Of a stretch of DNA of 64,000 nt, positions 1-64,000 are shown piece after piece. Position 1 is the stretch's first letter; every line of letters starts with the position of its first letter. Under the pieces are notes generated by a model. The model saw only the letters and a program-made list of their open reading frames with translations. It was not told the origin of the DNA and made no database searches. The stretch comes from an uncultured virus (IMG/VR IMGVR_UViG_3300037455_000492) (lineage: Duplodnaviria > Heunggongvirae > Uroviricota > Caudoviricetes). Both the position numbers and the translations under genes were made by a program. Location of the stretch: the IMG/VR virus record IMGVR_UViG_3300037455_000492; one strand, given 5' to 3'.

Positions 1-507
1 GGTTTGCAGGGTGAACAAGGAATCCAAGGTGTTCAAGGTGAACAAGGAATCCAAGGTGTTCAAGGTGTTCAAGGCTTGCAGGGCGAACAAGGAATCCAAG
101 GTGAACAAGGAATCCAAGGTGTTCAAGGTGAACAAGGAATCCAAGGTGAACAAGGAATCCAAGGTGAACAAGGAATCCAAGGTGTTCAAGGTGAACAAGG
201 AATCCAAGGTGTTCAAGGCTTGCAGGGCGAACAAGGAATCCAAGGTGTTCAAGGTGAACAAGGAATCCAAGGTGAACAAGGAATCCAAGGTGTTCAAGGT
301 GAACAAGGAATCCAAGGTGAACAAGGAATCCAAGGTGTTCAAGGTTTGCAGGGTGAACAAGGAATCCAAGGTGTTCAAGGTTTGCAGGGTGAACAAGGCA
401 CACAAGGAATCCAAGGCGTTCAAGGCTTGCAGGGTGAACAAGGCACACAAGGAATCCAAGGTGTTCAAGGCTTGCAGGGTGAACAAGGAATCCAAGGTGT
501 TCAAGGA
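1..507 (+). repeat. Tandem array of 9-bp units (ggtgaacaa, ggaatccaa, ggtgttcaa, ggcttgcag) encoding the collagen repeat
   Basis: Directly visible in the sequence. Confidence 0.95.
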
Positions 508-615
508 GCATTTGGACCAAACAGACAGTCGGATTGGAATCAAGATGACCAAACAGCAGAAGATTACATAAAAAATAAACCAAATACAACCTCTGTAATA
601 TTTAGAGAATGGTAA
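1..615 (+). CDS. Collagen-like (G-X-Q repeat) tail fibre protein, 5' truncated by the window edge
   Basis: Uninterrupted [12 protein letters not shown] triplets followed by QSDWNQ...DYIKNKP, a motif typical of Bacteroidetes phage fibres; the frame is open from base 1. Confidence 0.8.
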
Positions 616-616
616 T

Positions 617-1240
617 ATGATGTACAAAAATAACACACAGTATGACGTGCATATAGGGGGAACAACCTCTGTAATAAGACACACGAGTTTTCCTATATTT
701 GTTGAATATATAGAAAACACGGATAAAAATTGGTTTTCAATACCTATATATCAGTCGCTTGGTACTGATTATATAATAGATATGAAAATATCAATAACAC
801 ACAGCATCGAATCTACCGCTTTGTTTGTGGGGCATTATAGTGGACTTGGGTTTGCTGTCAAAAACAGAGGAGTTCATTCTGCTGGCGGCAGCATTTATAA
901 AATACCCGTTATTCTTAACCATATATATGACGTATCATTGTATAGAAATTCAGACCAATATAGATGCTGTAAATTTGGAAACTATGAAATTATTGGTAGC
1001 GTTAATAATAACATAGAAAGCCAATTGACAATTTTTCACCAATCGCAGTACAGTGCATATTATATGGGAAAGGTTTTTTGTATAAAAATACACAGAAACA
1101 ATAGTGTTATAAGTGAATTGCGTCCTTGTCTTTCTGTTGAAAGCGGACACTTGAACGAACCTGCTCTTTATGATTGTGTTGAAGATAAATATTATTATAA
1201 TCAAGGTAGCGGCACATTTGCCGTTGGAAATAGAATATAA
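617..1240 (+). CDS. Tail-fibre-associated hypothetical protein (beta-rich)
   Basis: 207-aa ORF between fibre genes; C-terminal ALYDCVEDKYYYNQGSGTF resembles phage tail domains. Confidence 0.5.
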   Translation: MMYKNNTQYDVHIGGTTSVIRHTSFPIFVEYIENTDKNWFSIPIYQSLGTDYIIDMKISITHSIESTALFVGHYSGLGFAVKNRGVHSAGGSIYKIPVILNHIYDVSLYRNSDQYRCCKFGNYEIIGSVNNNIESQLTIFHQSQYSAYYMGKVFCIKIHRNNSVISELRPCLSVESGHLNEPALYDCVEDKYYYNQGSGTFAVGNRI

Positions 1241-1247
1241 ACAAAAT

Positions 1248-3197
1248 ATGCCGACAGATGTTACATTAAGCGAACTTATACTGAATATATTGTCAAATGC
1301 ACAATATGAGTCAATACAAAACCCGTCAGCGGACGAACTGTATCTTACACCGAATATGATTGATTCTACACCAATTGGCGGTAGCGGAAATCCCGTTATG
1401 TCGGGCGGCGTTTATGATGCAATACACACAAAAGGTCTTTCCGAATTGTTGGATGTTTCTGTTCAAGATTTATCGGAAAATGATATTTTATCATTCAATA
1501 CGCAACAAAACAAATGGGCGAATAAGGTTCTTAAAACAATAAACAGCGAATCTTTGTTTGGTTCTGGAAACATTCTGATAAACCAAGATTTTACAAAAGT
1601 TCAATCATTGTCGTCCAATATCAATATGAGTGATGTGTATGACGGTGTTTCCTGCAACAACTCGAATGTGATGTTCAATACGTCAAACTCATATACAATA
1701 ACGGTTGACTCTTTTGCGGGTCACGACAATTTTTTTGTTTTGAAAAACAATTCGCAATCTGTTGTGAATATAACTTTTGACTTTACATCGCAGGCAATAT
1801 CAGCAATTGTCGGCAGTGGCGGAACTGTTGTTGGTAGTGCGCTTGTTATACCGATTCCCGCTGGTTCCATAACGCAGTTGTCGTATAGGGTGATTGGTCA
1901 CGACTACGTGTCTTATTTTGCAAAAACAGTTAGAATAAAGGGTGTTCTCGTAGAGGAGAGTGTTTTGGACGATGACGCGGTAGCCCTTGTGTTCAAGAAC
2001 GATTCAACGGGCGATTTGAGATTTTTCGACATAGATGACGCTGCAATCTACCCGCCCGTGTTCAGCGGCTACACAATCCAACCTTATGTAAGGTTCACCC
2101 GTAATAAGAACAGTAAAAGCGTTGTGATTCATAAATCTTCAGTTGATAGAATATGGGGTGAATTTAACAGATATCGTCTGTATTGTGATACAAATTCCAA
2201 TGGAGCATTCAATTGGAATGTAACGATAAACGGAACTGCGAAAAGCGGCTCGGTTTCTTGGTCTGCGGGGGACACATTGGATAGTATAGTAACCCAACTA
2301 AACAGTGGTGCTGTGCAAACATATTTGGTGTTTAGTCATAATGTCAATGATAATTTCATCCGCATCGTGAAGGGTGGATATTCGAGTTCTGTATTCACGC
2401 TTTCCAATGTCTCAAACGCAACGCTCGATGACTTGAGCCTCTACACGAGGATAAACGGGGTTCAGCAGACCGAATCCCATAGGGAGTGGCAGGCGCAGAC
2501 TGTGGAGTCTATGTTTCCGAACAGCGGATTCCTCCCCGCCAATACCGCGCAATACGCACAAAACGGATACAACCTCTCGTACAGATGCGGTGCTAACCTC
2601 GCAAAATACAAGTCCTATTGGCGCACCAACGGCAGCGCGTCCTATGTCGCAGAAAGCAGTGTCGGCAGGATGAGCGAGGCGGGATTCAACAGTCTAAACG
2701 GTGACGGTGTTTCAAGCCATCAAGCCCTCTATGACAAGTATCAAGGCTCTTGGGACAACTATATGGAGGCGGGTATGGTTCAGACAGACGACACCCATAC
2801 GGGAGGCATAGAATACCAATCCTACGACAACGGTGACGTGCAGAACGCATTCCTCGCCTCCGTTGAGACGATGACTTTTGACGGCTCGTATGTCCGCGCC
2901 TTCCCCGCAGCCTACGCAGCCGCGTCAGTCGCGGATTCAGACCTCGGCGCGTTCCATCTTCCAACGAACCACGAGATTGCCGTGTTTATGCGTGACGATG
3001 TAATGGCTAAAATAAACACTGCGTTCTCCTATCTGTCTTCCGCCAATGCGTTGAGCAACGGGGGATATTATTGGTCTGTTGCCCAGTATTCGAGTTACAG
3101 CAGTTGGTTCTACTACGGCCCCTCTGGTGAATTGACTTACTACTACAAGTACAGCACTTACTCGGCCCGCGCGTTGGCTTACCTACCCCTCTCTTGA
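1248..3197 (+). CDS. DGR target protein, probable receptor-binding/tail fibre protein with C-terminal C-type-lectin-like variable domain
   Basis: ATG at 1248; C-terminus LPT..EI...YYWSVAQY...SARAL carries the VR. Confidence 0.9.
   Translation: MPTDVTLSELILNILSNAQYESIQNPSADELYLTPNMIDSTPIGGSGNPVMSGGVYDAIHTKGLSELLDVSVQDLSENDILSFNTQQNKWANKVLKTINSESLFGSGNILINQDFTKVQSLSSNINMSDVYDGVSCNNSNVMFNTSNSYTITVDSFAGHDNFFVLKNNSQSVVNITFDFTSQAISAIVGSGGTVVGSALVIPIPAGSITQLSYRVIGHDYVSYFAKTVRIKGVLVEESVLDDDAVALVFKNDSTGDLRFFDIDDAAIYPPVFSGYTIQPYVRFTRNKNSKSVVIHKSSVDRIWGEFNRYRLYCDTNSNGAFNWNVTINGTAKSGSVSWSAGDTLDSIVTQLNSGAVQTYLVFSHNVNDNFIRIVKGGYSSSVFTLSNVSNATLDDLSLYTRINGVQQTESHREWQAQTVESMFPNSGFLPANTAQYAQNGYNLSYRCGANLAKYKSYWRTNGSASYVAESSVGRMSEAGFNSLNGDGVSSHQALYDKYQGSWDNYMEAGMVQTDDTHTGGIEYQSYDNGDVQNAFLASVETMTFDGSYVRAFPAAYAAASVADSDLGAFHLPTNHEIAVFMRDDVMAKINTAFSYLSSANALSNGGYYWSVAQYSSYSSWFYYGPSGELTYYYKYSTYSARALAYLPLS
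3070..3181 (+). repeat. DGR variable repeat (VR), 112 bp
   Basis: Ungapped match to 3762-3873 with 15 mismatches, all at TR adenines. Confidence 0.97.
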
Positions 3198-3200
3198 TTC

Positions 3201-3245
3201 TTGTCCGATTTTGGCGACCGACCGCTGTCGGTCGGTCGCGGACAA
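3201..3245 (+). promoter_or_regulatory. GC-rich hairpin/cruciform downstream of the VR (DGR homing element)
   Basis: gcgaccgaccg (3214-3224), loop ctgt, cggtcggtcgc (3229-3239): perfect 11-bp stem; outer ttgtcc/ggacaa also pair. Confidence 0.85.
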
Positions 3246-3270
3246 TTTTTGAATAAAATATAATAAATAT

Positions 3271-3741
3271 ATGTCAGAAAAGAAAATAACAGATTTTACC
3301 ATAATTAGAAGTCTTACACTATTTGAAGTTGATGTTTACAGATTATTTGACAATGTGCCAAAGAAATTTAAATTTAATTTAATTGAACAAACAAAAAATC
3401 TTATAGGTTCTGTAATTGTATTGACGGTAAAGGCTATGGAAACCCCGCCGCTTGACAATTCATTGATTGCTGTAAAACGAAATTTGCTGATTGAAGCGCA
3501 GTCGGAATTGCACGCGGTTGAAGTTAGGTTATCAACTTTGAATGATTTGATGGGTATAAGCAATGAAGCGAAAGCAAGGCTTGACATATATTTGTATGAT
3601 ACATATAGAAATTTCTCACGTCTCATAAACTCATTTAATAGGAGACTAAATGTGTCAGACGTTCAAAACTGCGGTTTTGACGCAGAACCCGATAATATAA
3701 GGATGCCAAACTGCACATTGAAAGGAATATTGGATGTGTAG
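3271..3741 (+). CDS. avd: DGR accessory variability determinant (Avd-like four-helix bundle)
   Basis: 156-aa helical protein with PKKFKFNLIEQ motif, located between target and TR/RT. Confidence 0.8.
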   Translation: MSEKKITDFTIIRSLTLFEVDVYRLFDNVPKKFKFNLIEQTKNLIGSVIVLTVKAMETPPLDNSLIAVKRNLLIEAQSELHAVEVRLSTLNDLMGISNEAKARLDIYLYDTYRNFSRLINSFNRRLNVSDVQNCGFDAEPDNIRMPNCTLKGILDV

Positions 3742-5149
3742 TCAGTTCTCTATTGGCAAGCATTGGTCTGTTGCCCAGTATTCGAGTAACAACAGTTGGT
3801 TATACAACGGCAACAATGGTGAATTGAATAACAACAACAAGTACAACACTAACTCGGCCCGCGCGTTGGATTATAATATTTGGGATTACGCTGGACGTGA
3901 GGATTTTCTATTATTACTGTATGAATTTTATGATGCTTATTATGTATGCAGGACAAACAAAAGAAGCAAGAGTTCACAGTTGAATTTTGAATATCATTTT
4001 GCTGAATATTTTATACATCTTGTAATTTCCGTTTATACAAATGAATACATACCTTCAGAAGCAATAGCGTTTATTATTGACAATCCAAGGATTCGTGAAG
4101 TTATTGCAGCGTTTTTCGGTGACAGAATTGTGCAAACTTGGTATGTTTCAAAAATGTTGCCGCATCTTGAAAAAGATTGGTTTGACGATGATTCATATTC
4201 TTGCAGGGTTGGTAAAGGAGGATTGAGGGCTGCATTGAAATTAAAGGAATATATAAAAGAAGAAAGTTGCAATTATGCCTTTAAATGCTATGTGGTAAAA
4301 AGAGATTTACGTGCATTTTTTATGAGCATAGACCCGAAAATCCTTGAAGAAAAACTTGTTGATTTTATTTGGGAGCATTTTGATACAGATGAGAAATTGA
4401 GAAATATGCTATGTTATGTGACACGAATAATATATTGCGGATTTCCTCAAGAACATTGTATTATAAAGTCACACCCGCTTGCTTGGAAAAAACTTGAATA
4501 TCGTAAAAGTATGTTTGGAAAAGTGATAGGGCTTCCTATAGGCAACATAACAAGTCAAATGGCTGCTAACTTTATAACAACCTTTTATCTTGACATACTT
4601 CGTAAAATGGGTTATAAATTTGTTCATTATACTGATGATACGGCAATAGTGGTAAAAGATATTAAGAAATGGAATAATGATTCAAAAATAATTGAAAAAT
4701 ACATATCTGAAGAATTGCATTTAGAGTGGCATCCGCATAAAATATATTGTCAAGACATAAGCAAGGGTGTTGAATTTCTTGGATATAAAATAAGGTATGA
4801 CAGAATGCTTCCCTCGGACAGAATAGCACATAATTATATATGGACAACCGAATGTGCTGTTGAACGATATATGAATAAGACATTTGTGAACTATGCCGAC
4901 AAATTGCATTTTATGCAATCGTTTAACAGTTATGGCGGATTGTTGAAGTGGTGTAATTCACATAGATTAACGGAAAGGGCGGTGAATGCCATAAAAGAAT
5001 CACCAATAACAGATATATACGATATTGAATCGAATTATAAAATACAGATACGGAACAAAGAATCAAAAATGAATTATTATAAATATATGAACAAGACAAG
5101 AAAATCAAACTTGATAAAACATTCAAAGAAGTATGAAAAAGATTTCTGA
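3734..5149 (+). CDS. DGR reverse transcriptase (start uncertain; the TR lies in frame in the 5' end)
   Basis: PRIREVIAA.F.DRIVQ, SYSCRVGKG, DLRAFFMSID, GLPIGNITSQ, YTDD and GVEFLGY motifs. Confidence 0.95.
   Translation: MCSQFSIGKHWSVAQYSSNNSWLYNGNNGELNNNNKYNTNSARALDYNIWDYAGREDFLLLLYEFYDAYYVCRTNKRSKSSQLNFEYHFAEYFIHLVISVYTNEYIPSEAIAFIIDNPRIREVIAAFFGDRIVQTWYVSKMLPHLEKDWFDDDSYSCRVGKGGLRAALKLKEYIKEESCNYAFKCYVVKRDLRAFFMSIDPKILEEKLVDFIWEHFDTDEKLRNMLCYVTRIIYCGFPQEHCIIKSHPLAWKKLEYRKSMFGKVIGLPIGNITSQMAANFITTFYLDILRKMGYKFVHYTDDTAIVVKDIKKWNNDSKIIEKYISEELHLEWHPHKIYCQDISKGVEFLGYKIRYDRMLPSDRIAHNYIWTTECAVERYMNKTFVNYADKLHFMQSFNSYGGLLKWCNSHRLTERAVNAIKESPITDIYDIESNYKIQIRNKESKMNYYKYMNKTRKSNLIKHSKKYEKDF
3762..3873 (+). 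ncRNA. DGR template repeat (TR)
   Basis: AAC/AAT-rich copy of the VR with 11 AAY codons. Confidence 0.95.
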
Positions 5150-5882
5150 AAATAAACCGTCAAATATTGAATTTACAGCAAATAATGAAACCATATTCAA
5201 TTGGAACATTATGCCAATTGAAGGAGGTTTTGAATACGATTCGATACTTTGTGCAGGAGAACCTACACGTTACAATATACTTCGCTCTTTGTTGGGTGAG
5301 ATATACACACAAGAACAACTTGATTATTTCGGTGGAAGTGAACATTCTGTAATCGACCAAGAAACACAAGACTTTTTGGATTATAACAATGACTATAATT
5401 TATACAACAGTATAATATCCGATGAACTTGGTGTTGAATTTGACCATTATGATTTTGAAACGTCTTCATTTTCTTATTCTGAATCGGAAAATGACAATAC
5501 TGTTTCAATAGAGCAGGTAAGAGCCAATAAAATATACGAGATAGAGGCGTATGATGTTTCGGATAATGTCAATGGGTTCTTTTACAATGGCCAGTTTATG
5601 TGGCTTGACCGAATAACCCGTGCAGTTCTTGCAAATACAATAAATTCCGCCGAACTTCTTGGAGAGAAAACAATAAATATATGGTATAAGGATACTGTTT
5701 GTGTGAACATAGGCATCGAAAATGCAAAAATGCTTCTTGCATCACTCGAAATGTATGCCACAGCGTGTTATAACATAACAGCAAACCATAAATCTGCTGT
5801 AAGAAATATGAATGATATAGATTCAATAATGTCGTTTGACGTGACAGCAGATTATCCAAACAGACTTGAATTTAATATTTAA
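5133..5882 (+). CDS. DUF4376-like tail fibre assembly/chaperone protein
   Basis: C-terminal FFYNGQFMWLD...LEMYATACYN.TA.HK.AV...DYPNRLEF pattern; follows the fibre/DGR cluster. Confidence 0.6.
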   Translation: MKKISENKPSNIEFTANNETIFNWNIMPIEGGFEYDSILCAGEPTRYNILRSLLGEIYTQEQLDYFGGSEHSVIDQETQDFLDYNNDYNLYNSIISDELGVEFDHYDFETSSFSYSESENDNTVSIEQVRANKIYEIEAYDVSDNVNGFFYNGQFMWLDRITRAVLANTINSAELLGEKTINIWYKDTVCVNIGIENAKMLLASLEMYATACYNITANHKSAVRNMNDIDSIMSFDVTADYPNRLEFNI

Positions 5883-5902
5883 CATACAATATTGTTGTCA
5901 TT

Positions 5903-6580
5903 ATGGCAATTCAGATACAAACACTTCACGATTTGTTTTGGTCATCAATTGATTCTTATATCAATATGGGTGATATTGACGTTATAAAAAGCGATATGGT
6001 TCGTGAAGATGCGTTTGCACCGCATTTGTGGGAATATTTTGATATTTTTAATTTTGGAACAGATGAGGGTTTATATCCATATTTTGACACAGAATGTTGT
6101 TCTTTTGTTGGAATACGACAAAATAGTGAAAATTTATGTGAGTTTATAGGAATATTGCCTTTTACATATCATATAAATTTTGGTGATGAAAACAGAGGTA
6201 TTCTTGTTGATAATTGGGATTATGCTATGGATAGTGGAAATGTTGAAAAAGTTGCGTTCAATACAATAAAAAATTTGGATGTTACTGATATTTTTTCGCC
6301 ATTTGAAAACTATGTTTATCAAGATATATGTTCAAACGGTGATTTTATAGCAATTCCATTACATTGTAGTATGCAAGGAGATTCACAAACAATACAAGGT
6401 ATAACTGATATGTGGAACACTTATTTGAAAACGCCGATTGAATATCTTATAGAGGCTTTTATATTGGCTATGTCTGGTTATCCAATTTCTATACAAAGTG
6501 ACCGCTTGAATTTAATAAAACGCATTACACAAACATCAAAAATATTCGATACGTTCACATTTAAATACCACAATCAATAA
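5903..6580 (+). CDS. Hypothetical protein, paralog of the N-terminal domain of 14741-16108
   Basis: Shared collinear blocks TLH.L, D.FAP.L, G.[LI]PF...INF, DY..DS...E..A, NGD...IP. Confidence 0.6.
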   Translation: MAIQIQTLHDLFWSSIDSYINMGDIDVIKSDMVREDAFAPHLWEYFDIFNFGTDEGLYPYFDTECCSFVGIRQNSENLCEFIGILPFTYHINFGDENRGILVDNWDYAMDSGNVEKVAFNTIKNLDVTDIFSPFENYVYQDICSNGDFIAIPLHCSMQGDSQTIQGITDMWNTYLKTPIEYLIEAFILAMSGYPISIQSDRLNLIKRITQTSKIFDTFTFKYHNQ

Positions 6581-6605
6581 ATACACGCTATTATTTACGA
6601 TAACG

Positions 6606-6630
6606 AAAGCCCGATAAAATGTCGGGCTTT
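6606..6630. terminator. Rho-independent terminator
   Basis: aaagcccga...tcgggcttt followed by a T-run; a near-identical stem occurs at 14704-14730. Confidence 0.75.
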
Positions 6631-6697
6631 TTTATTTTGCGGGCGTTTATTTTTTCCGAAATTTTATTATATATTATAGTGAATAAGTATTTGTAAT

Positions 6698-7438
6698 ATG
6701 GAACTGTATAACGGCGATTGCATAGATATAATGAAAGACATACCAAGCGGCAGCGTGGATATGGTGCTGTGTGATTTGCCATACGGCACTACACAGAACA
6801 AATGGGATGCCGTCATTCCGTTTGACTTGCTGTGGGAGCAGTACAACCGTGTGACAAAGGTATCAGCAGCCATTGTTCTGTTCGCGCAGGGTGTGTTCTA
6901 TGCAGACCTTGTTCACTCCAACAGAAAGAATTTTCGATACGACCTTGTGTGGGATAAAATGCTTAAAGGCGGGTTCTTGAACGCAAAGGTTATGCCGATG
7001 CGCATACACGAGCAGATTGCTGTGTTTTATAGAAAGAAACCCGTTTACAATCCGCAGAAGACAAAAGGCAAACCGAATCACACGAAAGGTACGGCTATAT
7101 TCACGAAAGGTGAGACCAACAACAACTACGGTAAATACAACCCCGTTGAAACTGACGTGAATGACGATATGAAATATCCGAAAACCATACTGTCGTTCCA
7201 AAAACCTCATCCGAGTGTTTCGGTTCATCCTACACAGAAGCCCGTTGAGTTGCTTGAATATCTCATAAGGACATTCACAAACGAGGGTGACACAGTGTTG
7301 GACAATACAATGGGTAGCGGCAGCACGGGTGTAGCCTGCGTGAATACTAATCGAAATTTTATAGGCATAGAGAAAGATACAAATTATTTTGAAATAGCGA
7401 AAAAGAGAATAGAAGAATCAAATAAAAAATTGTTCTGA
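6698..7438 (+). CDS. DNA methyltransferase, N6A/N4C beta class (copy 1)
   Basis: DLPY motif IV, HPTQKP, DNTMGSGSTG motif I. Confidence 0.93.
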   Translation: MELYNGDCIDIMKDIPSGSVDMVLCDLPYGTTQNKWDAVIPFDLLWEQYNRVTKVSAAIVLFAQGVFYADLVHSNRKNFRYDLVWDKMLKGGFLNAKVMPMRIHEQIAVFYRKKPVYNPQKTKGKPNHTKGTAIFTKGETNNNYGKYNPVETDVNDDMKYPKTILSFQKPHPSVSVHPTQKPVELLEYLIRTFTNEGDTVLDNTMGSGSTGVACVNTNRNFIGIEKDTNYFEIAKKRIEESNKKLF

Positions 7439-7439
7439 T

Positions 7440-8195
7440 ATGGTGAATTTGATGAAGGGCGATTGTCTTGAACTTATGAAAAGCATTCCGAGCGGGAGTG
7501 TTGATATGATACTGTGCGATTTGCCGTATGGTACTACAACCTGCGCTTGGGATAATGTCATACCGTTTGAGCCTTTGTGGGAAGAATATGAACGTTTGAT
7601 AAAAAGCAATGGTGCAATTGTACTGTTCGGTCAAGAACCGTTCAGTTCTATGCTTCGCGTGTCCAACATAAAACTTTACAAATATGATTGGATATGGAAC
7701 AAAACTATGTCCCCGAATTTTATGATGGCTAAATATGCGCCATTGAAAACAACAGAACTCATATCTGTTTTTTCAAAGGGCGGGATAAACCAAAACACTA
7801 AAAATAAAATGGTGTATTATCCGCAGGGTGTTGTGAAATGCGACAAGGATGTTGAATCAAAAGTGAAGTCTGACGGCGTGAATAGATATAACAAACTGTC
7901 AAACAAGCACAAGCAGACACAGACCAATTATCCGAAGAACGTATTGACATTTGGCGTTGAACGGGGTCTCCATCCGACACAGAAACCCGTGAAATTATTG
8001 GAATATCTGATACGGACATACACGCTTGAGGGTGAAATTGTTTTGGATAACACGATGGGCAGCGGCTCTACGGGTGTAGCCTGCGTGAAGTCAAACCGTG
8101 ATTTTATCGGTATTGAACTTGACGAAAACTATTTCAACATAGCAAAGGAAAGGATTGACAACACATTTGTCGAAAAGGAAAAGGCGTTATTCTAA
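7440..8195 (+). CDS. DNA methyltransferase, beta class (copy 2)
   Basis: DLPY, HPTQKP, DNTMGSGSTG. Confidence 0.93.
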   Translation: MVNLMKGDCLELMKSIPSGSVDMILCDLPYGTTTCAWDNVIPFEPLWEEYERLIKSNGAIVLFGQEPFSSMLRVSNIKLYKYDWIWNKTMSPNFMMAKYAPLKTTELISVFSKGGINQNTKNKMVYYPQGVVKCDKDVESKVKSDGVNRYNKLSNKHKQTQTNYPKNVLTFGVERGLHPTQKPVKLLEYLIRTYTLEGEIVLDNTMGSGSTGVACVKSNRDFIGIELDENYFNIAKERIDNTFVEKEKALF

Positions 8196-8938
8196 TGAAC
8201 GACATCAGACTATATAACGGGGATTGCCTTGAAGTTATGGCGGGTTTGGAAGAGCATAGCGTTGACTGCGTTATATGCGACCTTCCATATGGCATAACGA
8301 GTAACAAGTGGGATATTGTCATACCCTTTGACAAACTGTGGGAATCGTATGACAGAGTGTGCAAGGAAAACGCTATGATATGTTTGTTCGGCGGGCAACC
8401 GTTTTCGTCAATGCTTGTTATGTCGAACTTGAAGATGTTTCGTCACGAGTGGATTTGGATTAAGAACAGAGGAAGCAACTTCGCGAATACTGTGAGAGAG
8501 CCTATGAAAGAACACGAAAGCATATTGTGTTTCTCGAAAGGCAAATGGACTTACAACAAGCAGATGCAGGAGCGCACGGGCGGGGGTGCTGACCGTGTTA
8601 AGTACAGCATATCGTTTGACACTTCATCATCGAACTACCGTGACTTTGACAAAAAGGAAAACCTTGTGCTTACGGAGGAACGTGTGCCGTCATCATACCA
8701 AAAGTTCAATACGGAAGTTGGGTTGCACCCGACACAGAAACCCGTTGCGCTGCTTGAATATATGATACGGACATACACCAATGAGGGCGACACTGTAATG
8801 GACAATACGATGGGCAGCGGCTCTACGGGTGTAGCCTGCGCCAACACGGACAGAAATTTTATAGGCATAGAGAAAGATACTAATTATTTTAAAATAGCGA
8901 AAAAGAGAATAGAGGAATCAAATAAAAAATTGTTCTGA
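8195..8938 (+). CDS. DNA methyltransferase, beta class (copy 3)
   Basis: DLPY, HPTQKP, DNTMGSGSTG. Confidence 0.93.
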   Translation: MNDIRLYNGDCLEVMAGLEEHSVDCVICDLPYGITSNKWDIVIPFDKLWESYDRVCKENAMICLFGGQPFSSMLVMSNLKMFRHEWIWIKNRGSNFANTVREPMKEHESILCFSKGKWTYNKQMQERTGGGADRVKYSISFDTSSSNYRDFDKKENLVLTEERVPSSYQKFNTEVGLHPTQKPVALLEYMIRTYTNEGDTVMDNTMGSGSTGVACANTDRNFIGIEKDTNYFKIAKKRIEESNKKLF

Positions 8939-8951
8939 AATTAAATTTGAA

Positions 8952-10244
8952 CAGAATTATCCCTTTTAGTCTTGTAACAAATAAATAATTTAATGGAAAG
9001 AATGTACACATACAAATACAAGTTATATCCAAACAAAGAACAAGCAGCATACTTGTCAAAATTGTTTGGTTGCTGTCGGTTGGTGTACAACCATTTTCTA
9101 AACGAGAAACAGACACAGTACAAGGAAACCAAGTCAAGTGACAGTTACAATGTACAACAATACAAACTAACCCAACTTCGCAAAACCGAAGAATACGATT
9201 TCTTAAATGATATGCCCTTGCAAGTACTGCAAGCAAGTTTGAAAAATATGCACATTGCTTTTGAGAGATTTTACAAGCACAAGGGCGGCTACCCGAACTA
9301 CAAGTCAAAAAGGGATAAACAAGCGTTCAAGATATCACAACCAAGGACATTTCACATTAAAGACAACAAGTTGCATATCCCCAAACTTAAATCGGGTATA
9401 AAATGTAAGGTGTCAAAGGAGTTGGTTGGTGAACCTTGTTTTGCAACTGTCACAAAGTCTAAATCAGATAAATATTATGTAAGCATAACAGTCAAACAAG
9501 ATAATTATCAACCATATCCGCACACCAACAAATCGGTTGGTTTGGACTTGGGCATAAAGGACTTGGTGATTACAAGCGATGGTGTCAAGTATCCGAGACT
9601 CAAACAGCAAATCAAACAGTTAAAGCGTGAACTAAAACACAATCAAAGACATTTGTCAAGAAAGCAACACGGTAGCAAGAGATACGAAAAACAAGTACTC
9701 AAGTGCAACCGTATATACGAAAAAATTACAAATGTCAAAACAGACTACATCCACAAGATAACAACCCAATTGGTTAAAACTTATGACATTATTAAAGTTG
9801 AAGACCTTAACATCAAGGGAATGGTCAAGAACCGTAAACTTGCTGAAGTCATCAACGAATGCAATTGGGGTGAGTTTGTCAAGACGTTGACTTATAAATG
9901 CAATTGGAATGGCAAGCAACTTGTAAAGGTTGACAGATTTTATCCATCAAGTCAGTTGTGTAGCGGATGTGGATGTATAAATAAAAAAGTTAAAAATTTA
10001 TCCATCAGACAATGGACTTGTGAATGTTGTGGCACGTTACACGACAGAGATGTGAATGCCGCCATTAACATTTTAAGATACAACTCGGCGAGGAACACCG
10101 AGTACAGTCGTGGAGGGGTGGACAAACCAAACGGAACAACTTGTTTGGCAAGTGACTGTTTGGACTCCGCAGAAGCCATAGGCAAAGAAGCGACTATTGA
10201 ACTTGAAGTCTTATAAATATTACAAACTAAAAGGGATAATTCCG
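8952..10244 (+). mobile_element. TIR-bounded cassette carrying tnpB
   Basis: Left TIR cagaattatcccttttagtcttgta 8952-8976; right TIR tacaaactaaaagggataattccg 10221-10244; TSD degenerate (aaatttga vs aaatatgc, offset by one base). Confidence 0.85.
8993..10216 (+). CDS. tnpB: TnpB RNA-guided endonuclease
   Basis: YKYKLYPNKEQ...FGCCR.VYN N-terminus; RuvC GLDLGIK, VEDL, DRDVNAAINI; CxxC...CxxC zinc finger. Confidence 0.95.
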   Translation: MERMYTYKYKLYPNKEQAAYLSKLFGCCRLVYNHFLNEKQTQYKETKSSDSYNVQQYKLTQLRKTEEYDFLNDMPLQVLQASLKNMHIAFERFYKHKGGYPNYKSKRDKQAFKISQPRTFHIKDNKLHIPKLKSGIKCKVSKELVGEPCFATVTKSKSDKYYVSITVKQDNYQPYPHTNKSVGLDLGIKDLVITSDGVKYPRLKQQIKQLKRELKHNQRHLSRKQHGSKRYEKQVLKCNRIYEKITNVKTDYIHKITTQLVKTYDIIKVEDLNIKGMVKNRKLAEVINECNWGEFVKTLTYKCNWNGKQLVKVDRFYPSSQLCSGCGCINKKVKNLSIRQWTCECCGTLHDRDVNAAINILRYNSARNTEYSRGGVDKPNGTTCLASDCLDSAEAIGKEATIELEVL

Positions 10245-10272
10245 AAATATGCAAACAAAAAACTTTTCTGAA

Positions 10273-11223
10273 ATGGATGGGGTGAAACTATACAACGGGG
10301 ACTGCCTCGAAGTTATGAACGAGATACCCGATAACAGCGTTAATTTAATACTTTGTGACCTCCCATACGGCACAACGGGTATAAAATGGGACGTTAAGAT
10401 ACCGTTTGACAAACTGTGGGAACACTACAACCGTGTACTGAAGCCAAACGGTACGGTTCTGCTTTTCGGAAGCGAGCCGTTTGCTTCTATGGTTCGTTAC
10501 AGCAATCCGTCTATGTACAAATACGATTGGGTTTGGGAGAAAAACAACTGCGGCAATTTCCAATTGGTGAACAAGCAGCCTATGAAGATACACGAGACAA
10601 TATCCGTGTTTTATGAGATTCCGAGACATTACGCCTTTTCGGAAATAATCGTTTCCAATATGAAGCGTCTTGGCTTGGGTTACAACGAGGTCAGTATGCT
10701 GTTCCCGTCACGAAACGGTTTACAGACGGGTTGGCTGTCCAACAAGATAAGCGGAAAGCAGTTGCCTACAAGAGAGCAATGGAAGCGTTTGTGTAATTTG
10801 TTCGGTATTGAAGATGAATATGACAAACTCGCAGTCAAGAACACTATAACCTATAATATGGTTCTGAAAGACGTTGAGAGAACATTGTCAAACAAAGGCA
10901 AAGGCGGCAGGCTCGGACATCTCGGCTCGCAGAACAAGCGCAGCGAGTATAAGCAGACAAAGAGCGGTTATCCAAAAAGCATATTGAAGTTCAACCGAGA
11001 GACGGGATTTCACCCTACGCAGAAGCCCGTTTCGCTGCTTGAATTTTTGGTTAAAACCCACACCAACGAGGGTGATGTTGTTCTTGACAACTGTATGGGC
11101 AGCGGTTCTACGGGTGTAGCCTGCGTGAATACGGGCAGGAACTTTGTCGGCATTGAAATTGAGAAAAAGTATTTCGAGATTGCCGAAGAACGCATTTTGG
11201 ATTCCGAAAAGAAACTGTTTTAG
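10273..11223 (+). CDS. DNA methyltransferase, beta class (copy 4) with inserted HTH-like segment
   Basis: DLPY, HPTQKP, DNCMGSGSTG; about 70 extra aa in the variable region; ATG 10273 preferred by alignment with the paralogs. Confidence 0.9.
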   Translation: MDGVKLYNGDCLEVMNEIPDNSVNLILCDLPYGTTGIKWDVKIPFDKLWEHYNRVLKPNGTVLLFGSEPFASMVRYSNPSMYKYDWVWEKNNCGNFQLVNKQPMKIHETISVFYEIPRHYAFSEIIVSNMKRLGLGYNEVSMLFPSRNGLQTGWLSNKISGKQLPTREQWKRLCNLFGIEDEYDKLAVKNTITYNMVLKDVERTLSNKGKGGRLGHLGSQNKRSEYKQTKSGYPKSILKFNRETGFHPTQKPVSLLEFLVKTHTNEGDVVLDNCMGSGSTGVACVNTGRNFVGIEIEKKYFEIAEERILDSEKKLF

Positions 11224-11251
11224 TTGTGTTAAAAAACAAAAAATTATTCTG

Positions 11252-12187
11252 ATGGTAAGAAACATTATAATTGATGGCGAATTGCCAATAATATGTTCCG
11301 TTCCCGCCATTGAGGGTGTCGCTTATATGCTCAAGGAGCATTTCAACGACAAACCAAACAGACAGTTCACTGTGAACACAAGCATAGAGGATTACGATGA
11401 GTTGGAGAAAAACGGCGAACTCACGGACTGTATGGTCTATTACAATATGGAGCATAAGTGCAAGATTATGTGGAACGGACAGTTGCCGTTTTGCGGTTCG
11501 TATTGGACGGAGAAAAACAATGAAATGTTCGCCAAGTATGATGAGATATGGGATTTCCAAATTGAGAACTACGAGTATTTCAAGTACCACGGTCTCGGAG
11601 ACAAATTCAAATTCAAGCCGCTACGGTACACAAGTTTCTATGAATGGTACAGAACAAGCGAGAAACCGCAGTTCGACATTCAGTTGGAGTGCGTTATTGA
11701 TTCCGATATTAGGGCGGTTGCGCTGCGTAATCTGACCGATATTCCTATGGCTGTTGACGATAACGGAAACTATGTGATTACGGGTGAGCGTATGCGAATC
11801 AACCTCACAAACACAATGGAAAGCGGGGTGAAACTGTTGGCAAAGAACAACTGCCGATATGGTATTGACATTCCGAGATATGACGTGCTTTGCACGATAA
11901 ACACGTTCCGAATCTATGAGTATGTCTGTATGAACAAGCCCGTTATTGTATGGGATAAATACAGCATCACATCAAAGCGTTATTTTAACGACTTGTGCAT
12001 TTACACGAAAGACATTACTGCGTACAACATAAACAACATAATTCAGAACGAGCCGAAGTCCGATGTTGCCGACACATTCAAGCAGATGACATTCAATGAT
12101 TCCGACTATAACGAATACATACTTGACATAGTGCGCGACCATAAAGATAGGACGGGTGAGACTATTCCCGATTCAGTATTGCAATGA
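11252..12187 (+). CDS. Hypothetical protein, possibly GT-B glycosyltransferase-like
   Basis: YYNMEH, DEIWDF..ENY and FRIYEY..MNKPVI segments resemble viral glycosyltransferase-like proteins; weak call. Confidence 0.4.
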   Translation: MVRNIIIDGELPIICSVPAIEGVAYMLKEHFNDKPNRQFTVNTSIEDYDELEKNGELTDCMVYYNMEHKCKIMWNGQLPFCGSYWTEKNNEMFAKYDEIWDFQIENYEYFKYHGLGDKFKFKPLRYTSFYEWYRTSEKPQFDIQLECVIDSDIRAVALRNLTDIPMAVDDNGNYVITGERMRINLTNTMESGVKLLAKNNCRYGIDIPRYDVLCTINTFRIYEYVCMNKPVIVWDKYSITSKRYFNDLCIYTKDITAYNINNIIQNEPKSDVADTFKQMTFNDSDYNEYILDIVRDHKDRTGETIPDSVLQ

Positions 12188-12990
12188 TAGACGAGACAAA
12201 CATAGAACTTCTGCACGGTGATTGCCTTGAACTTATGAAAGGCATACCCGACAACAGCATAGACCTTGTGCTGTGCGATTTGCCATACGGCACGACCGCC
12301 TGCGCTTGGGATGCCGTCATACCATTCGAGCCGCTTTGGGAACAATACAAAAGGGTTACAAAAGACAATTCACCGATTGTGTTGTTCAGCACACAGCCGT
12401 TTACAACAATGCTCATTTACTCGAACATAAAATGGTTCAGAGAGGAAATCATTTGGCTGAAAAACCGTGGCGGCAGCGGACTGCATTCGGACAAACGTCA
12501 CATAAAGACCCACGAGAATATTGTGGTTTTCGCCAAAGGCTCGTACACGTTCAACCCGCAGAAATGGGAAGTCGGCGACAAGAAGTTCCTCGTACACAGA
12601 AAGGTGTTCGACTACGGGTATGCGAAGAACAACATATACGGCAATATCCGTGACATTAAAAAACCCGATGACGGCACACGGAATCCGATAAGTGTCGTTT
12701 CATACGAAGTGCCGTTTTCCCCTTCAAAAAGCAGGGAGTACGACAGCAGCGTTGACATAAGATACCATCCGACACAGAAGCCCGTTGCGCTGCTTGAATA
12801 CCTTATACGGACATACAGCAACGATGGCAACATTGTGTTGGACAATACAATGGGTTGCGGCAGCACTGGTGTAGCCTGCGCCAACACGGGAAGGGGTTTC
12901 ATCGGAATCGAAATGGATTCGGGTTATTGCGACATAGCGGAGAAACGAATAAACGAGGCATTGAAACACAAAACCAAAACATTGTTCTGA
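12184..12990 (+). CDS. DNA methyltransferase, beta class (copy 5)
   Basis: DLPY, HPTQKP, DNTMGCGSTG. Confidence 0.93.
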   Translation: MIDETNIELLHGDCLELMKGIPDNSIDLVLCDLPYGTTACAWDAVIPFEPLWEQYKRVTKDNSPIVLFSTQPFTTMLIYSNIKWFREEIIWLKNRGGSGLHSDKRHIKTHENIVVFAKGSYTFNPQKWEVGDKKFLVHRKVFDYGYAKNNIYGNIRDIKKPDDGTRNPISVVSYEVPFSPSKSREYDSSVDIRYHPTQKPVALLEYLIRTYSNDGNIVLDNTMGCGSTGVACANTGRGFIGIEMDSGYCDIAEKRINEALKHKTKTLF

Positions 12991-12998
12991 TATAAATA
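12991..12998 (+). promoter_or_regulatory. T4-type late promoter TATAAATA (also + strand 13904, 24985, 36969; - strand 16126, 16575, 21183, 22116, 29867, 31640)
   Basis: Exact octamer, mostly 15-45 nt (about 70 nt for nrdD) upstream of gene starts on the matching strand. Confidence 0.75.
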
Positions 12999-13022
12999 TT
13001 AAGAAAAAACAATACATCAAAT

Positions 13023-13406
13023 ATGACAAAAATCAAGAAAATTGACGAAATGGCTTTAGTCGCCGAAAGAATACCGCAAAAGAAGGAAAACCAATATGTT
13101 ATCACACAGATTTGGGTGTGCGAGAAAGCAGGTGATGACGGATATTATGTGAACACCGCCCCCGTTGTCGGCGATGATTTGAAGACGCTTGTCAAGAAAA
13201 CTCTTGAAAAGGAATTCAAGGTGTTTCCCGCAACAGACAGAGAATATAGGTATGTGGAGTACCCAGACGGGGAATTGTGGGTTCAGTATATTGACGAAAG
13301 AGGATATGTCTATCAATTCTGCGTCAGCGTTGTTGAGCCAATCACAAAAAAGGATATGCACAGAAACGGCATCGAAAGCGATATGGTTAGGGACATCGTG
13401 AAATAA
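13023..13406 (+). CDS. Late hypothetical protein (N-terminal KIKKIDE)
   Basis: ORF preceded by TATAAATA. Confidence 0.6.
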   Translation: MTKIKKIDEMALVAERIPQKKENQYVITQIWVCEKAGDDGYYVNTAPVVGDDLKTLVKKTLEKEFKVFPATDREYRYVEYPDGELWVQYIDERGYVYQFCVSVVEPITKKDMHRNGIESDMVRDIVK

Positions 13407-13412
13407 TGAAAA

Positions 13413-13952
13413 ATGGCTGACACTAAATTGAGTCTTTATGAAATGGAATTGGCGATTGCCCGTTCCCGCGAGTTCAACTACACACAGAAACTTGTTGTAT
13501 ATAACGTGGTCGGAACATCGTCAATTCTACCTATATGGCACGAATGCGATGTGCTTGTATGCACAAATGTCGGATATCTCACAGAAATAGAGATAAAGCG
13601 TTCATACGCCGACTTCCTCAACGACTTCAAGAAAGACCACGACCATCGCTCGAAATACATAAAGAGGTTCTATTACTGTGTTCCAAGTAAAATCAAAGAC
13701 AAGGTTATTGCATATCTCGACACATTTGAGAATCGGGATGACTACCGTGTCGGGGCGGGCATAATCGTCATAAGCGAAGACCGTTGGCTCACGGAGATAC
13801 GGGCTTCCAAAGAAAACAAGGAGGCGGTTAAACTCTCAACGGAGCAGATGCTTTATCTCGCACGCCTTGGGTCTATGCGCGTGATGTCATTGAAACGTAA
13901 GATTATAAATATGCAGAAGGATGACAAAGTAGAACATATACACTCGTTTTGA
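13413..13952 (+). CDS. PD-(D/E)XK nuclease-like (MmcB-like) protein
   Basis: ECDVL...TEIEIKRSYADFLNDFKK. Confidence 0.65.
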   Translation: MADTKLSLYEMELAIARSREFNYTQKLVVYNVVGTSSILPIWHECDVLVCTNVGYLTEIEIKRSYADFLNDFKKDHDHRSKYIKRFYYCVPSKIKDKVIAYLDTFENRDDYRVGAGIIVISEDRWLTEIRASKENKEAVKLSTEQMLYLARLGSMRVMSLKRKIINMQKDDKVEHIHSF

Positions 13953-14605
13953 AAAACATAATCAACTATAATGGTTTTGTCGGGTTGTCGGAAAAACTGA
14001 ACATACAGCCGATAACAACGTCCCGTCTGATGAACAACAAATACTTCGTGTACCGTTGGGAAGGCGACTATTGGGTTTCCAATAGCAAACTCGACAACGT
14101 TCAGATGAATACAAACGGCAAACTGTTAAAATCGTTCCGCACATACAAGGATACCGAATACTACGTCAATGTGCGGAAAAGGTTTGACGAGGGAAAGGTC
14201 TATTATTCTATTGACTTGTTCGGCGAAGTTGTCGCCAACCACAAGGAAATCAACATCAACGACATCCCGAAGCACTACGATTTTTTCGTGAACGACAATA
14301 TGGTACTCATCGACCCGCAGTACATAGAGGATTTGGTATGCAAGGCGCAGGCGAAAAAAAGAGGCGATATGACGGATGACGATATGTACAATATCGAAAA
14401 TGCCCTTATGGATGACGGCATTTCAGCAGAAATCTATATGACGAACCCAAAAGAGGTTGTTGTCGAAATAGAGGGCGATTGGAAACACGACCATCGCCGA
14501 GCAGATGTTCTGATTCAGCGGCTCGGCTACAAACTGAACCGCGTTGAAACTGACGGAGACGGGGATTCCGACTTTTACAAGGCTACACATTATTACGGAA
14601 AATAA
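13949..14605 (+). CDS. Late protein with EKLNIQPI N-terminal motif (putative internal head protein)
   Basis: Motif shared with 17485-19620 and 30640-31623; TATAAATA at 13904. Confidence 0.6.
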   Translation: MKNIINYNGFVGLSEKLNIQPITTSRLMNNKYFVYRWEGDYWVSNSKLDNVQMNTNGKLLKSFRTYKDTEYYVNVRKRFDEGKVYYSIDLFGEVVANHKEININDIPKHYDFFVNDNMVLIDPQYIEDLVCKAQAKKRGDMTDDDMYNIENALMDDGISAEIYMTNPKEVVVEIEGDWKHDHRRADVLIQRLGYKLNRVETDGDGDSDFYKATHYYGK

Positions 14606-14740
14606 AAAAGACGGCAGTTGTCGTCTTTTTTTGGGCATATACATTAACTTCGTTATTACTATTACAATAAAGAAAATACTCCAAATGAATAAAGACGAAA
14701 AATAAAAGCCCGACATTCAGTCGGGCTTTTTGTAAATATG

Positions 14741-16108
14741 TTATCGTTTTCGGGCAACTGCTCGGCAGGACATACCATAACATCTAAATTTATCAAAGAC
14801 TTCACAATATACGTTTCCATTATCGTATAAACACATCATACCTTTCGCCATTGCATTATTTGATTGAATATCAATATCTTTACTCCAAATATAAACAATT
14901 TGATTATCAACAATATTTCCTTTATATATATATCCATTTGGTATTATAAACAATTTATTGCCATTTATCTTTGATGTTAATTCAAGACAATACTCGCCGT
15001 TATATGTTGTAAACTTTTGGGTTGTGTTTTGCAAAAGTTCGAGTATATCTCCTTTTGTCGGCATATACCAATCGCCACCCATAATAATATGCGCGGCATC
15101 GTCAATAGTATCAAGACTTTGTAGTCCATCAGTATTGTTGTATTTGTTAAATCCGTGGTTAATCGTATCATCTATGTCAAAATTTCCAAATTTGGTATAG
15201 TCGTCAAAATTGCAATTGTATGCTGAACAATCTTCCGTATATCCCCACATAAAACGATATCCGAGGTCGTCAAATGTATCAGAGCCGATATTGTATTTTG
15301 ACCAAACATTACCGCTCGGAAGACCGAGGTCAACGTAATCGTGACCGTTGTAATTTGTCCTATTGTTACTATACCAAGTATTCATACCGTCCACGAAGGC
15401 GTTTACTAATTTTTGTATGTCGCCTTTAATGTAGTTTGTGTTTTGAAAATACTGTTGGCAGGTTGTTTCTCTGCTATATTGAAAACAATATGAAGAATAA
15501 TCTTTTCCGCATATAGGAATCAACACCAAATCTCCATTGACTAAAACATAATTTTTAATAAAAAACACATCATCAGCAGTCGGTGGTTCTGGGTGATAAA
15601 AAATGCGTCTAATCGCGTTTTCATCGCTTGTTGTTGGATTCAACACTCTTTGCCCAATGTTATATAATACTTCATTTGCTGTTCTTTCAAGGATTCTACT
15701 GTCTATCAAATAATCGTATTGCGTGACCCTTATTCCATCGTGTTTGTCGTCATCATAAAAATTTATATTGAATGAGAATGGTATATAGCCAAAAAATGTA
15801 AAATAGCCTGGTCGCTGATAACGAGTCATATCCATATATCCGATAAGACTTGGTGGTGCGACATCTGTGTTTCTTGGGTCAAATTTAGGATAATTTGTCG
15901 TATTGTTATCAATTTTGCACCAATTTTTATTTGTGCATCCATAATACGCCTCACGCAAATTCGGAGCAAAACTGTCTGGTTGAAATTCCGTATTTTTTGT
16001 ATTTAATAATCTCAAAATTCCGTTATCTGTTTTTAATGATGTCAATACATTAAAATATAATGTATGAAGTGTGTTTACGTTTAAGTCTGTTATTTTAGAA
16101 GCAGCCAT
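14741..16108 (-). CDS. Two-domain protein: N-terminal paralog of 5903-6580 plus C-terminal DLGLPSG (DUF1566/C-type-lectin-like) domain
   Basis: YVDLGLPSGNVWS.YNIG, DDAAH..MGGDW.MPT, IWS...G.SCRAV. Confidence 0.7.
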   Translation of the reverse strand: MAASKITDLNVNTLHTLYFNVLTSLKTDNGILRLLNTKNTEFQPDSFAPNLREAYYGCTNKNWCKIDNNTTNYPKFDPRNTDVAPPSLIGYMDMTRYQRPGYFTFFGYIPFSFNINFYDDDKHDGIRVTQYDYLIDSRILERTANEVLYNIGQRVLNPTTSDENAIRRIFYHPEPPTADDVFFIKNYVLVNGDLVLIPICGKDYSSYCFQYSRETTCQQYFQNTNYIKGDIQKLVNAFVDGMNTWYSNNRTNYNGHDYVDLGLPSGNVWSKYNIGSDTFDDLGYRFMWGYTEDCSAYNCNFDDYTKFGNFDIDDTINHGFNKYNNTDGLQSLDTIDDAAHIIMGGDWYMPTKGDILELLQNTTQKFTTYNGEYCLELTSKINGNKLFIIPNGYIYKGNIVDNQIVYIWSKDIDIQSNNAMAKGMMCLYDNGNVYCEVFDKFRCYGMSCRAVARKR

Positions 16109-16145
16109 AGTTGTATTTGTTTTAATATTTATAATGTTGCTTACG

Positions 16146-16541
16146 TTAAAAATAAACGGGCGGTGTTTGCCGTCCGTTTTCTTTATGCGAGTTTGTCTTG
16201 TTTATTTTCCTACAATGTTCTTTTTTGTAGTTTGGGAAGTCCACAATATTGCATTTTTCAATTTTTTCGCTTTCACGTAATCGCCATCTTTGTCCTCGCC
16301 CGTTTTTTTTGCACTCGAAATATGTGTCAAGTTGTGGGTATTTAATGTCAGAACCGCTCTCGGAAAATGAGAAACGCATCATTTTGTCAGTATAACTGTA
16401 TCCTTCACCTGCGGGTTTCCATTTCAGTTTGGTACACACGGCGAATAACAGTTCGGATGTTGTCATATCCTTTTTCAAGTTTTTCTTGAAAAAATCTTCC
16501 ACGTTTTTTTCTGGCATTTGCAGCATCTCGTCAATTTTCAT
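16146..16541 (-). CDS. Late hypothetical protein (MKIDE N-terminus)
   Basis: ORF preceded by TATAAATA at 16575-16582 (-). Confidence 0.55.
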   Translation of the reverse strand: MKIDEMLQMPEKNVEDFFKKNLKKDMTTSELLFAVCTKLKWKPAGEGYSYTDKMMRFSFSESGSDIKYPQLDTYFECKKNGRGQRWRLRESEKIEKCNIVDFPNYKKEHCRKINKTNSHKENGRQTPPVYF

Positions 16542-16596
16542 TATATGTGTTATAGTTTCAAATTATATTTTTAATATTTATAACAAGATTCATAGG

Positions 16597-17463
16597 TTAT
16601 GTTGTAAAGAAATACGCGACAGAATGGCGCATATTGTTTATTTCCTCCTTTATTTCCTGCAATTCGCTGTCGCCCCATTGGGTGTACATATCGTAGTTTA
16701 TGGTCACGTTGCCAGGCAGGTTGTATTGGAACATACCCAATATCCTGCTCATCTGCTTCATACACATAGCCACGCAGTATCTGAAGAACAAGTCGTCATC
16801 GAACAACGCGCAGTCGGACACGGCGCAGAGAACGTGGAACACGCAAGGTCTTGTCGGTAACTCGCCCGTGAACCTCAACTTCTTCGTGAGTCTGTTGTAA
16901 CTGAAACCGTGCATCTCCTGCAACATCTGCCTTGCCGTGTCGAAGAAACTCCAATTGCAAGTCCAATAGACGAGGTTGTCCGCAGCCTGCGGAAGTCTGT
17001 CGTTGTACATACTTGAGGCAAACATCCTCTGAACGCCGAAGTCCAAGTTGCCGCCGTCAAGACGTGTCGAACTTCCCCATCCCGCTTCGCCGCTGAATTT
17101 GCCGACTTGGTAAACGCGCAGCACGGAGAATATGTTGTCTGGCATAACAAGCACGCCACGGTCTTTCTTTGTCTCGCCTTTGAGGATTCGGTTGCCGTCA
17201 ATTCCGCTTCTGTTTGTCAGACCAAGGCGGAAACTGTCGCTCATAAAGACCTCGTATGGGCAGGATATGTATATCTCCTCCATAGAATCGTCATAGGCGT
17301 TGTAGAAGTATCGTTTAGCCTCGCCCACAATCTGCGCGATAGCCGCTGTCGGTAACGAGAACGGTATTTGGCAGTTGAGCGTCATCTGCTTGTTTATTCT
17401 GTCCGTGAACGCCGCAAGGCACTCTTGGCTCTCTTTGTCTTCGCAATCAACGTAGTAACTCAC
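16597..17463 (-). CDS. T4 gp13-like neck/head-tail adaptor protein
   Basis: C-terminal KQMSRILGMFQYNLPGNVTIN...ELQEIKEEI resembles the gp13 LPGGVT.N motif; 288 aa. Confidence 0.6.
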   Translation of the reverse strand: MSYYVDCEDKESQECLAAFTDRINKQMTLNCQIPFSLPTAAIAQIVGEAKRYFYNAYDDSMEEIYISCPYEVFMSDSFRLGLTNRSGIDGNRILKGETKKDRGVLVMPDNIFSVLRVYQVGKFSGEAGWGSSTRLDGGNLDFGVQRMFASSMYNDRLPQAADNLVYWTCNWSFFDTARQMLQEMHGFSYNRLTKKLRFTGELPTRPCVFHVLCAVSDCALFDDDLFFRYCVAMCMKQMSRILGMFQYNLPGNVTINYDMYTQWGDSELQEIKEEINNMRHSVAYFFTT

Positions 17464-17484
17464 TGTTTCACTAATGTTCTTCCT

Positions 17485-18774
17485 TTATTTATCAATGACC
17501 AAACAAGTGTTTTTGTTGTCCGAAACCCTTTTGTTGTTTTTCAAGCCATAGACTTTGCACAATGTTGACAATGTTGTGAGGTTGAGGTAGTTTTCCCCGT
17601 ATTTCAGAGGAAGTTTGGCTTGCAGGTATATTTGTTTGTCTGACGATATTCCGAGTTTTTCTGATTTTTCTTTTGAGTACGCGATTTCCTTCAGTTTCTT
17701 GTTGACCCTATTGAGTTCGCTTTCGGACAACTTCAACTTTATGGTTTGTATGTAAACGTTACCGTTGCTGTCCATTCGTTTTTTGTAATTGACCGATACT
17801 ATTGGAAGTTTGGGGTTCTCAATGTCGTTCTTTATATTAGCCAATCTCTTTTTTGAAATGGGCTTTATGTCGAGTTTCTCGGCAATGAATTCTTCTGTGT
17901 TTAATATTTTCATAGATGTTTTATTTTCATTCATATATGCAAGTGTATCGTCACATCGGAAAACCCCGCAGTTTGGCTTGTCTTTCGGTAGAACAAGATA
18001 TTCGTTTTGTCGGCAGTCAAATGTTTTCACAACGGTTTTCGGTGCGCCTTCGAGGGAAATAAGATGGTTGTTCTTGCAACTGAACTCACCGCCAACGTAT
18101 TCGGGTGCGCCTTTTAGGTTTTCGAGTTTGTTTGAATCGCATAAGAAATTGCTGCCGACTCTTTGCGGTGCGCCTTCGAGGGTTTCAAGCAGGTTTTCGC
18201 TGCAATGGAAAATACCTCCAACAATCTTCGGTGCGCCTTTCAATGATTTTAGTTTATTGTACCCGCAACTGAACGTACCGTATTCCCCTATTTCGGTTGG
18301 TGCGCCTTTCAGAGATTTGAGTCCGTTGCATCCACAAAAAAACCCGCCGCCGATTTTATTCGGCACATATTCGATTTTTGACACGTAGTTGTTGTCGAAG
18401 TTGAATCCGCCTCCCACTTTTAGCGGTGCGCCCTTCAACGATGTGAGAGCGTTGGATGAGCAGTTGAATGTCATACCGACTTCTATCGGTGCGCCTTCAA
18501 GCGAAACAAGTCCGCAGCATTTGCAGGTGAATTCGCCTTTGACAACACCGAATCGTATTGGAAGTTTATGGTCTATTGTGTCGCTTTCAGTAACCTTGAC
18601 GTGGTGGTCGCAGTCATAGCATCTTGTGTTCGGATTCCACACAAGACCCTCCCTCTTTATAAAAAGAGCGGTTTTTTCGTCAACTTTCGGAGGGGCTGAC
18701 GACAACCTATCCTTTGTTATCGGCTGTATGTTGAGTTTCTCATTTATATAATTGTCGGATTTCATTATCTCCAT
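17485..18774 (-). CDS. LRR-like repeat protein (22-aa SLEGAP repeats) fused to a second motif-bearing module
   Basis: Repeats G.F.C..N.L.SL.GAP..V; INEKLNIQPI at the N-terminus and MKILNTEEFIAEKLDIKPI from 17913. Confidence 0.75.
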   Translation of the reverse strand: MEIMKSDNYINEKLNIQPITKDRLSSAPPKVDEKTALFIKREGLVWNPNTRCYDCDHHVKVTESDTIDHKLPIRFGVVKGEFTCKCCGLVSLEGAPIEVGMTFNCSSNALTSLKGAPLKVGGGFNFDNNYVSKIEYVPNKIGGGFFCGCNGLKSLKGAPTEIGEYGTFSCGYNKLKSLKGAPKIVGGIFHCSENLLETLEGAPQRVGSNFLCDSNKLENLKGAPEYVGGEFSCKNNHLISLEGAPKTVVKTFDCRQNEYLVLPKDKPNCGVFRCDDTLAYMNENKTSMKILNTEEFIAEKLDIKPISKKRLANIKNDIENPKLPIVSVNYKKRMDSNGNVYIQTIKLKLSESELNRVNKKLKEIAYSKEKSEKLGISSDKQIYLQAKLPLKYGENYLNLTTLSTLCKVYGLKNNKRVSDNKNTCLVIDK

Positions 18775-18786
18775 AGAAATATGCCT

Positions 18787-19620
18787 TTATTTTCCGTATA
18801 TTATATATTTCCCGTTCACCCAACTCGGCTTTTCCCTCGGAGGGTTGAGGTTAGGGTTTTTCGCACAATAGAGGTCTCCGACATATTCGGGTGCGCCTTC
18901 AAATGATTCAAGTTCGTTGTGTCCGCACTCTAATTTATATTTAACCATTCTTGGAGAGCCTTCAAGATTTTTCAGTTTGTTGAAACTGCAAATCAATTCA
19001 TCGCACTTCGGTACACCGACCAAAGATTCTATTTCATTGTGGCTACAGTCAAAATGTCGGTTGGACAATAGAATGCAACTTATCTCTTTCGGCGCGTATT
19101 CAAGTGATTTGAGTTCGTTGTTGTTGCAATAGAAATGTCCTCCTATTTTTTGCGGAACGCCTTTTAGCGAAACAAGTTTGTTGTTGTCACACCAAAAATC
19201 GAATTTGACTTCTTGCGGTGCGCCTTCGAGGGTTTTCAGTCTGTTATAGCCGCAATAGAATATATGGACTTTCTGCGGTGCGCCTTCGAGTGACGTGATT
19301 TCGTTGTACCTGCAATCAAATGTTCCTTCGACTTCTGTAGGTGCGCCGTCAAGACTTGTCAATTTGTTGCCGCAGCATTTAAAGTCGCCTTTTATTTTTC
19401 CGAATCTTACGGGGAATTTGGTAAGACCTTTCTCTGTCAAGTCAATTTTACCGTCACAGTCGTAGCGCATAGTCAGTTTGTTCCAAACAAGGCTGTGTTC
19501 CTTTATGAACGCCTTTGTCTTGGCATCGATATATGGTTCTGCTCCATTGAGCCTATCTTTTGAAATGGGCTGTATGTTGAGTTTCTCGTTTATGTATTGT
19601 TCGGAGTTCAGTATTTCCAT
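18787..19620 (-). CDS. LRR-like repeat protein (SLEGAP repeats), paralog of the neighbour
   Basis: Same repeat and the same INEKLNIQPI N-terminus. Confidence 0.75.
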   Translation of the reverse strand: MEILNSEQYINEKLNIQPISKDRLNGAEPYIDAKTKAFIKEHSLVWNKLTMRYDCDGKIDLTEKGLTKFPVRFGKIKGDFKCCGNKLTSLDGAPTEVEGTFDCRYNEITSLEGAPQKVHIFYCGYNRLKTLEGAPQEVKFDFWCDNNKLVSLKGVPQKIGGHFYCNNNELKSLEYAPKEISCILLSNRHFDCSHNEIESLVGVPKCDELICSFNKLKNLEGSPRMVKYKLECGHNELESFEGAPEYVGDLYCAKNPNLNPPREKPSWVNGKYIIYGK

Positions 19621-19624
19621 AACG

Positions 19625-21154
19625 TTATTCTATGTTTTCCACCGTCACGGGCGACACCCTTACACGGATGTTCCTGCGGTCAATGAACGAAGAAGTGACA
19701 TATTTGTTCACTTGGATAATTGGCGTGTCGCTTTGCGTGAGTGCGCCTATCGGTCTGTTTATCGTGCTGACGTTTATCTTCGCACCGACTTCCACGCGGT
19801 TGTATATGTGGTTCTCGGTCATATCGCCGACATTGATTCTGACCATATTGGCGAAGAATCTCTGCGGGTTGATTATGTCGGTACTTGTCGTCTTTATGAT
19901 TGTGGTGTTGTCGCGGTTGTTTGTTATTCTGACCGTGTAGTCTATCGTAGCCTTTATGAATCCATCCGAGTGTTCAAGTATCGGTCTGTATTTCACAATA
20001 GGATTCTCGTTGTTGTCCCTTGCCGACACGAGCATATCCCAAGTCTGTATATATGTCATAGGCAGGTGCGTGTCGGTGTGCGCAACGTTTTCATCGATAT
20101 ATTTTTCCGTAACAGAAAGCGTGTGTACTATCGTGAATGTTGAATCAAACCTTGAAAGGTAGTCGTACAGTGAGTTGATGTTGTTTGTCGGATTGCTTGG
20201 GTCGTTCTCATAATATGCGTACAAAGTGTAGAAGTCGCCGCCGTTGGCATCGGGCAGGATTTTGGCAAACAGTTTGTCGTACGAATCCGTGTTCGGGAAC
20301 AATGTTGACGTGAGTGCCTTTGTTTTCAAGACCTCGAATCCTTTTTTGTACTCGTGTCCGATTACCGCGTGCAAATCCATTCCGATTGACGGGTTGCTGT
20401 AGTAGCCGTGTTCCGACAAGAAATACGGCAGTGAGTTGGAAGGCGGGTTCTTTCTGTCGTAGTTTTGCCAACCGTTGCTTTCTTTGCTGTCGCTCATTGT
20501 GTCGGAAGACATATACGCGGTTGACGGAACTCTGAATTCTATGTAGTTCACATAGAGTTTGTCCGCGAACCAAAGTGGTTCGGGCAGCATCTTGTAGTCG
20601 TCATAGTTTGTGTGGAGCGCGGACAGAAGGTTGATGTATTCGCCAGAGCGGTTTTTGGTGTAGAGATTGAAAATGAAACCGTCATATTCAGAGTGATAGT
20701 TGGAACGGAAATATATGCGCAATATATCGTAAGGTATATACTCGGTCGGCAGGCTTGGGTCGTTGGCTTGCTTGTTGATGTCGTTTTCGTCCGAAATGAT
20801 TTCAGACCATCTGTCATCGACACTTGTATAGTATTTGCCATCAACAGCCTTTGTCCTTACCCACATAGTTCCGTCCTTTTTTGACGGAAGCACGGTGTTG
20901 TCGAGCGTGTTGTTTGTCAGCGACACGGACGATGCGTTGTTTGCGAAAAACACTTCTTTCACAATCTCGTTCCTTGTTATGCAGTAGTTGCATATATCAC
21001 TCTTGCCGTATGTGCCGTCACCATTGACCGCAAGCGTGTCCTCGTCCAACTGACTTGCGCCCTGCGCGAATCTGTCGGCGACATACACGTATTCCATAAG
21101 TATGTTCTCTGTAAGTGGTATGTACCTTTTTCCTATTTCTGTCGGTTTGCTCAT
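19625..21154 (-). CDS. Late, probably structural hypothetical protein
   Basis: 509-aa ORF, TATAAATA at 21183-21190 (-). Confidence 0.55.
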   Translation of the reverse strand: MSKPTEIGKRYIPLTENILMEYVYVADRFAQGASQLDEDTLAVNGDGTYGKSDICNYCITRNEIVKEVFFANNASSVSLTNNTLDNTVLPSKKDGTMWVRTKAVDGKYYTSVDDRWSEIISDENDINKQANDPSLPTEYIPYDILRIYFRSNYHSEYDGFIFNLYTKNRSGEYINLLSALHTNYDDYKMLPEPLWFADKLYVNYIEFRVPSTAYMSSDTMSDSKESNGWQNYDRKNPPSNSLPYFLSEHGYYSNPSIGMDLHAVIGHEYKKGFEVLKTKALTSTLFPNTDSYDKLFAKILPDANGGDFYTLYAYYENDPSNPTNNINSLYDYLSRFDSTFTIVHTLSVTEKYIDENVAHTDTHLPMTYIQTWDMLVSARDNNENPIVKYRPILEHSDGFIKATIDYTVRITNNRDNTTIIKTTSTDIINPQRFFANMVRINVGDMTENHIYNRVEVGAKINVSTINRPIGALTQSDTPIIQVNKYVTSSFIDRRNIRVRVSPVTVENIE

Positions 21155-21227
21155 ATTCGTATATTAAAGTAACACATTTCTATATTTATAAGTAAATAAA
21201 AAACCCGACTAACTGTCGGGCTTATTA

Positions 21228-22073
21228 TTAAATGATTTCAATATCGTTATTACTACGCGGAAATATTTGATAACCATAATTAGTATAAAAATAAGCAAAT
21301 CCCGTCACATTTACACGTGTGTTATTTGGTATAGTCAATGATAATGAATTAAATCTATCGTAGATTTGTATTTTATCTTCATTTTTAACAGCAAACCATT
21401 TTAGACCCCCATTTGGTTGTTCTTCGGCAGTAAAAAGAACGTCATTCAAAGTTACTAATTGTGTTTCATATTGTTCATAATTATTTTCAATATCGTTTAT
21501 TGTTGTTGGAATAGGTTCAATTTTAATTGGAATTCCCGTTGTGTCTGGACTATTCTTTGTCGGAATAAACTCAAATGTTCCTTGGTAAAGGTTCAGTTTT
21601 CCTTGGATGCTTCCTATTAAATCACCTTCATTATATTGAGTGGTTATAACGGGAGCGTTTCTGTCATATATAAGTAACCCCCCGCTATCATCTTTGACAA
21701 ACATATATCTACTACTACCATCTTTTCTAAATACAAATGCAAGATTTTGGTTTTCTAACACAACTTCTAAAGATGAACCCGCATATCCACCTGCTTTTAA
21801 TTCCGAAATCGATGAAACTCTTATGACACCATCTTCTTGTGTTTCTTGAATACCTTGGACACTTTGCATATCGTCTGTACTTTGAACGTCTTGTATGCCT
21901 TGCGTACCTTGAATGCCTTGCATTCCTTGCTCGTTTTGGTTGCTTTGATTATCTTGGTTGGCTTTTTTATTGACATAGGAAAAATCTCCTTGAACCAATA
22001 ATTCACCATTATACGAAAATCCCGCCGTGGTTATGTCAAACGGGTTTTTGTATCTGAATGAATCGACTGCCAT
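21228..22073 (-). CDS. Late protein with degenerate collagen-like linker and OB-fold-like C-terminal region
   Basis: QGMQGIQGTQGIQ segment; Bacteroidetes-like ...QIFPRS.NDI end; TATAAATA at 22116. Confidence 0.5.
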   Translation of the reverse strand: MAVDSFRYKNPFDITTAGFSYNGELLVQGDFSYVNKKANQDNQSNQNEQGMQGIQGTQGIQDVQSTDDMQSVQGIQETQEDGVIRVSSISELKAGGYAGSSLEVVLENQNLAFVFRKDGSSRYMFVKDDSGGLLIYDRNAPVITTQYNEGDLIGSIQGKLNLYQGTFEFIPTKNSPDTTGIPIKIEPIPTTINDIENNYEQYETQLVTLNDVLFTAEEQPNGGLKWFAVKNEDKIQIYDRFNSLSLTIPNNTRVNVTGFAYFYTNYGYQIFPRSNNDIEII

Positions 22074-22431
22074 TTTTTTGTAATGTTCTAAACAAAGTTC
22101 ACGTCTTTGCTGTTGTATTTATAATCAGCGAAAAAATAATGCAAGGAACATTCCACAATTTTTCGGATTTTTTATTATATTAGATTGTATTGAAAAACCA
22201 TAAATTGAAGGATATGAGTTGCTATGATTGCATACACGGACCAGTACCCTGCGAAAGGTGGGAAGTCGAGGGGCATACAATGCTCTGCCAAGTGAGCAAA
22301 CCCTATAACACAAGCGTTCCCGCGCCCCCGCCTCCCGTGAACACGATTGCGCTTATAGAGAACGCCGAAAGGCAGGTTCAAGAACTGATGAGCGTGAAAA
22401 AAGAAAATGTTAAACCAAAAGAATAATTGAA

Positions 22432-23388
22432 ATGGAACAACTACTTACTGAAAAGTACAGACCGCAGAGCATAGACGAAATAGCCCTGCCGAAAAGAATC
22501 AAGAATATGCTGTCAAACGGCATACGCACCAATATCCTGCTTTACGGAACGCAGGGAACGGGAAAAACGTCCACAGCCAAACTTATGGTGAAACAGTTCG
22601 GACACAACTATCTCTACATCAACTGCTCGAAGGAAACGGGCATCGACACGATTAGGGACAAAATCTCCAATTTCTGTATGTCATCATCGTTGGCACACCA
22701 CAAAGATTCGCTCAAAGTCGTTATTATGGACGAGATGGACGGTATGAGTACGCAGGCATACCAAGCGTTGAGAGGCTCTATCGAGGAGTTCGCCTGCAAC
22801 ACGAGGTTCGTTGCGACCTGCAACTTCTTGTCGAAAGTTCCCGAACCAATCCAAAGCAGATTCCAATGCATCAGTTTCGACTTCGAGGGTGATGAAATGA
22901 AAGAGGTCAAGGTTGCTTTGGTTTACAGAATCAAGGAAATCTGCGACAACGAGGGTGTCAAAATTTCGAAGGATGCCATCTCCGCCCTGCTCAAAAACAA
23001 CTTCCCCGATATGAGAAGCATTGTGAACAAGTTGCAGACGATGATTTTGGAGGGTGTCACCAATATCGAATTGGGCGATGTTTCCAAGTACAATTCGAGT
23101 TTCACCGATATTTTTGAACTTGTCACCACAAGCAACGACCCCGTTATGAATTACAAGGTTCTCGTCAGCGAGTACGCCAACAAGACCGATGACGTGCTGA
23201 ATTCGCTCGGCAGGGAGTTCATCCAATACATCATAGCCAACAGAACCGATTTGACGAGATTCATTCCGCATCTCACAATCACGGCTGCAAAGTACCAAAA
23301 CCAAAAATTCCAAATTATCGACCCCGTTGTGTGTATGCTCGCCTGCGTTGCGGAGATGCAGCAGATAATCAACCAAAAAACCGAGTAG
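22432..23388 (+). CDS. Clamp loader AAA+ subunit (T4 gp44/RFC-like)
   Basis: EKYRP, GTQGTGKT Walker A, DEMD Walker B, SRF sensor, FPDMR. Confidence 0.92.
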   Translation: MEQLLTEKYRPQSIDEIALPKRIKNMLSNGIRTNILLYGTQGTGKTSTAKLMVKQFGHNYLYINCSKETGIDTIRDKISNFCMSSSLAHHKDSLKVVIMDEMDGMSTQAYQALRGSIEEFACNTRFVATCNFLSKVPEPIQSRFQCISFDFEGDEMKEVKVALVYRIKEICDNEGVKISKDAISALLKNNFPDMRSIVNKLQTMILEGVTNIELGDVSKYNSSFTDIFELVTTSNDPVMNYKVLVSEYANKTDDVLNSLGREFIQYIIANRTDLTRFIPHLTITAAKYQNQKFQIIDPVVCMLACVAEMQQIINQKTE

Positions 23389-23701
23389 TATGAAAGAAAT
23401 TGTTTGTGGCAACAAGATTGTCTATAAGAAGAATTTTATCGAAAGGCTCTACGACAAACTCAAAGGGAAGAAAATAACTTTGGGAACGAAAGAGATTTTC
23501 GAGTCCAAAGAGTTGCCGTTCTTTTTCAGAAACAAGCGCAGATACAGCAAACACGTAAAGAATGTCTTGTCTGTGACAAAGAAACTTATCGGCGAGACCG
23601 AGTGCAATATCTACGAAATGCAAAAGAAATATAGGGAAAACGAGAATAAAAAGGACACCAATAAAAAACACAAAAGACTGTTCGGGAGAAAGAAGTAAAA
23701 T

Positions 23702-23779
23702 TGTTGATAACTTTGTTAATAACTTTTTTCAGAAAAAAAGACGAGTGTATAAAAAATTTTGTATTTTTGCAGCGTAATC
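23702..23779 (+). promoter_or_regulatory. ~78-bp repeated Bacteroidetes-type promoter module (copy 1; others at 31684-31760 and 49785-49858)
   Basis: TGTTGATAAC x2, TTTTCAGAAAAAA, GTATAAAAA, TATTTTTGCAGCG (TAnnTTTG -7 element). Confidence 0.8.
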
Positions 23780-23811
23780 AATTTCAGTATTCACCTTAAA
23801 AATTAAAAACA

Positions 23812-24294
23812 ATGAATCTTTACGAAATCACAGTCGAGCAACAGAATTTGAACAACCTTCTCGAAGAGTCAATGGGCGAACTCACCCCCGAACTCGAAGC
23901 AGCGTTGGAAATCAACCGCGAGAACTTCCACACCAAAGCCGAGGGCTATGTGAAAGCCATTAAGAACTACAAGGCGGAAGCCGACATCATCGCCGAGGAA
24001 ATCAAGAAATTGCAGGCAAAAAAGAAAACCTGCGAGAACGCCATCGACAGAATGAAGACCGCTCTCTGCGGTGCAATGCAGGTCTTTGAGATGCCGAAAG
24101 TGCAGGCGGGCATCTTCAAGATTTCCCTCACCACGAGCGAAAGCGTTGTCATCACGGACGAGGAGGCAATCCCCGCCGAATACAAGAAAGTGCGCTACGA
24201 GGTTTCCAAAACCGACCTCAAGAAAGCCATCAACGAAGGCTTGGAAATCGAGGGTGCGGAAATCCGACAAAACAATTCAATTACCATCCGATGA
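23812..24294 (+). CDS. Siphovirus Gp157-family protein
   Basis: MNLYEIT...EEIKKLQAKKK..EN...IPAEY....K..LKKA...G.EIEGAEI. Confidence 0.8.
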   Translation: MNLYEITVEQQNLNNLLEESMGELTPELEAALEINRENFHTKAEGYVKAIKNYKAEADIIAEEIKKLQAKKKTCENAIDRMKTALCGAMQVFEMPKVQAGIFKISLTTSESVVITDEEAIPAEYKKVRYEVSKTDLKKAINEGLEIEGAEIRQNNSITIR

Positions 24295-25010
24295 AGAAAG
24301 AAACCTTTGTCAAAATTGTTAACACGCTCATAGCGGTCGGCAAGAACAGAGACGAAATGAATGACGAGTTAGTGGCGGTGATACAAAAGCACCGCCACTG
24401 TAACGAAGAAGTGTCCTTGAGGGACGCAATCTACGACTACACACTTGAGGACACCTTCATTGACGTTATCGAAATGGAAATGGGTGTCTATGCAAGGGAC
24501 AGAGTAGCCGACTATGTGTACGAGCAGCATAATAACTGCGGACTGCCCGTATGCTCACCATATCCGATTCTTGATTCCGCAGAGGAACTTTATGAAGACA
24601 TATTGAGAGGAAAGGTATGCGGAAAATAATTTTTGTATTACTTATGTCGCTTTGCCTTTGTGCAAACGCGCAGGTTTATGAAATCCGTGAGATGTTCAGC
24701 GTGCTTAACACAACCACGGAGGAAACAGAAGAACGTATATGCTCCATAACGATATGCGACACGCTTGCGTTTCTGAAAATTTTTGACGAGATTGCGCGTG
24801 TGGAAATCTGCCGCAAGGAAAGGGTGTGTGGCAAGACAGAGATTGTAGAGGACAATATTTTGTACCGAGATAGAATTTGCGGAAAGGTATTTTATTTCGA
24901 TGATTCGTCCTATATGTTCATAGGAAAAGTGAACGGGAAGCGTATGATTATGCTGTCAATCGAGTCATCCGATAATTATATCTTTATAAATAAGGAGTAT
25001 TTAGACCAAA

Positions 25011-26528
25011 ATGGACACATTTTTAAGCGATGACAAACGATTTATTACAATAAGGGAATGCACGCAGGAAGAATACGAGGCAGTCAAGACCGCGTACACC
25101 AAGAAAGCGGAAGGCTACCGTTACAATCCGTTATACAAGAAAAAACTTTGGGACGGCAATGTGACGTACTTCAAGGGGGCTAACCTCCCCTCTGGCACTT
25201 GGTCTTACCTCATCGACATCTCCAAACAATGCGGTTGGAAGTTGAAAATTGACGGGCTTCGCGGACTGTTCGACAACGACATAACACTTGAATCGTACAC
25301 GGAATGGGTTGACGAATTCTTCGCCGACCTTCCGTTCACACCACGCGACTATCAGATAAAGAGCGCATACAAGATTCTCCGTTTCAGAAAATGTCTTTCC
25401 GAACTTGCCACTTCTGCGGGCAAGACACTTATTTGCTTTATGGTGTTGGCTTACCTTATAGACAAACACATAATCAAGGGCAAGGTGCTGATGATTGTGC
25501 CTACGGTACAACTCGTGCTTCAGTCATCGGGCGACTTCGAGGAATACAACACCGACAAACTCCCACTAATCATACAGCAGATATACGCGGGTTTCAAGAT
25601 GAAGCCCGATGCCAACATATATGTCGGCACATACCAAACGCTGACGAAAATGGACGATGCTTGGTTCAAGCAGTTCGACTGCGTTATAGTTGACGAAACG
25701 CACAAGGCGAAAGCGAAATCAATCAAGGACATTCTCGAAAGATGTTGGCATTGCGAATACAAATTCGGTGTGACGGGTACGCTGCCGAAGCCGAACAGCG
25801 CGGAATCTTTGACGCTGCAAACCTACTTGGGGCCCCTGGTGACGGAGGTCAAGGCGAAAGCCCTCCAAGACGAAGGCTACATTTCAAACTGCAAGATTGT
25901 GCAGATGCGAATCGACTATGTGAGCGAGAAGAAAAAGGAGGAGTTCGCCAACGCATACGCCTTGCTTATGCGCAAGAAGAAAGGTTCTGACGCATTCAAC
26001 CTCGAAAAGAATTTCATTATTGAGAACGAAAAGCGTTTCGCTTTCATATCCGACCTCATATCGAAAACGACAAAGAACACGCTTGTCCTTTTCCATAGGA
26101 TTATATACGGCAAGAAACTGTTCGCGTTTCTGCGTGCGAATCTGTCAAACAAGCGCGTGTATTACATAGACGGCAGCATAGACAAGGATATCCGAAAGGA
26201 GATAACGGACAGAATGGACAAATACGATGACGTTATCTTGGTGGCGAGTTTCGCCACGTTGAGTACGGGTGTCAGTGTGAACCACATATACAATGTCATA
26301 TTCACGGAGAGTTTCAAAAGTCCGTTTGTAATCATTCAGTCAATCGGTCGTAGCCTTCGTCTGAAAGACAAGGAGAACAAGGAGAAGAACAAGGCGACCA
26401 TCATAGACATCGTTGACGATTTCCGACACGGCAAGTATATGAACTATCTGTATAGGCACGGATTGGAGCGAATGCGAATGTACAAGGAACAACAATATCC
26501 CGTTATATTAAGAAGAGCGAAATGGTAA
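25011..26528 (+). CDS. uvsW: SF2 DNA helicase, UvsW-like
   Basis: PRDYQ, ATSAGKT, DETH, TGT, STGVS, QSIGRSLR; late promoter at 24985. Confidence 0.88.
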   Translation: MDTFLSDDKRFITIRECTQEEYEAVKTAYTKKAEGYRYNPLYKKKLWDGNVTYFKGANLPSGTWSYLIDISKQCGWKLKIDGLRGLFDNDITLESYTEWVDEFFADLPFTPRDYQIKSAYKILRFRKCLSELATSAGKTLICFMVLAYLIDKHIIKGKVLMIVPTVQLVLQSSGDFEEYNTDKLPLIIQQIYAGFKMKPDANIYVGTYQTLTKMDDAWFKQFDCVIVDETHKAKAKSIKDILERCWHCEYKFGVTGTLPKPNSAESLTLQTYLGPLVTEVKAKALQDEGYISNCKIVQMRIDYVSEKKKEEFANAYALLMRKKKGSDAFNLEKNFIIENEKRFAFISDLISKTTKNTLVLFHRIIYGKKLFAFLRANLSNKRVYYIDGSIDKDIRKEITDRMDKYDDVILVASFATLSTGVSVNHIYNVIFTESFKSPFVIIQSIGRSLRLKDKENKEKNKATIIDIVDDFRHGKYMNYLYRHGLERMRMYKEQQYPVILRRAKW

Positions 26529-27382
26529 TAAACTACGTCACAAATGCCCAATTATGCAACATCGTGAGGGAGAATATACACAAGATTCCCCGCGACATAG
26601 ACGGTGTTATCGGAATACCGAGGGGTGGTATGCTTATCGCCTCGGTCATCAGTGAGTATCTGAACCTGCCGCTTTACAGCGTGGAGAGTTTCCTGCGCGG
26701 CGAGGACATAGGGTTCGGCTCGGCGGGCAAGACCATCATTCCGTCAAGCCACAAGAAATATATAGTTATTGACGATTCCGCGAGTTCGGGAAAGAGTTTT
26801 CGGAACATACGGGAAATACTCTCGACAAGGGAGGAGAAGTTCGTCTATGTGGCGGCTGTTTGTGACGACAGAAAGAAACTTGATTGCGTTGACATAGTGC
26901 TTTCATATGTTAGGGAGTTCAGACTGTTTGAACTTAATATGTTCAGACTTCCGCTGATTCGCGCTATGCTTCTTGACTTTGACGGGGTTATATGTGAGAA
27001 CCCGCCTAATTGGATTGACTTTGATGAGGAAAAATATTTGGAATTCTTGAAAAACGCAAGACCAAAATTCCCGATACGATATGCCCCGCTTGCGATATGC
27101 ACAACGAGGCTGTTGAAATATTCGGACATCACTACTGATTGGATGAAAAGAAACGGCGTGCCGTACAAAAACATATATATGCTCGACCTGCCGACCATAA
27201 AGGATAGGTTCGAGAACATCAAGAAACCGTGTGTGAAGAATATGAAGGCTACCGCCTACAACAAATTTCCCAAAGCCATACTTTTCGTGGAGAGCAACCC
27301 GAAAGAGGCTATGCACATATTCAATATGACGGGCAGACCAGTTCTCTGCACGGACAACAACACGCTTTACCAAAAGCAGTAA
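26522..27382 (+). CDS. Phosphoribosyltransferase fused to a HAD-like domain
   Basis: GIPRGG and VIDDSASSGKS (PRPP loop); LDFDGVI (HAD motif I). Confidence 0.75.
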   Translation: MVINYVTNAQLCNIVRENIHKIPRDIDGVIGIPRGGMLIASVISEYLNLPLYSVESFLRGEDIGFGSAGKTIIPSSHKKYIVIDDSASSGKSFRNIREILSTREEKFVYVAAVCDDRKKLDCVDIVLSYVREFRLFELNMFRLPLIRAMLLDFDGVICENPPNWIDFDEEKYLEFLKNARPKFPIRYAPLAICTTRLLKYSDITTDWMKRNGVPYKNIYMLDLPTIKDRFENIKKPCVKNMKATAYNKFPKAILFVESNPKEAMHIFNMTGRPVLCTDNNTLYQKQ

Positions 27383-27401
27383 TGTAGAATAAACAGAGGT
27401 T

Positions 27402-28325
27402 ATGGAAAATTACAAGAAAACACTATCAAGACTAAATTTCTTTGAAGGAATTCTCGAACAACTGAATGTTGATTCCGAAACCACAAACAGTGTCAAGGAA
27501 CGCCAATCGGTCGAAAGCGAGATAATCAAAGTGAAGGCGCAGATAGCCGAACTCAATATGATACTTGACGCAAAACTGCACGTCAGAATAATCGACCATT
27601 GCAGATGCTTTGAACCCTGCGAATTCGACATACCAATCAAAAAAGGCTGTGTCAATTATATGGTCGGCGGTAACGGCAGCGGCAAAACGACAATCTTGCA
27701 GAAGATTCGTTCCGAAAAGGATTCGCTGTATGAGTTGAACAAGAGAAACCGTGACGGTATGACAAGCCATAGTGTCGATATTGTGAAATGCGAGCCGATT
27801 GAAATCAGCGGTGTGGATGACTTTTCGCACGTGTTCGCCTTGGATGCAATAGAGGACGACCCGTTGAATTTAACCAACGCATCAACGGCATACGGATTGG
27901 TCGCTGGCGGCGGATTCGCCGTTCAGCATAGGTCAAAAGGCGAGAAAACGAAGATTATGTTGAGCCAACTTATAACAAACATACAGAACACCCTTAATTT
28001 CACGGTTGACAACTACAGAAACGGGAAAGAGATTGAGGGATGCACACCGCTTATCTTGATTGACGAGATTGACGAGGGTATGGATTTCAAGAGTATGCTC
28101 ACCTATGACAGAATACTGACTTCGATGTGCAACATATTCAACGCCACGGTAATTTGTGTAACACATAATCCGCTTGTGTGTTTCGGCAGCAAGAAGCACG
28201 ACAAATGCAACGTGTTCGATATGAGGTCGTTTTCCGAAATGACAATAAGCGACTATATTTTCAACGAAACGGGTATGCGGTTGTCTATGACAACCCCTCC
28301 TTCAGTGGACAAACAAGGAATCTAA
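27402..28325 (+). CDS. ABC-type ATPase
   Basis: GGNGSGKT, SKGE signature, LILIDEIDEGMD, VTH. Confidence 0.8.
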   Translation: MENYKKTLSRLNFFEGILEQLNVDSETTNSVKERQSVESEIIKVKAQIAELNMILDAKLHVRIIDHCRCFEPCEFDIPIKKGCVNYMVGGNGSGKTTILQKIRSEKDSLYELNKRNRDGMTSHSVDIVKCEPIEISGVDDFSHVFALDAIEDDPLNLTNASTAYGLVAGGGFAVQHRSKGEKTKIMLSQLITNIQNTLNFTVDNYRNGKEIEGCTPLILIDEIDEGMDFKSMLTYDRILTSMCNIFNATVICVTHNPLVCFGSKKHDKCNVFDMRSFSEMTISDYIFNETGMRLSMTTPPSVDKQGI

Positions 28326-28975
28326 ACCAAACATTATGAAAACACTGACTATAATTTTAATAGCCGCAGCCGCATTGGTTGTCGCCGCTGTGGTGTTCGC
28401 ATTAATCAAAACTCTGATTTGGCGAAAACGAATTGCGGAGAGTTTTCGTCAACTTCAATTCAATCTTGCCGAAAAAATGGTCGGGCTTGAACTCACGCCA
28501 ATGCCCGAAGACGGTAACACTCCGTACCCGAAGATAATCTGCCCGTATATGGATTTCGTGTACGACAAAGACGAAAAACAGAATGAGCGGATTCAAAACG
28601 AGCAAACCGAAAAAACAGAGAAGCAATGAAACTTTGGATGGCACTTTTGATATTCTTCGTGGCAGACCTGCTGCTTGCCTTTTCCATATACATAATATTG
28701 TGGAAAGTGGTTGCGAAGAGGGTTGCAAACCGAATGGCAAGAACGGTTGCATTCGATTTGGTTGACAACAACGAGGCGTTCAAGAACGGAATACCGTTGA
28801 TAAGCGGTCTGCTCCCGTATGAACTTTCGGATATTGCGAATCAGATGGGGCAGCAGTTCGACATAATGAACGACAAATCCCGCTCGGAAGATGAAAGGCG
28901 GATTGCTACTGAAAATTACAAAAAACTTATGACTAAATATAGCCTAACTTACAACAAGTACCAAACCAATAAATT

Positions 28976-29317
28976 ATGAAGCAAATTTTAGCAATATTTG
29001 TGGTTGTCGCATTGACGGCAATGTTTATCGCCGCAGAGGTGATTGGTCGCAACAAAAGGCGCGACAAAATGAAAAGAATACTCAAAGTAGGACGGAGGTT
29101 GGTGTTCTACAACAATATGCCGTTTTTTGAGGAACTCGAATACGTTGGGTCGGGCGAGATAACCGAATGCGGCGAAAACAAGTTCAAATACAAGTTGGGT
29201 GACGATAAATTTGTGAAAGACAGATACTCGACATTCGGCAAATTCAACGCAGCCCTTATCGTTGAGGTGTATGACGGCGACCAACTTGTCTATACAAACT
29301 GCGAAAGAAAACTGTAA
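28976..29317 (+). CDS. Membrane-anchored protein, paralog of 32569-32928
   Basis: N-terminal TM helix, LKVGR, VEVYDGD.L. Confidence 0.6.
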   Translation: MKQILAIFVVVALTAMFIAAEVIGRNKRRDKMKRILKVGRRLVFYNNMPFFEELEYVGSGEITECGENKFKYKLGDDKFVKDRYSTFGKFNAALIVEVYDGDQLVYTNCERKL

Positions 29318-29570
29318 TTATGACAAAAGAGCAACTCATACAATTTGTCGAGGAGGCGCACAAACAGAAAATGCTGAACTTTTTTCTCGTGTCTCTGATT
29401 ACATCAGAAAACACTGACGAGGAAAAGAAAATCGCGCTCGACATAGCCAAGCGGCTGTCGGAATGCGCAGATGAATTGAATCTGCCGAAAACCGTCAAGG
29501 CTCGTGTGAAACGATGTGCAAATAAAACGATAGCGACTCTTGAAATAGAACTCGCCGAATCGGATAAAAC

Positions 29571-29599
29571 AAAAACGGGGGAATAAATCCCCCGTTTTT
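29571..29599. terminator. Bidirectional terminator
   Basis: aaaaacggggga...tcccccgttttt between convergent genes. Confidence 0.75.
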
Positions 29600-29602
29600 A
29601 TT

Positions 29603-29897
29603 TGTAATTATACCTTTTAGTCTTGTGGGTTTCCTATTTTAATGTAAAACGTGAACGTATTGCCAAATGTTTCCGTTCTGATTTCCCATTCATTCATTTC
29701 GTTGAATTTCATTTTTTCCCAATCATCGTCTTCGGGTGTATGCCAAAAAAATTTTCCATCGTTGCGTACCTCAACTTCAAGTACATTTCCAACTTTCGCA
29801 CGGTTATCATTCCAAACCATTTCGTTGATAGTTTTTATATGATTCATATTCACTATATATTTTCACTATTTATACAAGACTAAAATGGACAATTCCG
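29603..29897 (-). mobile_element. TIR cassette with cargo ORF 29617-29853
   Basis: TIRs 29603-29626 and 29873-29897; TSD tttttatt at 29595-29602 and 29898-29905. Confidence 0.88.
29617..29853 (-). CDS. Small late protein (HIKTINE N-terminus), cassette cargo
   Basis: Ends QD* inside the TIR; TATAAATA at 29867-29874 (-). Confidence 0.65.
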   Translation of the reverse strand: MNMNHIKTINEMVWNDNRAKVGNVLEVEVRNDGKFFWHTPEDDDWEKMKFNEMNEWEIRTETFGNTFTFYIKIGNPQD

Positions 29898-30202
29898 TTT
29901 TTATTTTCTGAAACGAGCCGTGAATTCGACCCACCATTCGTTGAACGGCAGAACATTGTCGAATCCGTCCGTTACTTTGTTGTACTTCGCTTCCACGTCA
30001 TCCTTTATCATAGGAAGCGTGTCCACCACCCGTCTGTATATGTCGGGCTGTTTTTCCATCAAGGAGTTCGCTTTCTCGAACACATAGGAATTGACATCTT
30101 CCAACACCGCGCACATTTGCAGCGGGTCGATGAGGTATTCGGTCAATAAATTTGCGACCCTTATTTTTAAGTTTTTTAGAAATCCCATATATAAGCAATA
30201 TA

Positions 30203-30640
30203 TTAAAACATAGGTGAATCGTATCTGTACTGCCTCTTGAGCAAGGACAGCACGTGGTTGTTCGGGAATATGTCCCTGCCGCTCATACTGTTCACGGTGT
30301 ACCCGTAACAGTCGGCGAGGAATCTGCCGACAGCCTGCGAGCGTGACACGCCCGCCCTGCAATGAATGTAGAATGTGCGCCCTATGTTTTCCGCTATGAA
30401 GTTGTATATGGTTTCCGCCTGCTTGTCGGTCAAACCCTTTATGCCTGCAACGTCATAGTCGTTCACATCCCAAAAGTCTATGTTAAGCACACGCTCCGTA
30501 CCGTCTTTGAAATAGTGTGATGGTTCTTTCGGCTCGCTTATGGATATGACAGCCATATTGGTAGGAACGAAAGAATCGGAATACCCGTTTTCTTTCATAT
30601 AGTTGTCGAACAGTCTTTTGCTGAATATGTATGCGTTCAT
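30203..30640 (-). CDS. Cys-dependent (PTP/DSP-like) phosphatase
   Basis: HCRAGVSRS (CX5R) motif. Confidence 0.8.
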   Translation of the reverse strand: MNAYIFSKRLFDNYMKENGYSDSFVPTNMAVISISEPKEPSHYFKDGTERVLNIDFWDVNDYDVAGIKGLTDKQAETIYNFIAENIGRTFYIHCRAGVSRSQAVGRFLADCYGYTVNSMSGRDIFPNNHVLSLLKRQYRYDSPMF

Positions 30641-31623
30641 TATTTACTGTTTAATGTGCTTATGATATTTTTCTGCTCCGCTTCAACATCGCTTTTCAGT
30701 TCATCGAAACGCTCTCTGTTTTCAAGGGTGTCGTCAACGCAAACGTGTCTGCCGCTTCTGCCGCACAGATAGAATTCGGTGTTGTATTTGTTCTTGAGTT
30801 TTTCGATTGCGTCATTACACAGCATTCTGTATTCTTCCTCGATGTAGTTTGAAAATACGTCCTGCAAAATGGGTTCGTCAGAAATTTGGAGAAAATCCAT
30901 TCCGCTGTCCTCATCGTAATATGTGTCATAATTGTCACCAGTGTAGGCGGCATATTTGTAGAAGTAGTTTATGTCCTTGACTATGTTTTCACAATCTATG
31001 CGCATTTCGGAACAGAAGATATATACGTTACTGTAGTAGTCGGTATATTCGGCAAGCGGGCAATCTTTGTTGTCTATGCCACCACCGAGAACAATAGGAT
31101 TTGGCAAGTCGGTGTGCGCCCAACCGCCGCCGTAGTTGAATTCAAAATCTATGCTTTCATCGCATTCGTCTTGCAGGAAACGTTGCAGATATTCGGTGTA
31201 ACTCCTTATGTTTTCCACCATCTGCGCGTTTGACTTCAGTTTGCTCGCCGTTATGGGTTTTATGTTCAGTTTTTCGTTTACTTGGACATTGTATTTGTCT
31301 GCTATGTATTCCAAGAAATCGTTTTTGTAAACCCACCAAACTGAAGAACCATCGTGAACCATAATGTCATCGTCACTGTCGTATATGAAAAATTTGTCAT
31401 CACCGTCAGAATTTATGCCGTTGTAATAATCTTCGGTTGACCATTTTTTAAGAAGCGAACATTTGATGTCCATTTTTATTTTCCAATATTCCTTGCCATC
31501 GTCTATGGTGCGTTCTCCCGTGAAAGCGGCGGATTGATAATCGAATTCCAATCCCTCGAACTTGACTTTGTAGCCCGCTCCCGCGCCCTCGGCTATGAAT
31601 TGTTCCAATGTAAGTATATTCAT
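30640..31623 (-). CDS. Acidic late protein with capsid-targeting-like N-terminus
   Basis: MNILTLEQFIAE N-terminus; internal VNEKLNIKPI; TATAAATA at 31640. Confidence 0.6.
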   Translation of the reverse strand: MNILTLEQFIAEGAGAGYKVKFEGLEFDYQSAAFTGERTIDDGKEYWKIKMDIKCSLLKKWSTEDYYNGINSDGDDKFFIYDSDDDIMVHDGSSVWWVYKNDFLEYIADKYNVQVNEKLNIKPITASKLKSNAQMVENIRSYTEYLQRFLQDECDESIDFEFNYGGGWAHTDLPNPIVLGGGIDNKDCPLAEYTDYYSNVYIFCSEMRIDCENIVKDINYFYKYAAYTGDNYDTYYDEDSGMDFLQISDEPILQDVFSNYIEEEYRMLCNDAIEKLKNKYNTEFYLCGRSGRHVCVDDTLENRERFDELKSDVEAEQKNIISTLNSK

Positions 31624-32930
31624 AATTTTTGTGTTTTAGTATTTATATTCAGTAAACTTGTTGGAATTTTTATTATATTATGTTGTTGATAATTTTGTTG
31701 ATAACTTTTTCAGAAAAAATATTTGCGGTATAAAAATTTTTGTATTTTTGCAGCGTAATCAAAAACCAACGGTTATGGAATTCAAGTCAAAGAAAGCATT
31801 GGAGAATGCAATCAGAGAATCAATCACGACAAACCCGCAACGCGCCATTGACGCTATGATGCGAATCTACGAGTATCAAACGGCTGACGAGCAGGCGTGT
31901 GGTTTGGTGAGAAATCTCAACGGCGTAGGATTCGCCTGCATTGATTCGGCAGTTCTCTCATCGTTCTGCGAGAAATACAAAAGATACGGATACCTTTCCG
32001 ACAAGCAGATTGAGTATCTGTTCAAGAAAATCGGAAAATACGCCAAGCAACTCACAGCCCAAGCAATCGACAAGGGTCTTTATGTGAAAAAAGACAACGT
32101 GTGGGTTGTGAACAAGGCGGCGGTCAAGAAATAAATTGTCTAACATTAAAAACATCTGTTATGAGTCTTGAGAAATACGACAACAACATTGTCAAGAAAG
32201 GCGAAATGGTTTACGGCAATTCGCCGAAGACAGAAGTTCTCGCTGACGGAACTTACAAGGGATTCAAAGTGTGCATTCTCTCATACGGCACACACCCCTG
32301 CTGTTATTTCAAACTGAACGATGGCGACAAGTTCATAGGCACGAACTATGACGATATTCCATTGGACTGTCACGGCGGAATCACGTTCTTCCAAAAGACG
32401 GACAGCAACGCCCCGATGGGCGATGGGTATTGGCTCGGTTGGGACTACGGTCACTACGGCGATGCCTACGGGACTATGATGCCAGGCAGGACGTACACGA
32501 CCGATTTACTGATTGCCGACTTGAAGCAAGCCATCGATGAATACATTTGTCTTTAATACCGAACTGTTATGGAAACTTTCATTGTTGTATTGGTACTTAT
32601 TTTTCTTGTTGTTTTGGGTTTCGTGTTGGAAGCCATTGATGAACGCAAGTACATCAAAAGACGCAAGGAACTGCTAAAGGTGGGCAGAACCATCGTATGG
32701 TACGCCTGCATTAACAAAGAGTTTGACGATTGGAAAGAAATATGTTCCGCCGAAATCGTTGACTGCCGTGACGAATACTTCAAAATCCGTTACAGCAGCG
32801 GTGACTATGAATACGTTAAATACACGTTCTTCGGCAACTATGACGATAAGGTTGAAGTGTATGACGGGAACGACCTCATTTTTTCAACGGGATTTGAACT
32901 TTGCGACACCTATCACAAAAAGGATTAGTT

Positions 32931-33350
32931 ATGAATATTGTTGGCGCATTTGAGCGGGCTTTCAGAGAGAAAGCGGAACACGGATGGGAAAAGATATATG
33001 TCCTTGTCGATGTTCACGACACCATTATGGTCGGCGAAAAACCCGAAAGGGACAACCCGAAATGGTACGCGCACGCAATCGAAGCATTGCGTATTATGAC
33101 GGAGCGCGAGGACATTTGTCTGATTATGTGGACGGGCGCATACCCGTTGCGAATCAACAAATACAAAAGACTGCTTGCCGAAATGGGTGTTCGGTTCGAT
33201 TATGAGAACGAGAACCCAGAGGCGGAGAGCAATGACTTCTATTGCAGCGACAGCAAGGTTTACTTCAATGTCGGCACAGACGACAGATTCGGATTTGACG
33301 CGGAAAGCGATTGGAAAGACGTAGTTGATTTTTTACAAAAATCCAAATGA
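32931..33350 (+). CDS. HAD-superfamily-like protein
   Basis: VLVDVHDTI, LIMWT, DDR motifs. Confidence 0.6.
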   Translation: MNIVGAFERAFREKAEHGWEKIYVLVDVHDTIMVGEKPERDNPKWYAHAIEALRIMTEREDICLIMWTGAYPLRINKYKRLLAEMGVRFDYENENPEAESNDFYCSDSKVYFNVGTDDRFGFDAESDWKDVVDFLQKSK

Positions 33351-33351
33351 T

Positions 33352-34261
33352 ATGACAAAAGAAGAGTTATTGAATTACGCGATTGACCTGCGGTCTGATG
33401 ACAAACAAAAACGGGAGGACGCTTCAAAGGCTATACTTGCGCATTGTGAGCCTCTGTTCAAAAAATGGTATGAGGAAATCAACAAATACGGGGATTACAA
33501 CATATCCGATTTTGAAGGATACCTGCCGAATATGGGCTATATCGAAAGTGTGGACTATTGCCCGAAATGCAGGGAGTTCTGCTTTCTCTATATATGCGAT
33601 GAAAACAAAGTGCGTGACAATATCATTGTCGATTTTGACGTGTTGAGTGACGAAAAGTTCATCGAAAAGCAGGCACGCGAGTATTGGGAACACGCTGTGT
33701 CCTGCCTCGAAGAGGACATTGTTCGGAAAAAGAAAGCCATAGCCTATATGGAAAAGGCACTTGAAGAACTGAAGAAAAAAGAACCGAAAAAACTATAATA
33801 TGGAAAAGAAACAACTTAAAGAATGGGTCGATAAACTGAATTCCGACTCAAAGTCCATATCAAACAACGCGAAGAAAATCGTAATCAAGGAGTGCGAGCC
33901 TCGCCTTAAAAGATGGTATAACTGCATCCGCAAGTACGGCGACTTCAACATATCGGATGATGACGAGTACCTTGCCAACAGAGGCGGCATATCCGATGTG
34001 TGGTTCAACAAGGAGACAAACGAATTGTCGTTCCTATACACGGACGGTTGCAGGGGCGACCATATCGAGGACGATATAAATGTTGACCTTGACGAATTCC
34101 TTGATGACAATTTCTTCGCCAATCGGGAATACACCGCTTGGACAAAAGCGGTCACGTTAGCCGAGAAGTCGCTTGGATTCTACAAATCAAAAGTCTCCGA
34201 AACGGAGAAACTGTTGGAAAAACTGAACACAATCAAACCGAAACCAATCTATAAAAAATAA
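33352..34261 (+). CDS. Two tandem paralogous hypothetical proteins (33352-33798, 33800-34261)
   Basis: Shared CEP..K.WY..I.KYGD.NISD...YL.N.G.I. Confidence 0.65.
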
Positions 34262-35284
34262 GATTATGAATTTAAGAGAATTGAAAATCGGAAACTATGT
34301 CGTATCGAGGGGCGAAGTCACAAGAATAATCGGTGTTCGCACCGACACCGACAACCCGACCGTTCTGTGCGAGAACTGCGATGTGTGGGTTGGCGATGTG
34401 GGAGGCATCAGTCTTACGGAAGACATACTCACGCGCCTTGGATTCAGTATGTCTGACGACAACACATACGGGCTTATGCGCACGGTGTTCTATCCATTCG
34501 GCAAACTGAACGTGTGCGAGTACGAGGATTATTTGGTTGTCGATTTGGCTATGCCGCAATCGTGCATAGTCAAGCACCAATACATCAAAGAACACGAGAA
34601 CTACCCGCCGTCTTTGCTTAACAAGTCATTCGAGGGTGAGATTGTGTATTTGCACGAGTTGCAGAATGTTATGGAAACCGTTGGATGCATCAAAAAACTT
34701 GAACTCGATGTAAACGGCATCGAAGTCGAACACAAAAAAGAATAGTTATGAAAGAAGAAACAATGAATATCAAGGTGTATGTCGCCAATGACGGAAAGCA
34801 GTTCCTTGACAAAGAAGAGTGTGAAAAACACGAGAACACAATCAATAACATCCGTTATTTCGTGGTTAAGCACACGCCAGATTTGACCGAAACGGGTTCG
34901 TTCAGAGGTATCAGCGTGGTCGCCGTGTATTCGGAAAACGGATATCACAGAAACATTGTCGAAAGATGGTGCGTTGACGAAATGAAGTATGCGATTCTCG
35001 GCTACTCCGTGCAGGGCTACGGTTTCCAACCGCACTTTGAAATCATCGACAGCAAGTCCGATGACGATTTTGCGAAATGCTGTTGGAATAACTTTGAGTA
35101 CAACAAGGCATTGGACTGCTCAAACATTAGGTACAAGAGCAAGGCGTTTCTCTCGCCGAAACGGGTTGACGGATTTCCGAACAATTTCGACTATATGGCA
35201 AAATGGTTCAAAAACTAATTTTTTCTTGAACGTTTTTCTTGGATTTTTATTATATTGTATTGTAAAGTTCTTTGAATAACCAAT

Positions 35285-35438
35285 AGTGCGTAGCATAGCA
35301 GAATGCGCCGTTTGCAAAACTCCGATTCTTGAAAAAGAACCACACAGCAATTTTTCAATAAATCAGTTTTCTCATAATTATTAATTTTGTTTTTTACCCA
35401 AGCAAACGGAGATGCGGGTAATGCAATCCCGCCGCACT
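35285..35438 (+). ncRNA. tRNA-like RNA with 86-nt insert in the anticodon loop
   Basis: Acceptor agtgcg/cgcact, D-stem gcat/atgc, stem ccgtttgc/gcaaacgg, T-stem gcggg/cccgc; own promoter motif upstream and terminator downstream. Confidence 0.6.
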
Positions 35439-35498
35439 TTTTTATTTGAACTGTTTGTAATTTTATTCATAGTATTTTAATTTTTTATGTTTTTGAAC

Positions 35499-35530
35499 AA
35501 AAAAGGAAGTCCGATTGGACTTCCTTTTTT
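35499..35530. terminator. Bidirectional terminator
   Basis: aaaaaaggaagtcc-gatt-ggacttcctttttt. Confidence 0.85.
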
Positions 35531-35550
35531 GGTTTAAGTGATTTGGCTTT

Positions 35551-36903
35551 CTATATTTTTCTGCCGTCTTTGTCGTAGATGCACTTGACTGTTGGAAACC
35601 GCATACTCGTGCCGCCCTTTTGGTTCTTTGTTTCCTCGAAGTATTTGACGGTTATGGTCTTCCCCATTATTTCCTCTGGGTGTTCCGCATAGTGTATCCT
35701 CTGCTGTTTGTTGAACCCGCTTCCGACACCTACACGATTTCCTTTGTAGTCAATCACAACATTGGTAAGAACGTGCCGCACAACCTGCTTGCCGTCCTCA
35801 ACCATACGCATATCGCCGAGTTCGTAGTCAATCACGGTGAACTCATCGTCCAAAAAATCCTTTACTTTAAGGAGGTTGTTCGTGCGCTTGCCCTCGTAGG
35901 CGACATCGCGGCGAATCATAAGACCTTCCCATTTCTTCGCCCTCGCCTCGTCATAGAGCGTGTTGAACACTTCGTTGCTTTCAACTTTGGTCTGCTTCAG
36001 CATCTTTATATTGTTGCCGACAATTTCCCCATTGTCCAAACAGAACTGCCGCAGGTCTTCCAACCTCAACGAAAGATACCTGCCGCCACCGCAGTACAGT
36101 TCTTCCAATGTGAGTTTGTCGAACACTTGGTAGCAGGGATTTGGGATTGTGTAGTCTTTTTTCCTAACGAGTTTTACAATGCTTATGAAATCCTCGTTGC
36201 CGAGCAGGTCAACTATGCAGAGTTCACCATCAAGAACGAAGTTGTCTTCGGGACATTTTTCAAGGATTCGTTTCAGCACGCCGAGTGTAAGGAACTCCTT
36301 TTTCTGCCTTGAGTAGAATTTGACCAATCCGTTGCGCTTTATCGCTATGCACCTCACGCCGTCACATTTGCGGGATGCCCACCAATCCTGCGTGGTGAAG
36401 TCAACTTTTTCGGCAATGTCGAAATACTTGTTTGCCAATGCGACACCGAAGTTCTCGTTGATTGTGTCGAACCCTTTGAGGTCGAATACCGTTTGAATTG
36501 TGTTCGCAGCCACACCGCAGCCGAAGTCCTTGTCTATGATGTCAAGGAAAAGATTGGAGACCGCAAGGTCTTTTTTGCGCAGGGCGTTCCGTATCGAAGC
36601 ACAAATTTCAACAGCATAGTTGCCCGTTATTTTCCTCTCCGAAAGTGATTCGAGTACATACATAATGTTCTCATCGGAAACGGTCTCGGCGCATCTGTCG
36701 GACTTGCATTTCAAAATGTTGTCTGCTGACACATAGAATCTGACGTGGGGGTTGGCAATGAAGTTGAACACTCTCATAGCGAAGTCGCTGTCGGCTTCGC
36801 TTTTGTATTTTTCAAGCATCTCGCGTTTTTTGTTCAACGATGAAGTTTGCATCAGATTTTGCTGTAAATCAGACAGTTTTTTGAATTGTACTAATTTTTC
36901 CAT
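35551..36903 (-). CDS. ATP-dependent DNA ligase
   Basis: KCDGVR (motif I), LDGEL, EGLMIR, LLKVK, MRFP. Confidence 0.93.
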   Translation of the reverse strand: MEKLVQFKKLSDLQQNLMQTSSLNKKREMLEKYKSEADSDFAMRVFNFIANPHVRFYVSADNILKCKSDRCAETVSDENIMYVLESLSERKITGNYAVEICASIRNALRKKDLAVSNLFLDIIDKDFGCGVAANTIQTVFDLKGFDTINENFGVALANKYFDIAEKVDFTTQDWWASRKCDGVRCIAIKRNGLVKFYSRQKKEFLTLGVLKRILEKCPEDNFVLDGELCIVDLLGNEDFISIVKLVRKKDYTIPNPCYQVFDKLTLEELYCGGGRYLSLRLEDLRQFCLDNGEIVGNNIKMLKQTKVESNEVFNTLYDEARAKKWEGLMIRRDVAYEGKRTNNLLKVKDFLDDEFTVIDYELGDMRMVEDGKQVVRHVLTNVVIDYKGNRVGVGSGFNKQQRIHYAEHPEEIMGKTITVKYFEETKNQKGGTSMRFPTVKCIYDKDGRKI

Positions 36904-37047
36904 ACTGAAATTTTTAAAATTGCAATTATTTATATTCGTTTTTTATTATATCAATAACGAGGGTTTGTTATAAATAAAATCCCAATCTTAAATAATAAAA
37001 ATTGTCAGAAAATATATTATACTAAACATAAAAGATAAACTACTGAT

Positions 37048-39213
37048 ATGCGTGTATTGAAAAGAGACAAGACGATTGAGAAATTTTCCAAGATGAAAAT
37101 TCGCAAATCATTACAAAAGACATTCAAGTCTTGCAAAGTCAAGTTCTGTGCAGAATGTTATGACGAAATCATAAAGAACATCAACGCGGCATACACAAAC
37201 GGCGATTCCGATGTTCTTGACATCAACCAAATCCAAGACATTACGGAATCGACACTCGTCAAGTGCGACCTGCCCGAAGTGGCAAAAGCGTATATTCTGT
37301 ATCGTCACGAAAGGGACAGAATACGTGAGTTTACCAAACAGAAGCAGGATTTCATTGAGAGTTACAAGAAGGCTTACAACACAGCCGACAACACAGTTGA
37401 TGACAACTCGAATGTGGCGAACAAGAACATCGGCGTTCTCAATGCCGAAATCCACAAAAAGGACAATATCCAAATCAACCGAATGACGGTTACGAACAAA
37501 ATACACACGTTGTATCCCGACTTCGATGCCAAGCAGTATTGCAGGGATTTGGAAGACCACATTATCTACAAGAACGATGAAAGTTCGTTTGCCTGCATCA
37601 GTCCTTATTGTGTCGCAATCACAATGTACCCGTTCTTGATTAACGGTATGAAGGAATTGGGCGGGCTTTCGGCAAAGCCGAAAAACCTCGACAGTTACTG
37701 CGGTATGCTCGTGAACCTTGTGTTCGCTCTTTCATCCCAATTCGCAGGTGCTGTCGCACTTCCCGAAGCGTTGCTTTGCTTCGATTATTTCGCACGAAAG
37801 GAATGGGGTGACGACTATATCGACCACATTGACGAACCGTGCAAAAGCAGTTTCTGCGCAACACAGAGAACTGTCGGTGAGCAAATTCACCAATATTTCC
37901 AACAAATCATCTATTCAATCAACCAACCCGCAAGCGCAAGGGGTATGCAAAGCGCATTCGTCAATTTCTCTTATTTTGACGAACCTTTCTTCCACGGGAT
38001 GTTTGACGATTTTGTTTTCCCCGATGGCACAAGACCGATTTGGCGTACAATCAATTGGCTTCAGAAAGACTTTATGAAGTGGTTTAACGAGGAACGCTTG
38101 AAGTGCATCCTCACATTCCCCGTTGAGAGTTTCGCTATGATTTACAAGGACGGCGAGTTCGTTGACAAAGAGAACTTCCAATTCGTATGCGATGAATATG
38201 CACGCGGTCACAGTTTCTTCACGTATATCAGCGACACTGTTGATTCATTGAGTTCCTGCTGCCGTCTGCGCAATAACATCACGGCTCACGAGTTCAATTT
38301 CACAAACGGCAACATCTCCGTTCAGACGGGTTCTAAATCCGTTATTTCACTCAACCTTTCCCGAATTGTCCAAAACGCCGTAAAGGATTTCGACAATCCG
38401 CAGGACAGATTGGAGAAAGACGCAATTTACGAGGCTATCCGCAACTACCTCATCGAGGTTCTCGGTCGTGTCTATATCTATCACAACGCATACAACGAAC
38501 TGTTGTGGGATATGTACGAGGCTAAACTTATGCCCGCTTACGATGCAGGATTCATCCATCTTGACAAACAGTATCTCACAATCGGCTTGAACGGTCTGAA
38601 CCAAGCGGCTGAATTCCTTGGCTTGAAATGCACGAAGAACAAACAATATGGCGAGTTCTGCCATATGATATTCGGCACGGTTAAGGAGCAAAACGCCTTG
38701 CATAAGACCAAACACACTATGTTCAACACGGAGCAAGTTCCCGCCGAAAGCCTCGCCGTCAAGAATTACAATTGGGACAAAGAGGATGGATATTGGGTTC
38801 CAGAGGACACGAACTTGTATGCAAGTTACATCTTCAAGCCGAATGACCCGAAGATTTCCGTGCTTGACAAAATCGAGATGCACGGTCGCGACTATATCGG
38901 CGACTACCTTGATGGCGGTTCAGCCGCCCATATCAATTTGAGCGAACACCTCACGTCAAAACAATATGACGTTCTGCTGCACCACGCAGCAAACACGGGT
39001 TGCCAATACCTTACATTCAATGTGCCTAACAGCGAATGCGAGGACTGCGGTTGGATTGCAAAAACACCCGTTGACGAATGTCCGCACTGCCACAGCAAGA
39101 ATATTGTCTATTGGGACAGAATCATCGGTTATCTCACCAAAATCAGAAATTGGAGCGAGGGCAGGCGCATCGAGCAGAAGACCCGTGTTTACACAAGGAA
39201 AGTGAATGTTTAA
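37048..39213 (+). CDS. nrdD: Anaerobic (class III) ribonucleotide reductase with ATP cone
   Basis: VLKRD ATP cone, SCCRL, CxxC...CxxC, RIIGYL glycyl-radical motif. Confidence 0.95.
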   Translation: MRVLKRDKTIEKFSKMKIRKSLQKTFKSCKVKFCAECYDEIIKNINAAYTNGDSDVLDINQIQDITESTLVKCDLPEVAKAYILYRHERDRIREFTKQKQDFIESYKKAYNTADNTVDDNSNVANKNIGVLNAEIHKKDNIQINRMTVTNKIHTLYPDFDAKQYCRDLEDHIIYKNDESSFACISPYCVAITMYPFLINGMKELGGLSAKPKNLDSYCGMLVNLVFALSSQFAGAVALPEALLCFDYFARKEWGDDYIDHIDEPCKSSFCATQRTVGEQIHQYFQQIIYSINQPASARGMQSAFVNFSYFDEPFFHGMFDDFVFPDGTRPIWRTINWLQKDFMKWFNEERLKCILTFPVESFAMIYKDGEFVDKENFQFVCDEYARGHSFFTYISDTVDSLSSCCRLRNNITAHEFNFTNGNISVQTGSKSVISLNLSRIVQNAVKDFDNPQDRLEKDAIYEAIRNYLIEVLGRVYIYHNAYNELLWDMYEAKLMPAYDAGFIHLDKQYLTIGLNGLNQAAEFLGLKCTKNKQYGEFCHMIFGTVKEQNALHKTKHTMFNTEQVPAESLAVKNYNWDKEDGYWVPEDTNLYASYIFKPNDPKISVLDKIEMHGRDYIGDYLDGGSAAHINLSEHLTSKQYDVLLHHAANTGCQYLTFNVPNSECEDCGWIAKTPVDECPHCHSKNIVYWDRIIGYLTKIRNWSEGRRIEQKTRVYTRKVNV

Positions 39214-39232
39214 TATATTGCATATATATATT

Positions 39233-39254
39233 GTGGGCGCGGGAACGCGCCCAC
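39233..39254 (+). terminator. GC-rich hairpin after nrdD
   Basis: gtgggcgcg-ggaa-cgcgcccac followed by ttt. Confidence 0.6.
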
Positions 39255-39290
39255 TTTAAAATCATACGCATAACCCCAATACAATAGAAT

Positions 39291-40301
39291 ATGATTAGCA
39301 TTATAACCCCTGCGCACAAAGTCATACCTTGGTTCAACGCAAGGCTAATAAACATCTGCTCGCAGGATTCCGATGAATGGGAATGGATTATCCTTGACAA
39401 TTCGGTTGACGGCTGCGTTAAGGCTTATGTTGATGATTTTTTCACAAAAATGCAGGGCATACACTATCCGCAATGCAGGGAGAAAATCAAAGTCTATCAC
39501 GAGCCGCAGTTTGCCGACATCCAACTTATCGAAGGCAAGATGGGCAAAATGTGCAACCGTCTTGTTGAACTGACCAATTGCGGGTACGATGGATTCTTTA
39601 TGCGCCTTGACTTTGACGATTTCTTGTTTGACGGATGTATCCGTATGCTGAACGAGGCTATACGGATGAATCCCGACACCGAATTTGTCACGGGTCAGAT
39701 TGGCGACTGCCTAATTATGACAAAGGACGGCAATTTCGACTATGTGGATTTCAGCGATGCGTTCAGCCACAAACCAGACGATTTGTTGGAGATAATGTAT
39801 TCGCACAATATATGCGATGCAAGTTTGCTGAAAAAATACGAGCAGGATTTGGAGAAAAACGGGCTGCACAGAAGGCTCGTTCCTTGTGCGTGCAGTTTGG
39901 CTATACCATATACAGAATTGTTTTTCTACCAAAGCGCGGTTCAGAGCCTCATAGACGGATGGGATATGTTCGGCGGCGTGGAACATCCGCTTTGCATAAA
40001 GAAAAGCGCGTTCCTCAAAAAGTTCGGAAGTTATGTTGTTGACAACTCAAAGGAGGACTTGATAAGTCTGTCCTACATAACAAAGTTTGACAACATAGTC
40101 TATATTGACAATCCCTGCTATCTTCGCTGTGTTGTATGCACGCAACGCGGAAAGTTTTACTATATGGACAGCGGAACTATCGAAGTCTGCAATGCGGGTA
40201 ACAACACAAGGGAATGGACGTGTCTTATGAAACAACTGAAATACAATTACGACATACTCGGACTTGACAAACTTATAGTACCGAAACGCATCAAATTTTA
40301 A
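39291..40301 (+). CDS. GT2-like glycosyltransferase (copy 1)
   Basis: ISIITPAH, WEWIILDNS, RLDFDD. Confidence 0.75.
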   Translation: MISIITPAHKVIPWFNARLINICSQDSDEWEWIILDNSVDGCVKAYVDDFFTKMQGIHYPQCREKIKVYHEPQFADIQLIEGKMGKMCNRLVELTNCGYDGFFMRLDFDDFLFDGCIRMLNEAIRMNPDTEFVTGQIGDCLIMTKDGNFDYVDFSDAFSHKPDDLLEIMYSHNICDASLLKKYEQDLEKNGLHRRLVPCACSLAIPYTELFFYQSAVQSLIDGWDMFGGVEHPLCIKKSAFLKKFGSYVVDNSKEDLISLSYITKFDNIVYIDNPCYLRCVVCTQRGKFYYMDSGTIEVCNAGNNTREWTCLMKQLKYNYDILGLDKLIVPKRIKF

Positions 40302-40306
40302 TTCCA

Positions 40307-41326
40307 ATGATTAGCATCATAACACCAGCGCACAAGGTTTTGCCTTGGCATAACCTGCGCTTAATCAATATATGCGAGCAGGATTCCGATGAATGGGAAT
40401 GGATTATCCTCGACAATTCGGTTGACGGCTGCGTTAAAAAATACGTGGACGATTTTTTCACCAAATGGCAGGGCGTGTATTACCCGCAATGCAGGGAGAA
40501 AATCAAAGTTTATCACGAGCCGAAGTTTGCCGACATATCCATTGTTGACGGAAAGATGGGCAAACTCTGCAACCGCCTCGTTGAACTGACGAACTGCGGA
40601 GATGACGGATTCTTCATAAGACTCGACTTTGACGATTTTCTGTTCAAGGGCTGCGTCCGTATGCTGAACGAAGCAATAAGACTGAACCCGACCACCGAAT
40701 TCATAACGGGTGAACTGTGCAACAACCTTTGCCAAAAAATATCGGACGGAGGATTCTATTACAATGACGGCTCGGCGAGTTGGTATGCAGTACCCGAAAA
40801 TATGATTCAACTCCTTATTGCCTACGGATGGGAATCCAAGGAAGGGTTCAAGGAATTTGTGGAAGATGTCCGCACAAACTACCACAATTTAGCACCGAGA
40901 TACTTGACTTCCAAAAAAAGCGTCATCAGCCTTCCGCGCACGGAGTTCACTTTCTACGGAAATAACGTTCTGACATTGAGGGACGGTTGGGGGATGTTTG
41001 GCGTGCCAGAGCATCCGCTGTGTGTGAAAAAAGGTGCGTTCATAAACAAGTTGGGCGGATTTGTCACGGACAACACGAAGGAGGATTTGAACCGACTTTC
41101 GTATCCGTTGGTGTTCAATGACATTGTATGGGTTGACAATCCATTGTATATGCGCTGCTTCCAAATTGACGACACGTTGCAGATGTGCGGCACTACATTG
41201 ATTGTACGGGCAGAGTGCGACTACACGAAAGAAAGCGAATATAAGATAAAGACTCTTACGGAGTTCTACGAAAAATACGGGTTCAGAGGAAAAGTGCCTT
41301 GCCACAGAATAAAGTTTGACGAATAA
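40307..41326 (+). CDS. GT2-like glycosyltransferase (copy 2)
   Basis: Same motifs; 5' third nearly identical to copy 1. Confidence 0.75.
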   Translation: MISIITPAHKVLPWHNLRLINICEQDSDEWEWIILDNSVDGCVKKYVDDFFTKWQGVYYPQCREKIKVYHEPKFADISIVDGKMGKLCNRLVELTNCGDDGFFIRLDFDDFLFKGCVRMLNEAIRLNPTTEFITGELCNNLCQKISDGGFYYNDGSASWYAVPENMIQLLIAYGWESKEGFKEFVEDVRTNYHNLAPRYLTSKKSVISLPRTEFTFYGNNVLTLRDGWGMFGVPEHPLCVKKGAFINKLGGFVTDNTKEDLNRLSYPLVFNDIVWVDNPLYMRCFQIDDTLQMCGTTLIVRAECDYTKESEYKIKTLTEFYEKYGFRGKVPCHRIKFDE

Positions 41327-41331
41327 ACATT

Positions 41332-41643
41332 CGGAATTATCCCTTTTAGTCTTGTAAAAATGATTATGGAAAACAACAATAAGACGGCAAAGGAAATATG
41401 TAACTGCGAATACTGTAGAAGCAATGGCACATTGTTATGTGATATGATTGGTGGTTGTGTTGCGTATCGTACCGTATTACAACTCTTGTATTATAAACAT
41501 AAGCGTCCTTCGGAAGAACTAATCAACAAAATTTGTGGGGTATTTTTTGATGCACAAGAATATATTAAACGAGACAACCTTGATGCGTTTGAGTGGATTC
41601 ACAAACAATTAAAAACACTACAAGACTAAAAGGGATAATTCCG
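41332..41643 (+). mobile_element. TIR cassette with cargo ORF 41360-41629
   Basis: Perfect 25-bp TIRs at 41332-41356 and 41619-41643; TSD taaacatt at 41324-41331 and 41644-41651. Confidence 0.95.
41360..41629 (+). CDS. Small Cys-rich protein, cassette cargo
   Basis: CNCEYC...C....C; ends QD* inside the right TIR. Confidence 0.6.
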   Translation: MIMENNNKTAKEICNCEYCRSNGTLLCDMIGGCVAYRTVLQLLYYKHKRPSEELINKICGVFFDAQEYIKRDNLDAFEWIHKQLKTLQD

Positions 41644-41699
41644 TAAACATTTTTCTCTGTTTTTTATTATATGATTACAAGAACATTCAATTTAACATT

Positions 41700-42395
41700 A
41701 TGGGTTACGAAATAGACTTCATTCCAACACAAGAGTTTGTTGACAGCAAACTGAAATCGCTGCTGTCATATAAGCCAAAGCCTACCGAGTTGCCGATAAC
41801 AAAAACCGAGTTGTTGGTGTATGTTATGAAAGAAAGCGGAGAAACAAGGCAGGTTATGAACCACTTGTTCTTCAACCTCAACTATCTCAAAGAAGTGGTT
41901 AGGGCTGAAACGATACAAGATGCGATAGACACGTTTGCTGAACACGGCAGGATTTGGTATTGTGGTTGGGAATATTCAAAATCACACTACAACCAAGACA
42001 TCAAAGAAGTCACGAACAATGTTGTCAAGACGTTCACGCTTCTGAAGCAGACCGTTCCGACAATGGATTACTTTGCCGAAAACGACAAGTATTACGACAA
42101 AGTGAACGAGATAGAGGAACAACTTGAATACTTCTGCGACACTTGCAGGGACGCGACCATATACGAAATTATGGATTTGTTACGACCGTTTAAAGAAAAA
42201 GACGATGACAACGAAAAGGATGACGAGGGCGGCATAGGTGAAGCGGATAGCGGAAAACCTTTCTATGACGGTGCAACGGAAGAAAATCCATTCGGCAACG
42301 GAATCATAGACAATTCCGATGTTTTCCGACCAAGACCTGGCGATGAGGTTGTCCTTGGCGAAGACGGTGACAAACACGACAAAGAAGAAAAATAA
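41700..42395 (+). CDS. Hypothetical protein with acidic tail
   Basis: 231-aa ORF after a TTTTTATTATAT motif. Confidence 0.55.
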   Translation: MGYEIDFIPTQEFVDSKLKSLLSYKPKPTELPITKTELLVYVMKESGETRQVMNHLFFNLNYLKEVVRAETIQDAIDTFAEHGRIWYCGWEYSKSHYNQDIKEVTNNVVKTFTLLKQTVPTMDYFAENDKYYDKVNEIEEQLEYFCDTCRDATIYEIMDLLRPFKEKDDDNEKDDEGGIGEADSGKPFYDGATEENPFGNGIIDNSDVFRPRPGDEVVLGEDGDKHDKEEK

Positions 42396-42432
42396 TTAAA
42401 ATCATTTATCAAAACTTTAAATTATCAAACTA

Positions 42433-43224
42433 ATGGAAAAAATCTTAAAACTTGAAAATTGTGACAAAAACGCTTTCCTCTCATTGGTTAAGCAGATGGT
42501 GGTTGTTGACAAGTATATGAACATTCGTGTCAACACCGAGTACACGGATTCCTCTTCTTACACGAGCCAAAAGGATGTCGTGAAATACATCAAGACAGAG
42601 AACGCTTCTCTGTTCGAGAGCGCATACGAATTGGACAAACCCGTGCGTATGTGTTTCATCAACGGCACGAAGATTATGCTGTATCTCAACCAATTCACCC
42701 TCGACAAAGTTGACATTGAAATCCACTACGAGGAATACGATGACGAATTGTACGCTACCCGCGTGACATTCTTGGGAGGCGACTTGAAGATGACTGAAGT
42801 CTGCGCTGACCGCCAATATGACGGCATCAACATTTCCCCGATTAAGGACGAGATTATGCAGAAACTTCTCGACACCGAGAACACAACCGTTTCTGTGGAC
42901 ATCCCGAAGGACGCAATAAAGTCTATGAAGGCTTTGTGCGGAATCGAGAAAAACACCGCTTGGTTTGAATATGTCATCGCCGACAACAAGATTTCCGTCC
43001 GTGAAAGAACCGACTTGGAGGAAGAGGATTCCGTCTTTTTCAACAAAGTAATCGCCGATACCGACTATGACGGCGAGCCGCTGACTGTTCTCTGCAAGAA
43101 AAACGTCTTTGACGCTATGAGTATCCTGCTCGACTACAACGTCTGCATTTGCAATGACGATGGCAAAGTCGTTTACAAGCACGAGGAGAAGGATTCCGAA
43201 ACATATATCATCGCTGCTATCTAA
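42433..43224 (+). CDS. Putative sliding clamp (gp45/PCNA-like)
   Basis: 263 aa, acidic, two-domain alpha/beta pattern ending TYIIAAI; a clamp loader is in the window; fold guess only. Confidence 0.5.
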   Translation: MEKILKLENCDKNAFLSLVKQMVVVDKYMNIRVNTEYTDSSSYTSQKDVVKYIKTENASLFESAYELDKPVRMCFINGTKIMLYLNQFTLDKVDIEIHYEEYDDELYATRVTFLGGDLKMTEVCADRQYDGINISPIKDEIMQKLLDTENTTVSVDIPKDAIKSMKALCGIEKNTAWFEYVIADNKISVRERTDLEEEDSVFFNKVIADTDYDGEPLTVLCKKNVFDAMSILLDYNVCICNDDGKVVYKHEEKDSETYIIAAI

Positions 43225-43502
43225 TGGACGCGGTAGGCAAATATATAATGTTGCGCCAAGACCCGCGCAGAACGCATATCGGGGGGCTGTTTATCCCAGA
43301 GATTGAAAAGAGGGATGACAGAATCCCCCCGCCATATAGCGGAATCATCGAGTCGGTCGGTGAGGATGTCGTGGGGTACAAAAAGGGCGACCATATTGCC
43401 TTTGACGATATGTGCAGACCTTGGGTTGTCGAAATTGACGATTACGAGGTCATAGTATTCAAAGATACTGACGTTATATGCAAATTTGAAGATGAAAAAT
43501 AA
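43224..43502 (+). CDS. groES: Co-chaperonin GroES/gp31-like
   Basis: GGLFIP mobile loop, G.IESVGEDV...KKGD.I.F, DVIC. Confidence 0.8.
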   Translation: MDAVGKYIMLRQDPRRTHIGGLFIPEIEKRDDRIPPPYSGIIESVGEDVVGYKKGDHIAFDDMCRPWVVEIDDYEVIVFKDTDVICKFEDEK

Positions 43503-45096
43503 TTTTTGCGATTACATTTTATCAAGAGGAGGCGAGTTGCGAAGTCTTGAACTACCCTATGAATTTTCAAAGGGACTTGGGCTTTGCAACCCGTCCATTT
43601 TTATTGACGGTGACGACATATTGGTAAATGTCCGCAGGGTGAACTATGCGTTGCACACTTCGGCAGATGTGTATGAGTGGAACTCCGCCTACGGCCCCAC
43701 GAATTACCACCACCCCGACCACGATGTCAACTTGCGCACAGACAACTTTATGATGCGCCTCGACAACGACTACAACATCATACCCGAATCAATAAAACAG
43801 ATAGACTACACCAAATTCAACAAAAAACCCATTTGGGGGTTTGTCGGCGAAGAGGATGTACGCATTGTCCGTTGGGACGGCAAACTCTATGTCACGGGTT
43901 GTCGCAGGGATGTCAAGTCAAACGGCGAATCCCGTATGGAGTTGAGCGAATTGGACGGCGACTTCAAGGAGATTTCGAGAACACGTGTTCCCGCTCTGAA
44001 GGCTGATTCATATTGCGAGAAAAATTGGATGCCCATTCTTGATATGCCGTACCACTATATCAAGTGGAGCAACCCGCTTGACCTCGTGAAGTATGACCCC
44101 GCCACAAACACAACCACACGGGTGCTTACAAAGCAGTACAAAATCGAATCCAAAGACCCGCTGTGCGATTTGAGGGGAAGCAGCCAAGTGCTTAAAATAG
44201 ACAACTATTACATAGCGTTGGTTCACGAATGCACTCTGTGGCACAACAGATACAACGAGCGCGAGGGCGACTATTTCAACCGATTCATCGTTTGGGACGA
44301 GGATTGGAACGTGGTGAAACTGTCGGAGCGTTTCTTGTATATGGACTTTGAAATCGAATTCGGTGTCGGTCTTGCATACAAGGACGGCAAGTTCCTCATT
44401 CCGTTTGGCGTGTACGACAACGTGCCGTATATGCTCATCGCCACAAAAGAAAGCATATTCGGTTTCATCGGAATCGGTGATGAAGTAGCACCGCAGCATT
44501 ACGGCGGATTCGGCGACACAAAGATTGTCACTGAATACATTGCCGACTACAAGAACCCCTATGCCGCATACGATGTGGGTATGGACTATTACAAAAGAAG
44601 GCAGTATTGCTGCGCCCACGCATTTTTCCTCCGAGCGGCGCAGGTTTCTGTTTGCGCGTTCTCGAATGCAAAGGAAACATACAAGAAGATTGGTTATGAC
44701 GCATTCTATATGTGTCAGAAATGCCTTGAGCGTCTCGGCGACAGAAAAGACAAGATGTTGGGTCAGTACCAACAACTCATTGATTGGGATTCCGAGCGGT
44801 TCGAGGCTTACTACGAACTGTCCAACCTATACTACGGATACGGCGAGAATTTCAACAACCACTACATTGCTTTGGGATATGCCGCTTCAGCGAAATCCAA
44901 ACGGCACACAACGGTGACGAACATTCCACCGAATGAATACATTTCCGAGGACAGGGTGCTTCTGCAATACTATATTTGCAACTATAGATGCTCAAAAGAC
45001 TATGTTGCCGTTGAAGGTCTGCGCACTCTGTTGAGGGAAAGCACCCCGCATATCAAAAATCTTATCAGAAGCCTTAATCTCAATTTAAACGTATGA
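43492..45096 (+). CDS. Beta-propeller glycosidase-like domain plus TPR-like tail
   Basis: NPSI, GEEDVRI, EKNWMP, LRGSSQ, IEF..G; helical C-terminus. Confidence 0.6.
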   Translation: MKNNFCDYILSRGGELRSLELPYEFSKGLGLCNPSIFIDGDDILVNVRRVNYALHTSADVYEWNSAYGPTNYHHPDHDVNLRTDNFMMRLDNDYNIIPESIKQIDYTKFNKKPIWGFVGEEDVRIVRWDGKLYVTGCRRDVKSNGESRMELSELDGDFKEISRTRVPALKADSYCEKNWMPILDMPYHYIKWSNPLDLVKYDPATNTTTRVLTKQYKIESKDPLCDLRGSSQVLKIDNYYIALVHECTLWHNRYNEREGDYFNRFIVWDEDWNVVKLSERFLYMDFEIEFGVGLAYKDGKFLIPFGVYDNVPYMLIATKESIFGFIGIGDEVAPQHYGGFGDTKIVTEYIADYKNPYAAYDVGMDYYKRRQYCCAHAFFLRAAQVSVCAFSNAKETYKKIGYDAFYMCQKCLERLGDRKDKMLGQYQQLIDWDSERFEAYYELSNLYYGYGENFNNHYIALGYAASAKSKRHTTVTNIPPNEYISEDRVLLQYYICNYRCSKDYVAVEGLRTLLRESTPHIKNLIRSLNLNLNV

Positions 45097-46319
45097 CACC
45101 ACTTGCAAATATAGTAATGGCATCGGGCGGCGTTATATGCCCGATTAGGGTTACGGGTTGTGACACAATCAAGAACAGAGGCTTATCCAATCCTTCCATA
45201 ATAAAGCACAACGGGAAGACATTGATAAGTTTCAGAAGTTGCGACTACACGTTTTTCGCGGTGGACAAACCAATGCTTTCCCACCAAGCCCTTTTGTGGT
45301 ATCCCACAGAACGCCCGCCGTACTACACATCGTTCAATTCAAGGAACATCATCTGCGAACTTGACGGCGACTTCCAAACGCATAATCCGAAACCGTTTCT
45401 CACGGTACGCGGAAAGGGGAAGTTCAACGGCTACGAGGATATCAGACTTTCGTCCTATAACGGTGTGCTGTATGCCTCGGCATCGTTCCCGACAGACCAC
45501 GGAATCCCAATCCGCTTGTGCAAACTAAACGACAAATACGAGATTGAATCCTACTACGAATACGGGAACAAGAACGCCGTGGAAAAGAATTGGATGCCCG
45601 TGCTTGACAGAAAGGGAGAGTTTATGTACCTCGCGCCGAATGTTGTCATCAAGGTGGAGCAAACAAAAGTCGAATACATAAAGAACGAGAAATGCGATGA
45701 CACGTTCAGAGGTTCGTCACAACTCGTTCCATACACGCTTGACGGAAAGGAAGGCTATGTGTGCGTCATACACAGAAGTTACATCAATCCGTACAAAAAC
45801 AGCGACAAGTACACCATACTCGACTATCTGCACAAGTTCTTGTTCTTTGACAAGAACTACAAGTTCACCCACGATTCCGATTGGTTCAAATTCGTTGGTA
45901 TGCCCGTTGAGTTCACCTGCGGTATGATGATAGACGGAAACGATGTCATACTGCCGTTCAGCGTGATGGATTCATATCCGTTTGTGTTCAAGTTCAGCAC
46001 AAGCATACTCGACAACCTGCTTTTGCGCAAGGACACGCATTGTGCAGGGAAGCGCGATATATCCCCGTATTTGGGCGATTTGCGCAGAAAGGTATGCGAA
46101 TACATTATGGACGAGGATAGCGACAATTACGCGGCGAAAATCGCAGTTTCAACATATCTTGCAACCATAGCAAAGACAAAAGAGGAGGCTATAAATATGT
46201 ATAGGTATGCTATGGAAATATTGCGTGATTTTGACAGTGCGCAAGGAAACAGATTCACGCACACTGTTCTGTTCCAAGACCAAGCAATAGAGCAAATTAG
46301 AATATTAAAGGGAATGTAA
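45093..46319 (+). CDS. Beta-propeller glycosidase-like paralog
   Basis: NPSI, GYEDIRL, EKNWMP, FRGSSQ, VEFTCG. Confidence 0.6.
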   Translation: MTPLANIVMASGGVICPIRVTGCDTIKNRGLSNPSIIKHNGKTLISFRSCDYTFFAVDKPMLSHQALLWYPTERPPYYTSFNSRNIICELDGDFQTHNPKPFLTVRGKGKFNGYEDIRLSSYNGVLYASASFPTDHGIPIRLCKLNDKYEIESYYEYGNKNAVEKNWMPVLDRKGEFMYLAPNVVIKVEQTKVEYIKNEKCDDTFRGSSQLVPYTLDGKEGYVCVIHRSYINPYKNSDKYTILDYLHKFLFFDKNYKFTHDSDWFKFVGMPVEFTCGMMIDGNDVILPFSVMDSYPFVFKFSTSILDNLLLRKDTHCAGKRDISPYLGDLRRKVCEYIMDEDSDNYAAKIAVSTYLATIAKTKEEAINMYRYAMEILRDFDSAQGNRFTHTVLFQDQAIEQIRILKGM

Positions 46320-46320
46320 T

Positions 46321-46830
46321 ATGAACACACACTACGGATTTTTAATGCTAAAATACGCCACGCCGTATATGATTGAAACATTGCATAGGGACATAGACCC
46401 GAATGATGTTTACAAGATTGACGACAAGGATTACGGGCTTGAAAAGGAAACGCACGTCACGCTCGCGCCGTGCCTTGACAACAACATAACCGTTGTCGAG
46501 TTGAAGCGTTTTCTCAATCCGATAAACTCGTATTCGGCAAGCGTGAGCGAATTGAGTATGTTTGAATGCGATGACTATGACGTTCTGAAGTATGACGTTA
46601 CCTGCCAAGCGTTGAAAGACACCAATGCCAAAATCGGTATGTACTACAAAATGCACACGGAACACAAGTATCATCCGCATATGACAGTAGCCTATATGAA
46701 AAAGGGATGCGCGAAGAAATATCTCCTGCCGAGATACAAATTCTTCCCTACGCTTTATGTGATTCCAAAGAATTTCATTTGGAGTTATTACGACACAGCA
46801 GACGAACAGCAACGCATAAATTTTCTGTAA
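46321..46830 (+). CDS. 2H phosphoesterase, T4 gp57B/Acb1-like
   Basis: Two HxT motifs (HVTL, HMTVAY), 169 aa. Confidence 0.7.
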   Translation: MNTHYGFLMLKYATPYMIETLHRDIDPNDVYKIDDKDYGLEKETHVTLAPCLDNNITVVELKRFLNPINSYSASVSELSMFECDDYDVLKYDVTCQALKDTNAKIGMYYKMHTEHKYHPHMTVAYMKKGCAKKYLLPRYKFFPTLYVIPKNFIWSYYDTADEQQRINFL

Positions 46831-46831
46831 T

Positions 46832-47392
46832 ATGACAAGATGCAATATAGTGGTGAACGACAGCGAAGACACGCTGTATCTTTACCATCATTGTGACGGC
46901 TACCCGAAAGGTGTCGGGAAGGAACTCATTGAGTACTTGAAAATAAACACGCCGAAAACCGCTGACGATGTGTTCAAGGGTCTTGTGTTTATGTACGGGG
47001 ATTCATACGAGGAAACCAATGGAATCCACGGCGACATATCCTATCTATATACAATAGACATAGACAGCGACCTAATCAAATTGAGATGCGAGAACCCCGA
47101 CAATGACGATGTTCTGTTTGAATGCACGTTCAACGGCAGCGATTCAACCGATGCGACTTTGACAAAAAAGGACATTGAGAATATGCAAATCAACATCAAC
47201 ATCGGATACAACACGAAGAAAAGCGATGTCTATAAGAATATGCCTGCTGATATGTCGGTGAAAGAAAAAATGTTCTTGGATATGGTAATTGACGATGTAG
47301 TCAAGCACATACGAAGAAAATCATCATTGGATTATATAATAACAAACATAACAATAAACAAAGAAGACTATGTTTCTGAAAATAAAAACTGA
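46832..47392 (+). CDS. Conserved phage hypothetical protein
   Basis: LYHHCDGYP.GVG motif. Confidence 0.55.
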   Translation: MTRCNIVVNDSEDTLYLYHHCDGYPKGVGKELIEYLKINTPKTADDVFKGLVFMYGDSYEETNGIHGDISYLYTIDIDSDLIKLRCENPDNDDVLFECTFNGSDSTDATLTKKDIENMQININIGYNTKKSDVYKNMPADMSVKEKMFLDMVIDDVVKHIRRKSSLDYIITNITINKEDYVSENKN

Positions 47393-48217
47393 TTTGGCAA
47401 AATACATTCTGAACACGGAGGAAGTTGTTGACATCGTGTATTCGGAAAAGGAAAGCACAGCATCTATCTTGGTGTCGTATTATTGCGGCAAGACAGTTGA
47501 AGTGTGCGGAACGAACAAAAACGAAATGGGTTGCATTTTTGACTTCATCGTGAAGGCTTTGGAAAAAGAATGCAGGGTTGTGACATACACAAGCCCGCTC
47601 GAAAATGAAAACAAGCCGCCGAAAGATGACGGCAATAGGACGCAAAGTGATAACCCACAAGCATATACAACCAATATGACGGATTTGCCAGACATAGGCG
47701 GAGGTATGCCGAACCTTGACAAATGCGTGTTGATAAACGATTGATTTTCTGTTTTTTGATTTTTTTTACAAGAAAAATTCGGGAATATGTTGTATGTTTC
47801 CGAATTTTTTATTATATTAGTTTGTATAACTTAAAATCCATTTAGTATGAAAGGAAAAAATGTAATCGAAACAATCAAGAAAGGTCGTTACCTTTATTAT
47901 GTCAACGCCGAAAAGGGAGTTGTGTGCTGCACAACCGAAAAGACTTTCAACGGTGACACCTATCGCGGAAGGGGCATTTCCCGATGCAACCTCGAAACCG
48001 ACACCTTCAACAAGGAAATCGGTATGGAACTCGCCAAACTGCGTGCAATCCAAGATTGCAACAAGATTATGTGGAAAAACGAGTTCGAGGGTGTTTCCAA
48101 CGAGGTACTCCAAAACAAAATCGACTATTGGACTTATCTGCTCAATATGAAAGTCCACTTGGAGGGTCAGAAAAAGAAAGTCGCCGAGGATATTGACAAA
48201 ATCACGAGGGGGCTGTA

Positions 48218-48964
48218 ATGAATCCGAAGTGCTTTGTTGTACCAGATGTTCACGGAAGAGGGTTTTGGAGAATACTCAAAACCCTCTGTCCTATGGACAC
48301 ACCCATAGTGTTCCTCGGAGATTATCTCGACCCATACGGATTCGAGGGCATAAGCCCTATGCAGGCGGTCGATGTGTTCAAGGAAGTAATCGAATTCAGA
48401 AAAGAAAACCCGAATGTCACGCTGCTTATCGGCAACCACGACTGCACGTACCTTATCGGCAGACAGATTTGCGACTGCCGATGCAACTACGAGCAATATG
48501 ATGAAATCAGAAAACTGTTCAACGACAACATCGAATTGTTCGGTCTTACAAAAGACATTGAGGTCGGAGGCAAGAAATTCATTCTTTCGCACGCGGGCAT
48601 CCATCCGAGTTGGCTTCAATACTGCAATTTCACAACGGACGACATCCCGATGTTCAACGAAAGGCTGCTTGGCACGGACGAATCCGCCAAAAAATTGCGC
48701 GGAAATCTGTCAGCCGTAAGTTACTACCGTGGCGGCATTCTGAAAGCGGGTTCGCCCATTTGGGCTGATATACGCGAATACGACAGATTCGACTTGAAGC
48801 CGCTCGGATTCCATCAGATTGTCGGTCATACCTATGTTGAAAAACCTATCGTTATGGACGAAATCGTCTGCGTTGACGTGCAAAAGGTTTTCTGCTTGGA
48901 CGAATACGGCGATTTGTACAACTACGAAACGAAAGAATTGGTGAAACAATGGAAGAAGAATTAA
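48218..48964 (+). CDS. Calcineurin-like metallophosphoesterase
   Basis: DVHG, GDYLD, GNHD, HAG, GHT. Confidence 0.9.
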   Translation: MNPKCFVVPDVHGRGFWRILKTLCPMDTPIVFLGDYLDPYGFEGISPMQAVDVFKEVIEFRKENPNVTLLIGNHDCTYLIGRQICDCRCNYEQYDEIRKLFNDNIELFGLTKDIEVGGKKFILSHAGIHPSWLQYCNFTTDDIPMFNERLLGTDESAKKLRGNLSAVSYYRGGILKAGSPIWADIREYDRFDLKPLGFHQIVGHTYVEKPIVMDEIVCVDVQKVFCLDEYGDLYNYETKELVKQWKKN

Positions 48965-49228
48965 ATGAAATAGAAAAGCATTGCAGGGAATCGCTTGATA
49001 TGTGGAGCGAGGTTCTTACCCAAGCGAACACGCAGGGTTGGGGCGCATACTTGGATTTCACGCACAAAGACGTAATGAACGCCGTGACCGTGATGACAAC
49101 GATAAGCACCAACTATGCGCTGAAGCACGGTAAAATCTCAACGGTGGAGGACGCATCCGCAATAGGGGAGGCTTTGCATTCCTTTATGCTCAACTATTTC
49201 GGCATAGACACATTCAAGGAAAACTGAT

Positions 49229-49699
49229 ATGGCTGCTAACAAGAACCAAACAAAAGTCTATAAGTTCAACCTTGACGGCAAGTTGGTTGCTGTGTACGAC
49301 AGCATAACCATAGCCGCGAGGGAAAACAAAATATCCACCACCTGCATAGCAAACGCTGTGTACGGCGGCACGAAGTACAATATGAGTCACAAGAAAATTT
49401 GGCTTCGTGAGGCTATGAAGGACACAATAGGCGATGTATTGGCTAAACGCAAGGCAGACATTACCCGTGATGCGAGGATTGCGACAGAAACCCGTGGCAG
49501 GAAAAAGGAGTGCATAGACAGCAAAGTGGAACGCAGGGGAAACTACATTTTCATAGAAAAGAACCTTCCCGCAGTTGAACGCTGCATACGTTGCGCTATG
49601 TACAACAGCGATATGGAATGCCCGCCCTGCGACAAACGCGACAGAGCGGACGGCAAGGAGGGCTATTGGCGTTATTCCAAGCCTATGTTTATCGACTGA
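49229..49699 (+). CDS. NUMOD1-type DNA-binding domain protein
   Basis: VYKFNLDGKLVAVYDSITIAARE; no HNH or GIY-YIG motif seen. Confidence 0.6.
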   Translation: MAANKNQTKVYKFNLDGKLVAVYDSITIAARENKISTTCIANAVYGGTKYNMSHKKIWLREAMKDTIGDVLAKRKADITRDARIATETRGRKKECIDSKVERRGNYIFIEKNLPAVERCIRCAMYNSDMECPPCDKRDRADGKEGYWRYSKPMFID

Positions 49700-49730
49700 C
49701 AATATATAAGCAATATATTTCGGAATTAAG

Positions 49731-49756
49731 CAAAGCACCCACGTTTGGGTGCTTTG
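49731..49756 (+). terminator. Terminator hairpin
   Basis: caaagcaccca-cgtt-tgggtgctttg. Confidence 0.75.
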
Positions 49757-49908
49757 TTGTTTTATCGCATTGGCTTATTATTGCTGTTGATAACTTTGTT
49801 GATAACTTTTTCAGAAAAAAATGTCGGGTGTATAAAAATTTTTGTATTTTTGCAGCGTGGTTGATTGATAGCCACGGCAACGAATTACAAACAATAAAAA
49901 TTAGAGAA

Positions 49909-50397
49909 ATGAAAAAGTTAGTTTTATTAGCAGCAATGGTATTAAGTCTGTTCACAACAGCAAACGCACAGTTGAATGTCCAACCCGTTGAAGAGTATGC
50001 AGGATATGTTTCCTTATACAAATTCAAATATCTTGGTACGGTTGTCGGAGAAATCCGATATGTTAAAGATTATGGATATGTTTTGTTTGGTGTAACCGAC
50101 AACAGATTTGAAAAGTCTATGGCAAGCATTTTCTTGGGCGAAACGCAAGATGAAGCAGGTCGCACTATTGCCGATTTAAGTGCATTTTATCGTAATGCAA
50201 AACTTGGAACATACGTTGTTCAAGGTTTTGATAATAAAAAAACTTATTTAACACTATCAACAATGTTTGGAAAACGAACAATAGGCATAAAAACAGATGG
50301 TGTCGCTGGAGAATCTGGTGTTGCTTATTGGTTTTGCGCAAAAGATGAAGTATATGGTGATGTTTTACACGCCATATATAGCAATAAAGAAGATTAG
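49909..50397 (+). CDS. Secreted/periplasmic protein with Bacteroidetes-type signal peptide
   Basis: MKKLVLLAAMVLSLFTTANA-Q; directly after promoter module copy 3. Confidence 0.65.
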   Translation: MKKLVLLAAMVLSLFTTANAQLNVQPVEEYAGYVSLYKFKYLGTVVGEIRYVKDYGYVLFGVTDNRFEKSMASIFLGETQDEAGRTIADLSAFYRNAKLGTYVVQGFDNKKTYLTLSTMFGKRTIGIKTDGVAGESGVAYWFCAKDEVYGDVLHAIYSNKED

Positions 50398-51372
50398 TCA
50401 ACCCAATAACCACAAAGTAATGAAAGTAAAACTGTATAATATGAGTGTTGTGACGGACATCATTGATTGCAACGACATAGACCACGTTGACAACCCGTGC
50501 TATTTCGATGATGTTGTCAGAGTACACCTCCGAAACCACCAAACGAAACTCTGTGACGATTTGGTGTTTCTGACAGAAGAAGAATCAAATGAAGTCAATA
50601 GTACATTGAATTTTTAACATATAAATCCAAGCAATATGAAAAGCGAATACGATTGGGTAATGTACTTGAGAGCGGGAATGCCGTTCAAGGTGTACGACAA
50701 CTCCTACTGCTACAAATTGGAAGCGGGCAAGGAGGAGAAAGTTTGGCTCGCGCCAGGATGCTGCGATGTCGATGGCGAGAATCCGTACAAACTCGTGATT
50801 GAGAAAGTTGTCGAATCCGAATGTTTGGGAGACGGCATATATAAAATGCAACTCCCCGTTGTCTATCTCAAATCAGAGGTGACTCACAACCACTACAAGG
50901 TTGGTGTTTGTTGGAGTAAAGAATGCGCGGAATCATTTATTTCATACTAACAATCAGCAATACAATTATGGCACACAAAATCAGAGCAAGATACAGAACG
51001 TTCAACCGCATACCGTATTACAACGGCGGCAGGGACAACAAGGACTACTACAATTCAAGGGGCGGTTCTTTCTACAGCCGCAACACAGTCCGAATCCCAT
51101 CGCTGAACGCCAACAACAAGACTTGGAACAACTTCTACAAACTGTTCCCGAACATCAAGCGTTTCCTTATGGGTGACGAAACCGCGCTCTACGGAACATT
51201 CCGCAAGACCGAATTTGACGATAAGAGCAATGTGTTCGTTGTCAGAATGGAACACTATGTCGGCGACAGATTCAACACGAGCAGAGGTAGGTTCAGCGTC
51301 CGCACGTTCAAATTCAAAAAAACTTGGTAAAGGTTTCGCAAGGTTTCAGATTTTTTTATTATATTAGTCAAA

Positions 51373-51882
51373 ATGGCAAAGATGAAAGAGTTAAAGGACA
51401 TAAAAATCTATCTCGCTTCCTCTATGGAATCGCAGTTCAGAGAAAAAATCAAGCAGGTAGCCGAAATTCTGCGGGAAACATTCAGAGACGTGTACGTCCC
51501 TATGGAACACATCGTGACTAACGCTTGGGACTATCCGAACAACGAATGGGGTCTTATGGTGTTCGAGGACGATTTGAGCGCAATCAACAACTGCGACTAC
51601 GTTGTGTTCCTCAATTACGGCAGGAAGAAAACAACCGCAGGCTGCGCTTGGGAGGCGGGCTATGCTTTCGCCCTCGGCAAGAAGGTGTTTGTCGTTGATA
51701 TGTGCGAGGACATCAACAACGAAATCAAGAAACGCATCCAAGAAGGCAAGCCCTATGAGATGTTCATCACATCCCTTATGATTGAGAACGGGCGTTACGC
51801 CACAATCAACGGCATAGAGGGTCTGTCGAAATACGATTGGGAGAATCTCCCGAAAACAAGAACGCTGTACGAACAGAAATAA
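51373..51882 (+). CDS. Nucleoside 2-deoxyribosyltransferase-like protein
   Basis: IYLAS, FEDDLSAINNCD, GCAWEAGYAFALGK. Confidence 0.8.
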   Translation: MAKMKELKDIKIYLASSMESQFREKIKQVAEILRETFRDVYVPMEHIVTNAWDYPNNEWGLMVFEDDLSAINNCDYVVFLNYGRKKTTAGCAWEAGYAFALGKKVFVVDMCEDINNEIKKRIQEGKPYEMFITSLMIENGRYATINGIEGLSKYDWENLPKTRTLYEQK

Positions 51883-52139
51883 GCGAAATGTATGAAAGGT
51901 TATCAGATTTGGATGGAAGTGTATGTCGAAGATGACGAGGATTGGTGCGGCTCGTCTGGGCATACCGAAAACAGATGCTATTCAAGCACCGTCTATCTTG
52001 ACAAAAACAAGGCGGAGGAAGTTATGAACGGTATCAACAAACTCACCGCATACCCGACTTGCGGGTTGAGCGCATCCTATTGCAAAGACCTATTCTTGCG
52101 AGAAGTTGAAATTAAATAAACATAAAAATACAGAATACT

Positions 52140-53792
52140 ATGAAAGAAGACAAGTCAATTATATGTGAAGTGATAATCAAGGCTGTCGGCGATGCCGCAG
52201 ACGAACTCGGATACGATGCCTATATGGTTGGCGGGTATGTCCGTGACAAGATTATGAAGCGCGAATCCGAAGACATCGACTTCGTGTGCGTGGGCGGCGA
52301 AACCCCCGATGTACGTGCGGGAATTGCCGTAGCCAACCGCGCAGCGGAGAAACTCGGTGTCGGCAAGGTCGAGGAGTTCAAGAATTTCGGCACTGCGCAT
52401 TTCGTCTATGACGGCGTTGAGGCGGAATTTGTCGGCGCACGCAGGGAGAGTTACAGCCGTGGTAGCCGCAAGCCCGTTGTCGAGAACGGCACGCTCGAAG
52501 ACGACCTCAACAGACGCGACCTCACCATCAACGCAATCGCGTACTGCGTGAACGGAAACAAGCGCGGTTACATCGACAAGTTTGACGGCAAGGATGATAT
52601 CAAGCACGGTATCATCCGCACCCCGCTCGACCCGAACATCACATTCTCTGATGACCCGCTCCGTATGCTTCGAGCAATCCGTTTCGCAGTCAAGTTCGGT
52701 TTCAACATAGAGTATCGTACACTGAAGGGGATTGAAAAAAACGCACGCCGAATTTCGATTATCTCCGCAGAGAGAATCAGCGCGGAACTGAACAAAATCC
52801 TTATGAGCGACCAACCGTCACGCGGCATCAAACTGCTCAACAGCACGGGTCTGCTGAAACTTATCCTACCGAGCGTAGCAGCCTTGGACAGAGTGGAAAC
52901 CAAGAACGGCGTTTCGCACAAAAACAATTTCTTCCACACACTCGGCGTTCTGTCCTATGTGTGCAGCCACGGCGCGAGCCTCAATGTTCGTTGGGCTGCG
53001 CTGCTCCACGACATCGGCAAGACAAAAACGCAGAAGTTCGAGAACGGCACTTGGACGTTCCGCTACCACGAGGTAGAGGGCGCGAAGATGGTAGCCAGAA
53101 TCTTCCACCAACTGAAAATGCCTCTTGACGATATGAAGCACGTTCAGAAATTGGTCGAACTGCATATGCGCCCGCAGGCAATCGTTGAGGAAGTCACCGA
53201 TTCCGCAATCCGCAGGCTTATGTTCGATGCGGGCGATGACCTCGAAGACCTTATGCTTCTGTGTATGGGCGATGTCACATCGAAGAATGACGAAAAGGTC
53301 AAGAAAATCCGCGCAGGGTTCGAGCATCTGAAAGAGAAGTTCATCGACCTTGAGGAAAGAGACCACATCAGAAACTTCCAACCGCCCGTGAACGGTGACG
53401 AGATTATGGAGATGCTGCACTTGGAGCCAGGTCGTATGGTGGGTATCGTCAAGGAGAATATCAAGAACGCAATCCTTGACGGCGAACTTGAAAACGACCA
53501 CGACAAAGTTGCCGCGTACATTATGCAGAAATACACTTCCACCAACACCATCCGCGAGGATTCGGAGAAGAAAGAACCCGTCAACTCCGTGTGCGTCCAA
53601 AAAAATCCTTTGTCAATGGAGGAGAAGTGCAGCACGGTCAAACGCTACATTGAAGAGCGTATGAACGAACTGTGGGAGAAAATCCCCGATGCGCACGATG
53701 TGGAGAACGACAATATCACAACCAAGGATGCCATCGTTCTCGGCAGGTTTATGGAACTCGAACAACTTGAAAATTTCATTGAAAAACTGTAA
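52140..53792 (+). CDS. cca: CCA-adding tRNA nucleotidyltransferase with HD domain
   Basis: VGGYVRD, DIDF, RRDLTINA, DDPLRMLRAIRF, LLHDIGK. Confidence 0.9.
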   Translation: MKEDKSIICEVIIKAVGDAADELGYDAYMVGGYVRDKIMKRESEDIDFVCVGGETPDVRAGIAVANRAAEKLGVGKVEEFKNFGTAHFVYDGVEAEFVGARRESYSRGSRKPVVENGTLEDDLNRRDLTINAIAYCVNGNKRGYIDKFDGKDDIKHGIIRTPLDPNITFSDDPLRMLRAIRFAVKFGFNIEYRTLKGIEKNARRISIISAERISAELNKILMSDQPSRGIKLLNSTGLLKLILPSVAALDRVETKNGVSHKNNFFHTLGVLSYVCSHGASLNVRWAALLHDIGKTKTQKFENGTWTFRYHEVEGAKMVARIFHQLKMPLDDMKHVQKLVELHMRPQAIVEEVTDSAIRRLMFDAGDDLEDLMLLCMGDVTSKNDEKVKKIRAGFEHLKEKFIDLEERDHIRNFQPPVNGDEIMEMLHLEPGRMVGIVKENIKNAILDGELENDHDKVAAYIMQKYTSTNTIREDSEKKEPVNSVCVQKNPLSMEEKCSTVKRYIEERMNELWEKIPDAHDVENDNITTKDAIVLGRFMELEQLENFIEKL

Positions 53793-54073
53793 GATATGAA
53801 ACTCACAATCATTCATAACGGAGAGGAATTCTCCATTGAGTCAAAGCGCGGAAAGGTCAGCAACATCGTCCAAAGCAATCTTGACGAGGATTATATCAAA
53901 TTGTCGTTCCCGCACACAATCAGCAGCGCGATAATCAACCTGCAACAAGGTCTGCGCAAAGGCGACAAATGCGTCATCGAATCCGATAACGGAACGTTTG
54001 AAGGCGAATGGCATTGCCCATCGAGCATTGACGGAAATCCAGTGATTAAACTAACAACCAAAAGATAATTAGT

Positions 54074-54694
54074 ATGAAACCTTATGTCTATTTAGCGGGA
54101 CAAATTACAAAAAATTGGTGGCGAAATGCGCTTACCGATATGGAGTATATGAATGTAAATGAAACAAGAACTCCATTTGTCAATGTGTATAATGGAAACA
54201 AGGATGATTATTTTTATTCAACTTATGATTGCGGAAATTTTATCGTAACTGGACCGCACGCCGTTGGATGTGACCATCAATGTTATCACGATTTTTTGCA
54301 CGCGGCAAACGGATATTGCCTTGGAAGTGGTGACGTATTTGTTACCAAAAAAGAAATATGCGATGCTTGCTGTGACCAAATAAAAAGGGCTGATTTATTG
54401 TTTGCTTATATCGAAAGCGAGGACGCATTTGGCACTTTTTCTGAAATCGGTGTTGCGAGGGGGTTTGGCAAGTACATACATATTCTATTCCAAACAAAGA
54501 AACTCGCGCAAAAACTTTGGTTTTTGTCAGTAATGGCTGACGAATTCAGCATACAAGACGGCGAGAATGTGCCAGAAATAAGAAAAGCATTCCAAAAATG
54601 CTTGGCTGATTACGACACAATGAAAATAGAAGAAATGTGTAAAAAAGCCGAATTCAATGTGGCACAAAAAGAAAAAAGCAAGAAAAACAAATAA
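54074..54694 (+). CDS. Second nucleoside deoxyribosyltransferase-like protein
   Basis: VYLAGQI, IKRADLLFA, GTFSEIGVA...GK. Confidence 0.65.
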   Translation: MKPYVYLAGQITKNWWRNALTDMEYMNVNETRTPFVNVYNGNKDDYFYSTYDCGNFIVTGPHAVGCDHQCYHDFLHAANGYCLGSGDVFVTKKEICDACCDQIKRADLLFAYIESEDAFGTFSEIGVARGFGKYIHILFQTKKLAQKLWFLSVMADEFSIQDGENVPEIRKAFQKCLADYDTMKIEEMCKKAEFNVAQKEKSKKNK

Positions 54695-54714
54695 ATCATC
54701 TAATATAATCAATT

Positions 54715-55566
54715 ATGGCAAGCAAAGACAGTTTGGGCGACCGTATGAAAGAGAACTACGAAGCCCGATTCAAATTCAAATTATTGAGACGGACACCCGT
54801 CATCATCCGCATTGACGGCAAGGCGTTCCACAGTTTCACCCGTGGTTTCAACCGCCCGTTTGACCGTGTTCTGTCAAACGCTATGGACAGAACTATGAAA
54901 TCGCTGTGCAGCAGCATCCAAGGATGCGTGTTCGGATACACGCAGTCTGACGAAATCACAATCGTTATGCACGACTACGAGAGCCTCAACAGTTGCGCGT
55001 GGTTCGACAACGAAGTGCAGAAGATTTGCTCCATCGCCGCTTCTATGGCTACCTGCCAATTCAACAAGGCATTCGCCGATGAGGTCGCCATTTTCCGTCA
55101 GAAGGTTTATTTCACCAACATCAATGAGGACGATTCATTGAAGAAAGACTACTACATTGATGACATCGAGACGGCGAAGAAACTGCACGAGAAATACGCG
55201 AGCAGGCTGCATACAGCAATGTTTGACGCACGCTGTTTCAACATACCCATTGCCGAGGTAGCGAACTGCGTCCTTTGGCGGCAGCAGGATGCCACCCGCA
55301 ACAGCATCGAGATGGCGGGCAGGTACTATTTCAGCCATTCGGAACTCCACAAGAAAAATTCAAGCAACATCCAAGATATGCTGATGGAGAAATTCGGCGT
55401 TAATTGGAACGACTACCCCGTGCGGTACAAGCGCGGCTGTGCCTGCTACAAGCGGTGGGTCGGCGAGAAACCGCTTGGCAAAAGCGAATGGTACGTGGAC
55501 TACGATATGCCAATCATCTCCAAGGACAGAAATTATATCGAGCAGTACATTTTGCCGAAAGATTAA
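54715..55566 (+). CDS. thg1: tRNA(His) guanylyltransferase Thg1-like (3'-5' polymerase)
   Basis: RIDGKAFHSFT, YTQSDEI, FDAR, WRQQDATRNS. Confidence 0.9.
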   Translation: MASKDSLGDRMKENYEARFKFKLLRRTPVIIRIDGKAFHSFTRGFNRPFDRVLSNAMDRTMKSLCSSIQGCVFGYTQSDEITIVMHDYESLNSCAWFDNEVQKICSIAASMATCQFNKAFADEVAIFRQKVYFTNINEDDSLKKDYYIDDIETAKKLHEKYASRLHTAMFDARCFNIPIAEVANCVLWRQQDATRNSIEMAGRYYFSHSELHKKNSSNIQDMLMEKFGVNWNDYPVRYKRGCACYKRWVGEKPLGKSEWYVDYDMPIISKDRNYIEQYILPKD

Positions 55567-57643
55567 CAATTCACTTTTTTATAAACAATCAAAAACCAAA
55601 AATTATGCTTACAATTATTTTATTAGCAGCAATTACAATCGGATGTATCATTTGGTCTTGCAAATCCGAATGGGATGTACAAGACGTAGCCATCGGCTTC
55701 GCTATCGTTATGTGCTTGTGCCTATCCATCGTTCTTCTGACCTTGTGCAACAGAGGCAAGCGTTTCGAGTATGCCAAGCAGGAATACCTCAACTTGAAAA
55801 CGCAGGTCGAGGAATACAACTCACTGCCCGACTCCTGCAAGTTGGTGACATTCGAATATGACATCAGAAAGGACGTGTTGGCAATGAACAACAAAATCTC
55901 CCGCCACGCCGTTATGCACAAGAGCATTTGGAAGGGCCCCTGGTTCAGCGAGGAAATCGGTCAACTCCCCAAACTCCATATTGTCGCAAAGACCAACAGT
56001 GACATCATTCAGCAAGAAACTGAAAAATAGCAAACTATGAACATTGACTTTGAAATTTGCGAGAAACCTATGCCGTTCAACAAGGACGCTGTTAAGTTTT
56101 TGTCCGAAAAGGGCAGTGTGATGTTTCTGTGGCTTCGTGAAACGAAAGACGAATACGACTACGACAAGCACAAGGATGTCAAAAAAATTACGGACAAAAT
56201 AGTCACGATAAACATCCACCCGAACATCACCATTGTCGGACACGATTTTTTCAGTGACATACGTTTCCGCAACACGGAACTCATAGGATACTGCCCCCTT
56301 GAGTTCCCAAGTCAATGTCAAATCTCAATCTGATTCGTTATGAAAGAAAAAGTATTTTCCACATTTCTCGGAATGCCAATTGTTATGGAGGTTGTGAAAG
56401 AGGATGAATCACAGTACCCGTACCAACTCACGCCAATCAAATTCTCGAAAAAGGATATGAAACGGCTGAACATCAGCGAGCGCGACAACTATTGCCACAT
56501 CACAAAGAACGGCAAGAAAGTCAGCGACTTGATATTCAGACGCGGCGGTTTCTCATCATCCTTAAAGGATATGAACACGAAACGCTATGTCGAACTTCTG
56601 ACCTATGACGAGGACAGATACAGCGATTCCGTGGTAAAGGATTGCAAACTCAAAAGTCCGTATTGCCTGCAATCGCACAACTGCGTTTTTGATATGGAGA
56701 AGCACGAAATCGCGTTCAAGACGAATGACCGTTTCCACGATTATATCTTCATCTACGAAAATCTGTGCATCAGCAAAATCAATGACGGAGTTTGGTTTCT
56801 TCCCGAAAGAAAGTGGGTGCTTGACAAATCCTACAACTTGGACGGCTATATCGAAACCAAGCAGTTCATCTACGCCTATTCGGACAAATACAGAAAAGAG
56901 AACACGATTATGTACCGCATCGACAAAATAACGGGAGAGGTCGTGAACTGCAACGAAATAAACGGAACGGAATAATTATGGACGACTATTCAAGTTTTGA
57001 ACTCGGACTGCTGCTGAAAAAGGCGGGGTTTGACGAAGCGTGCTTTATGGCATACGTCAAGTTCAACCACGGACTGAAAACATTGAAGTACGTGGACTGC
57101 CCGACCAACAGCGACTTGAACCATCTGTGGTGCAACACCGAGTTTTGCAGCGCACCGACACACCAATCCGTTCTGAAATGGCTTCGCGACAAGTACAAAA
57201 TCCTCGTATATATCGACTATGACGGTATGACGGACAACTACTGTTGGGCTACAACCGATTTGGTGAGCGGCGACCCAAGACCCTATGACGGCATTGCCGA
57301 CTCATATTACGATGCGGTCGAAAACGCCGTGAAATACATTGTGAAAAACGTCATACCGAAAGACATCGAGTGGGCAGAAAAACAAAGATAATATGGAAAT
57401 AAACGAAAGACGAAAGCAGATAACGAAAGAGGTCAAGAAAATTATCCAAGACCAATTCAACAGTTGGCATTCGAGAGACTGCGCGGAATGCCCGTTCACA
57501 GACGAATGCAAATACACGGTTATGAACACACAAAACTCTTCATCGCTGTGCGAACTTGTATCGCGCAATTCAGATTCCAACAATGCGCCGACAAGGAAAG
57601 CAAACGAAGAAAATCTGATTTCTTGGTGACATTCAATAATTTT

Positions 57644-58060
57644 CGAAATTACCCCCTTTAATCTTGTAAACAATAGAAACAAATAGTATGACAAGGCGAG
57701 AATTGGAAAATATGCAATGTGTACATAAGAAAATGCAGTTCGGCAAATATAAGGGAATGTGTATTCTTGATGTAATTGACAAGGATGCCTCTTATATCGT
57801 ATGGTGCATAAAAAATGTGAAAGGATTTGAACTTGACGAAAATTTAGTTCACGATATGCTTGCCCAATATGAACGTCACCATCGGAATTTGCAAAATGAC
57901 ACACCGCAAGTTTTACATCTTATGAAAACCTATGGTATGCACGCAAACGAGGCAATTGACTTCATTGACAATAACGAAATGCCCGAACATTTCTGATTAT
58001 GAGACTTTGTAAACACAATTTATAACTGTCATTTTTTACAAGACTAAAGAGACAATTCCG
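57644..58060 (+). mobile_element. TIR cassette with cargo ORF 57688-57996
   Basis: TIRs 57644-57668 and 58037-58060; TSD ataatttt at 57636-57643 and 58061-58068. Confidence 0.9.
57688..57996 (+). CDS. DUF3820/ExoX C-terminal-like small protein, cassette cargo
   Basis: MQFGKYKG...D..Y..W motif. Confidence 0.65.
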   Translation: MTRRELENMQCVHKKMQFGKYKGMCILDVIDKDASYIVWCIKNVKGFELDENLVHDMLAQYERHHRNLQNDTPQVLHLMKTYGMHANEAIDFIDNNEMPEHF

Positions 58061-58967
58061 ATAATTTTTATTATATTATAGAAAAACGATATGGACGTAA
58101 GATACCTATTTGACACTGACGAGATTGAGGTTACGGACGAATTCGGATTCCCGACATACTATCCTATGTCGGAACTCAAGGAGATAGACGCAAACGAAAG
58201 AGAACTCGGAACGGAAACCGAATACTTGATTGAGGAAAGGGGTTTGCACGTGGTGATGTACCCAGAGGGGGTGGTGTCGGATTATTTTATTGACGAGGAC
58301 TAAAAAACACAAGGAAATGGAAGAAAAGCCGAAAATCAAATTCAAGAATTTCAAGATATGGTTCGCCGACCAATGGAAACGCAAGAGGTTTTTTTACAAC
58401 TTCTTCATTTCAAGGAACGCTTGGGGTGCGTTTTCAATCAATTCACACATCAACCAAGGAAGCGGCAAGCCAAAAGTGATGTACAACACACTCAAGACGG
58501 CGTTGAAAAGCGCGGAGAAAATGTCGGAGAAGCACGGCACGCATTTTAGCACTTACAAATGCTTGTTCTGTGACGGATACCATATCGGCAAAAACAGAGA
58601 CAATAAAATTAAAAAAACAGACAAAAATGACGGAGAATAAAGAAGTTGTGCAGAATGTGAAGGAATGGATGGTGACTATATTCATCGTGCTGTTCCTTGT
58701 CGTGGGGTTCGCCCTTTCGGTTTTCACGAAAGAGTACAAGGCTACTCGGAAAACAAACAAATTGGAAGTCGGCGACAGATTCAAGGTGGAATTCGTTTCC
58801 GATAACCCCTATGAAGACCACATCATTTTCGGCGGAACGATAACCGCGAAGCACGGGAACTACATCCAATATGTGAACGAGAAAGGCGACACCGTCTCAA
58901 CGAACATTCGTGATGCATACCGTTTTCCAAAAATGTTCACAGTCACAGTTTACAAAAACAAAGAGAA

Positions 58968-61900
58968 ATGAGCAAGACAATAATCACAGTAAGAAGAAAA
59001 AGTGACGGCAAGATTCTGAAGGATGTAATCAACGATTCCTGCCAAGTACACAACATCTATGACGGAGATGAACTCGTTGAATCCAACAAGGATTACACAA
59101 TCGGCTATGTCGAGGACGGAGGATTTCTCGATTGGTCTGACTACGAGGAAGTCTATGACTGCGATGAAACCGATGAGCAAAGAGAGGAATCCAACAAACT
59201 GCTCGACAACTTGGATAAATTGTCAAGGTACAACACGAACCTTCTGATTGCCGACTTGTGCGCCCGCCTGCCGTACAATGTGGTCTGCCATATCTCGCAG
59301 CACGTGCAGGGCGGTGACTTGGAGCGTGACGACATACTTCAAAAAATCGAAAAAGACGGGACTTGCGAATTCTTGGAGACCGTAGGTTTTGAATACGGAT
59401 GGTTCTTTGCCGAAACGGAAGTGCGCCCGTACCTGCGCCGTATGAACACTATGACAACGCAGGAAGGTTTTGAATTCAACGGGCTGCGCAACGAACACGC
59501 TAATTTCGATTTCCAAGTTACATCGCATTTGTTGTACGATTGGCTCAACAAAAAGCATTTCGACTACAGAGGACTTATCGACAGAGGTCTTGCAATAGAA
59601 GTCACTGACGAAAACAACCCGTATTAAGAAATGAAACAATTAATCACAAAGGAAGAATACATCGAGTCGGGCGAAAATGGAATACGTTTCGTGAAACTCA
59701 CGCCGAAGCAGAAAAAGGCAATAAACAAAAGATTGGTCGGGGTCAGACAGCGTGTCATCGATAACAGCATAAAAGCACGCGAAGAGGCTTCGAAAATCCA
59801 CATAAACCGATAGTTATGGAAATCGAAGAAATCAACAGATTGTTTGAAACCTCGCAGCAGTACGAGGAATTCAAGACAACTAACGGCAAGCAACTCCGAA
59901 TCGGCGACTATGTTCGTGTGAACAAAATCGCCGAGCGCAAGTATATCCACCAAGGGATGTACAAAATCGGATTCAGTTTCATAGGCGGACTCCGCTTTGA
60001 ATTGGTGGGCATCTACAAAGAAGAACACAAAGTAGAGCCGAACAACAAATACAAATACAAATTGGAGTGCGAATACAACCAATGGCTCGGCAGCACTTCG
60101 TTCAACAGCCTGCAATTCTATAAAGAAAAAGAGCAGCAGGTTTGGTATATTGACGGCGAGGTGTCCGATGTATTCAAAATCGAAAACCCGCGTGACGAGA
60201 TAAAGAAAATCACCTTGCTTTGGCACGTCCACCAAAATTTTGTCAAGGAGATTGACAAAATAACCAACAGAGACAGAACCGACCAAAACGACCCGATTAA
60301 CTTCGAGTACGAGGCAATTGAAAAATACATTCACGAGAATTTGGACAAACTTAATTTTTGATTTTATGAAAAAGGAACAAAAAGAACTGCTGTTGAACAC
60401 CTTGCTTCGCGGAGTGCAGCACGGGTTGAACGTGATGCGTGGCGACACCATATATGACTTATATATGGTCGGCGACCAAAAAGCCGTTGTCGTAAAGACG
60501 CTTATGAGCAACTTGGAAACATTCCCCATCACGGAACTCAAACCAATTATGCGCCCGATTTCCGATATGAAGCCCGATGAGGTGAAACGGTTATACGATA
60601 TACTTTCCATAGATATGGACAACAACGATTGGCTGAAAGTGAACGACCTCGGAGTTATGCGCCTTTACAGTGAGCAGGGAAAGGAATACTGCGACATCGC
60701 CAAGTCTATGGATTATCTCGATTCAATCCACGTTGACTACCGTGGTTTAATCAAAAGCGGAATCGCTATCGACATAACGAAAAACAAACAAATCAAATTG
60801 GTATGGAAGTCACTATAACCAAAAAACTGTTTTTGACAGTTGACATAGACATCCCCGATGACGAAATCACGCAGGAACGCCTTTCGGAAGAAATAAAGAA
60901 AGTCATTGAAAAGCACGATGACATAGAAGATTGGGACACTACTGATTGGACGGGCAAAGAGCGTTACGAGGCATACGAAACATACGGCGGCACTGAACTT
61001 GAATTGAATTTTTGATATGGAAATAGATTGCAAAGAGGAAAAACAGATTGCCGAGGCAATCGTTGCCGCACGGAAGATGCAGGAATTTCTGTGGGGTGAG
61101 TACAACGGTCAGTGGAACATCGAGGAATGGCGGCGTATGTTCAGAAAGCGCATACAGAAGATTGACGACATTGACCCCGCCAACCCGCACGCCAAGGTTG
61201 AGATGCGGAAACGCCTCGTCCAAAACGCCGCTCTTTCAATCGCGCTGCTCCGAATAATTGACGAGGAGGGCATTCCGACAAAGGACTGCGACATACCGAG
61301 CAACCTGCCGCAATACAGCCAACCCTTAACACACAAGATATGACAAAGGAAGAAATATTTGACATCAACGGCAAGAATCCGAAAGTCGGCGACAGAATCG
61401 CCTTGGCTGTCGGTTGGGGGACGAACAACGCATACCTCAACATCTGCACAATCAAAGAGATTGTCGAACACCCGAAAACCGTTGAGGTGAAACTAACGAC
61501 CGAACTGACGGGTCTATACAACAGACTGACTGACATTCGATATGAATGGAAGCCCGTCATCAAATTCCCTATGGAGCATTGCAAATTCATTATATTATGA
61601 CACAGAACGAAACAAAGAAAAACAGAGACCTGCGGGACATAATCATCTTCATCATTATGGTTCTGCTTGCACTAACGGCGGTTATTGTCAGTTACTTCGA
61701 AAACAAGAAAGACCGCGATATGTGCAAAACAATTGAAAGCGAAATGCGAGGCAGCGCGTTTTCCGCCCCGTCAATCGCAACGGACATAAATTGGTCGCCG
61801 AAGTACAGAAAGGAAACCTTCAGCGGGCATACCTATGTAATCCGTATGTATGATTCGCAGCAGATGGTTCACGACCCCGACTGTGCCTGCCAAAAGAAAA

Positions 61901-64000
61901 ACACAAAACAATAGGTATGGTAAGAAAGGCAATCATAACAGACGGCAACTATGTCAAAATGGCGGTTGACTGCTACAACCTTGACGATGACGGCACATTC
62001 GGACACATCGGAAAGATGTACAAATTTGAGAACGTCAAGGCTACCATCAAGCAGGACTGCTATGACGAGGCTGACCTCCACTATTTCAGAAAGAACCCGA
62101 AAAAATTGGAGAAGGGAACGGAAGTGACAATCAATGTATATTGGATTAACTTCTACGGCTCTTATTACAGAATCACACACGAGGGTAAGACATACGACAT
62201 CAAACGGGACAACGTATTGTTCAACATTAAAAAGAACTGATATGACAGTAGAGGAAAAGAAACTTTTGGTGGTTGACCTGCTCGCGAGAATGCCATACGG
62301 TGTGTATGTGGAACACGAGAGCAGCGGTTTTGTGGGCGTGGCGCACAACATATCCGTATATCCGAAATACGGTGGCGAGGACGACACCATAACCGACTAT
62401 GTATGCACAATCGACTTTTTCGGAGACCTCGGATGGCTTCCGATAGAAAACTTCAGACCGATGCTTCGACCTATGTCGAGTATGAGCGATGAAGAGAAAA
62501 TGAAATACGTCACACTCACGCACTACAACACTGACGAAAACGGAAACCCGTTCAGAGAACTCACATTGGAAGCCTTGGATTGGCTCAACGCCAATCACTT
62601 CGATTACCGTGGGCTTATCGAAAAAGGTCTTGCAACAGTGAACGGACTGTACGAGCCGCTTGCAACGGAAAAATAATCACCAACATCAAACAAACACATA
62701 TTATGACAAACGAGGAAAAGGAACTTCTGCTAAAAGACTTGTTCGCAAGAATGCCATACGGAGTGGTTGTGCGGATATTGCCAAGCAATGAAGAGGAGAC
62801 ACTCTATTCGGCAAGACTGAATGGAGGTAAATGGCTGTTTAACGACTGCTACTACCTTGAAGAGATAAAGCCCTGCCTGCGCAGAACGAGGAATATGACT
62901 GACAAAGAATTGGCTGACGCGACAAAATATATGTTCAACACTGACAAAGTGGTGTACACATCAAACGGCAATCAAGGTATGGGGTTTTATGGCGAGATGC
63001 CCAACGGACACAAACTTCGGCTTGACGAAATTATGTTCAAACTCGGATGCTGCGGCATAAAGAACACGGATTGGTTAAATATCCATCACTTCGACTACCG
63101 CGACCTCATCAACAAAGGGCTTGCCTTGGAGGTGGATGCCAAATTTTACGCAGAGCCAACGGCTGACGTTCAATAGCCGTATACCCTAAATATACGATTG
63201 GATAATATGGAAAACAAAAAAGACATAAGCAAGATAGTGTTGGCGCATCGTAAAAAAGGAAGCGATTTCGCCAATGGATTTCAGATTTACAAGCAAACCG
63301 ACATACGCGGTGATGAAAAGGTGTTCAAATTCGGTGACATCTATGTTTTGCTCGAATCCGAATTCGACTTGATATTCAGCCTCGGCGATTTGAAACTTGA
63401 TTGGGTGGATTTCAAGCAGCCGTATGTCCCTACGTTTTGGGAAAAGGTGCGCAAAAAACTTTTCAACAAACCGTATCAAGAGTTCGTTGTGAACCGCCCG
63501 CGCAACGGAAGCATTGTAATCGTTGACTACGGCAATTGGTACGAAACCGTTGAATTCAGTTACAGCAAAAACCACACCCCTATGTGGGTCACAGCCCTAT
63601 ACACGGGCATCAACCCGACACGATGGTCATACATACCGAATTGGATATTCGAGTCAGCAGCCATACTAAAATCAAAACCAAATATATAACGCATATATGA
63701 ACAAGAAAGACAAAGACCTTCTTTTGAGCGACTTGTGCGGGCGGCTTCCATACGAGGTTATTCTTGAAGTGTCATTTGACACGGAGGATTCCAATGAATC
63801 GCAGAACCCGTATCCTATGGTGAGTCTGTCCGCTGACGGTGTTGTCATCGAAACGGACTATCACAGATACAACATTCCGATAGAGAAAGTCAAACCGTAC
63901 CTGCGCCCTATGGAGGATATGACGGGGGATGAAATGAAATATGTGAATGAAACGTTCTTCAAGAAATCCGACCACTTTATGATTGACGATTGCGGGGAGA
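58968..64000 (+). repeat. Dispersed paralog family (58968-59627, 60366-60818, 62242-62676, 62703-63176, 63697->64000)
   Basis: Shared LL..DL.AR.PY.V, P.LRP.S.M and DWLN..HFDYRGLI.KGLA blocks. Confidence 0.85.
61017..61343 (+). CDS. Possible MazG-like helical protein
   Basis: EMRKRLVQNAALSIA resembles the MazG-like EL.Q.AA motif; weak. Confidence 0.35.
   Translation: MEIDCKEEKQIAEAIVAARKMQEFLWGEYNGQWNIEEWRRMFRKRIQKIDDIDPANPHAKVEMRKRLVQNAALSIALLRIIDEEGIPTKDCDIPSNLPQYSQPLTHKI

Follow-up and report, generated by a model that had tools for sequence, protein, structure and literature searches.

The window, the whole stretch of 64,000 nt that was analysed, belongs to a large tailed phage of ruminant (cattle) gut samples. 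A tnpB-bearing element of 1293 bp, with 25-bp inverted ends, lies at positions 8952-10244. The element and its borders comprise the following features:

8920 to 8941, plus strand: 3' end of the upstream methyltransferase gene (..NKKLF stop), read directly
8952 to 8976, plus strand: left terminal inverted repeat (TIR) of an IS1595-type cassette, CAGAATTATCCCTTTTAGTCTTGTA, one mismatch to the family consensus
8993 to 10216, plus strand: tnpB, 407 aa, with intact RuvC residues D185/E270/D353 and zinc finger
9299 to 9318, plus strand: unexplained TIR-like stretch inside tnpB (18/20 match), coding for YKSKRDK
10220 to 10244, minus strand: right TIR, TTACAAACTAAAAGGGATAATTCCG, four mismatches to the consensus in an ungapped comparison
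10255 to 10276, plus strand: diverged second copy of the methyltransferase 3' end (NKKLF stop, other frame), read directly

The family consensus of the TIR is CGGAATTATCCCTTTTAGTCTTGTA, and the mismatches of the right TIR read as one base missing and one base changed. The bracketing of tnpB by TIRs, proposed in an initial annotation made from the letters alone, was confirmed: the ATG is located 16 nt past the left TIR and the stop codon 4 nt short of the right TIR. A 17-nt core of the TIR occurs six times in the window when up to three mismatches are allowed, with an expectation of 0.31 from shuffled sequence and none of 100 shuffles reaching six. The flanks of the element, AATTTGAA and AAATATGC, match at three of eight positions, so that no target site duplication (TSD) is present. 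The window copy is non-autonomous, and with its slightly decayed ends and absent TSD it may have lost its mobility. The second methyltransferase 3' end begins 10 nt past the right TIR, and the two methyltransferase 3' ends that flank the element form a diverged 22-nt direct repeat. The GenBank phage collection contained no relative of the element and gave similarity (60-80%) to the methyltransferase gene only. The TIR-like stretch at 9299-9318 was considered as a third working end and rejected. It is probably coding-driven, because the same codons match the TIR at 13-15 of 20 positions in the sister genes and no 372-bp element was seen elsewhere.

The product of tnpB matched the Pfam families OrfB_IS605 (2.1e-24), Cas12f1-like_TNB (3e-24) and HTH_OrfB_IS605 (2.7e-18). 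The corresponding domain scores, 65.6 bits for HTH/REC, 86.5 bits for OrfB_IS605 and 85.4 bits for the zinc-ribbon TNB, are all above the curated cut-offs, and the NCBIfam model guided_TnpB gave 322 bits (cut-off 100). Residues 6-363 were matched by the ISDra2 TnpB structures 8bf8/8h1j with an E value of 5.4e-75. The earlier description of an intact RuvC D/E/D triad and zinc finger was borne out, as D185, E270, D353 and the CxxC...CxxC finger were invariant in an alignment of five sequences, and, when the protein was aligned with an ISDra2-like PDB chain, the three acidic residues fell in conserved blocks. At 407 aa, with ISDra2 TnpB as its nearest solved relative and in a phage context, the protein has neither the enlarged size nor the eukaryotic or giant-virus host that mark a Fanzor. 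TnpBs of the clade that carries these TIRs are under purifying selection, with dN/dS of 0.056-0.114 for the eight computable pairs. The cargo has diverged (dS 0.46-1.9), and the ends are nearly invariant.

Three other cassettes with the same TIR are present in the window:

29603 to 29897, no strand assigned: sister cassette with the same TIR, a perfect 8-bp TSD TTTTTATT and a 78-aa ORF on the minus strand
41332 to 41643, no strand assigned: sister cassette with perfect 25-bp TIRs, a perfect 8-bp TSD TAAACATT and an 89-aa ORF on the plus strand
57644 to 58060, no strand assigned: sister cassette with diverged TIRs and a perfect 8-bp TSD ATAATTTT

All three had been reported in the initial annotation and proved to be real, each with a perfect duplication. 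An autonomous copy was identified on a 387-kb phage contig. It is 3.39 kb long, has the same TIR and the TSD ATTTTAAA, and encodes a 319-aa protein assigned to DDE_Tnp_IS1595 by Pfam (4.9e-33) and to transpos_IS1595 by NCBIfam (181.5 bits, cut-off 75). On sequence grounds, the TIRs are the ends of an IS1595-family DDE transposon. In ISfinder terms, the TSD of the IS1595 family is 8 bp long and certain members bear passenger genes. IS1595 transposase was matched by tblastn at 18 metagenome loci, all of which had been picked by their TIR match; the match was nearly full-length in seven, where the transposase starts about 45-110 nt from the TIR. Across the window, viral and metagenome loci, the 25 bp of the TIR match the consensus with 0-4 mismatches. 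A perfect TSD (8/8) was observed at 16 of 30 evaluable distinct TIR pairs, a set that includes one spurious internal pair (8952-9323), and 7/8 positions matched at one more; the cassette at 57644-58060 adds a further perfect duplication to those of this set. The IS1595-family cassettes bear numerous unrelated cargo genes, and the transposase is encoded in one of the five TIR-holding phage records. Searches of 43 window ORFs in PHROGs and of 73 in Pfam gave no transposase of the Y1, serine or DDE type, in agreement with the reported absence of tnpA, and tblastn detected no IS1595 transposase in the window. No element with both transposase and tnpB inside one TIR pair was seen. Among 401 sampled genomes of the order to which one Bacteroidales MAG belongs, only 4 contained the TIR.

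The initial annotation had suggested looking in related phages for further tnpB copies bounded by this TIR and by 8-bp TSDs, and such copies were found. All 11 close TnpB relatives with visible ends bear the IS1595-type ends. The TIR was found at both ends in L026-L029 and L031 and at the right end only in L030; locus L032 is cut by the contig end. Additional TIR-bearing tnpB loci are L230, L221, L254 and L189. A perfect TSD was observed at three of ten complete tnpB copies (L003, L022 and L230), which is rarer than in the other cassettes. In a FastTree phylogeny of 121 rows, the 11 TIR-clade proteins formed one group (support 100) inside an all-viral clade of 43 rows, surrounded there by phage TnpBs whose right ends are of the ordinary IS605 kind. 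It is very likely that an ISDra2-like phage TnpB was captured once by an IS1595-type element. The proposal of a DDE-type element carrying TnpB in a phage is thereby supported, with an IS1595 transposase beside the same ends in related contigs.

The ordinary IS605 ends, present in the nearest relatives, are absent from within the TIRs. In the relatives, 42 distinct sequences among the 153 loci L033-L185 end with GAAGCCC, a hairpin and GGGTAGTTCAC, beyond which the flanks are unrelated. None of the 14 TIR-clade 3' regions has this right-end hairpin and its CTTTAG loop. Upstream of the gene, the distance from left TIR to ATG is about 38-43 nt in the sister copies compared with 16 nt in the window copy, and no IS605 left-end (LE) motif was found in this interval. 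In the relatives L039 and L044 the motif precedes the start of the gene in the alignment by about 135 nt. The initial annotation likewise saw no room for a left-end hairpin in the window copy. The LE flanks of L039 and L044 had no motif in common from which a target-adjacent motif (TAM) could be read.

The 3' part of the element contains an omega-RNA-like scaffold and a tail, followed by the candidate guide:

10084 to 10195, plus strand: omega-RNA-like scaffold in the 3' end of tnpB, from the consensus fold of relatives, with a hairpin (10084-10102), a long-range stem of AGTCGT (10106-10111) with GCGACT (10190-10195), and inner stems
10196 to 10244, plus strand: tail from scaffold to element tip, in which the tnpB 3' end may fold into a hairpin with the inner half of the right TIR
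10245 to 10264, plus strand: candidate guide-encoding flank, its putative position directly past the right TIR

The consensus fold of 14 relatives contained 28 pairs, with 97.7% of the cells paired. Compensatory changes were observed in 11 of the 28 pairs, a count as high as which was not obtained in any of 500 shuffles, and slid controls were 27-52% paired. The ctcgg/ccgag and agtcg/cgact pairings previously noticed both lie within this fold. An Rfam scan of 8800-10400 returned no omega-RNA family, only four matches at chance level (E 1.2-9.4). A covariance model built from 36 canonical relatives recognized the TIR clade weakly (E 0.056-0.63 for ten clade matches; the window's own, 8). Its 3' half aligned inconsistently and does not settle the boundary between scaffold and guide.

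The tail at 10196-10244 occupies the place of the relatives' IS605 right-end hairpin. From the long-range stem to the element tip, 35-52 nt were counted, which is of the order of the length of the hairpin segment in the relatives. Two distinct 5' arms (CUUUUA or CUU..AGUCU) each pair with the invariant inner half of the TIR. The hairpins predicted here have low stability (-2 to -10 kcal/mol), those of the relatives reaching -9 to -21 kcal/mol. The tip of the TIR, GGGATAATTCCG, resembles the IS605 tip, and the two were aligned by the covariance model in one of the six alignments shown. Mini-elements consisting of scaffold and TIR alone were found as well, one of 327 bp (L016) and one of 619 bp with a perfect TSD (L218). 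One RNA-library contig, from contigs of four runs that by their nature cannot show RNA ends, covers 10040-10300. No credible joint across the element was seen in the contigs of the four runs, parts without coverage being uninformative. The single apparent skip, from 8840 to 10399, was set aside, since its sides are 21-24 letters of repeated methyltransferase sequence.

Very probably, an IS1595 transposase encoded elsewhere, as in the autonomous copy of the 387-kb contig, binds the 25-bp inverted ends and moves the cassettes, of which tnpB is one among many cargo genes, and AT-rich target sites are duplicated over 8 bp in the process. It is equally probable that the captured tnpB has lost its IS605 left end and the right-end hairpin needed by the Y1 transposase, whereas the TnpB protein and its omega-RNA scaffold have remained under selection. 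The mechanism proposed on top of this core is less certain. The omega-RNA is proposed to extend through the right TIR, the inner half of which would pair with the tnpB 3' end and replace the lost hairpin. The guide would then be the 16-20 nt of flank beyond the TIR, consisting of the right TSD copy and neighbouring DNA, and each insertion would program TnpB against the same site in genomes without the insert. In a co-infection the empty allele would be cut and repaired from the occupied one, whereby the cassette and nearby markers would be copied (non-restorative homing). Omega-only mini-elements could add guides in trans.

We infer the flank guide and homing mechanism with a confidence just short of even. 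The explanation as a whole, capture and mechanism together, is in our judgement evenly balanced between right and wrong. With regard to guide location, the evidence leans towards the flank over the TIR. A broader reading is put forward tentatively, as one that may well fail: in the IS1595 (Merlin-like DDE) cassettes of a lineage of gut phages, the 3' end of the omega-RNA of a bacterial-type TnpB would have been rebuilt from the TIR, and each transposition of a tnpB cassette or omega-only mini-element would write an empty-site guide. Phages sharing a host cell would thereby be subject to a homing drive guided by RNA, and Fanzor1 would have a prokaryotic counterpart without a TSD-based TAM.

Against the explanation stand the weak tail hairpins, the weak and inconsistent matches of the covariance model, the rarity of perfect TSDs at tnpB copies, the decayed ends of the window copy and the lack of any element uniting transposase and tnpB. 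As the TSD is variable, a fixed TAM would have to fall 5' of the TSD by chance, which also speaks against the mechanism. TA was found 5' of the TSD in four of four omega-bearing elements with perfect TSD and in 4 of 12 other cassettes; these numbers are small, the comparison was made post hoc, and the 12 were oriented arbitrarily. Two scans of viral contigs with the right TSD and flank of L003 and L022 gave occupied sites only and no empty-site allele. The candidate guides, flank or pre-TIR tail, had no second match in the window. According to a 2026 review (PMC13565253), cut-and-paste leaves a break at the donor site and OMEGA hence adds little to DDE elements; the break already left in this way counts against the homing mechanism.

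The same capture could also have left tnpB as ordinary cargo for the benefit of the phage, acting as a nuclease against competitors or host DNA, or as a regulator, with no role in the spread of the cassette. The many unrelated cargo genes and the strong selection on the protein fit this explanation, as does a window copy that is seemingly immobile yet intact. So does the distribution of the clade, which was met solely in viral and metagenome contigs, the closest matches in species-representative bacterial genomes being 46-50% identical. Against it, the scaffold and its position relative to the element tip are conserved in 14 of 14 copies, and mini-elements retain just the scaffold region, both of which are what the capture of a flank guide needs. 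We regard the cargo explanation as unlikely, but as one that deserves serious weight.

A second variant of the capture places the guide inside the element. With the scaffold ending at ..GCGACTATTGAAC, an invariant guide of 16-20 nt, made up of the final tnpB codons and the inner TIR, would follow and direct TnpB to TIR-bearing DNA, such as other copies or rival elements, or to the element's own ends, rather than to empty sites. ATTGAAC agrees with the relatives' terminal TAGTTCAC at five of eight positions and is the point at which some alignments of the covariance model break off. The 20 nt past GAAC are almost wholly TIR in the 'TTT' subtype, the left ends of cassettes read ..TTTTTACAAGACTAAAAGGG on the opposite strand, a near match, and the tnpB-internal codons resemble the TIR in seven of seven copies (13-18/20). 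The distance from GAAC to the TIR, however, varies from 3 to 20 nt, so that the TAM-proximal seed differs by copy and matches only the copy itself. A fixed guide would furthermore leave the omega-only mini-elements purposeless, and the structural comparison with relatives indicates that the scaffold continues for about 40 nt past the long-range stem. A guide of this kind is considered improbable.

That a normal IS200/IS605 tnpB element with working ends simply sits nested inside an IS1595 mini-element is largely refuted and very improbable: such an insertion may well have been the origin of the association, the nearest relatives being normal IS605-type elements of phage contigs, but the short left interval without LE motif, the hairpin missing in every copy and the lack of tnpA in the window contradict working ends. 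Equally remote is the idea that the inverted repeats are regulatory or recombination repeats of the phage between which cassettes are shuffled; about half of the TIR pairs have no clean TSD and the window copy lies between the methyltransferase repeats, but the perfect duplications are of unrelated AT-rich sequences, the IS1595 transposase lies directly inside the same ends at many loci, and the ends, unlike the diverging cargo, have hardly changed.

The capture reading, taken up again, makes the locus a compact natural test case for what benefit OMEGA nucleases bring to DDE transposons of the cut-and-paste type. A single capture is accompanied by about a dozen diverged, selected tnpB copies with invariant ends, by transposase-bearing partners, by omega-only mini-elements and by canonical IS605 sisters in the same kind of phage. 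The locus shows which IS605 parts are discardable (LE and right-end hairpin) and which part is retained (the scaffold). Should the guide indeed begin past the TIR, omega-RNAs would be shown to be able to take over the end of an unrelated transposon, and phages would gain a reprogrammable homing nuclease.

With ISDra2-type IS200/IS605 elements, the locus shares the protein family, catalytic residues and zinc finger, as well as the first omega-RNA hairpin, the ..GTGGAG motif and the long-range stem. It differs in having no Y1 (HUH) TnpA in the window, no LE, no right-end hairpin and no ..GGGTAGTTCAC tip, in its 25-bp TIRs, and in the 8-bp TSDs of its sister copies. With the IS1595 family it has in common the DDE_Tnp_IS1595 transposase with N-terminal zinc ribbon, short TIRs and the 8-bp TSD, whereas the copies described here are mostly non-autonomous single-gene cassettes of phage genomes. 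The exchange of IS200/IS605 for an IS1595-type carrier is real and precedented in kind. The initial annotation took linkage to DDE transposons as a trait of eukaryotic Fanzor1, a premise now superseded, since prokaryotic DDE-linked TnpBs have been reported (Altae-Tran et al. 2023, PNAS, PMC10691335). Section 9 of that paper describes six prokaryotic branches in which TnpB is associated with DDE transposases and inverted terminal repeats, and solo TnpB that is flanked by the same ends as transposase-bearing copies and interpreted as being moved in trans. As here, TnpB lies inside an inverted-terminal-repeat transposon with its 3' end near the transposon end; phage-borne cassettes, 8-bp TSDs, many other cargo genes and omega-only mini-elements distinguish the present system. 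ISL2, IS630 and IS1031 are given as TnpB-linked DDE families in the 2026 review (PMC13565253). PMC10691335 names IS630, and IS1595 was met only in a list of profiles in its SI; section 9 of the paper names neither IS1595 nor this phage cassette system as a TnpB carrier. Judged by titles and abstracts, the literature on TnpB with IS1595 contains nothing on this association.

Fanzor1 in eukaryotic DDE transposons (Bao & Jurka 2013, PMC3627910; PMC13565253) is likewise described as a TnpB-family passenger of TIR/TSD elements of unrelated transposase families, with a guide RNA encoded at the element end. The TnpB described here is instead a compact, ISDra2-like protein of bacterial type (E 5.4e-75 to 8bf8) in a bacteriophage host. 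Fanzor1 is reported to read the 5' TSD as part of the TAM (PMC13565253), which cannot work here because the 8-bp TSD is variable. The outcome proposed here is the same as that described for the free-standing homing endonucleases of T-even phages (SegF and others; PMC13565253), where the gene-lacking allele of a co-infecting phage is cut and the gene and flanking markers are copied by repair. Unlike in SegF-type endonucleases, recognition would be RNA-guided and reprogrammed with each transposition, a feature that is wholly inferred here.

The initial annotation had placed tnpB closely between the inverted repeats of a DDE-type element, and the close fit was confirmed by the features of the window:

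8952-10244: whole tnpB unit, 1293 bp
8952-8976: left inverted repeat, 16 nt before the tnpB start
8993-10216, + strand: tnpB, with 4 nt from its stop to the right repeat
10084-10102: omega-RNA (TnpB guide RNA) scaffold hairpin
10106-11 with 10190-95: long-range stem of the omega-RNA
10220-10244: right inverted repeat
6698-12990: five tandem N6_N4 DNA methyltransferase paralogues (246, 251, 247, 324 and 268 aa), stops and starts touching or overlapping
Elsewhere in the window: three sister cassettes of 295, 312 and 417 bp with perfect 8-bp target-site duplications (TSDs) TTTTTATT, TAAACATT and ATAATTTT

The window protein contained three TnpB domains, all above the Pfam cut-offs, scored 322 bits with NCBIfam guided_TnpB and was matched by the solved structure of ISDra2 TnpB over residues 6-363 (E 5.4e-75). 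The RuvC residues D185, E270 and D353 and both CxxC pairs of the zinc finger, described before as intact, did not vary when four relatives were aligned with the window protein.

The sister cassettes with the same ends were found as first described, the more diverged repeat pair of the 417-bp cassette, fourth in the window with that of tnpB, coming from a relaxed scan. The 17-nt repeat core occurred six times in the window, with 0.31 occurrences expected. Scanning with this core gave 24 loci in viral contigs and at least 129 in metagenome contigs. In a 387-kb phage contig, a perfect repeat pair 3.39 kb apart was flanked by the TSD ATTTTAAA. A 319-aa protein inside this element matched DDE_Tnp_IS1595 (4.9e-33) and transpos_IS1595 (181.5 bits, cut-off 75); the three other ORFs had no Pfam match. 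Among the matches listed, tblastn placed the transposase in 18 metagenome loci at 52-100% identity, nearly full length in seven of them, where it began some 45-110 nt away from the repeat. Its homologues numbered 3288 at E <=1e-20, one of which, 93% identical and from a Bacteroidales MAG, was named IS1595 family transposase. Perfect 8-bp duplications were present at 16 of the 30 evaluable distinct repeat pairs among the matches listed (one further pair had 7/8), the 30 including one spurious internal pair within the window tnpB unit. The repeat-bounded elements bear the marks of the IS1595 family, a DDE transposase and 8-bp duplications, and the DDE type proposed initially is borne out by the transposase between the same repeats in the 387-kb contig. 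Only this record encodes the transposase among five phage records with the repeat (1-10 copies each). The repeat was rare in bacterial genomes (4/401 in a sample of the order to which one Bacteroidales MAG belongs). ORF and tblastn searches of the window found no transposase of any kind, in agreement with the reported lack of tnpA, and its four elements are therefore non-autonomous.

Cassettes with these repeats hold many unrelated genes, tnpB being one recurrent cargo. Several cargo proteins that differ in other respects (window 29617-29853, - strand; scan loci L001, L006, L007, L008 and L017) share an N-terminal M(x)HIKR(I/V/L)NEM. Cargo ORFs often extend into the inverted repeat and stop on its TAA (..CAAGACTAAAAGGG), giving a C-terminal ..QD (window 41627-41632 and 29617-29622; the tnpB loci L022 and L003), and the repeat doubles as their stop codon. 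At window 9299-9318, the tnpB codons for YKSKRDK match the right-end repeat at 18/20 positions (13-15/20 in sister genes), which exceeds random expectation.

Close relatives of the window TnpB (63-68% identity) all lay between these repeats where ends were visible, among the matches listed, and the next-nearest TnpBs (<=50% identity) were without them. In viral contigs, both ends were present at five loci, a sixth had just the right end, and a seventh was truncated by the contig boundary; metagenome contigs added four complete copies among the matches listed. The initial annotation had looked to related copies with these repeats and duplications, and perfect TSDs (AGTGATTT, TATTAAAT, AAAGAAAT) were present at three of ten complete copies among the matches listed. 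In a FastTree phylogeny of 121 proteins, the 11 repeat-bounded TnpBs formed one group on a long stem (support 100), with the window copy most basal, nested within a 43-row clade of viral-contig proteins only. Within the group, dN/dS was 0.056-0.114 at dS 0.46-1.9 (eight pairs; two window pairs were saturated), and the repeats varied by 0-4 of 25 bases over the same dS span. The single supported group, low dN/dS and near-constant repeats point to one old capture of tnpB, followed by selection on protein and ends. At L221 1699-1810, next to a tnpB cassette, a second repeat stands at a distance of 88 bp and has a short 3' fragment of an omega-RNA in front of it; it is a solo end or a remnant of another copy.

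The window unit itself has slightly decayed ends and no TSD (AATTTGAA vs AAATATGC). It lies between methyltransferase genes three and four, and a diverged 22-nt repeat of the methyltransferase 3' end (..NKKLF stop) was found 10 nt outside it on both sides. We infer that the tandem paralogues were rearranged after insertion, which would explain the missing TSD. The fourth methyltransferase gene shares its end with an overlapping ORF of 347 aa that belongs to no known family. Elsewhere (window 4-612 and 3734-5146), a collagen-like tail-fibre gene is followed 3 kb downstream by a reverse transcriptase (PHROG 1.6e-45, RVT_1 3.5e-11), which may be a diversity-generating retroelement. Eight consecutive + strand ORFs of 119-159 aa without Pfam match (31658-35215) may form an array of tandem paralogues. 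A CCA-adding enzyme (2.1e-72) and a Thg1-like tRNA-His guanylyltransferase (7.4e-87) at 52140-55563 point to putative tRNA repair or maturation functions.

Forty-two distinct sequences among the 153 relative loci L033-L185 share one IS605-type right end, in the order ..GAAGCCC, a hairpin that covaries and has the loop CTTTAG, GGGTAGTTCAC and unrelated flank; two solo copies also had the corresponding left end, some 135 nt ahead of where the aligned gene begins. None of the 14 distinct 3' regions in the repeat-bounded clade contained this right-end hairpin. The clade also had no motif for the left end and no room for it, the latter as noted initially for the window. A simple nested IS605 insertion, named in the initial annotation as the finding that would speak against it, is therefore not today's state. 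The omega-RNA scaffold was kept, including the ..GTCGTGGAG motif and inner stems: its 28 pairs were paired in 97.7% of cells (27-52% in slid controls), with compensatory changes at 11 pairs, a level reached by 0/500 shuffles. In the relative L039, a canonical IS605-type tnpB element lies between the arms of an inverted repeat of 35 nt that belongs to the host phage (1017-1051 and 2405-2439), as if inserted into a palindrome.

In the relatives, the right-end hairpin and the tip, together about 40 nt, separate the long-range stem from the guide. The corresponding tail of the clade is 35-52 nt, made of ATTGAAC, a variable piece of 3-20 nt that includes the stop codon, and then the 25-nt repeat. 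Minimum-energy folds paired the last tnpB codons to the repeat's inner half, in two registers by subtype (CUUUUA:UAAAAG or CUU..AGUCU:AGACU..AAG), and these hairpins were feeble. The tip of the repeat, GGGATAATTCCG, is similar to that of the relatives, GGGTAGTTCAC; in one of six printed alignments, a covariance model built from the relatives placed the two tips together, the model's matches being marginal and inconsistent (E 0.056-0.63 for the clade, 8 for the window). Mini-elements of scaffold and repeat alone were found at L016, L218 and as a remnant beside L221. The tail folds, tip likeness and mini-elements lean weakly towards an omega-RNA that would extend through the right repeat, with a guide drawn from the flank beyond. 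TA stood just upstream of the duplication in 4/4 omega-bearing elements with perfect TSDs vs 4/12 other cassettes, a small post hoc count that hints at a possible target-adjacent motif. Among metatranscriptome contigs from two runs, one spans 10040-10300 and others cover the tnpB 5' part and left flank. In run X5 (goat gut), contig depths summed to 78-101 across the omega-RNA stretch 10044-10235, to 13-47 in the remainder of tnpB and to about 9-17 in the flanking DNA. Additional omega-only copies would be consistent with these values, contig depth being a poor measure. At the same insertion site (10214-10223), a variant in runs X22 and X5 is without 7+1 bases between tnpB stop and right repeat, and this piece shows polymorphism at a single locus.

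Non-restorative homing between co-infecting phages is tentatively put forward as the most likely use of this TnpB, since it would fit flank guide capture, a location in a phage and what is known of how phage homing endonucleases behave (summarised in PMC13565253). No empty-site allele was found in viral-contig scans with the right TSD and flank of L003 and L022. That tnpB is plain cargo, like the many other genes between these repeats, is a less likely reading, and an omega-RNA with a fixed guide is less likely still.

Judged by title and abstract, no literature combining TnpB with IS1595 was on this subject. In the parts of PMC10691335 consulted, IS1595 stands in the SI profile list only, and Fig. 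4 or the additional files could hold such a case. TnpB in prokaryotic DDE transposons with inverted ends has already been published, as has solo TnpB mobilised in trans, the DDE families named in the portions consulted being IS630, ISL2 and IS1031 (PMC10691335, PMC13565253).

Follow-up and report, generated by a model that had tools for sequence, protein, structure and literature searches.

Transposase-less IS1595-type cassettes in a jumbo phage of the cattle gut, one of them with TnpB and an omega-RNA-like structure

Four small IS1595-type cassettes, none of which encodes a transposase, were found in a jumbo phage from the cattle gut/rumen, within the 64,000-nucleotide stretch of DNA that was analysed (the window). 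All four are very probably non-autonomous derivatives, that is, mobile insertion cassettes (MICs), of a single IS1595-family insertion sequence. A new finding is that the cassette carrying a tnpB gene ends in what sequence comparison identifies as a covarying omega-RNA-like structure, which continues into the right repeat of the element. The elements are bounded by a 25-bp inverted repeat, CGGAATTATCCCTTTTAGTCTTGTA, and their features are as follows.

8952..10244, + strand: TnpB cassette, 1293 bp, family inverted repeats at both ends
8952..8976, + strand: left inverted repeat of the TnpB cassette, 1 mismatch to the consensus
8993..10216, + strand: tnpB, 407 aa, RNA-guided nuclease by family matches
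10082..10244, + strand: omega-RNA-like region (nhmmer E 2.4e-34), overlapping the 3' end of tnpB and including the right repeat
10221..10244, - strand: right inverted repeat of the TnpB cassette, 1 edit (a single base deleted)
10245..10264, + strand: putative guide region of the omega-RNA, the flank just outside the right end, assigned from TnpB biology
29595..29602 and 29898..29905: left and right target duplication of cassette 1, tttttatt, 8/8 exact
29603..29897, - strand: cassette 1, 295 bp, degenerate repeats (29603-29627, 4 edits; 29873-29897, 2 edits to the consensus)
29617-29847, - strand: cargo ORF of cassette 1, 76 aa, beginning MNHIKTINEM (leader family)
41324..41331 and 41644..41651: left and right target duplication of cassette 2, taaacatt, 8/8 exact
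41332..41643, + strand: cassette 2, 312 bp, perfect 25-bp repeats (41332-41356 and 41619-41643, 0 edits each)
41360-41629, + strand: cargo ORF of cassette 2, 89 aa, cysteine-rich, no family
57636..57643 and 58061..58068: left and right target duplication of cassette 3, ataatttt, 8/8 exact
57644..58060, + strand: cassette 3, 417 bp, degenerate repeats (57644-57668, 4 edits; 58037-58060, 3 edits to the consensus)
57688-57996, + strand: cargo ORF of cassette 3, 102 aa, ExoX-like C-terminal domain

With up to 3 mismatches allowed, the 25-mer has four matches in the window and none in 100 shuffles, and an indel-tolerant search recovered all eight ends of the four elements. The target duplications, located both by eye on the sequence and by script, are exact at the three small cassettes, while the flanks of the TnpB cassette have no matching 8-bp duplication (aatttgaa versus aaatatgc, 3/8). 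Each interior contains one ORF, starting 3-26 nt inside one repeat, and an all-versus-all blastn comparison of the interiors gave no similarity. No IS1595 transposase was found in the window, where the best tblastn match of a related transposase has an E value of 0.013 over 49 aa. A sequence-only reading had proposed just such a family, with a shared terminal repeat, 8-bp duplications at the small cassettes, unrelated single-ORF interiors and no transposase in the window, and these proposals hold. It had also claimed A/T-rich intergenic targets next to terminators or promoters: all four insertion sites are intergenic, the cassette targets are A/T-rich, and the left duplication of cassette 1 (29595-29602) lies within the T-run of a terminator hairpin.

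A transposase bounded by the same ends, which the sequence-only reading had called for, exists in relatives and has the proposed IS1595 affiliation. The 387-kb related phage contig G001 contains a 3.4-kb element (156820-160206) with perfect 25-bp ends and the duplication ATTTTAAA, which encodes a 319-aa transposase with a DDE_Tnp_IS1595 domain (PF12762, 4.9e-33) and a score of 181.5 bits to NCBIfam NF033547 (cut-off 75). Bacteroidales genome bins contain copies of this transposase at 84-97% protein identity, with the same ends and ordinary bacterial neighbours (Zn-metallopeptidase, papain/caspase, BspA-LRR, and radical-SAM genes). The L065/L048 copies (97% amino acid identity) are flanked by the duplication ATAAAAAA and L076 (84%) by TTTTTTTA; further host copies are L057, L068, L049, and L052. 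Host copies match DDE_Tnp_IS1595 at 3.9e-33 and 4.4e-34. Both ends of cassette 2 are 25/25 identical to those of the autonomous copies in G001, G007, and L076. The autonomous elements also carry passenger ORFs, at 3.4 kb in phage G001 and at 2.4 and 2.9 kb in genome bins. At the family level, the cassettes and their autonomous relatives are IS1595 elements, and the end CGGAATT fits the motif CGGnnTT of ISNha5, a candidate subgroup. Among five related phage contigs, one has the PF12762 domain; the CheckV-complete 413-kb relative G002 has none, although repeat ends are present. Zn_ribbon_IS1595 (PF12760, cut-off 25.4) is above its cut-off in L065 (27.4 bits) and slightly below it in G001 (24.6) and L076 (22.5), a domain described in the available part of PMC8101967 as the N-terminal zinc ribbon of all IS1595 groups except IS1016.

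Three DNA runs were compared (X2, X3, and X4), of which X3 and X4 are independent gut-metagenome runs from two different studies. Contigs from these two, about 95-99% identical to the window, have exact joins across cassettes 1 and 2. At cassette 1 the joint runs from 29591 to 29895 (303 bp skipped) and at cassette 2 from 41323 to 41644 (320 bp skipped), in each case the length of the element plus one duplication copy. Cassette 2 is filled in X2, a contig of which spans its left junction. In G002, the cassette-2 site is empty with one copy of the target, and the alignment to the window is gapless once the element and one duplication copy are removed; the TnpB cassette is also missing there, with its site at 169205-169234. 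Cassettes 1 and 3 lie among genes that differ from those in G002, so no clean empty site can be read there. Empty sites with a single copy of the duplication, which the sequence-only reading had called for, are present in X3 and X4 for cassettes 1 and 2 and in G002 for cassette 2. These alleles are a presence/absence polymorphism, and the direction and timing of events are not read from them; at least one event was recent, as the perfect repeats of cassette 2 and its variable presence in near-identical phages indicate.

T4-type phages carry PeSL cassettes, and the repeats could be imagined as recombination or regulatory modules of a similar promoter-stem-loop type, shuffled by homologous or site-specific recombination and not by transposition. 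The positions of the cargo ORFs, which across the catalogued elements begin 3-70 nt inside one repeat, would suit such modules, as would the inner repeat TAGTCTTG, which is one base off TAnnTTTG, the Bacteroidota -7 promoter box. About half of the repeat pairs lack a perfect duplication. Yet 15 of the 39 catalogued pairs have one, the exactly duplicated 8-bp sequences are unrelated, and target duplications are not a product of recombination modules. The empty alleles contain exactly one duplication copy, so there were no pre-existing repeats, and the same ends, again with 8-bp duplications, enclose an IS1595 transposase. We consider shuffling without transposition extremely unlikely.

The family extends well beyond the window, with repeat-bearing loci at 14 places in viral contigs and 42 in genome bins, many cassettes with differing cargo, and 4-15 ends apiece in four Bacteroidales genome bins of 2.6-3.5 Mb. 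Insertion sites show a preference for YA immediately outside the 8-mer. The elements are common to host chromosomes and phage and therefore indicate host-phage traffic and not a phage-internal shuttle. Of the earlier proposal that single phage genes are trans-mobilised around the phage genome, the non-autonomous single-gene cassettes remain and the restriction to the phage genome does not.

Several of the cargo proteins are members of a large phage gene family, which is represented 25 times in G001 and 8 times in G002 and shares an N-terminal decapeptide. This decapeptide, M-x-HIKRINEM, ends in an I-x-E site that we take, by analogy, to resemble the T4 capsid-targeting signal. The cargo of cassette 3 scores 38.4 bits to Pfam PF20600 (cut-off 26.5), and a homologue with 74% amino acid identity is located at a different G002 locus, flanked by decayed repeat-like ends. 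In a PHROG search, 17 of 19 cargo proteins had no match, and relatives of the cassette 1 cargo form two clusters.

Such cargo bears on whether host IS activity has left the cassettes as inert relics in the phage, selfish DNA that is now fixed or decaying, with no gene shuttle and no benefit to the phage. With 2-4 edits per repeat, cassettes 1 and 3 have decayed ends and may have lost their mobility. Cargo without assignable function and with few relatives would agree with relics, as would a G+C content of 33-37.5% in the cassettes versus 42.7% in the window, and the frequency of the same elements in host chromosomes. Against this stand the perfect repeats and polymorphism of cassette 2, the intact cargo ORFs, the membership of several cargo proteins in the decapeptide family, and the retention of the cassette 3 cargo at the other G002 locus. 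Taken together, we regard inert relics as rather unlikely.

The TnpB of the window matches the Pfam families OrfB_IS605, Cas12f1-like TNB, and HTH, scores 322 bits to NCBIfam guided_TnpB (cut-off 100), and aligns with ISDra2 TnpB (PDB 8BF8/8EXA) at an E value of 5.4e-75. Its motifs GLDLGIKD, VEDL, and HDRDVNAA (RuvC D/E/D) and CSGCG...CECCG (zinc-finger cysteines) align with the corresponding ISDra2 motifs. The nuclease looks intact. The omega-RNA-like structure consists of 39 pairs, 13 with compensatory changes, and 97.1% of cells are paired, versus 31-49% when the partners are slid. Its covariation score of 0.345 was reached by none of 500 shuffles, and slid controls gave at most 0.076. An Rfam search of the region returned no match.

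It could be argued that an ordinary tnpB element of the IS200/IS605 or IS1341 type lies here beside IS1595 repeat remnants with no functional tie, as the TnpB is closest to the ISDra2 type (IS200/IS605) and the window copy has no target duplication. About half of its relatives likewise lack a matching duplication. However, other contigs contain at least 12 tnpB elements (1284-1372 bp) that are bounded on both sides by this repeat, five of them (L003, L014, L115, L128, and L139) with perfect 8-bp duplications. The conserved RNA structure enters the right repeat, where helices 7 and 8 pair with part of it, and is kept in ORF-less elements of about 330 bp that retain both repeats. Membership of the TnpB elements in IS200/IS605 was rejected in view of their 25-bp terminal repeats, the five perfect duplications, and an NCBIfam IS200_TnpB score of 393 bits, below the cut-off of 425. 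IS200/IS605 elements are described in the available part of PMC13565253 as having subterminal hairpin ends and a Y1 TnpA, with neither terminal inverted repeats nor target duplication; neither hairpin ends nor a Y1 TnpA was seen here. A chance association of tnpB with the repeats is very unlikely.

The RNA scaffold stops at the right transposon end, and the putative guide would therefore be the adjacent flank, that is, the duplication plus the right flank. In the G002 empty allele, GGATA precedes a sequence that matches the right flank of the window TnpB cassette with 1 mismatch. At positions -10/-9, just 5' of the duplication, omega-RNA elements have TA in 14/16 of their left flanks, compared with 19/68 other ends and 3/33 of their right flanks (Fisher, 1.7e-5 and 1e-7), a motif of just two bases within A/T-rich DNA. 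When phage and metagenome loci only are counted, the comparison is 14/15 versus 6/19 (p 3.6e-4). The TA hypothesis came from eight viral-contig elements (7/8), and all nine left flanks that the metagenome scan added agreed with it. On the right side, the flanks of omega-RNA elements depart from the general target signature, with A at -9 in 9/33 versus 50/68 other ends. The TA enrichment suggests RNA-guided homing, in which TnpB would cleave the empty alleles of co-infecting phages and recombination would copy the cassette in; on these sequence patterns, we give homing about an even chance.

Mobile insertion cassettes are known from several systems, among them the qnrD and qnrS2 MICs. The class is defined, and MIC231 of IS231 in Bacillus cereus described, in PMC3913671, and with MICs as presented in the available part of that source the three small cassettes share a non-transposase gene enclosed by two IS-type repeats, a target duplication, and the lack of a transposase inside or nearby. 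Mobilization in trans by the transposase of the parent IS, which the same part of PMC3913671 gives for MICs, is presumed for the phage cassettes, with indirect support from the empty alleles and from the cognate transposase in one of five phage contigs and in host genome bins. Unlike for MIC231, the parent is a Bacteroidales IS1595 element, the carriers are a jumbo phage and its hosts, and the cargo is either a tiny phage-type ORF or a module of TnpB and omega-RNA. ISNha5 is an IS1595-family transporter IS (tIS) with passenger genes (PMC11891212, in the portion available, citing Siguier et al. 2009). The autonomous relatives resemble it in having an IS1595 transposase and passenger ORFs inside the repeats and in their 8-bp duplications, whereas the window elements are all transposase-less derivatives.

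With the MITEs of bacteria and giant viruses (PMC6004678 and PMC10969869, as far as their available text goes), the cassettes share short, non-autonomous elements with terminal inverted repeats, target duplications, and a presumed amplification in trans; the available text of PMC6004678 does not contain the word "phage." The ORF-less omega-RNA elements of relatives fit the MITE class, and the window cassettes are MICs and not MITEs because each carries an intact ORF. With the OMEGA systems of IS200/IS605 and IS607, the TnpB cassette shares a RuvC triad that is intact and a predicted structured RNA that overlaps the 3' end of tnpB and stops at the right end; a candidate motif lies where the target-adjacent motif (TAM) would be expected in the empty site. 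In contrast to these systems, its carrier is an IS1595-type element with terminal inverted repeats that makes 8-bp duplications, the duplication lies between the putative TAM and the left end, and hairpin ends, a Y1 or serine TnpA, and scarless excision are missing. The available part of PMC13565253 reports TnpB inside terminal inverted repeats with DDE transposases (ISL2, IS630, and IS1031), and IS1595 is absent from the families named there. It also describes "non-restorative homing" into co-infecting phages, and homing endonucleases. Like the free-standing homing endonuclease genes and PeSL cassettes of T4-type phages, the elements are small mobile modules at hypervariable intergenic spots of large phages and are polymorphic between close relatives; unlike them, they involve DDE transposition with target duplication, and cleavage may be RNA guided rather than protein guided.

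The parent element resides in the chromosomes of rumen and hindgut Bacteroidales, and at least one related jumbo phage carries it too, as a passenger-carrying transporter IS. We propose that a DDE transposase from the host chromosome or a co-resident element would act in trans on the shared ends, and the cassette would be inserted at an A/T-rich 8-bp target, with YA preferred outside the 8-mer, and 8 bp would be duplicated. Movement in trans during infection is what we infer, and the same applies to which transposase copy acts on the cassettes. The TnpB cassette would be the same vehicle with TnpB and its guide RNA as cargo, the TA immediately 5' of the duplication serving as the TAM. In its fullest form, and as a tentative reading, an IS1595 vehicle may have captured and adapted TnpB and omega-RNA, with its repeat in the scaffold and the duplication plus right flank as the guide, may home into co-infecting jumbo phages, and may also ferry decapeptide-family genes between Bacteroidales and phages. 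If this is true, the cassette would propagate itself into the empty alleles of co-infecting jumbo phages through RNA guidance.

The four elements of the window that share a 25-bp terminal inverted repeat are mobile insertion cassettes (MICs) of a passenger-carrying IS1595 element common to Bacteroidales and their jumbo phages. The 25-mer CGGAATTATCCCTTTTAGTCTTGTA has four matches in the window at three or fewer mismatches and none in 100 shuffles, and all eight repeat ends fall into four inverted pairs once indels are allowed in the window search, so the family proposed in the sequence-only reading is real.

Repeat-bounded elements of the window, with their ends and cargo
8952-10244, TnpB cassette: ends 8952-8976 and 10221-10244, inverted pair with indels allowed; 407-aa TnpB (Pfam OrfB_IS605, Cas12f1-like TNB, and HTH)
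29603-29897, cassette 1: ends 29603-29627 and 29873-29897, inverted pair with indels allowed; 76-aa ORF, minus strand
41332-41643, cassette 2: ends 41332-41356 and 41619-41643, inverted pair, both perfect; cysteine-rich 89-aa ORF
57644-58060, cassette 3: ends 57644-57668 and 58037-58060, inverted pair with indels allowed; 102-aa ORF with an ExoX-like C-terminal domain (PF20600, 38.4 bits against a cutoff of 26.5)

As that reading had also held, cassettes 1, 2, and 3 have an exact 8-bp direct repeat on either side (tttttatt, taaacatt, and ataatttt, respectively), the interiors of the four elements are mutually unrelated, with one ORF apiece, and the window encodes no IS1595 transposase. Each ORF starts 3 to 26 nt inside one repeat, and the best tblastn match for the transposase has an E value of 0.013 over 49 aa. 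No matching duplication was found at the 1293-bp TnpB cassette, where the flanking 8-mers agree at three of eight positions.

The window is DNA of a large rumen or hindgut phage, and metagenome runs of bovine and other gut samples, from 12 studies, contain near-identical DNA; window 41000-42000 gave zero blastn matches to GenBank phages. It is syntenic with G002, a related 413-kb IMG/VR contig (CheckV 100%), at 70-76% identity across most of its length and 89-98% around a tandem array of paralogous DNA methyltransferase genes (6698-12990), which suggests that this block was recently exchanged between phages. The TnpB cassette lies in the middle of the array, and an apparent ~30-bp flank duplication there was rejected as paralogy of the 3' ends of the methyltransferase genes. 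The 21 ORFs chosen for scanning from the 322 listed include those for a helicase, an ATP-dependent ligase, NrdD, a tRNA nucleotidyltransferase, several DNA methyltransferases, and a 471-aa reverse transcriptase (3734-5149; phrog_1423, 1.6e-45). A repeat of ~85 bp at 31683-31762 and 23701-23781, with ~17 copies in G002 and a word depth that peaks at 273 in the DNA metagenome run X3, bears TTTG ... TATTTTTG, which we take to resemble the -33/-7 promoter boxes of Bacteroidota, and probably represents a phage promoter module present in several copies.

Empty sites with one copy of the duplication, whose absence would have refuted the sequence-only reading, were found in relatives. Logan contigs from 4 of the 21 listed runs were aligned to window 29000-46000. 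In X3 and X4, DNA runs from different studies in which most pieces are 95-99% alike to the window, one contig each joins 29591 to 29895 at cassette 1, skipping 303 bp (295 + 8), and one contig each joins 41323 to 41644 at cassette 2, skipping 320 bp (312 + 8); the ambiguity in the position of the joint, 12 bases for cassette 1 and 8 for cassette 2, is the duplicated target. Cassette 2 is filled in a further DNA run, X2, where an 851-bp contig spans the left junction with zero differences. Its empty site is also present in G002, which has a single CGAACATT where the window carries TAAACATT twice, and in silico removal of the element and one duplication copy yields a gapless alignment. G002 offered no clean empty site for cassettes 1 and 3 and is uninformative there because the adjoining genes differ; a homologue of the cassette 3 cargo (74% protein and 78% nucleotide identity) lies at another G002 locus between decayed repeat-like ends. 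Contigs of the RNA run X11 cover parts of 29000-46000, none of the pieces listed falling inside a cassette, and an X11 joint from 41357 to 41619 resembles a different cassette with identical ends. One X2 contig joins over 1587 bp (43994-45582), with 22 other letters between and one side of only 28 letters, a weak hint of a variant, by deletion or replacement, that would span the ORFs at 43486-45096 and 45093-46319.

An IS1595 transposase between the same ends, predicted in the sequence-only reading, was discovered in both phage and host sequences. A repeat scan of viral contigs returned 14 loci, in jumbo-phage contigs. In G001, a related 387-kb phage contig, two perfect repeats 3.4 kb apart flank three passenger ORFs together with a protein of 319 aa, which matches DDE_Tnp_IS1595 at 4.9e-33 and NCBIfam NF033547 at 181.5 bits (cutoff, 75), with Zn_ribbon_IS1595 at 24.6 bits, slightly below its 25.4 cutoff; the duplication of this autonomous element is ATTTTAAA. 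In genome bins the same scan returned 42 loci, almost all of them in metagenome-assembled Bacteroidales genomes from the rumen of buffalo, yak, and sheep and from horse feces. Full-length transposases adjoin the repeat at L065/L048, L057, L068, L076/L077, and L049 and are 84-97% identical to the phage copy, with a further copy at L052 being 65% identical, and two host elements are flanked by perfect duplications, ATAAAAAA and TTTTTTTA. The possibility that the large genome-bin contigs are mis-binned phage was rejected on zero matches to window 39300-43200 in four bins (E ≤ 1e-10); the contigs of these 2.6-3.5 Mb bins read as bacterial and their transposase copies as chromosomal. Four Bacteroidales genomes carry 4-15 repeat ends each, many in short pairs, and a survey of 20 ORFs chosen from 7 loci showed the neighbors of host copies to include a Zn-metallopeptidase, a papain/caspase protease, a BspA-type LRR protein, and a radical-SAM enzyme. 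In autonomous copies (L010:3000-3070 and L011:2955-3025, both G001, and the right end of L065) the inverted repeat is longer, ~65 bp (a conserved GYCGWCATYCCGAYATAACGG... tract), either on both sides or on the transposase side alone; the cassettes have the outer 25 bp only. Because the transposase domain is found in only one of five related phage contigs and is absent from the complete G002, mobilization in trans is the economical reading, and the cassettes would probably be moved by the host transposase copies.

The autonomous relatives show all of the features quoted for the IS1595 family. A passenger-carrying IS has been named a transporter IS, one such being ISNha5 in the IS1595 family (PMC11891212), and a MIC is a repeat-bounded gene cassette without transposase but with target duplications, the first of which, MIC231, was moved in trans by IS231A (PMC3913671). 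The window elements fit this definition, and the interpretation of the cassette family given in the sequence-only reading is supported overall. Such MICs are of a known kind and are found here in an unusual setting; no description of IS1595 cassettes or IS1595-borne TnpB in phages was found in the open-access literature searched. At the 68 repeat ends of non-TnpB elements, the flanking 8-mer is almost purely A/T, position -9, the next base outward, is A in 50, and -10 has T in 27 and C in 24. Cassette 1 sits within a terminator T-run, and no left-end-specific target signature relative to cargo orientation was seen by eye in six non-TnpB cassettes.

The cargo yielded few functional leads. Pfam, PHROGs, and NCBIfam returned only the ExoX-like domain of cassette 3, a homologue search with cassette 1 returned two clusters with no names, and the ESM Atlas gave no usable lead for the cargo of cassettes 1 and 2. 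Twelve distinct proteins of the fetched loci begin M-x-HI(K/R)-x-x-(N/D/E)-E-(M/L), including the cargo of cassette 1 and of four other cassettes and passengers of the G001 and host elements. A degenerate DNA pattern for such genes found 25 in G001, 8 in G002, and 5 and 2 in two further related phage contigs (G004 and G003), with none for the reversed control. A large gene family defined solely by a shared N-terminal decapeptide, M-x-H-I-K/M-R/K-x-N/D-E-M, occurs at window 29847 (minus strand) and genome-wide in G001-G004. Synonymous codon variation within the decapeptide indicates that constraint acts at the protein level. The capsid-targeting sequence of T4 ends in I/V/L-x-E, as does this motif, and by that analogy the decapeptide might serve as a signal for processing or targeting (I-x-E).

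The TnpB of the window matches ISDra2 TnpB (8BF8/8EXA) at an E value of 5.4e-75, with conserved RuvC D/E/D and zinc-finger motifs, and clears the NCBIfam guided_TnpB cutoff. The final ~160 nt of its cassette (10082-10244) are conserved in tnpB elements on other contigs, in ORF-less ~330-bp elements with both repeats (L042 and L009), and in several one-ended remnants. Two partial sequences among the 13 in the alignment were set aside, and from the other 11 RNAalifold predicts 39 pairs for this putative omega-RNA, 13 with compensatory changes. In this structure 97.1% of cells pair, against 31-49% with partners slid, and the covariation score is 0.345, against ≤0.076 in slid controls and reached by 0 of 500 shuffles; as the structure was derived from the same sequences, the slid control is somewhat favorable and the compensatory-pair count is the stronger measure. 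Predicted helices 7 and 8 take in the right repeat, so that the predicted scaffold ends exactly at the transposon end. Rfam gave no match at E ≤ 1 in window 8800-10400. With the window TnpB as query, no protein of this type was found in four host genome bins, and G002 has only a 42%-identical TnpB (142633-143736). G002 also carries three omega-RNA-only remnants or mini-elements (21958-22098, 48897-49048, and 406696-406845; L043, L040, and L042), which may be orphan guides or decay products.

Directly 5' of the duplication, TA occupies positions -10/-9 in 14 of 16 left flanks of omega-RNA elements, compared with 19/68 other ends and 3/33 right flanks (Fisher, 1.7e-5 and 1e-7), and in phage and metagenome loci only, in 14/15 versus 6/19 (p 3.6e-4). 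The pattern was first noticed on eight viral-contig elements (7/8) and then recurred in 9/9 left flanks added by the metagenome scan. If this RNA works like those of known TnpB systems, its guide would correspond to the flank adjoining the right end of the TnpB cassette. In G002 the empty allele of this cassette has GGATA and then the right flank seen in the window, apart from a single mismatch (position 12); in an empty site, TA would directly precede the sequence matching the putative guide. TA is read here as a candidate TAM, and the pattern may point to homing into alleles that lack the element, a concept named "non-restorative homing" (PMC13565253). Counting against this reading, a matching duplication is missing from the window TnpB cassette and from roughly half of the related ones, and in right flanks of omega-RNA elements (among L003-L163) the outward position -9 is A in 9/33, versus 50/68 (74%) of other ends (p 1.3e-5). 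The negative TnpB search of the four host bins and the limited similarity of the G002 TnpB also weigh against it. The same review calls TnpB associations with DDE transposons uncommon, and it describes TnpB inside TIRs with the DDE transposases ISL2, IS630, and IS1031 as known, without naming IS1595 (PMC13565253). The TnpB/omega-RNA cargo, with a candidate TAM set by duplication geometry, is the new part of these findings.

Transposons are considered rare in the genomes of virulent phages. A single IS1595 lineage is here common to rumen Bacteroidales and their 190-410-kb phages and ferries single small genes to and from phage genomes that are otherwise near-identical. This is a concrete route, open to testing, for host-phage gene flow and for the "small ORF" regions that are hypervariable in jumbo phages. 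A natural case of an RNA-guided nuclease on a DDE transposon that makes target duplications is provided by the TnpB cassettes, with the prediction that the TAM is TA and the guide the duplication plus flank; if true, this would show OMEGA adaptation to a different transposition chemistry and may give a compact nuclease whose TAM is very short.
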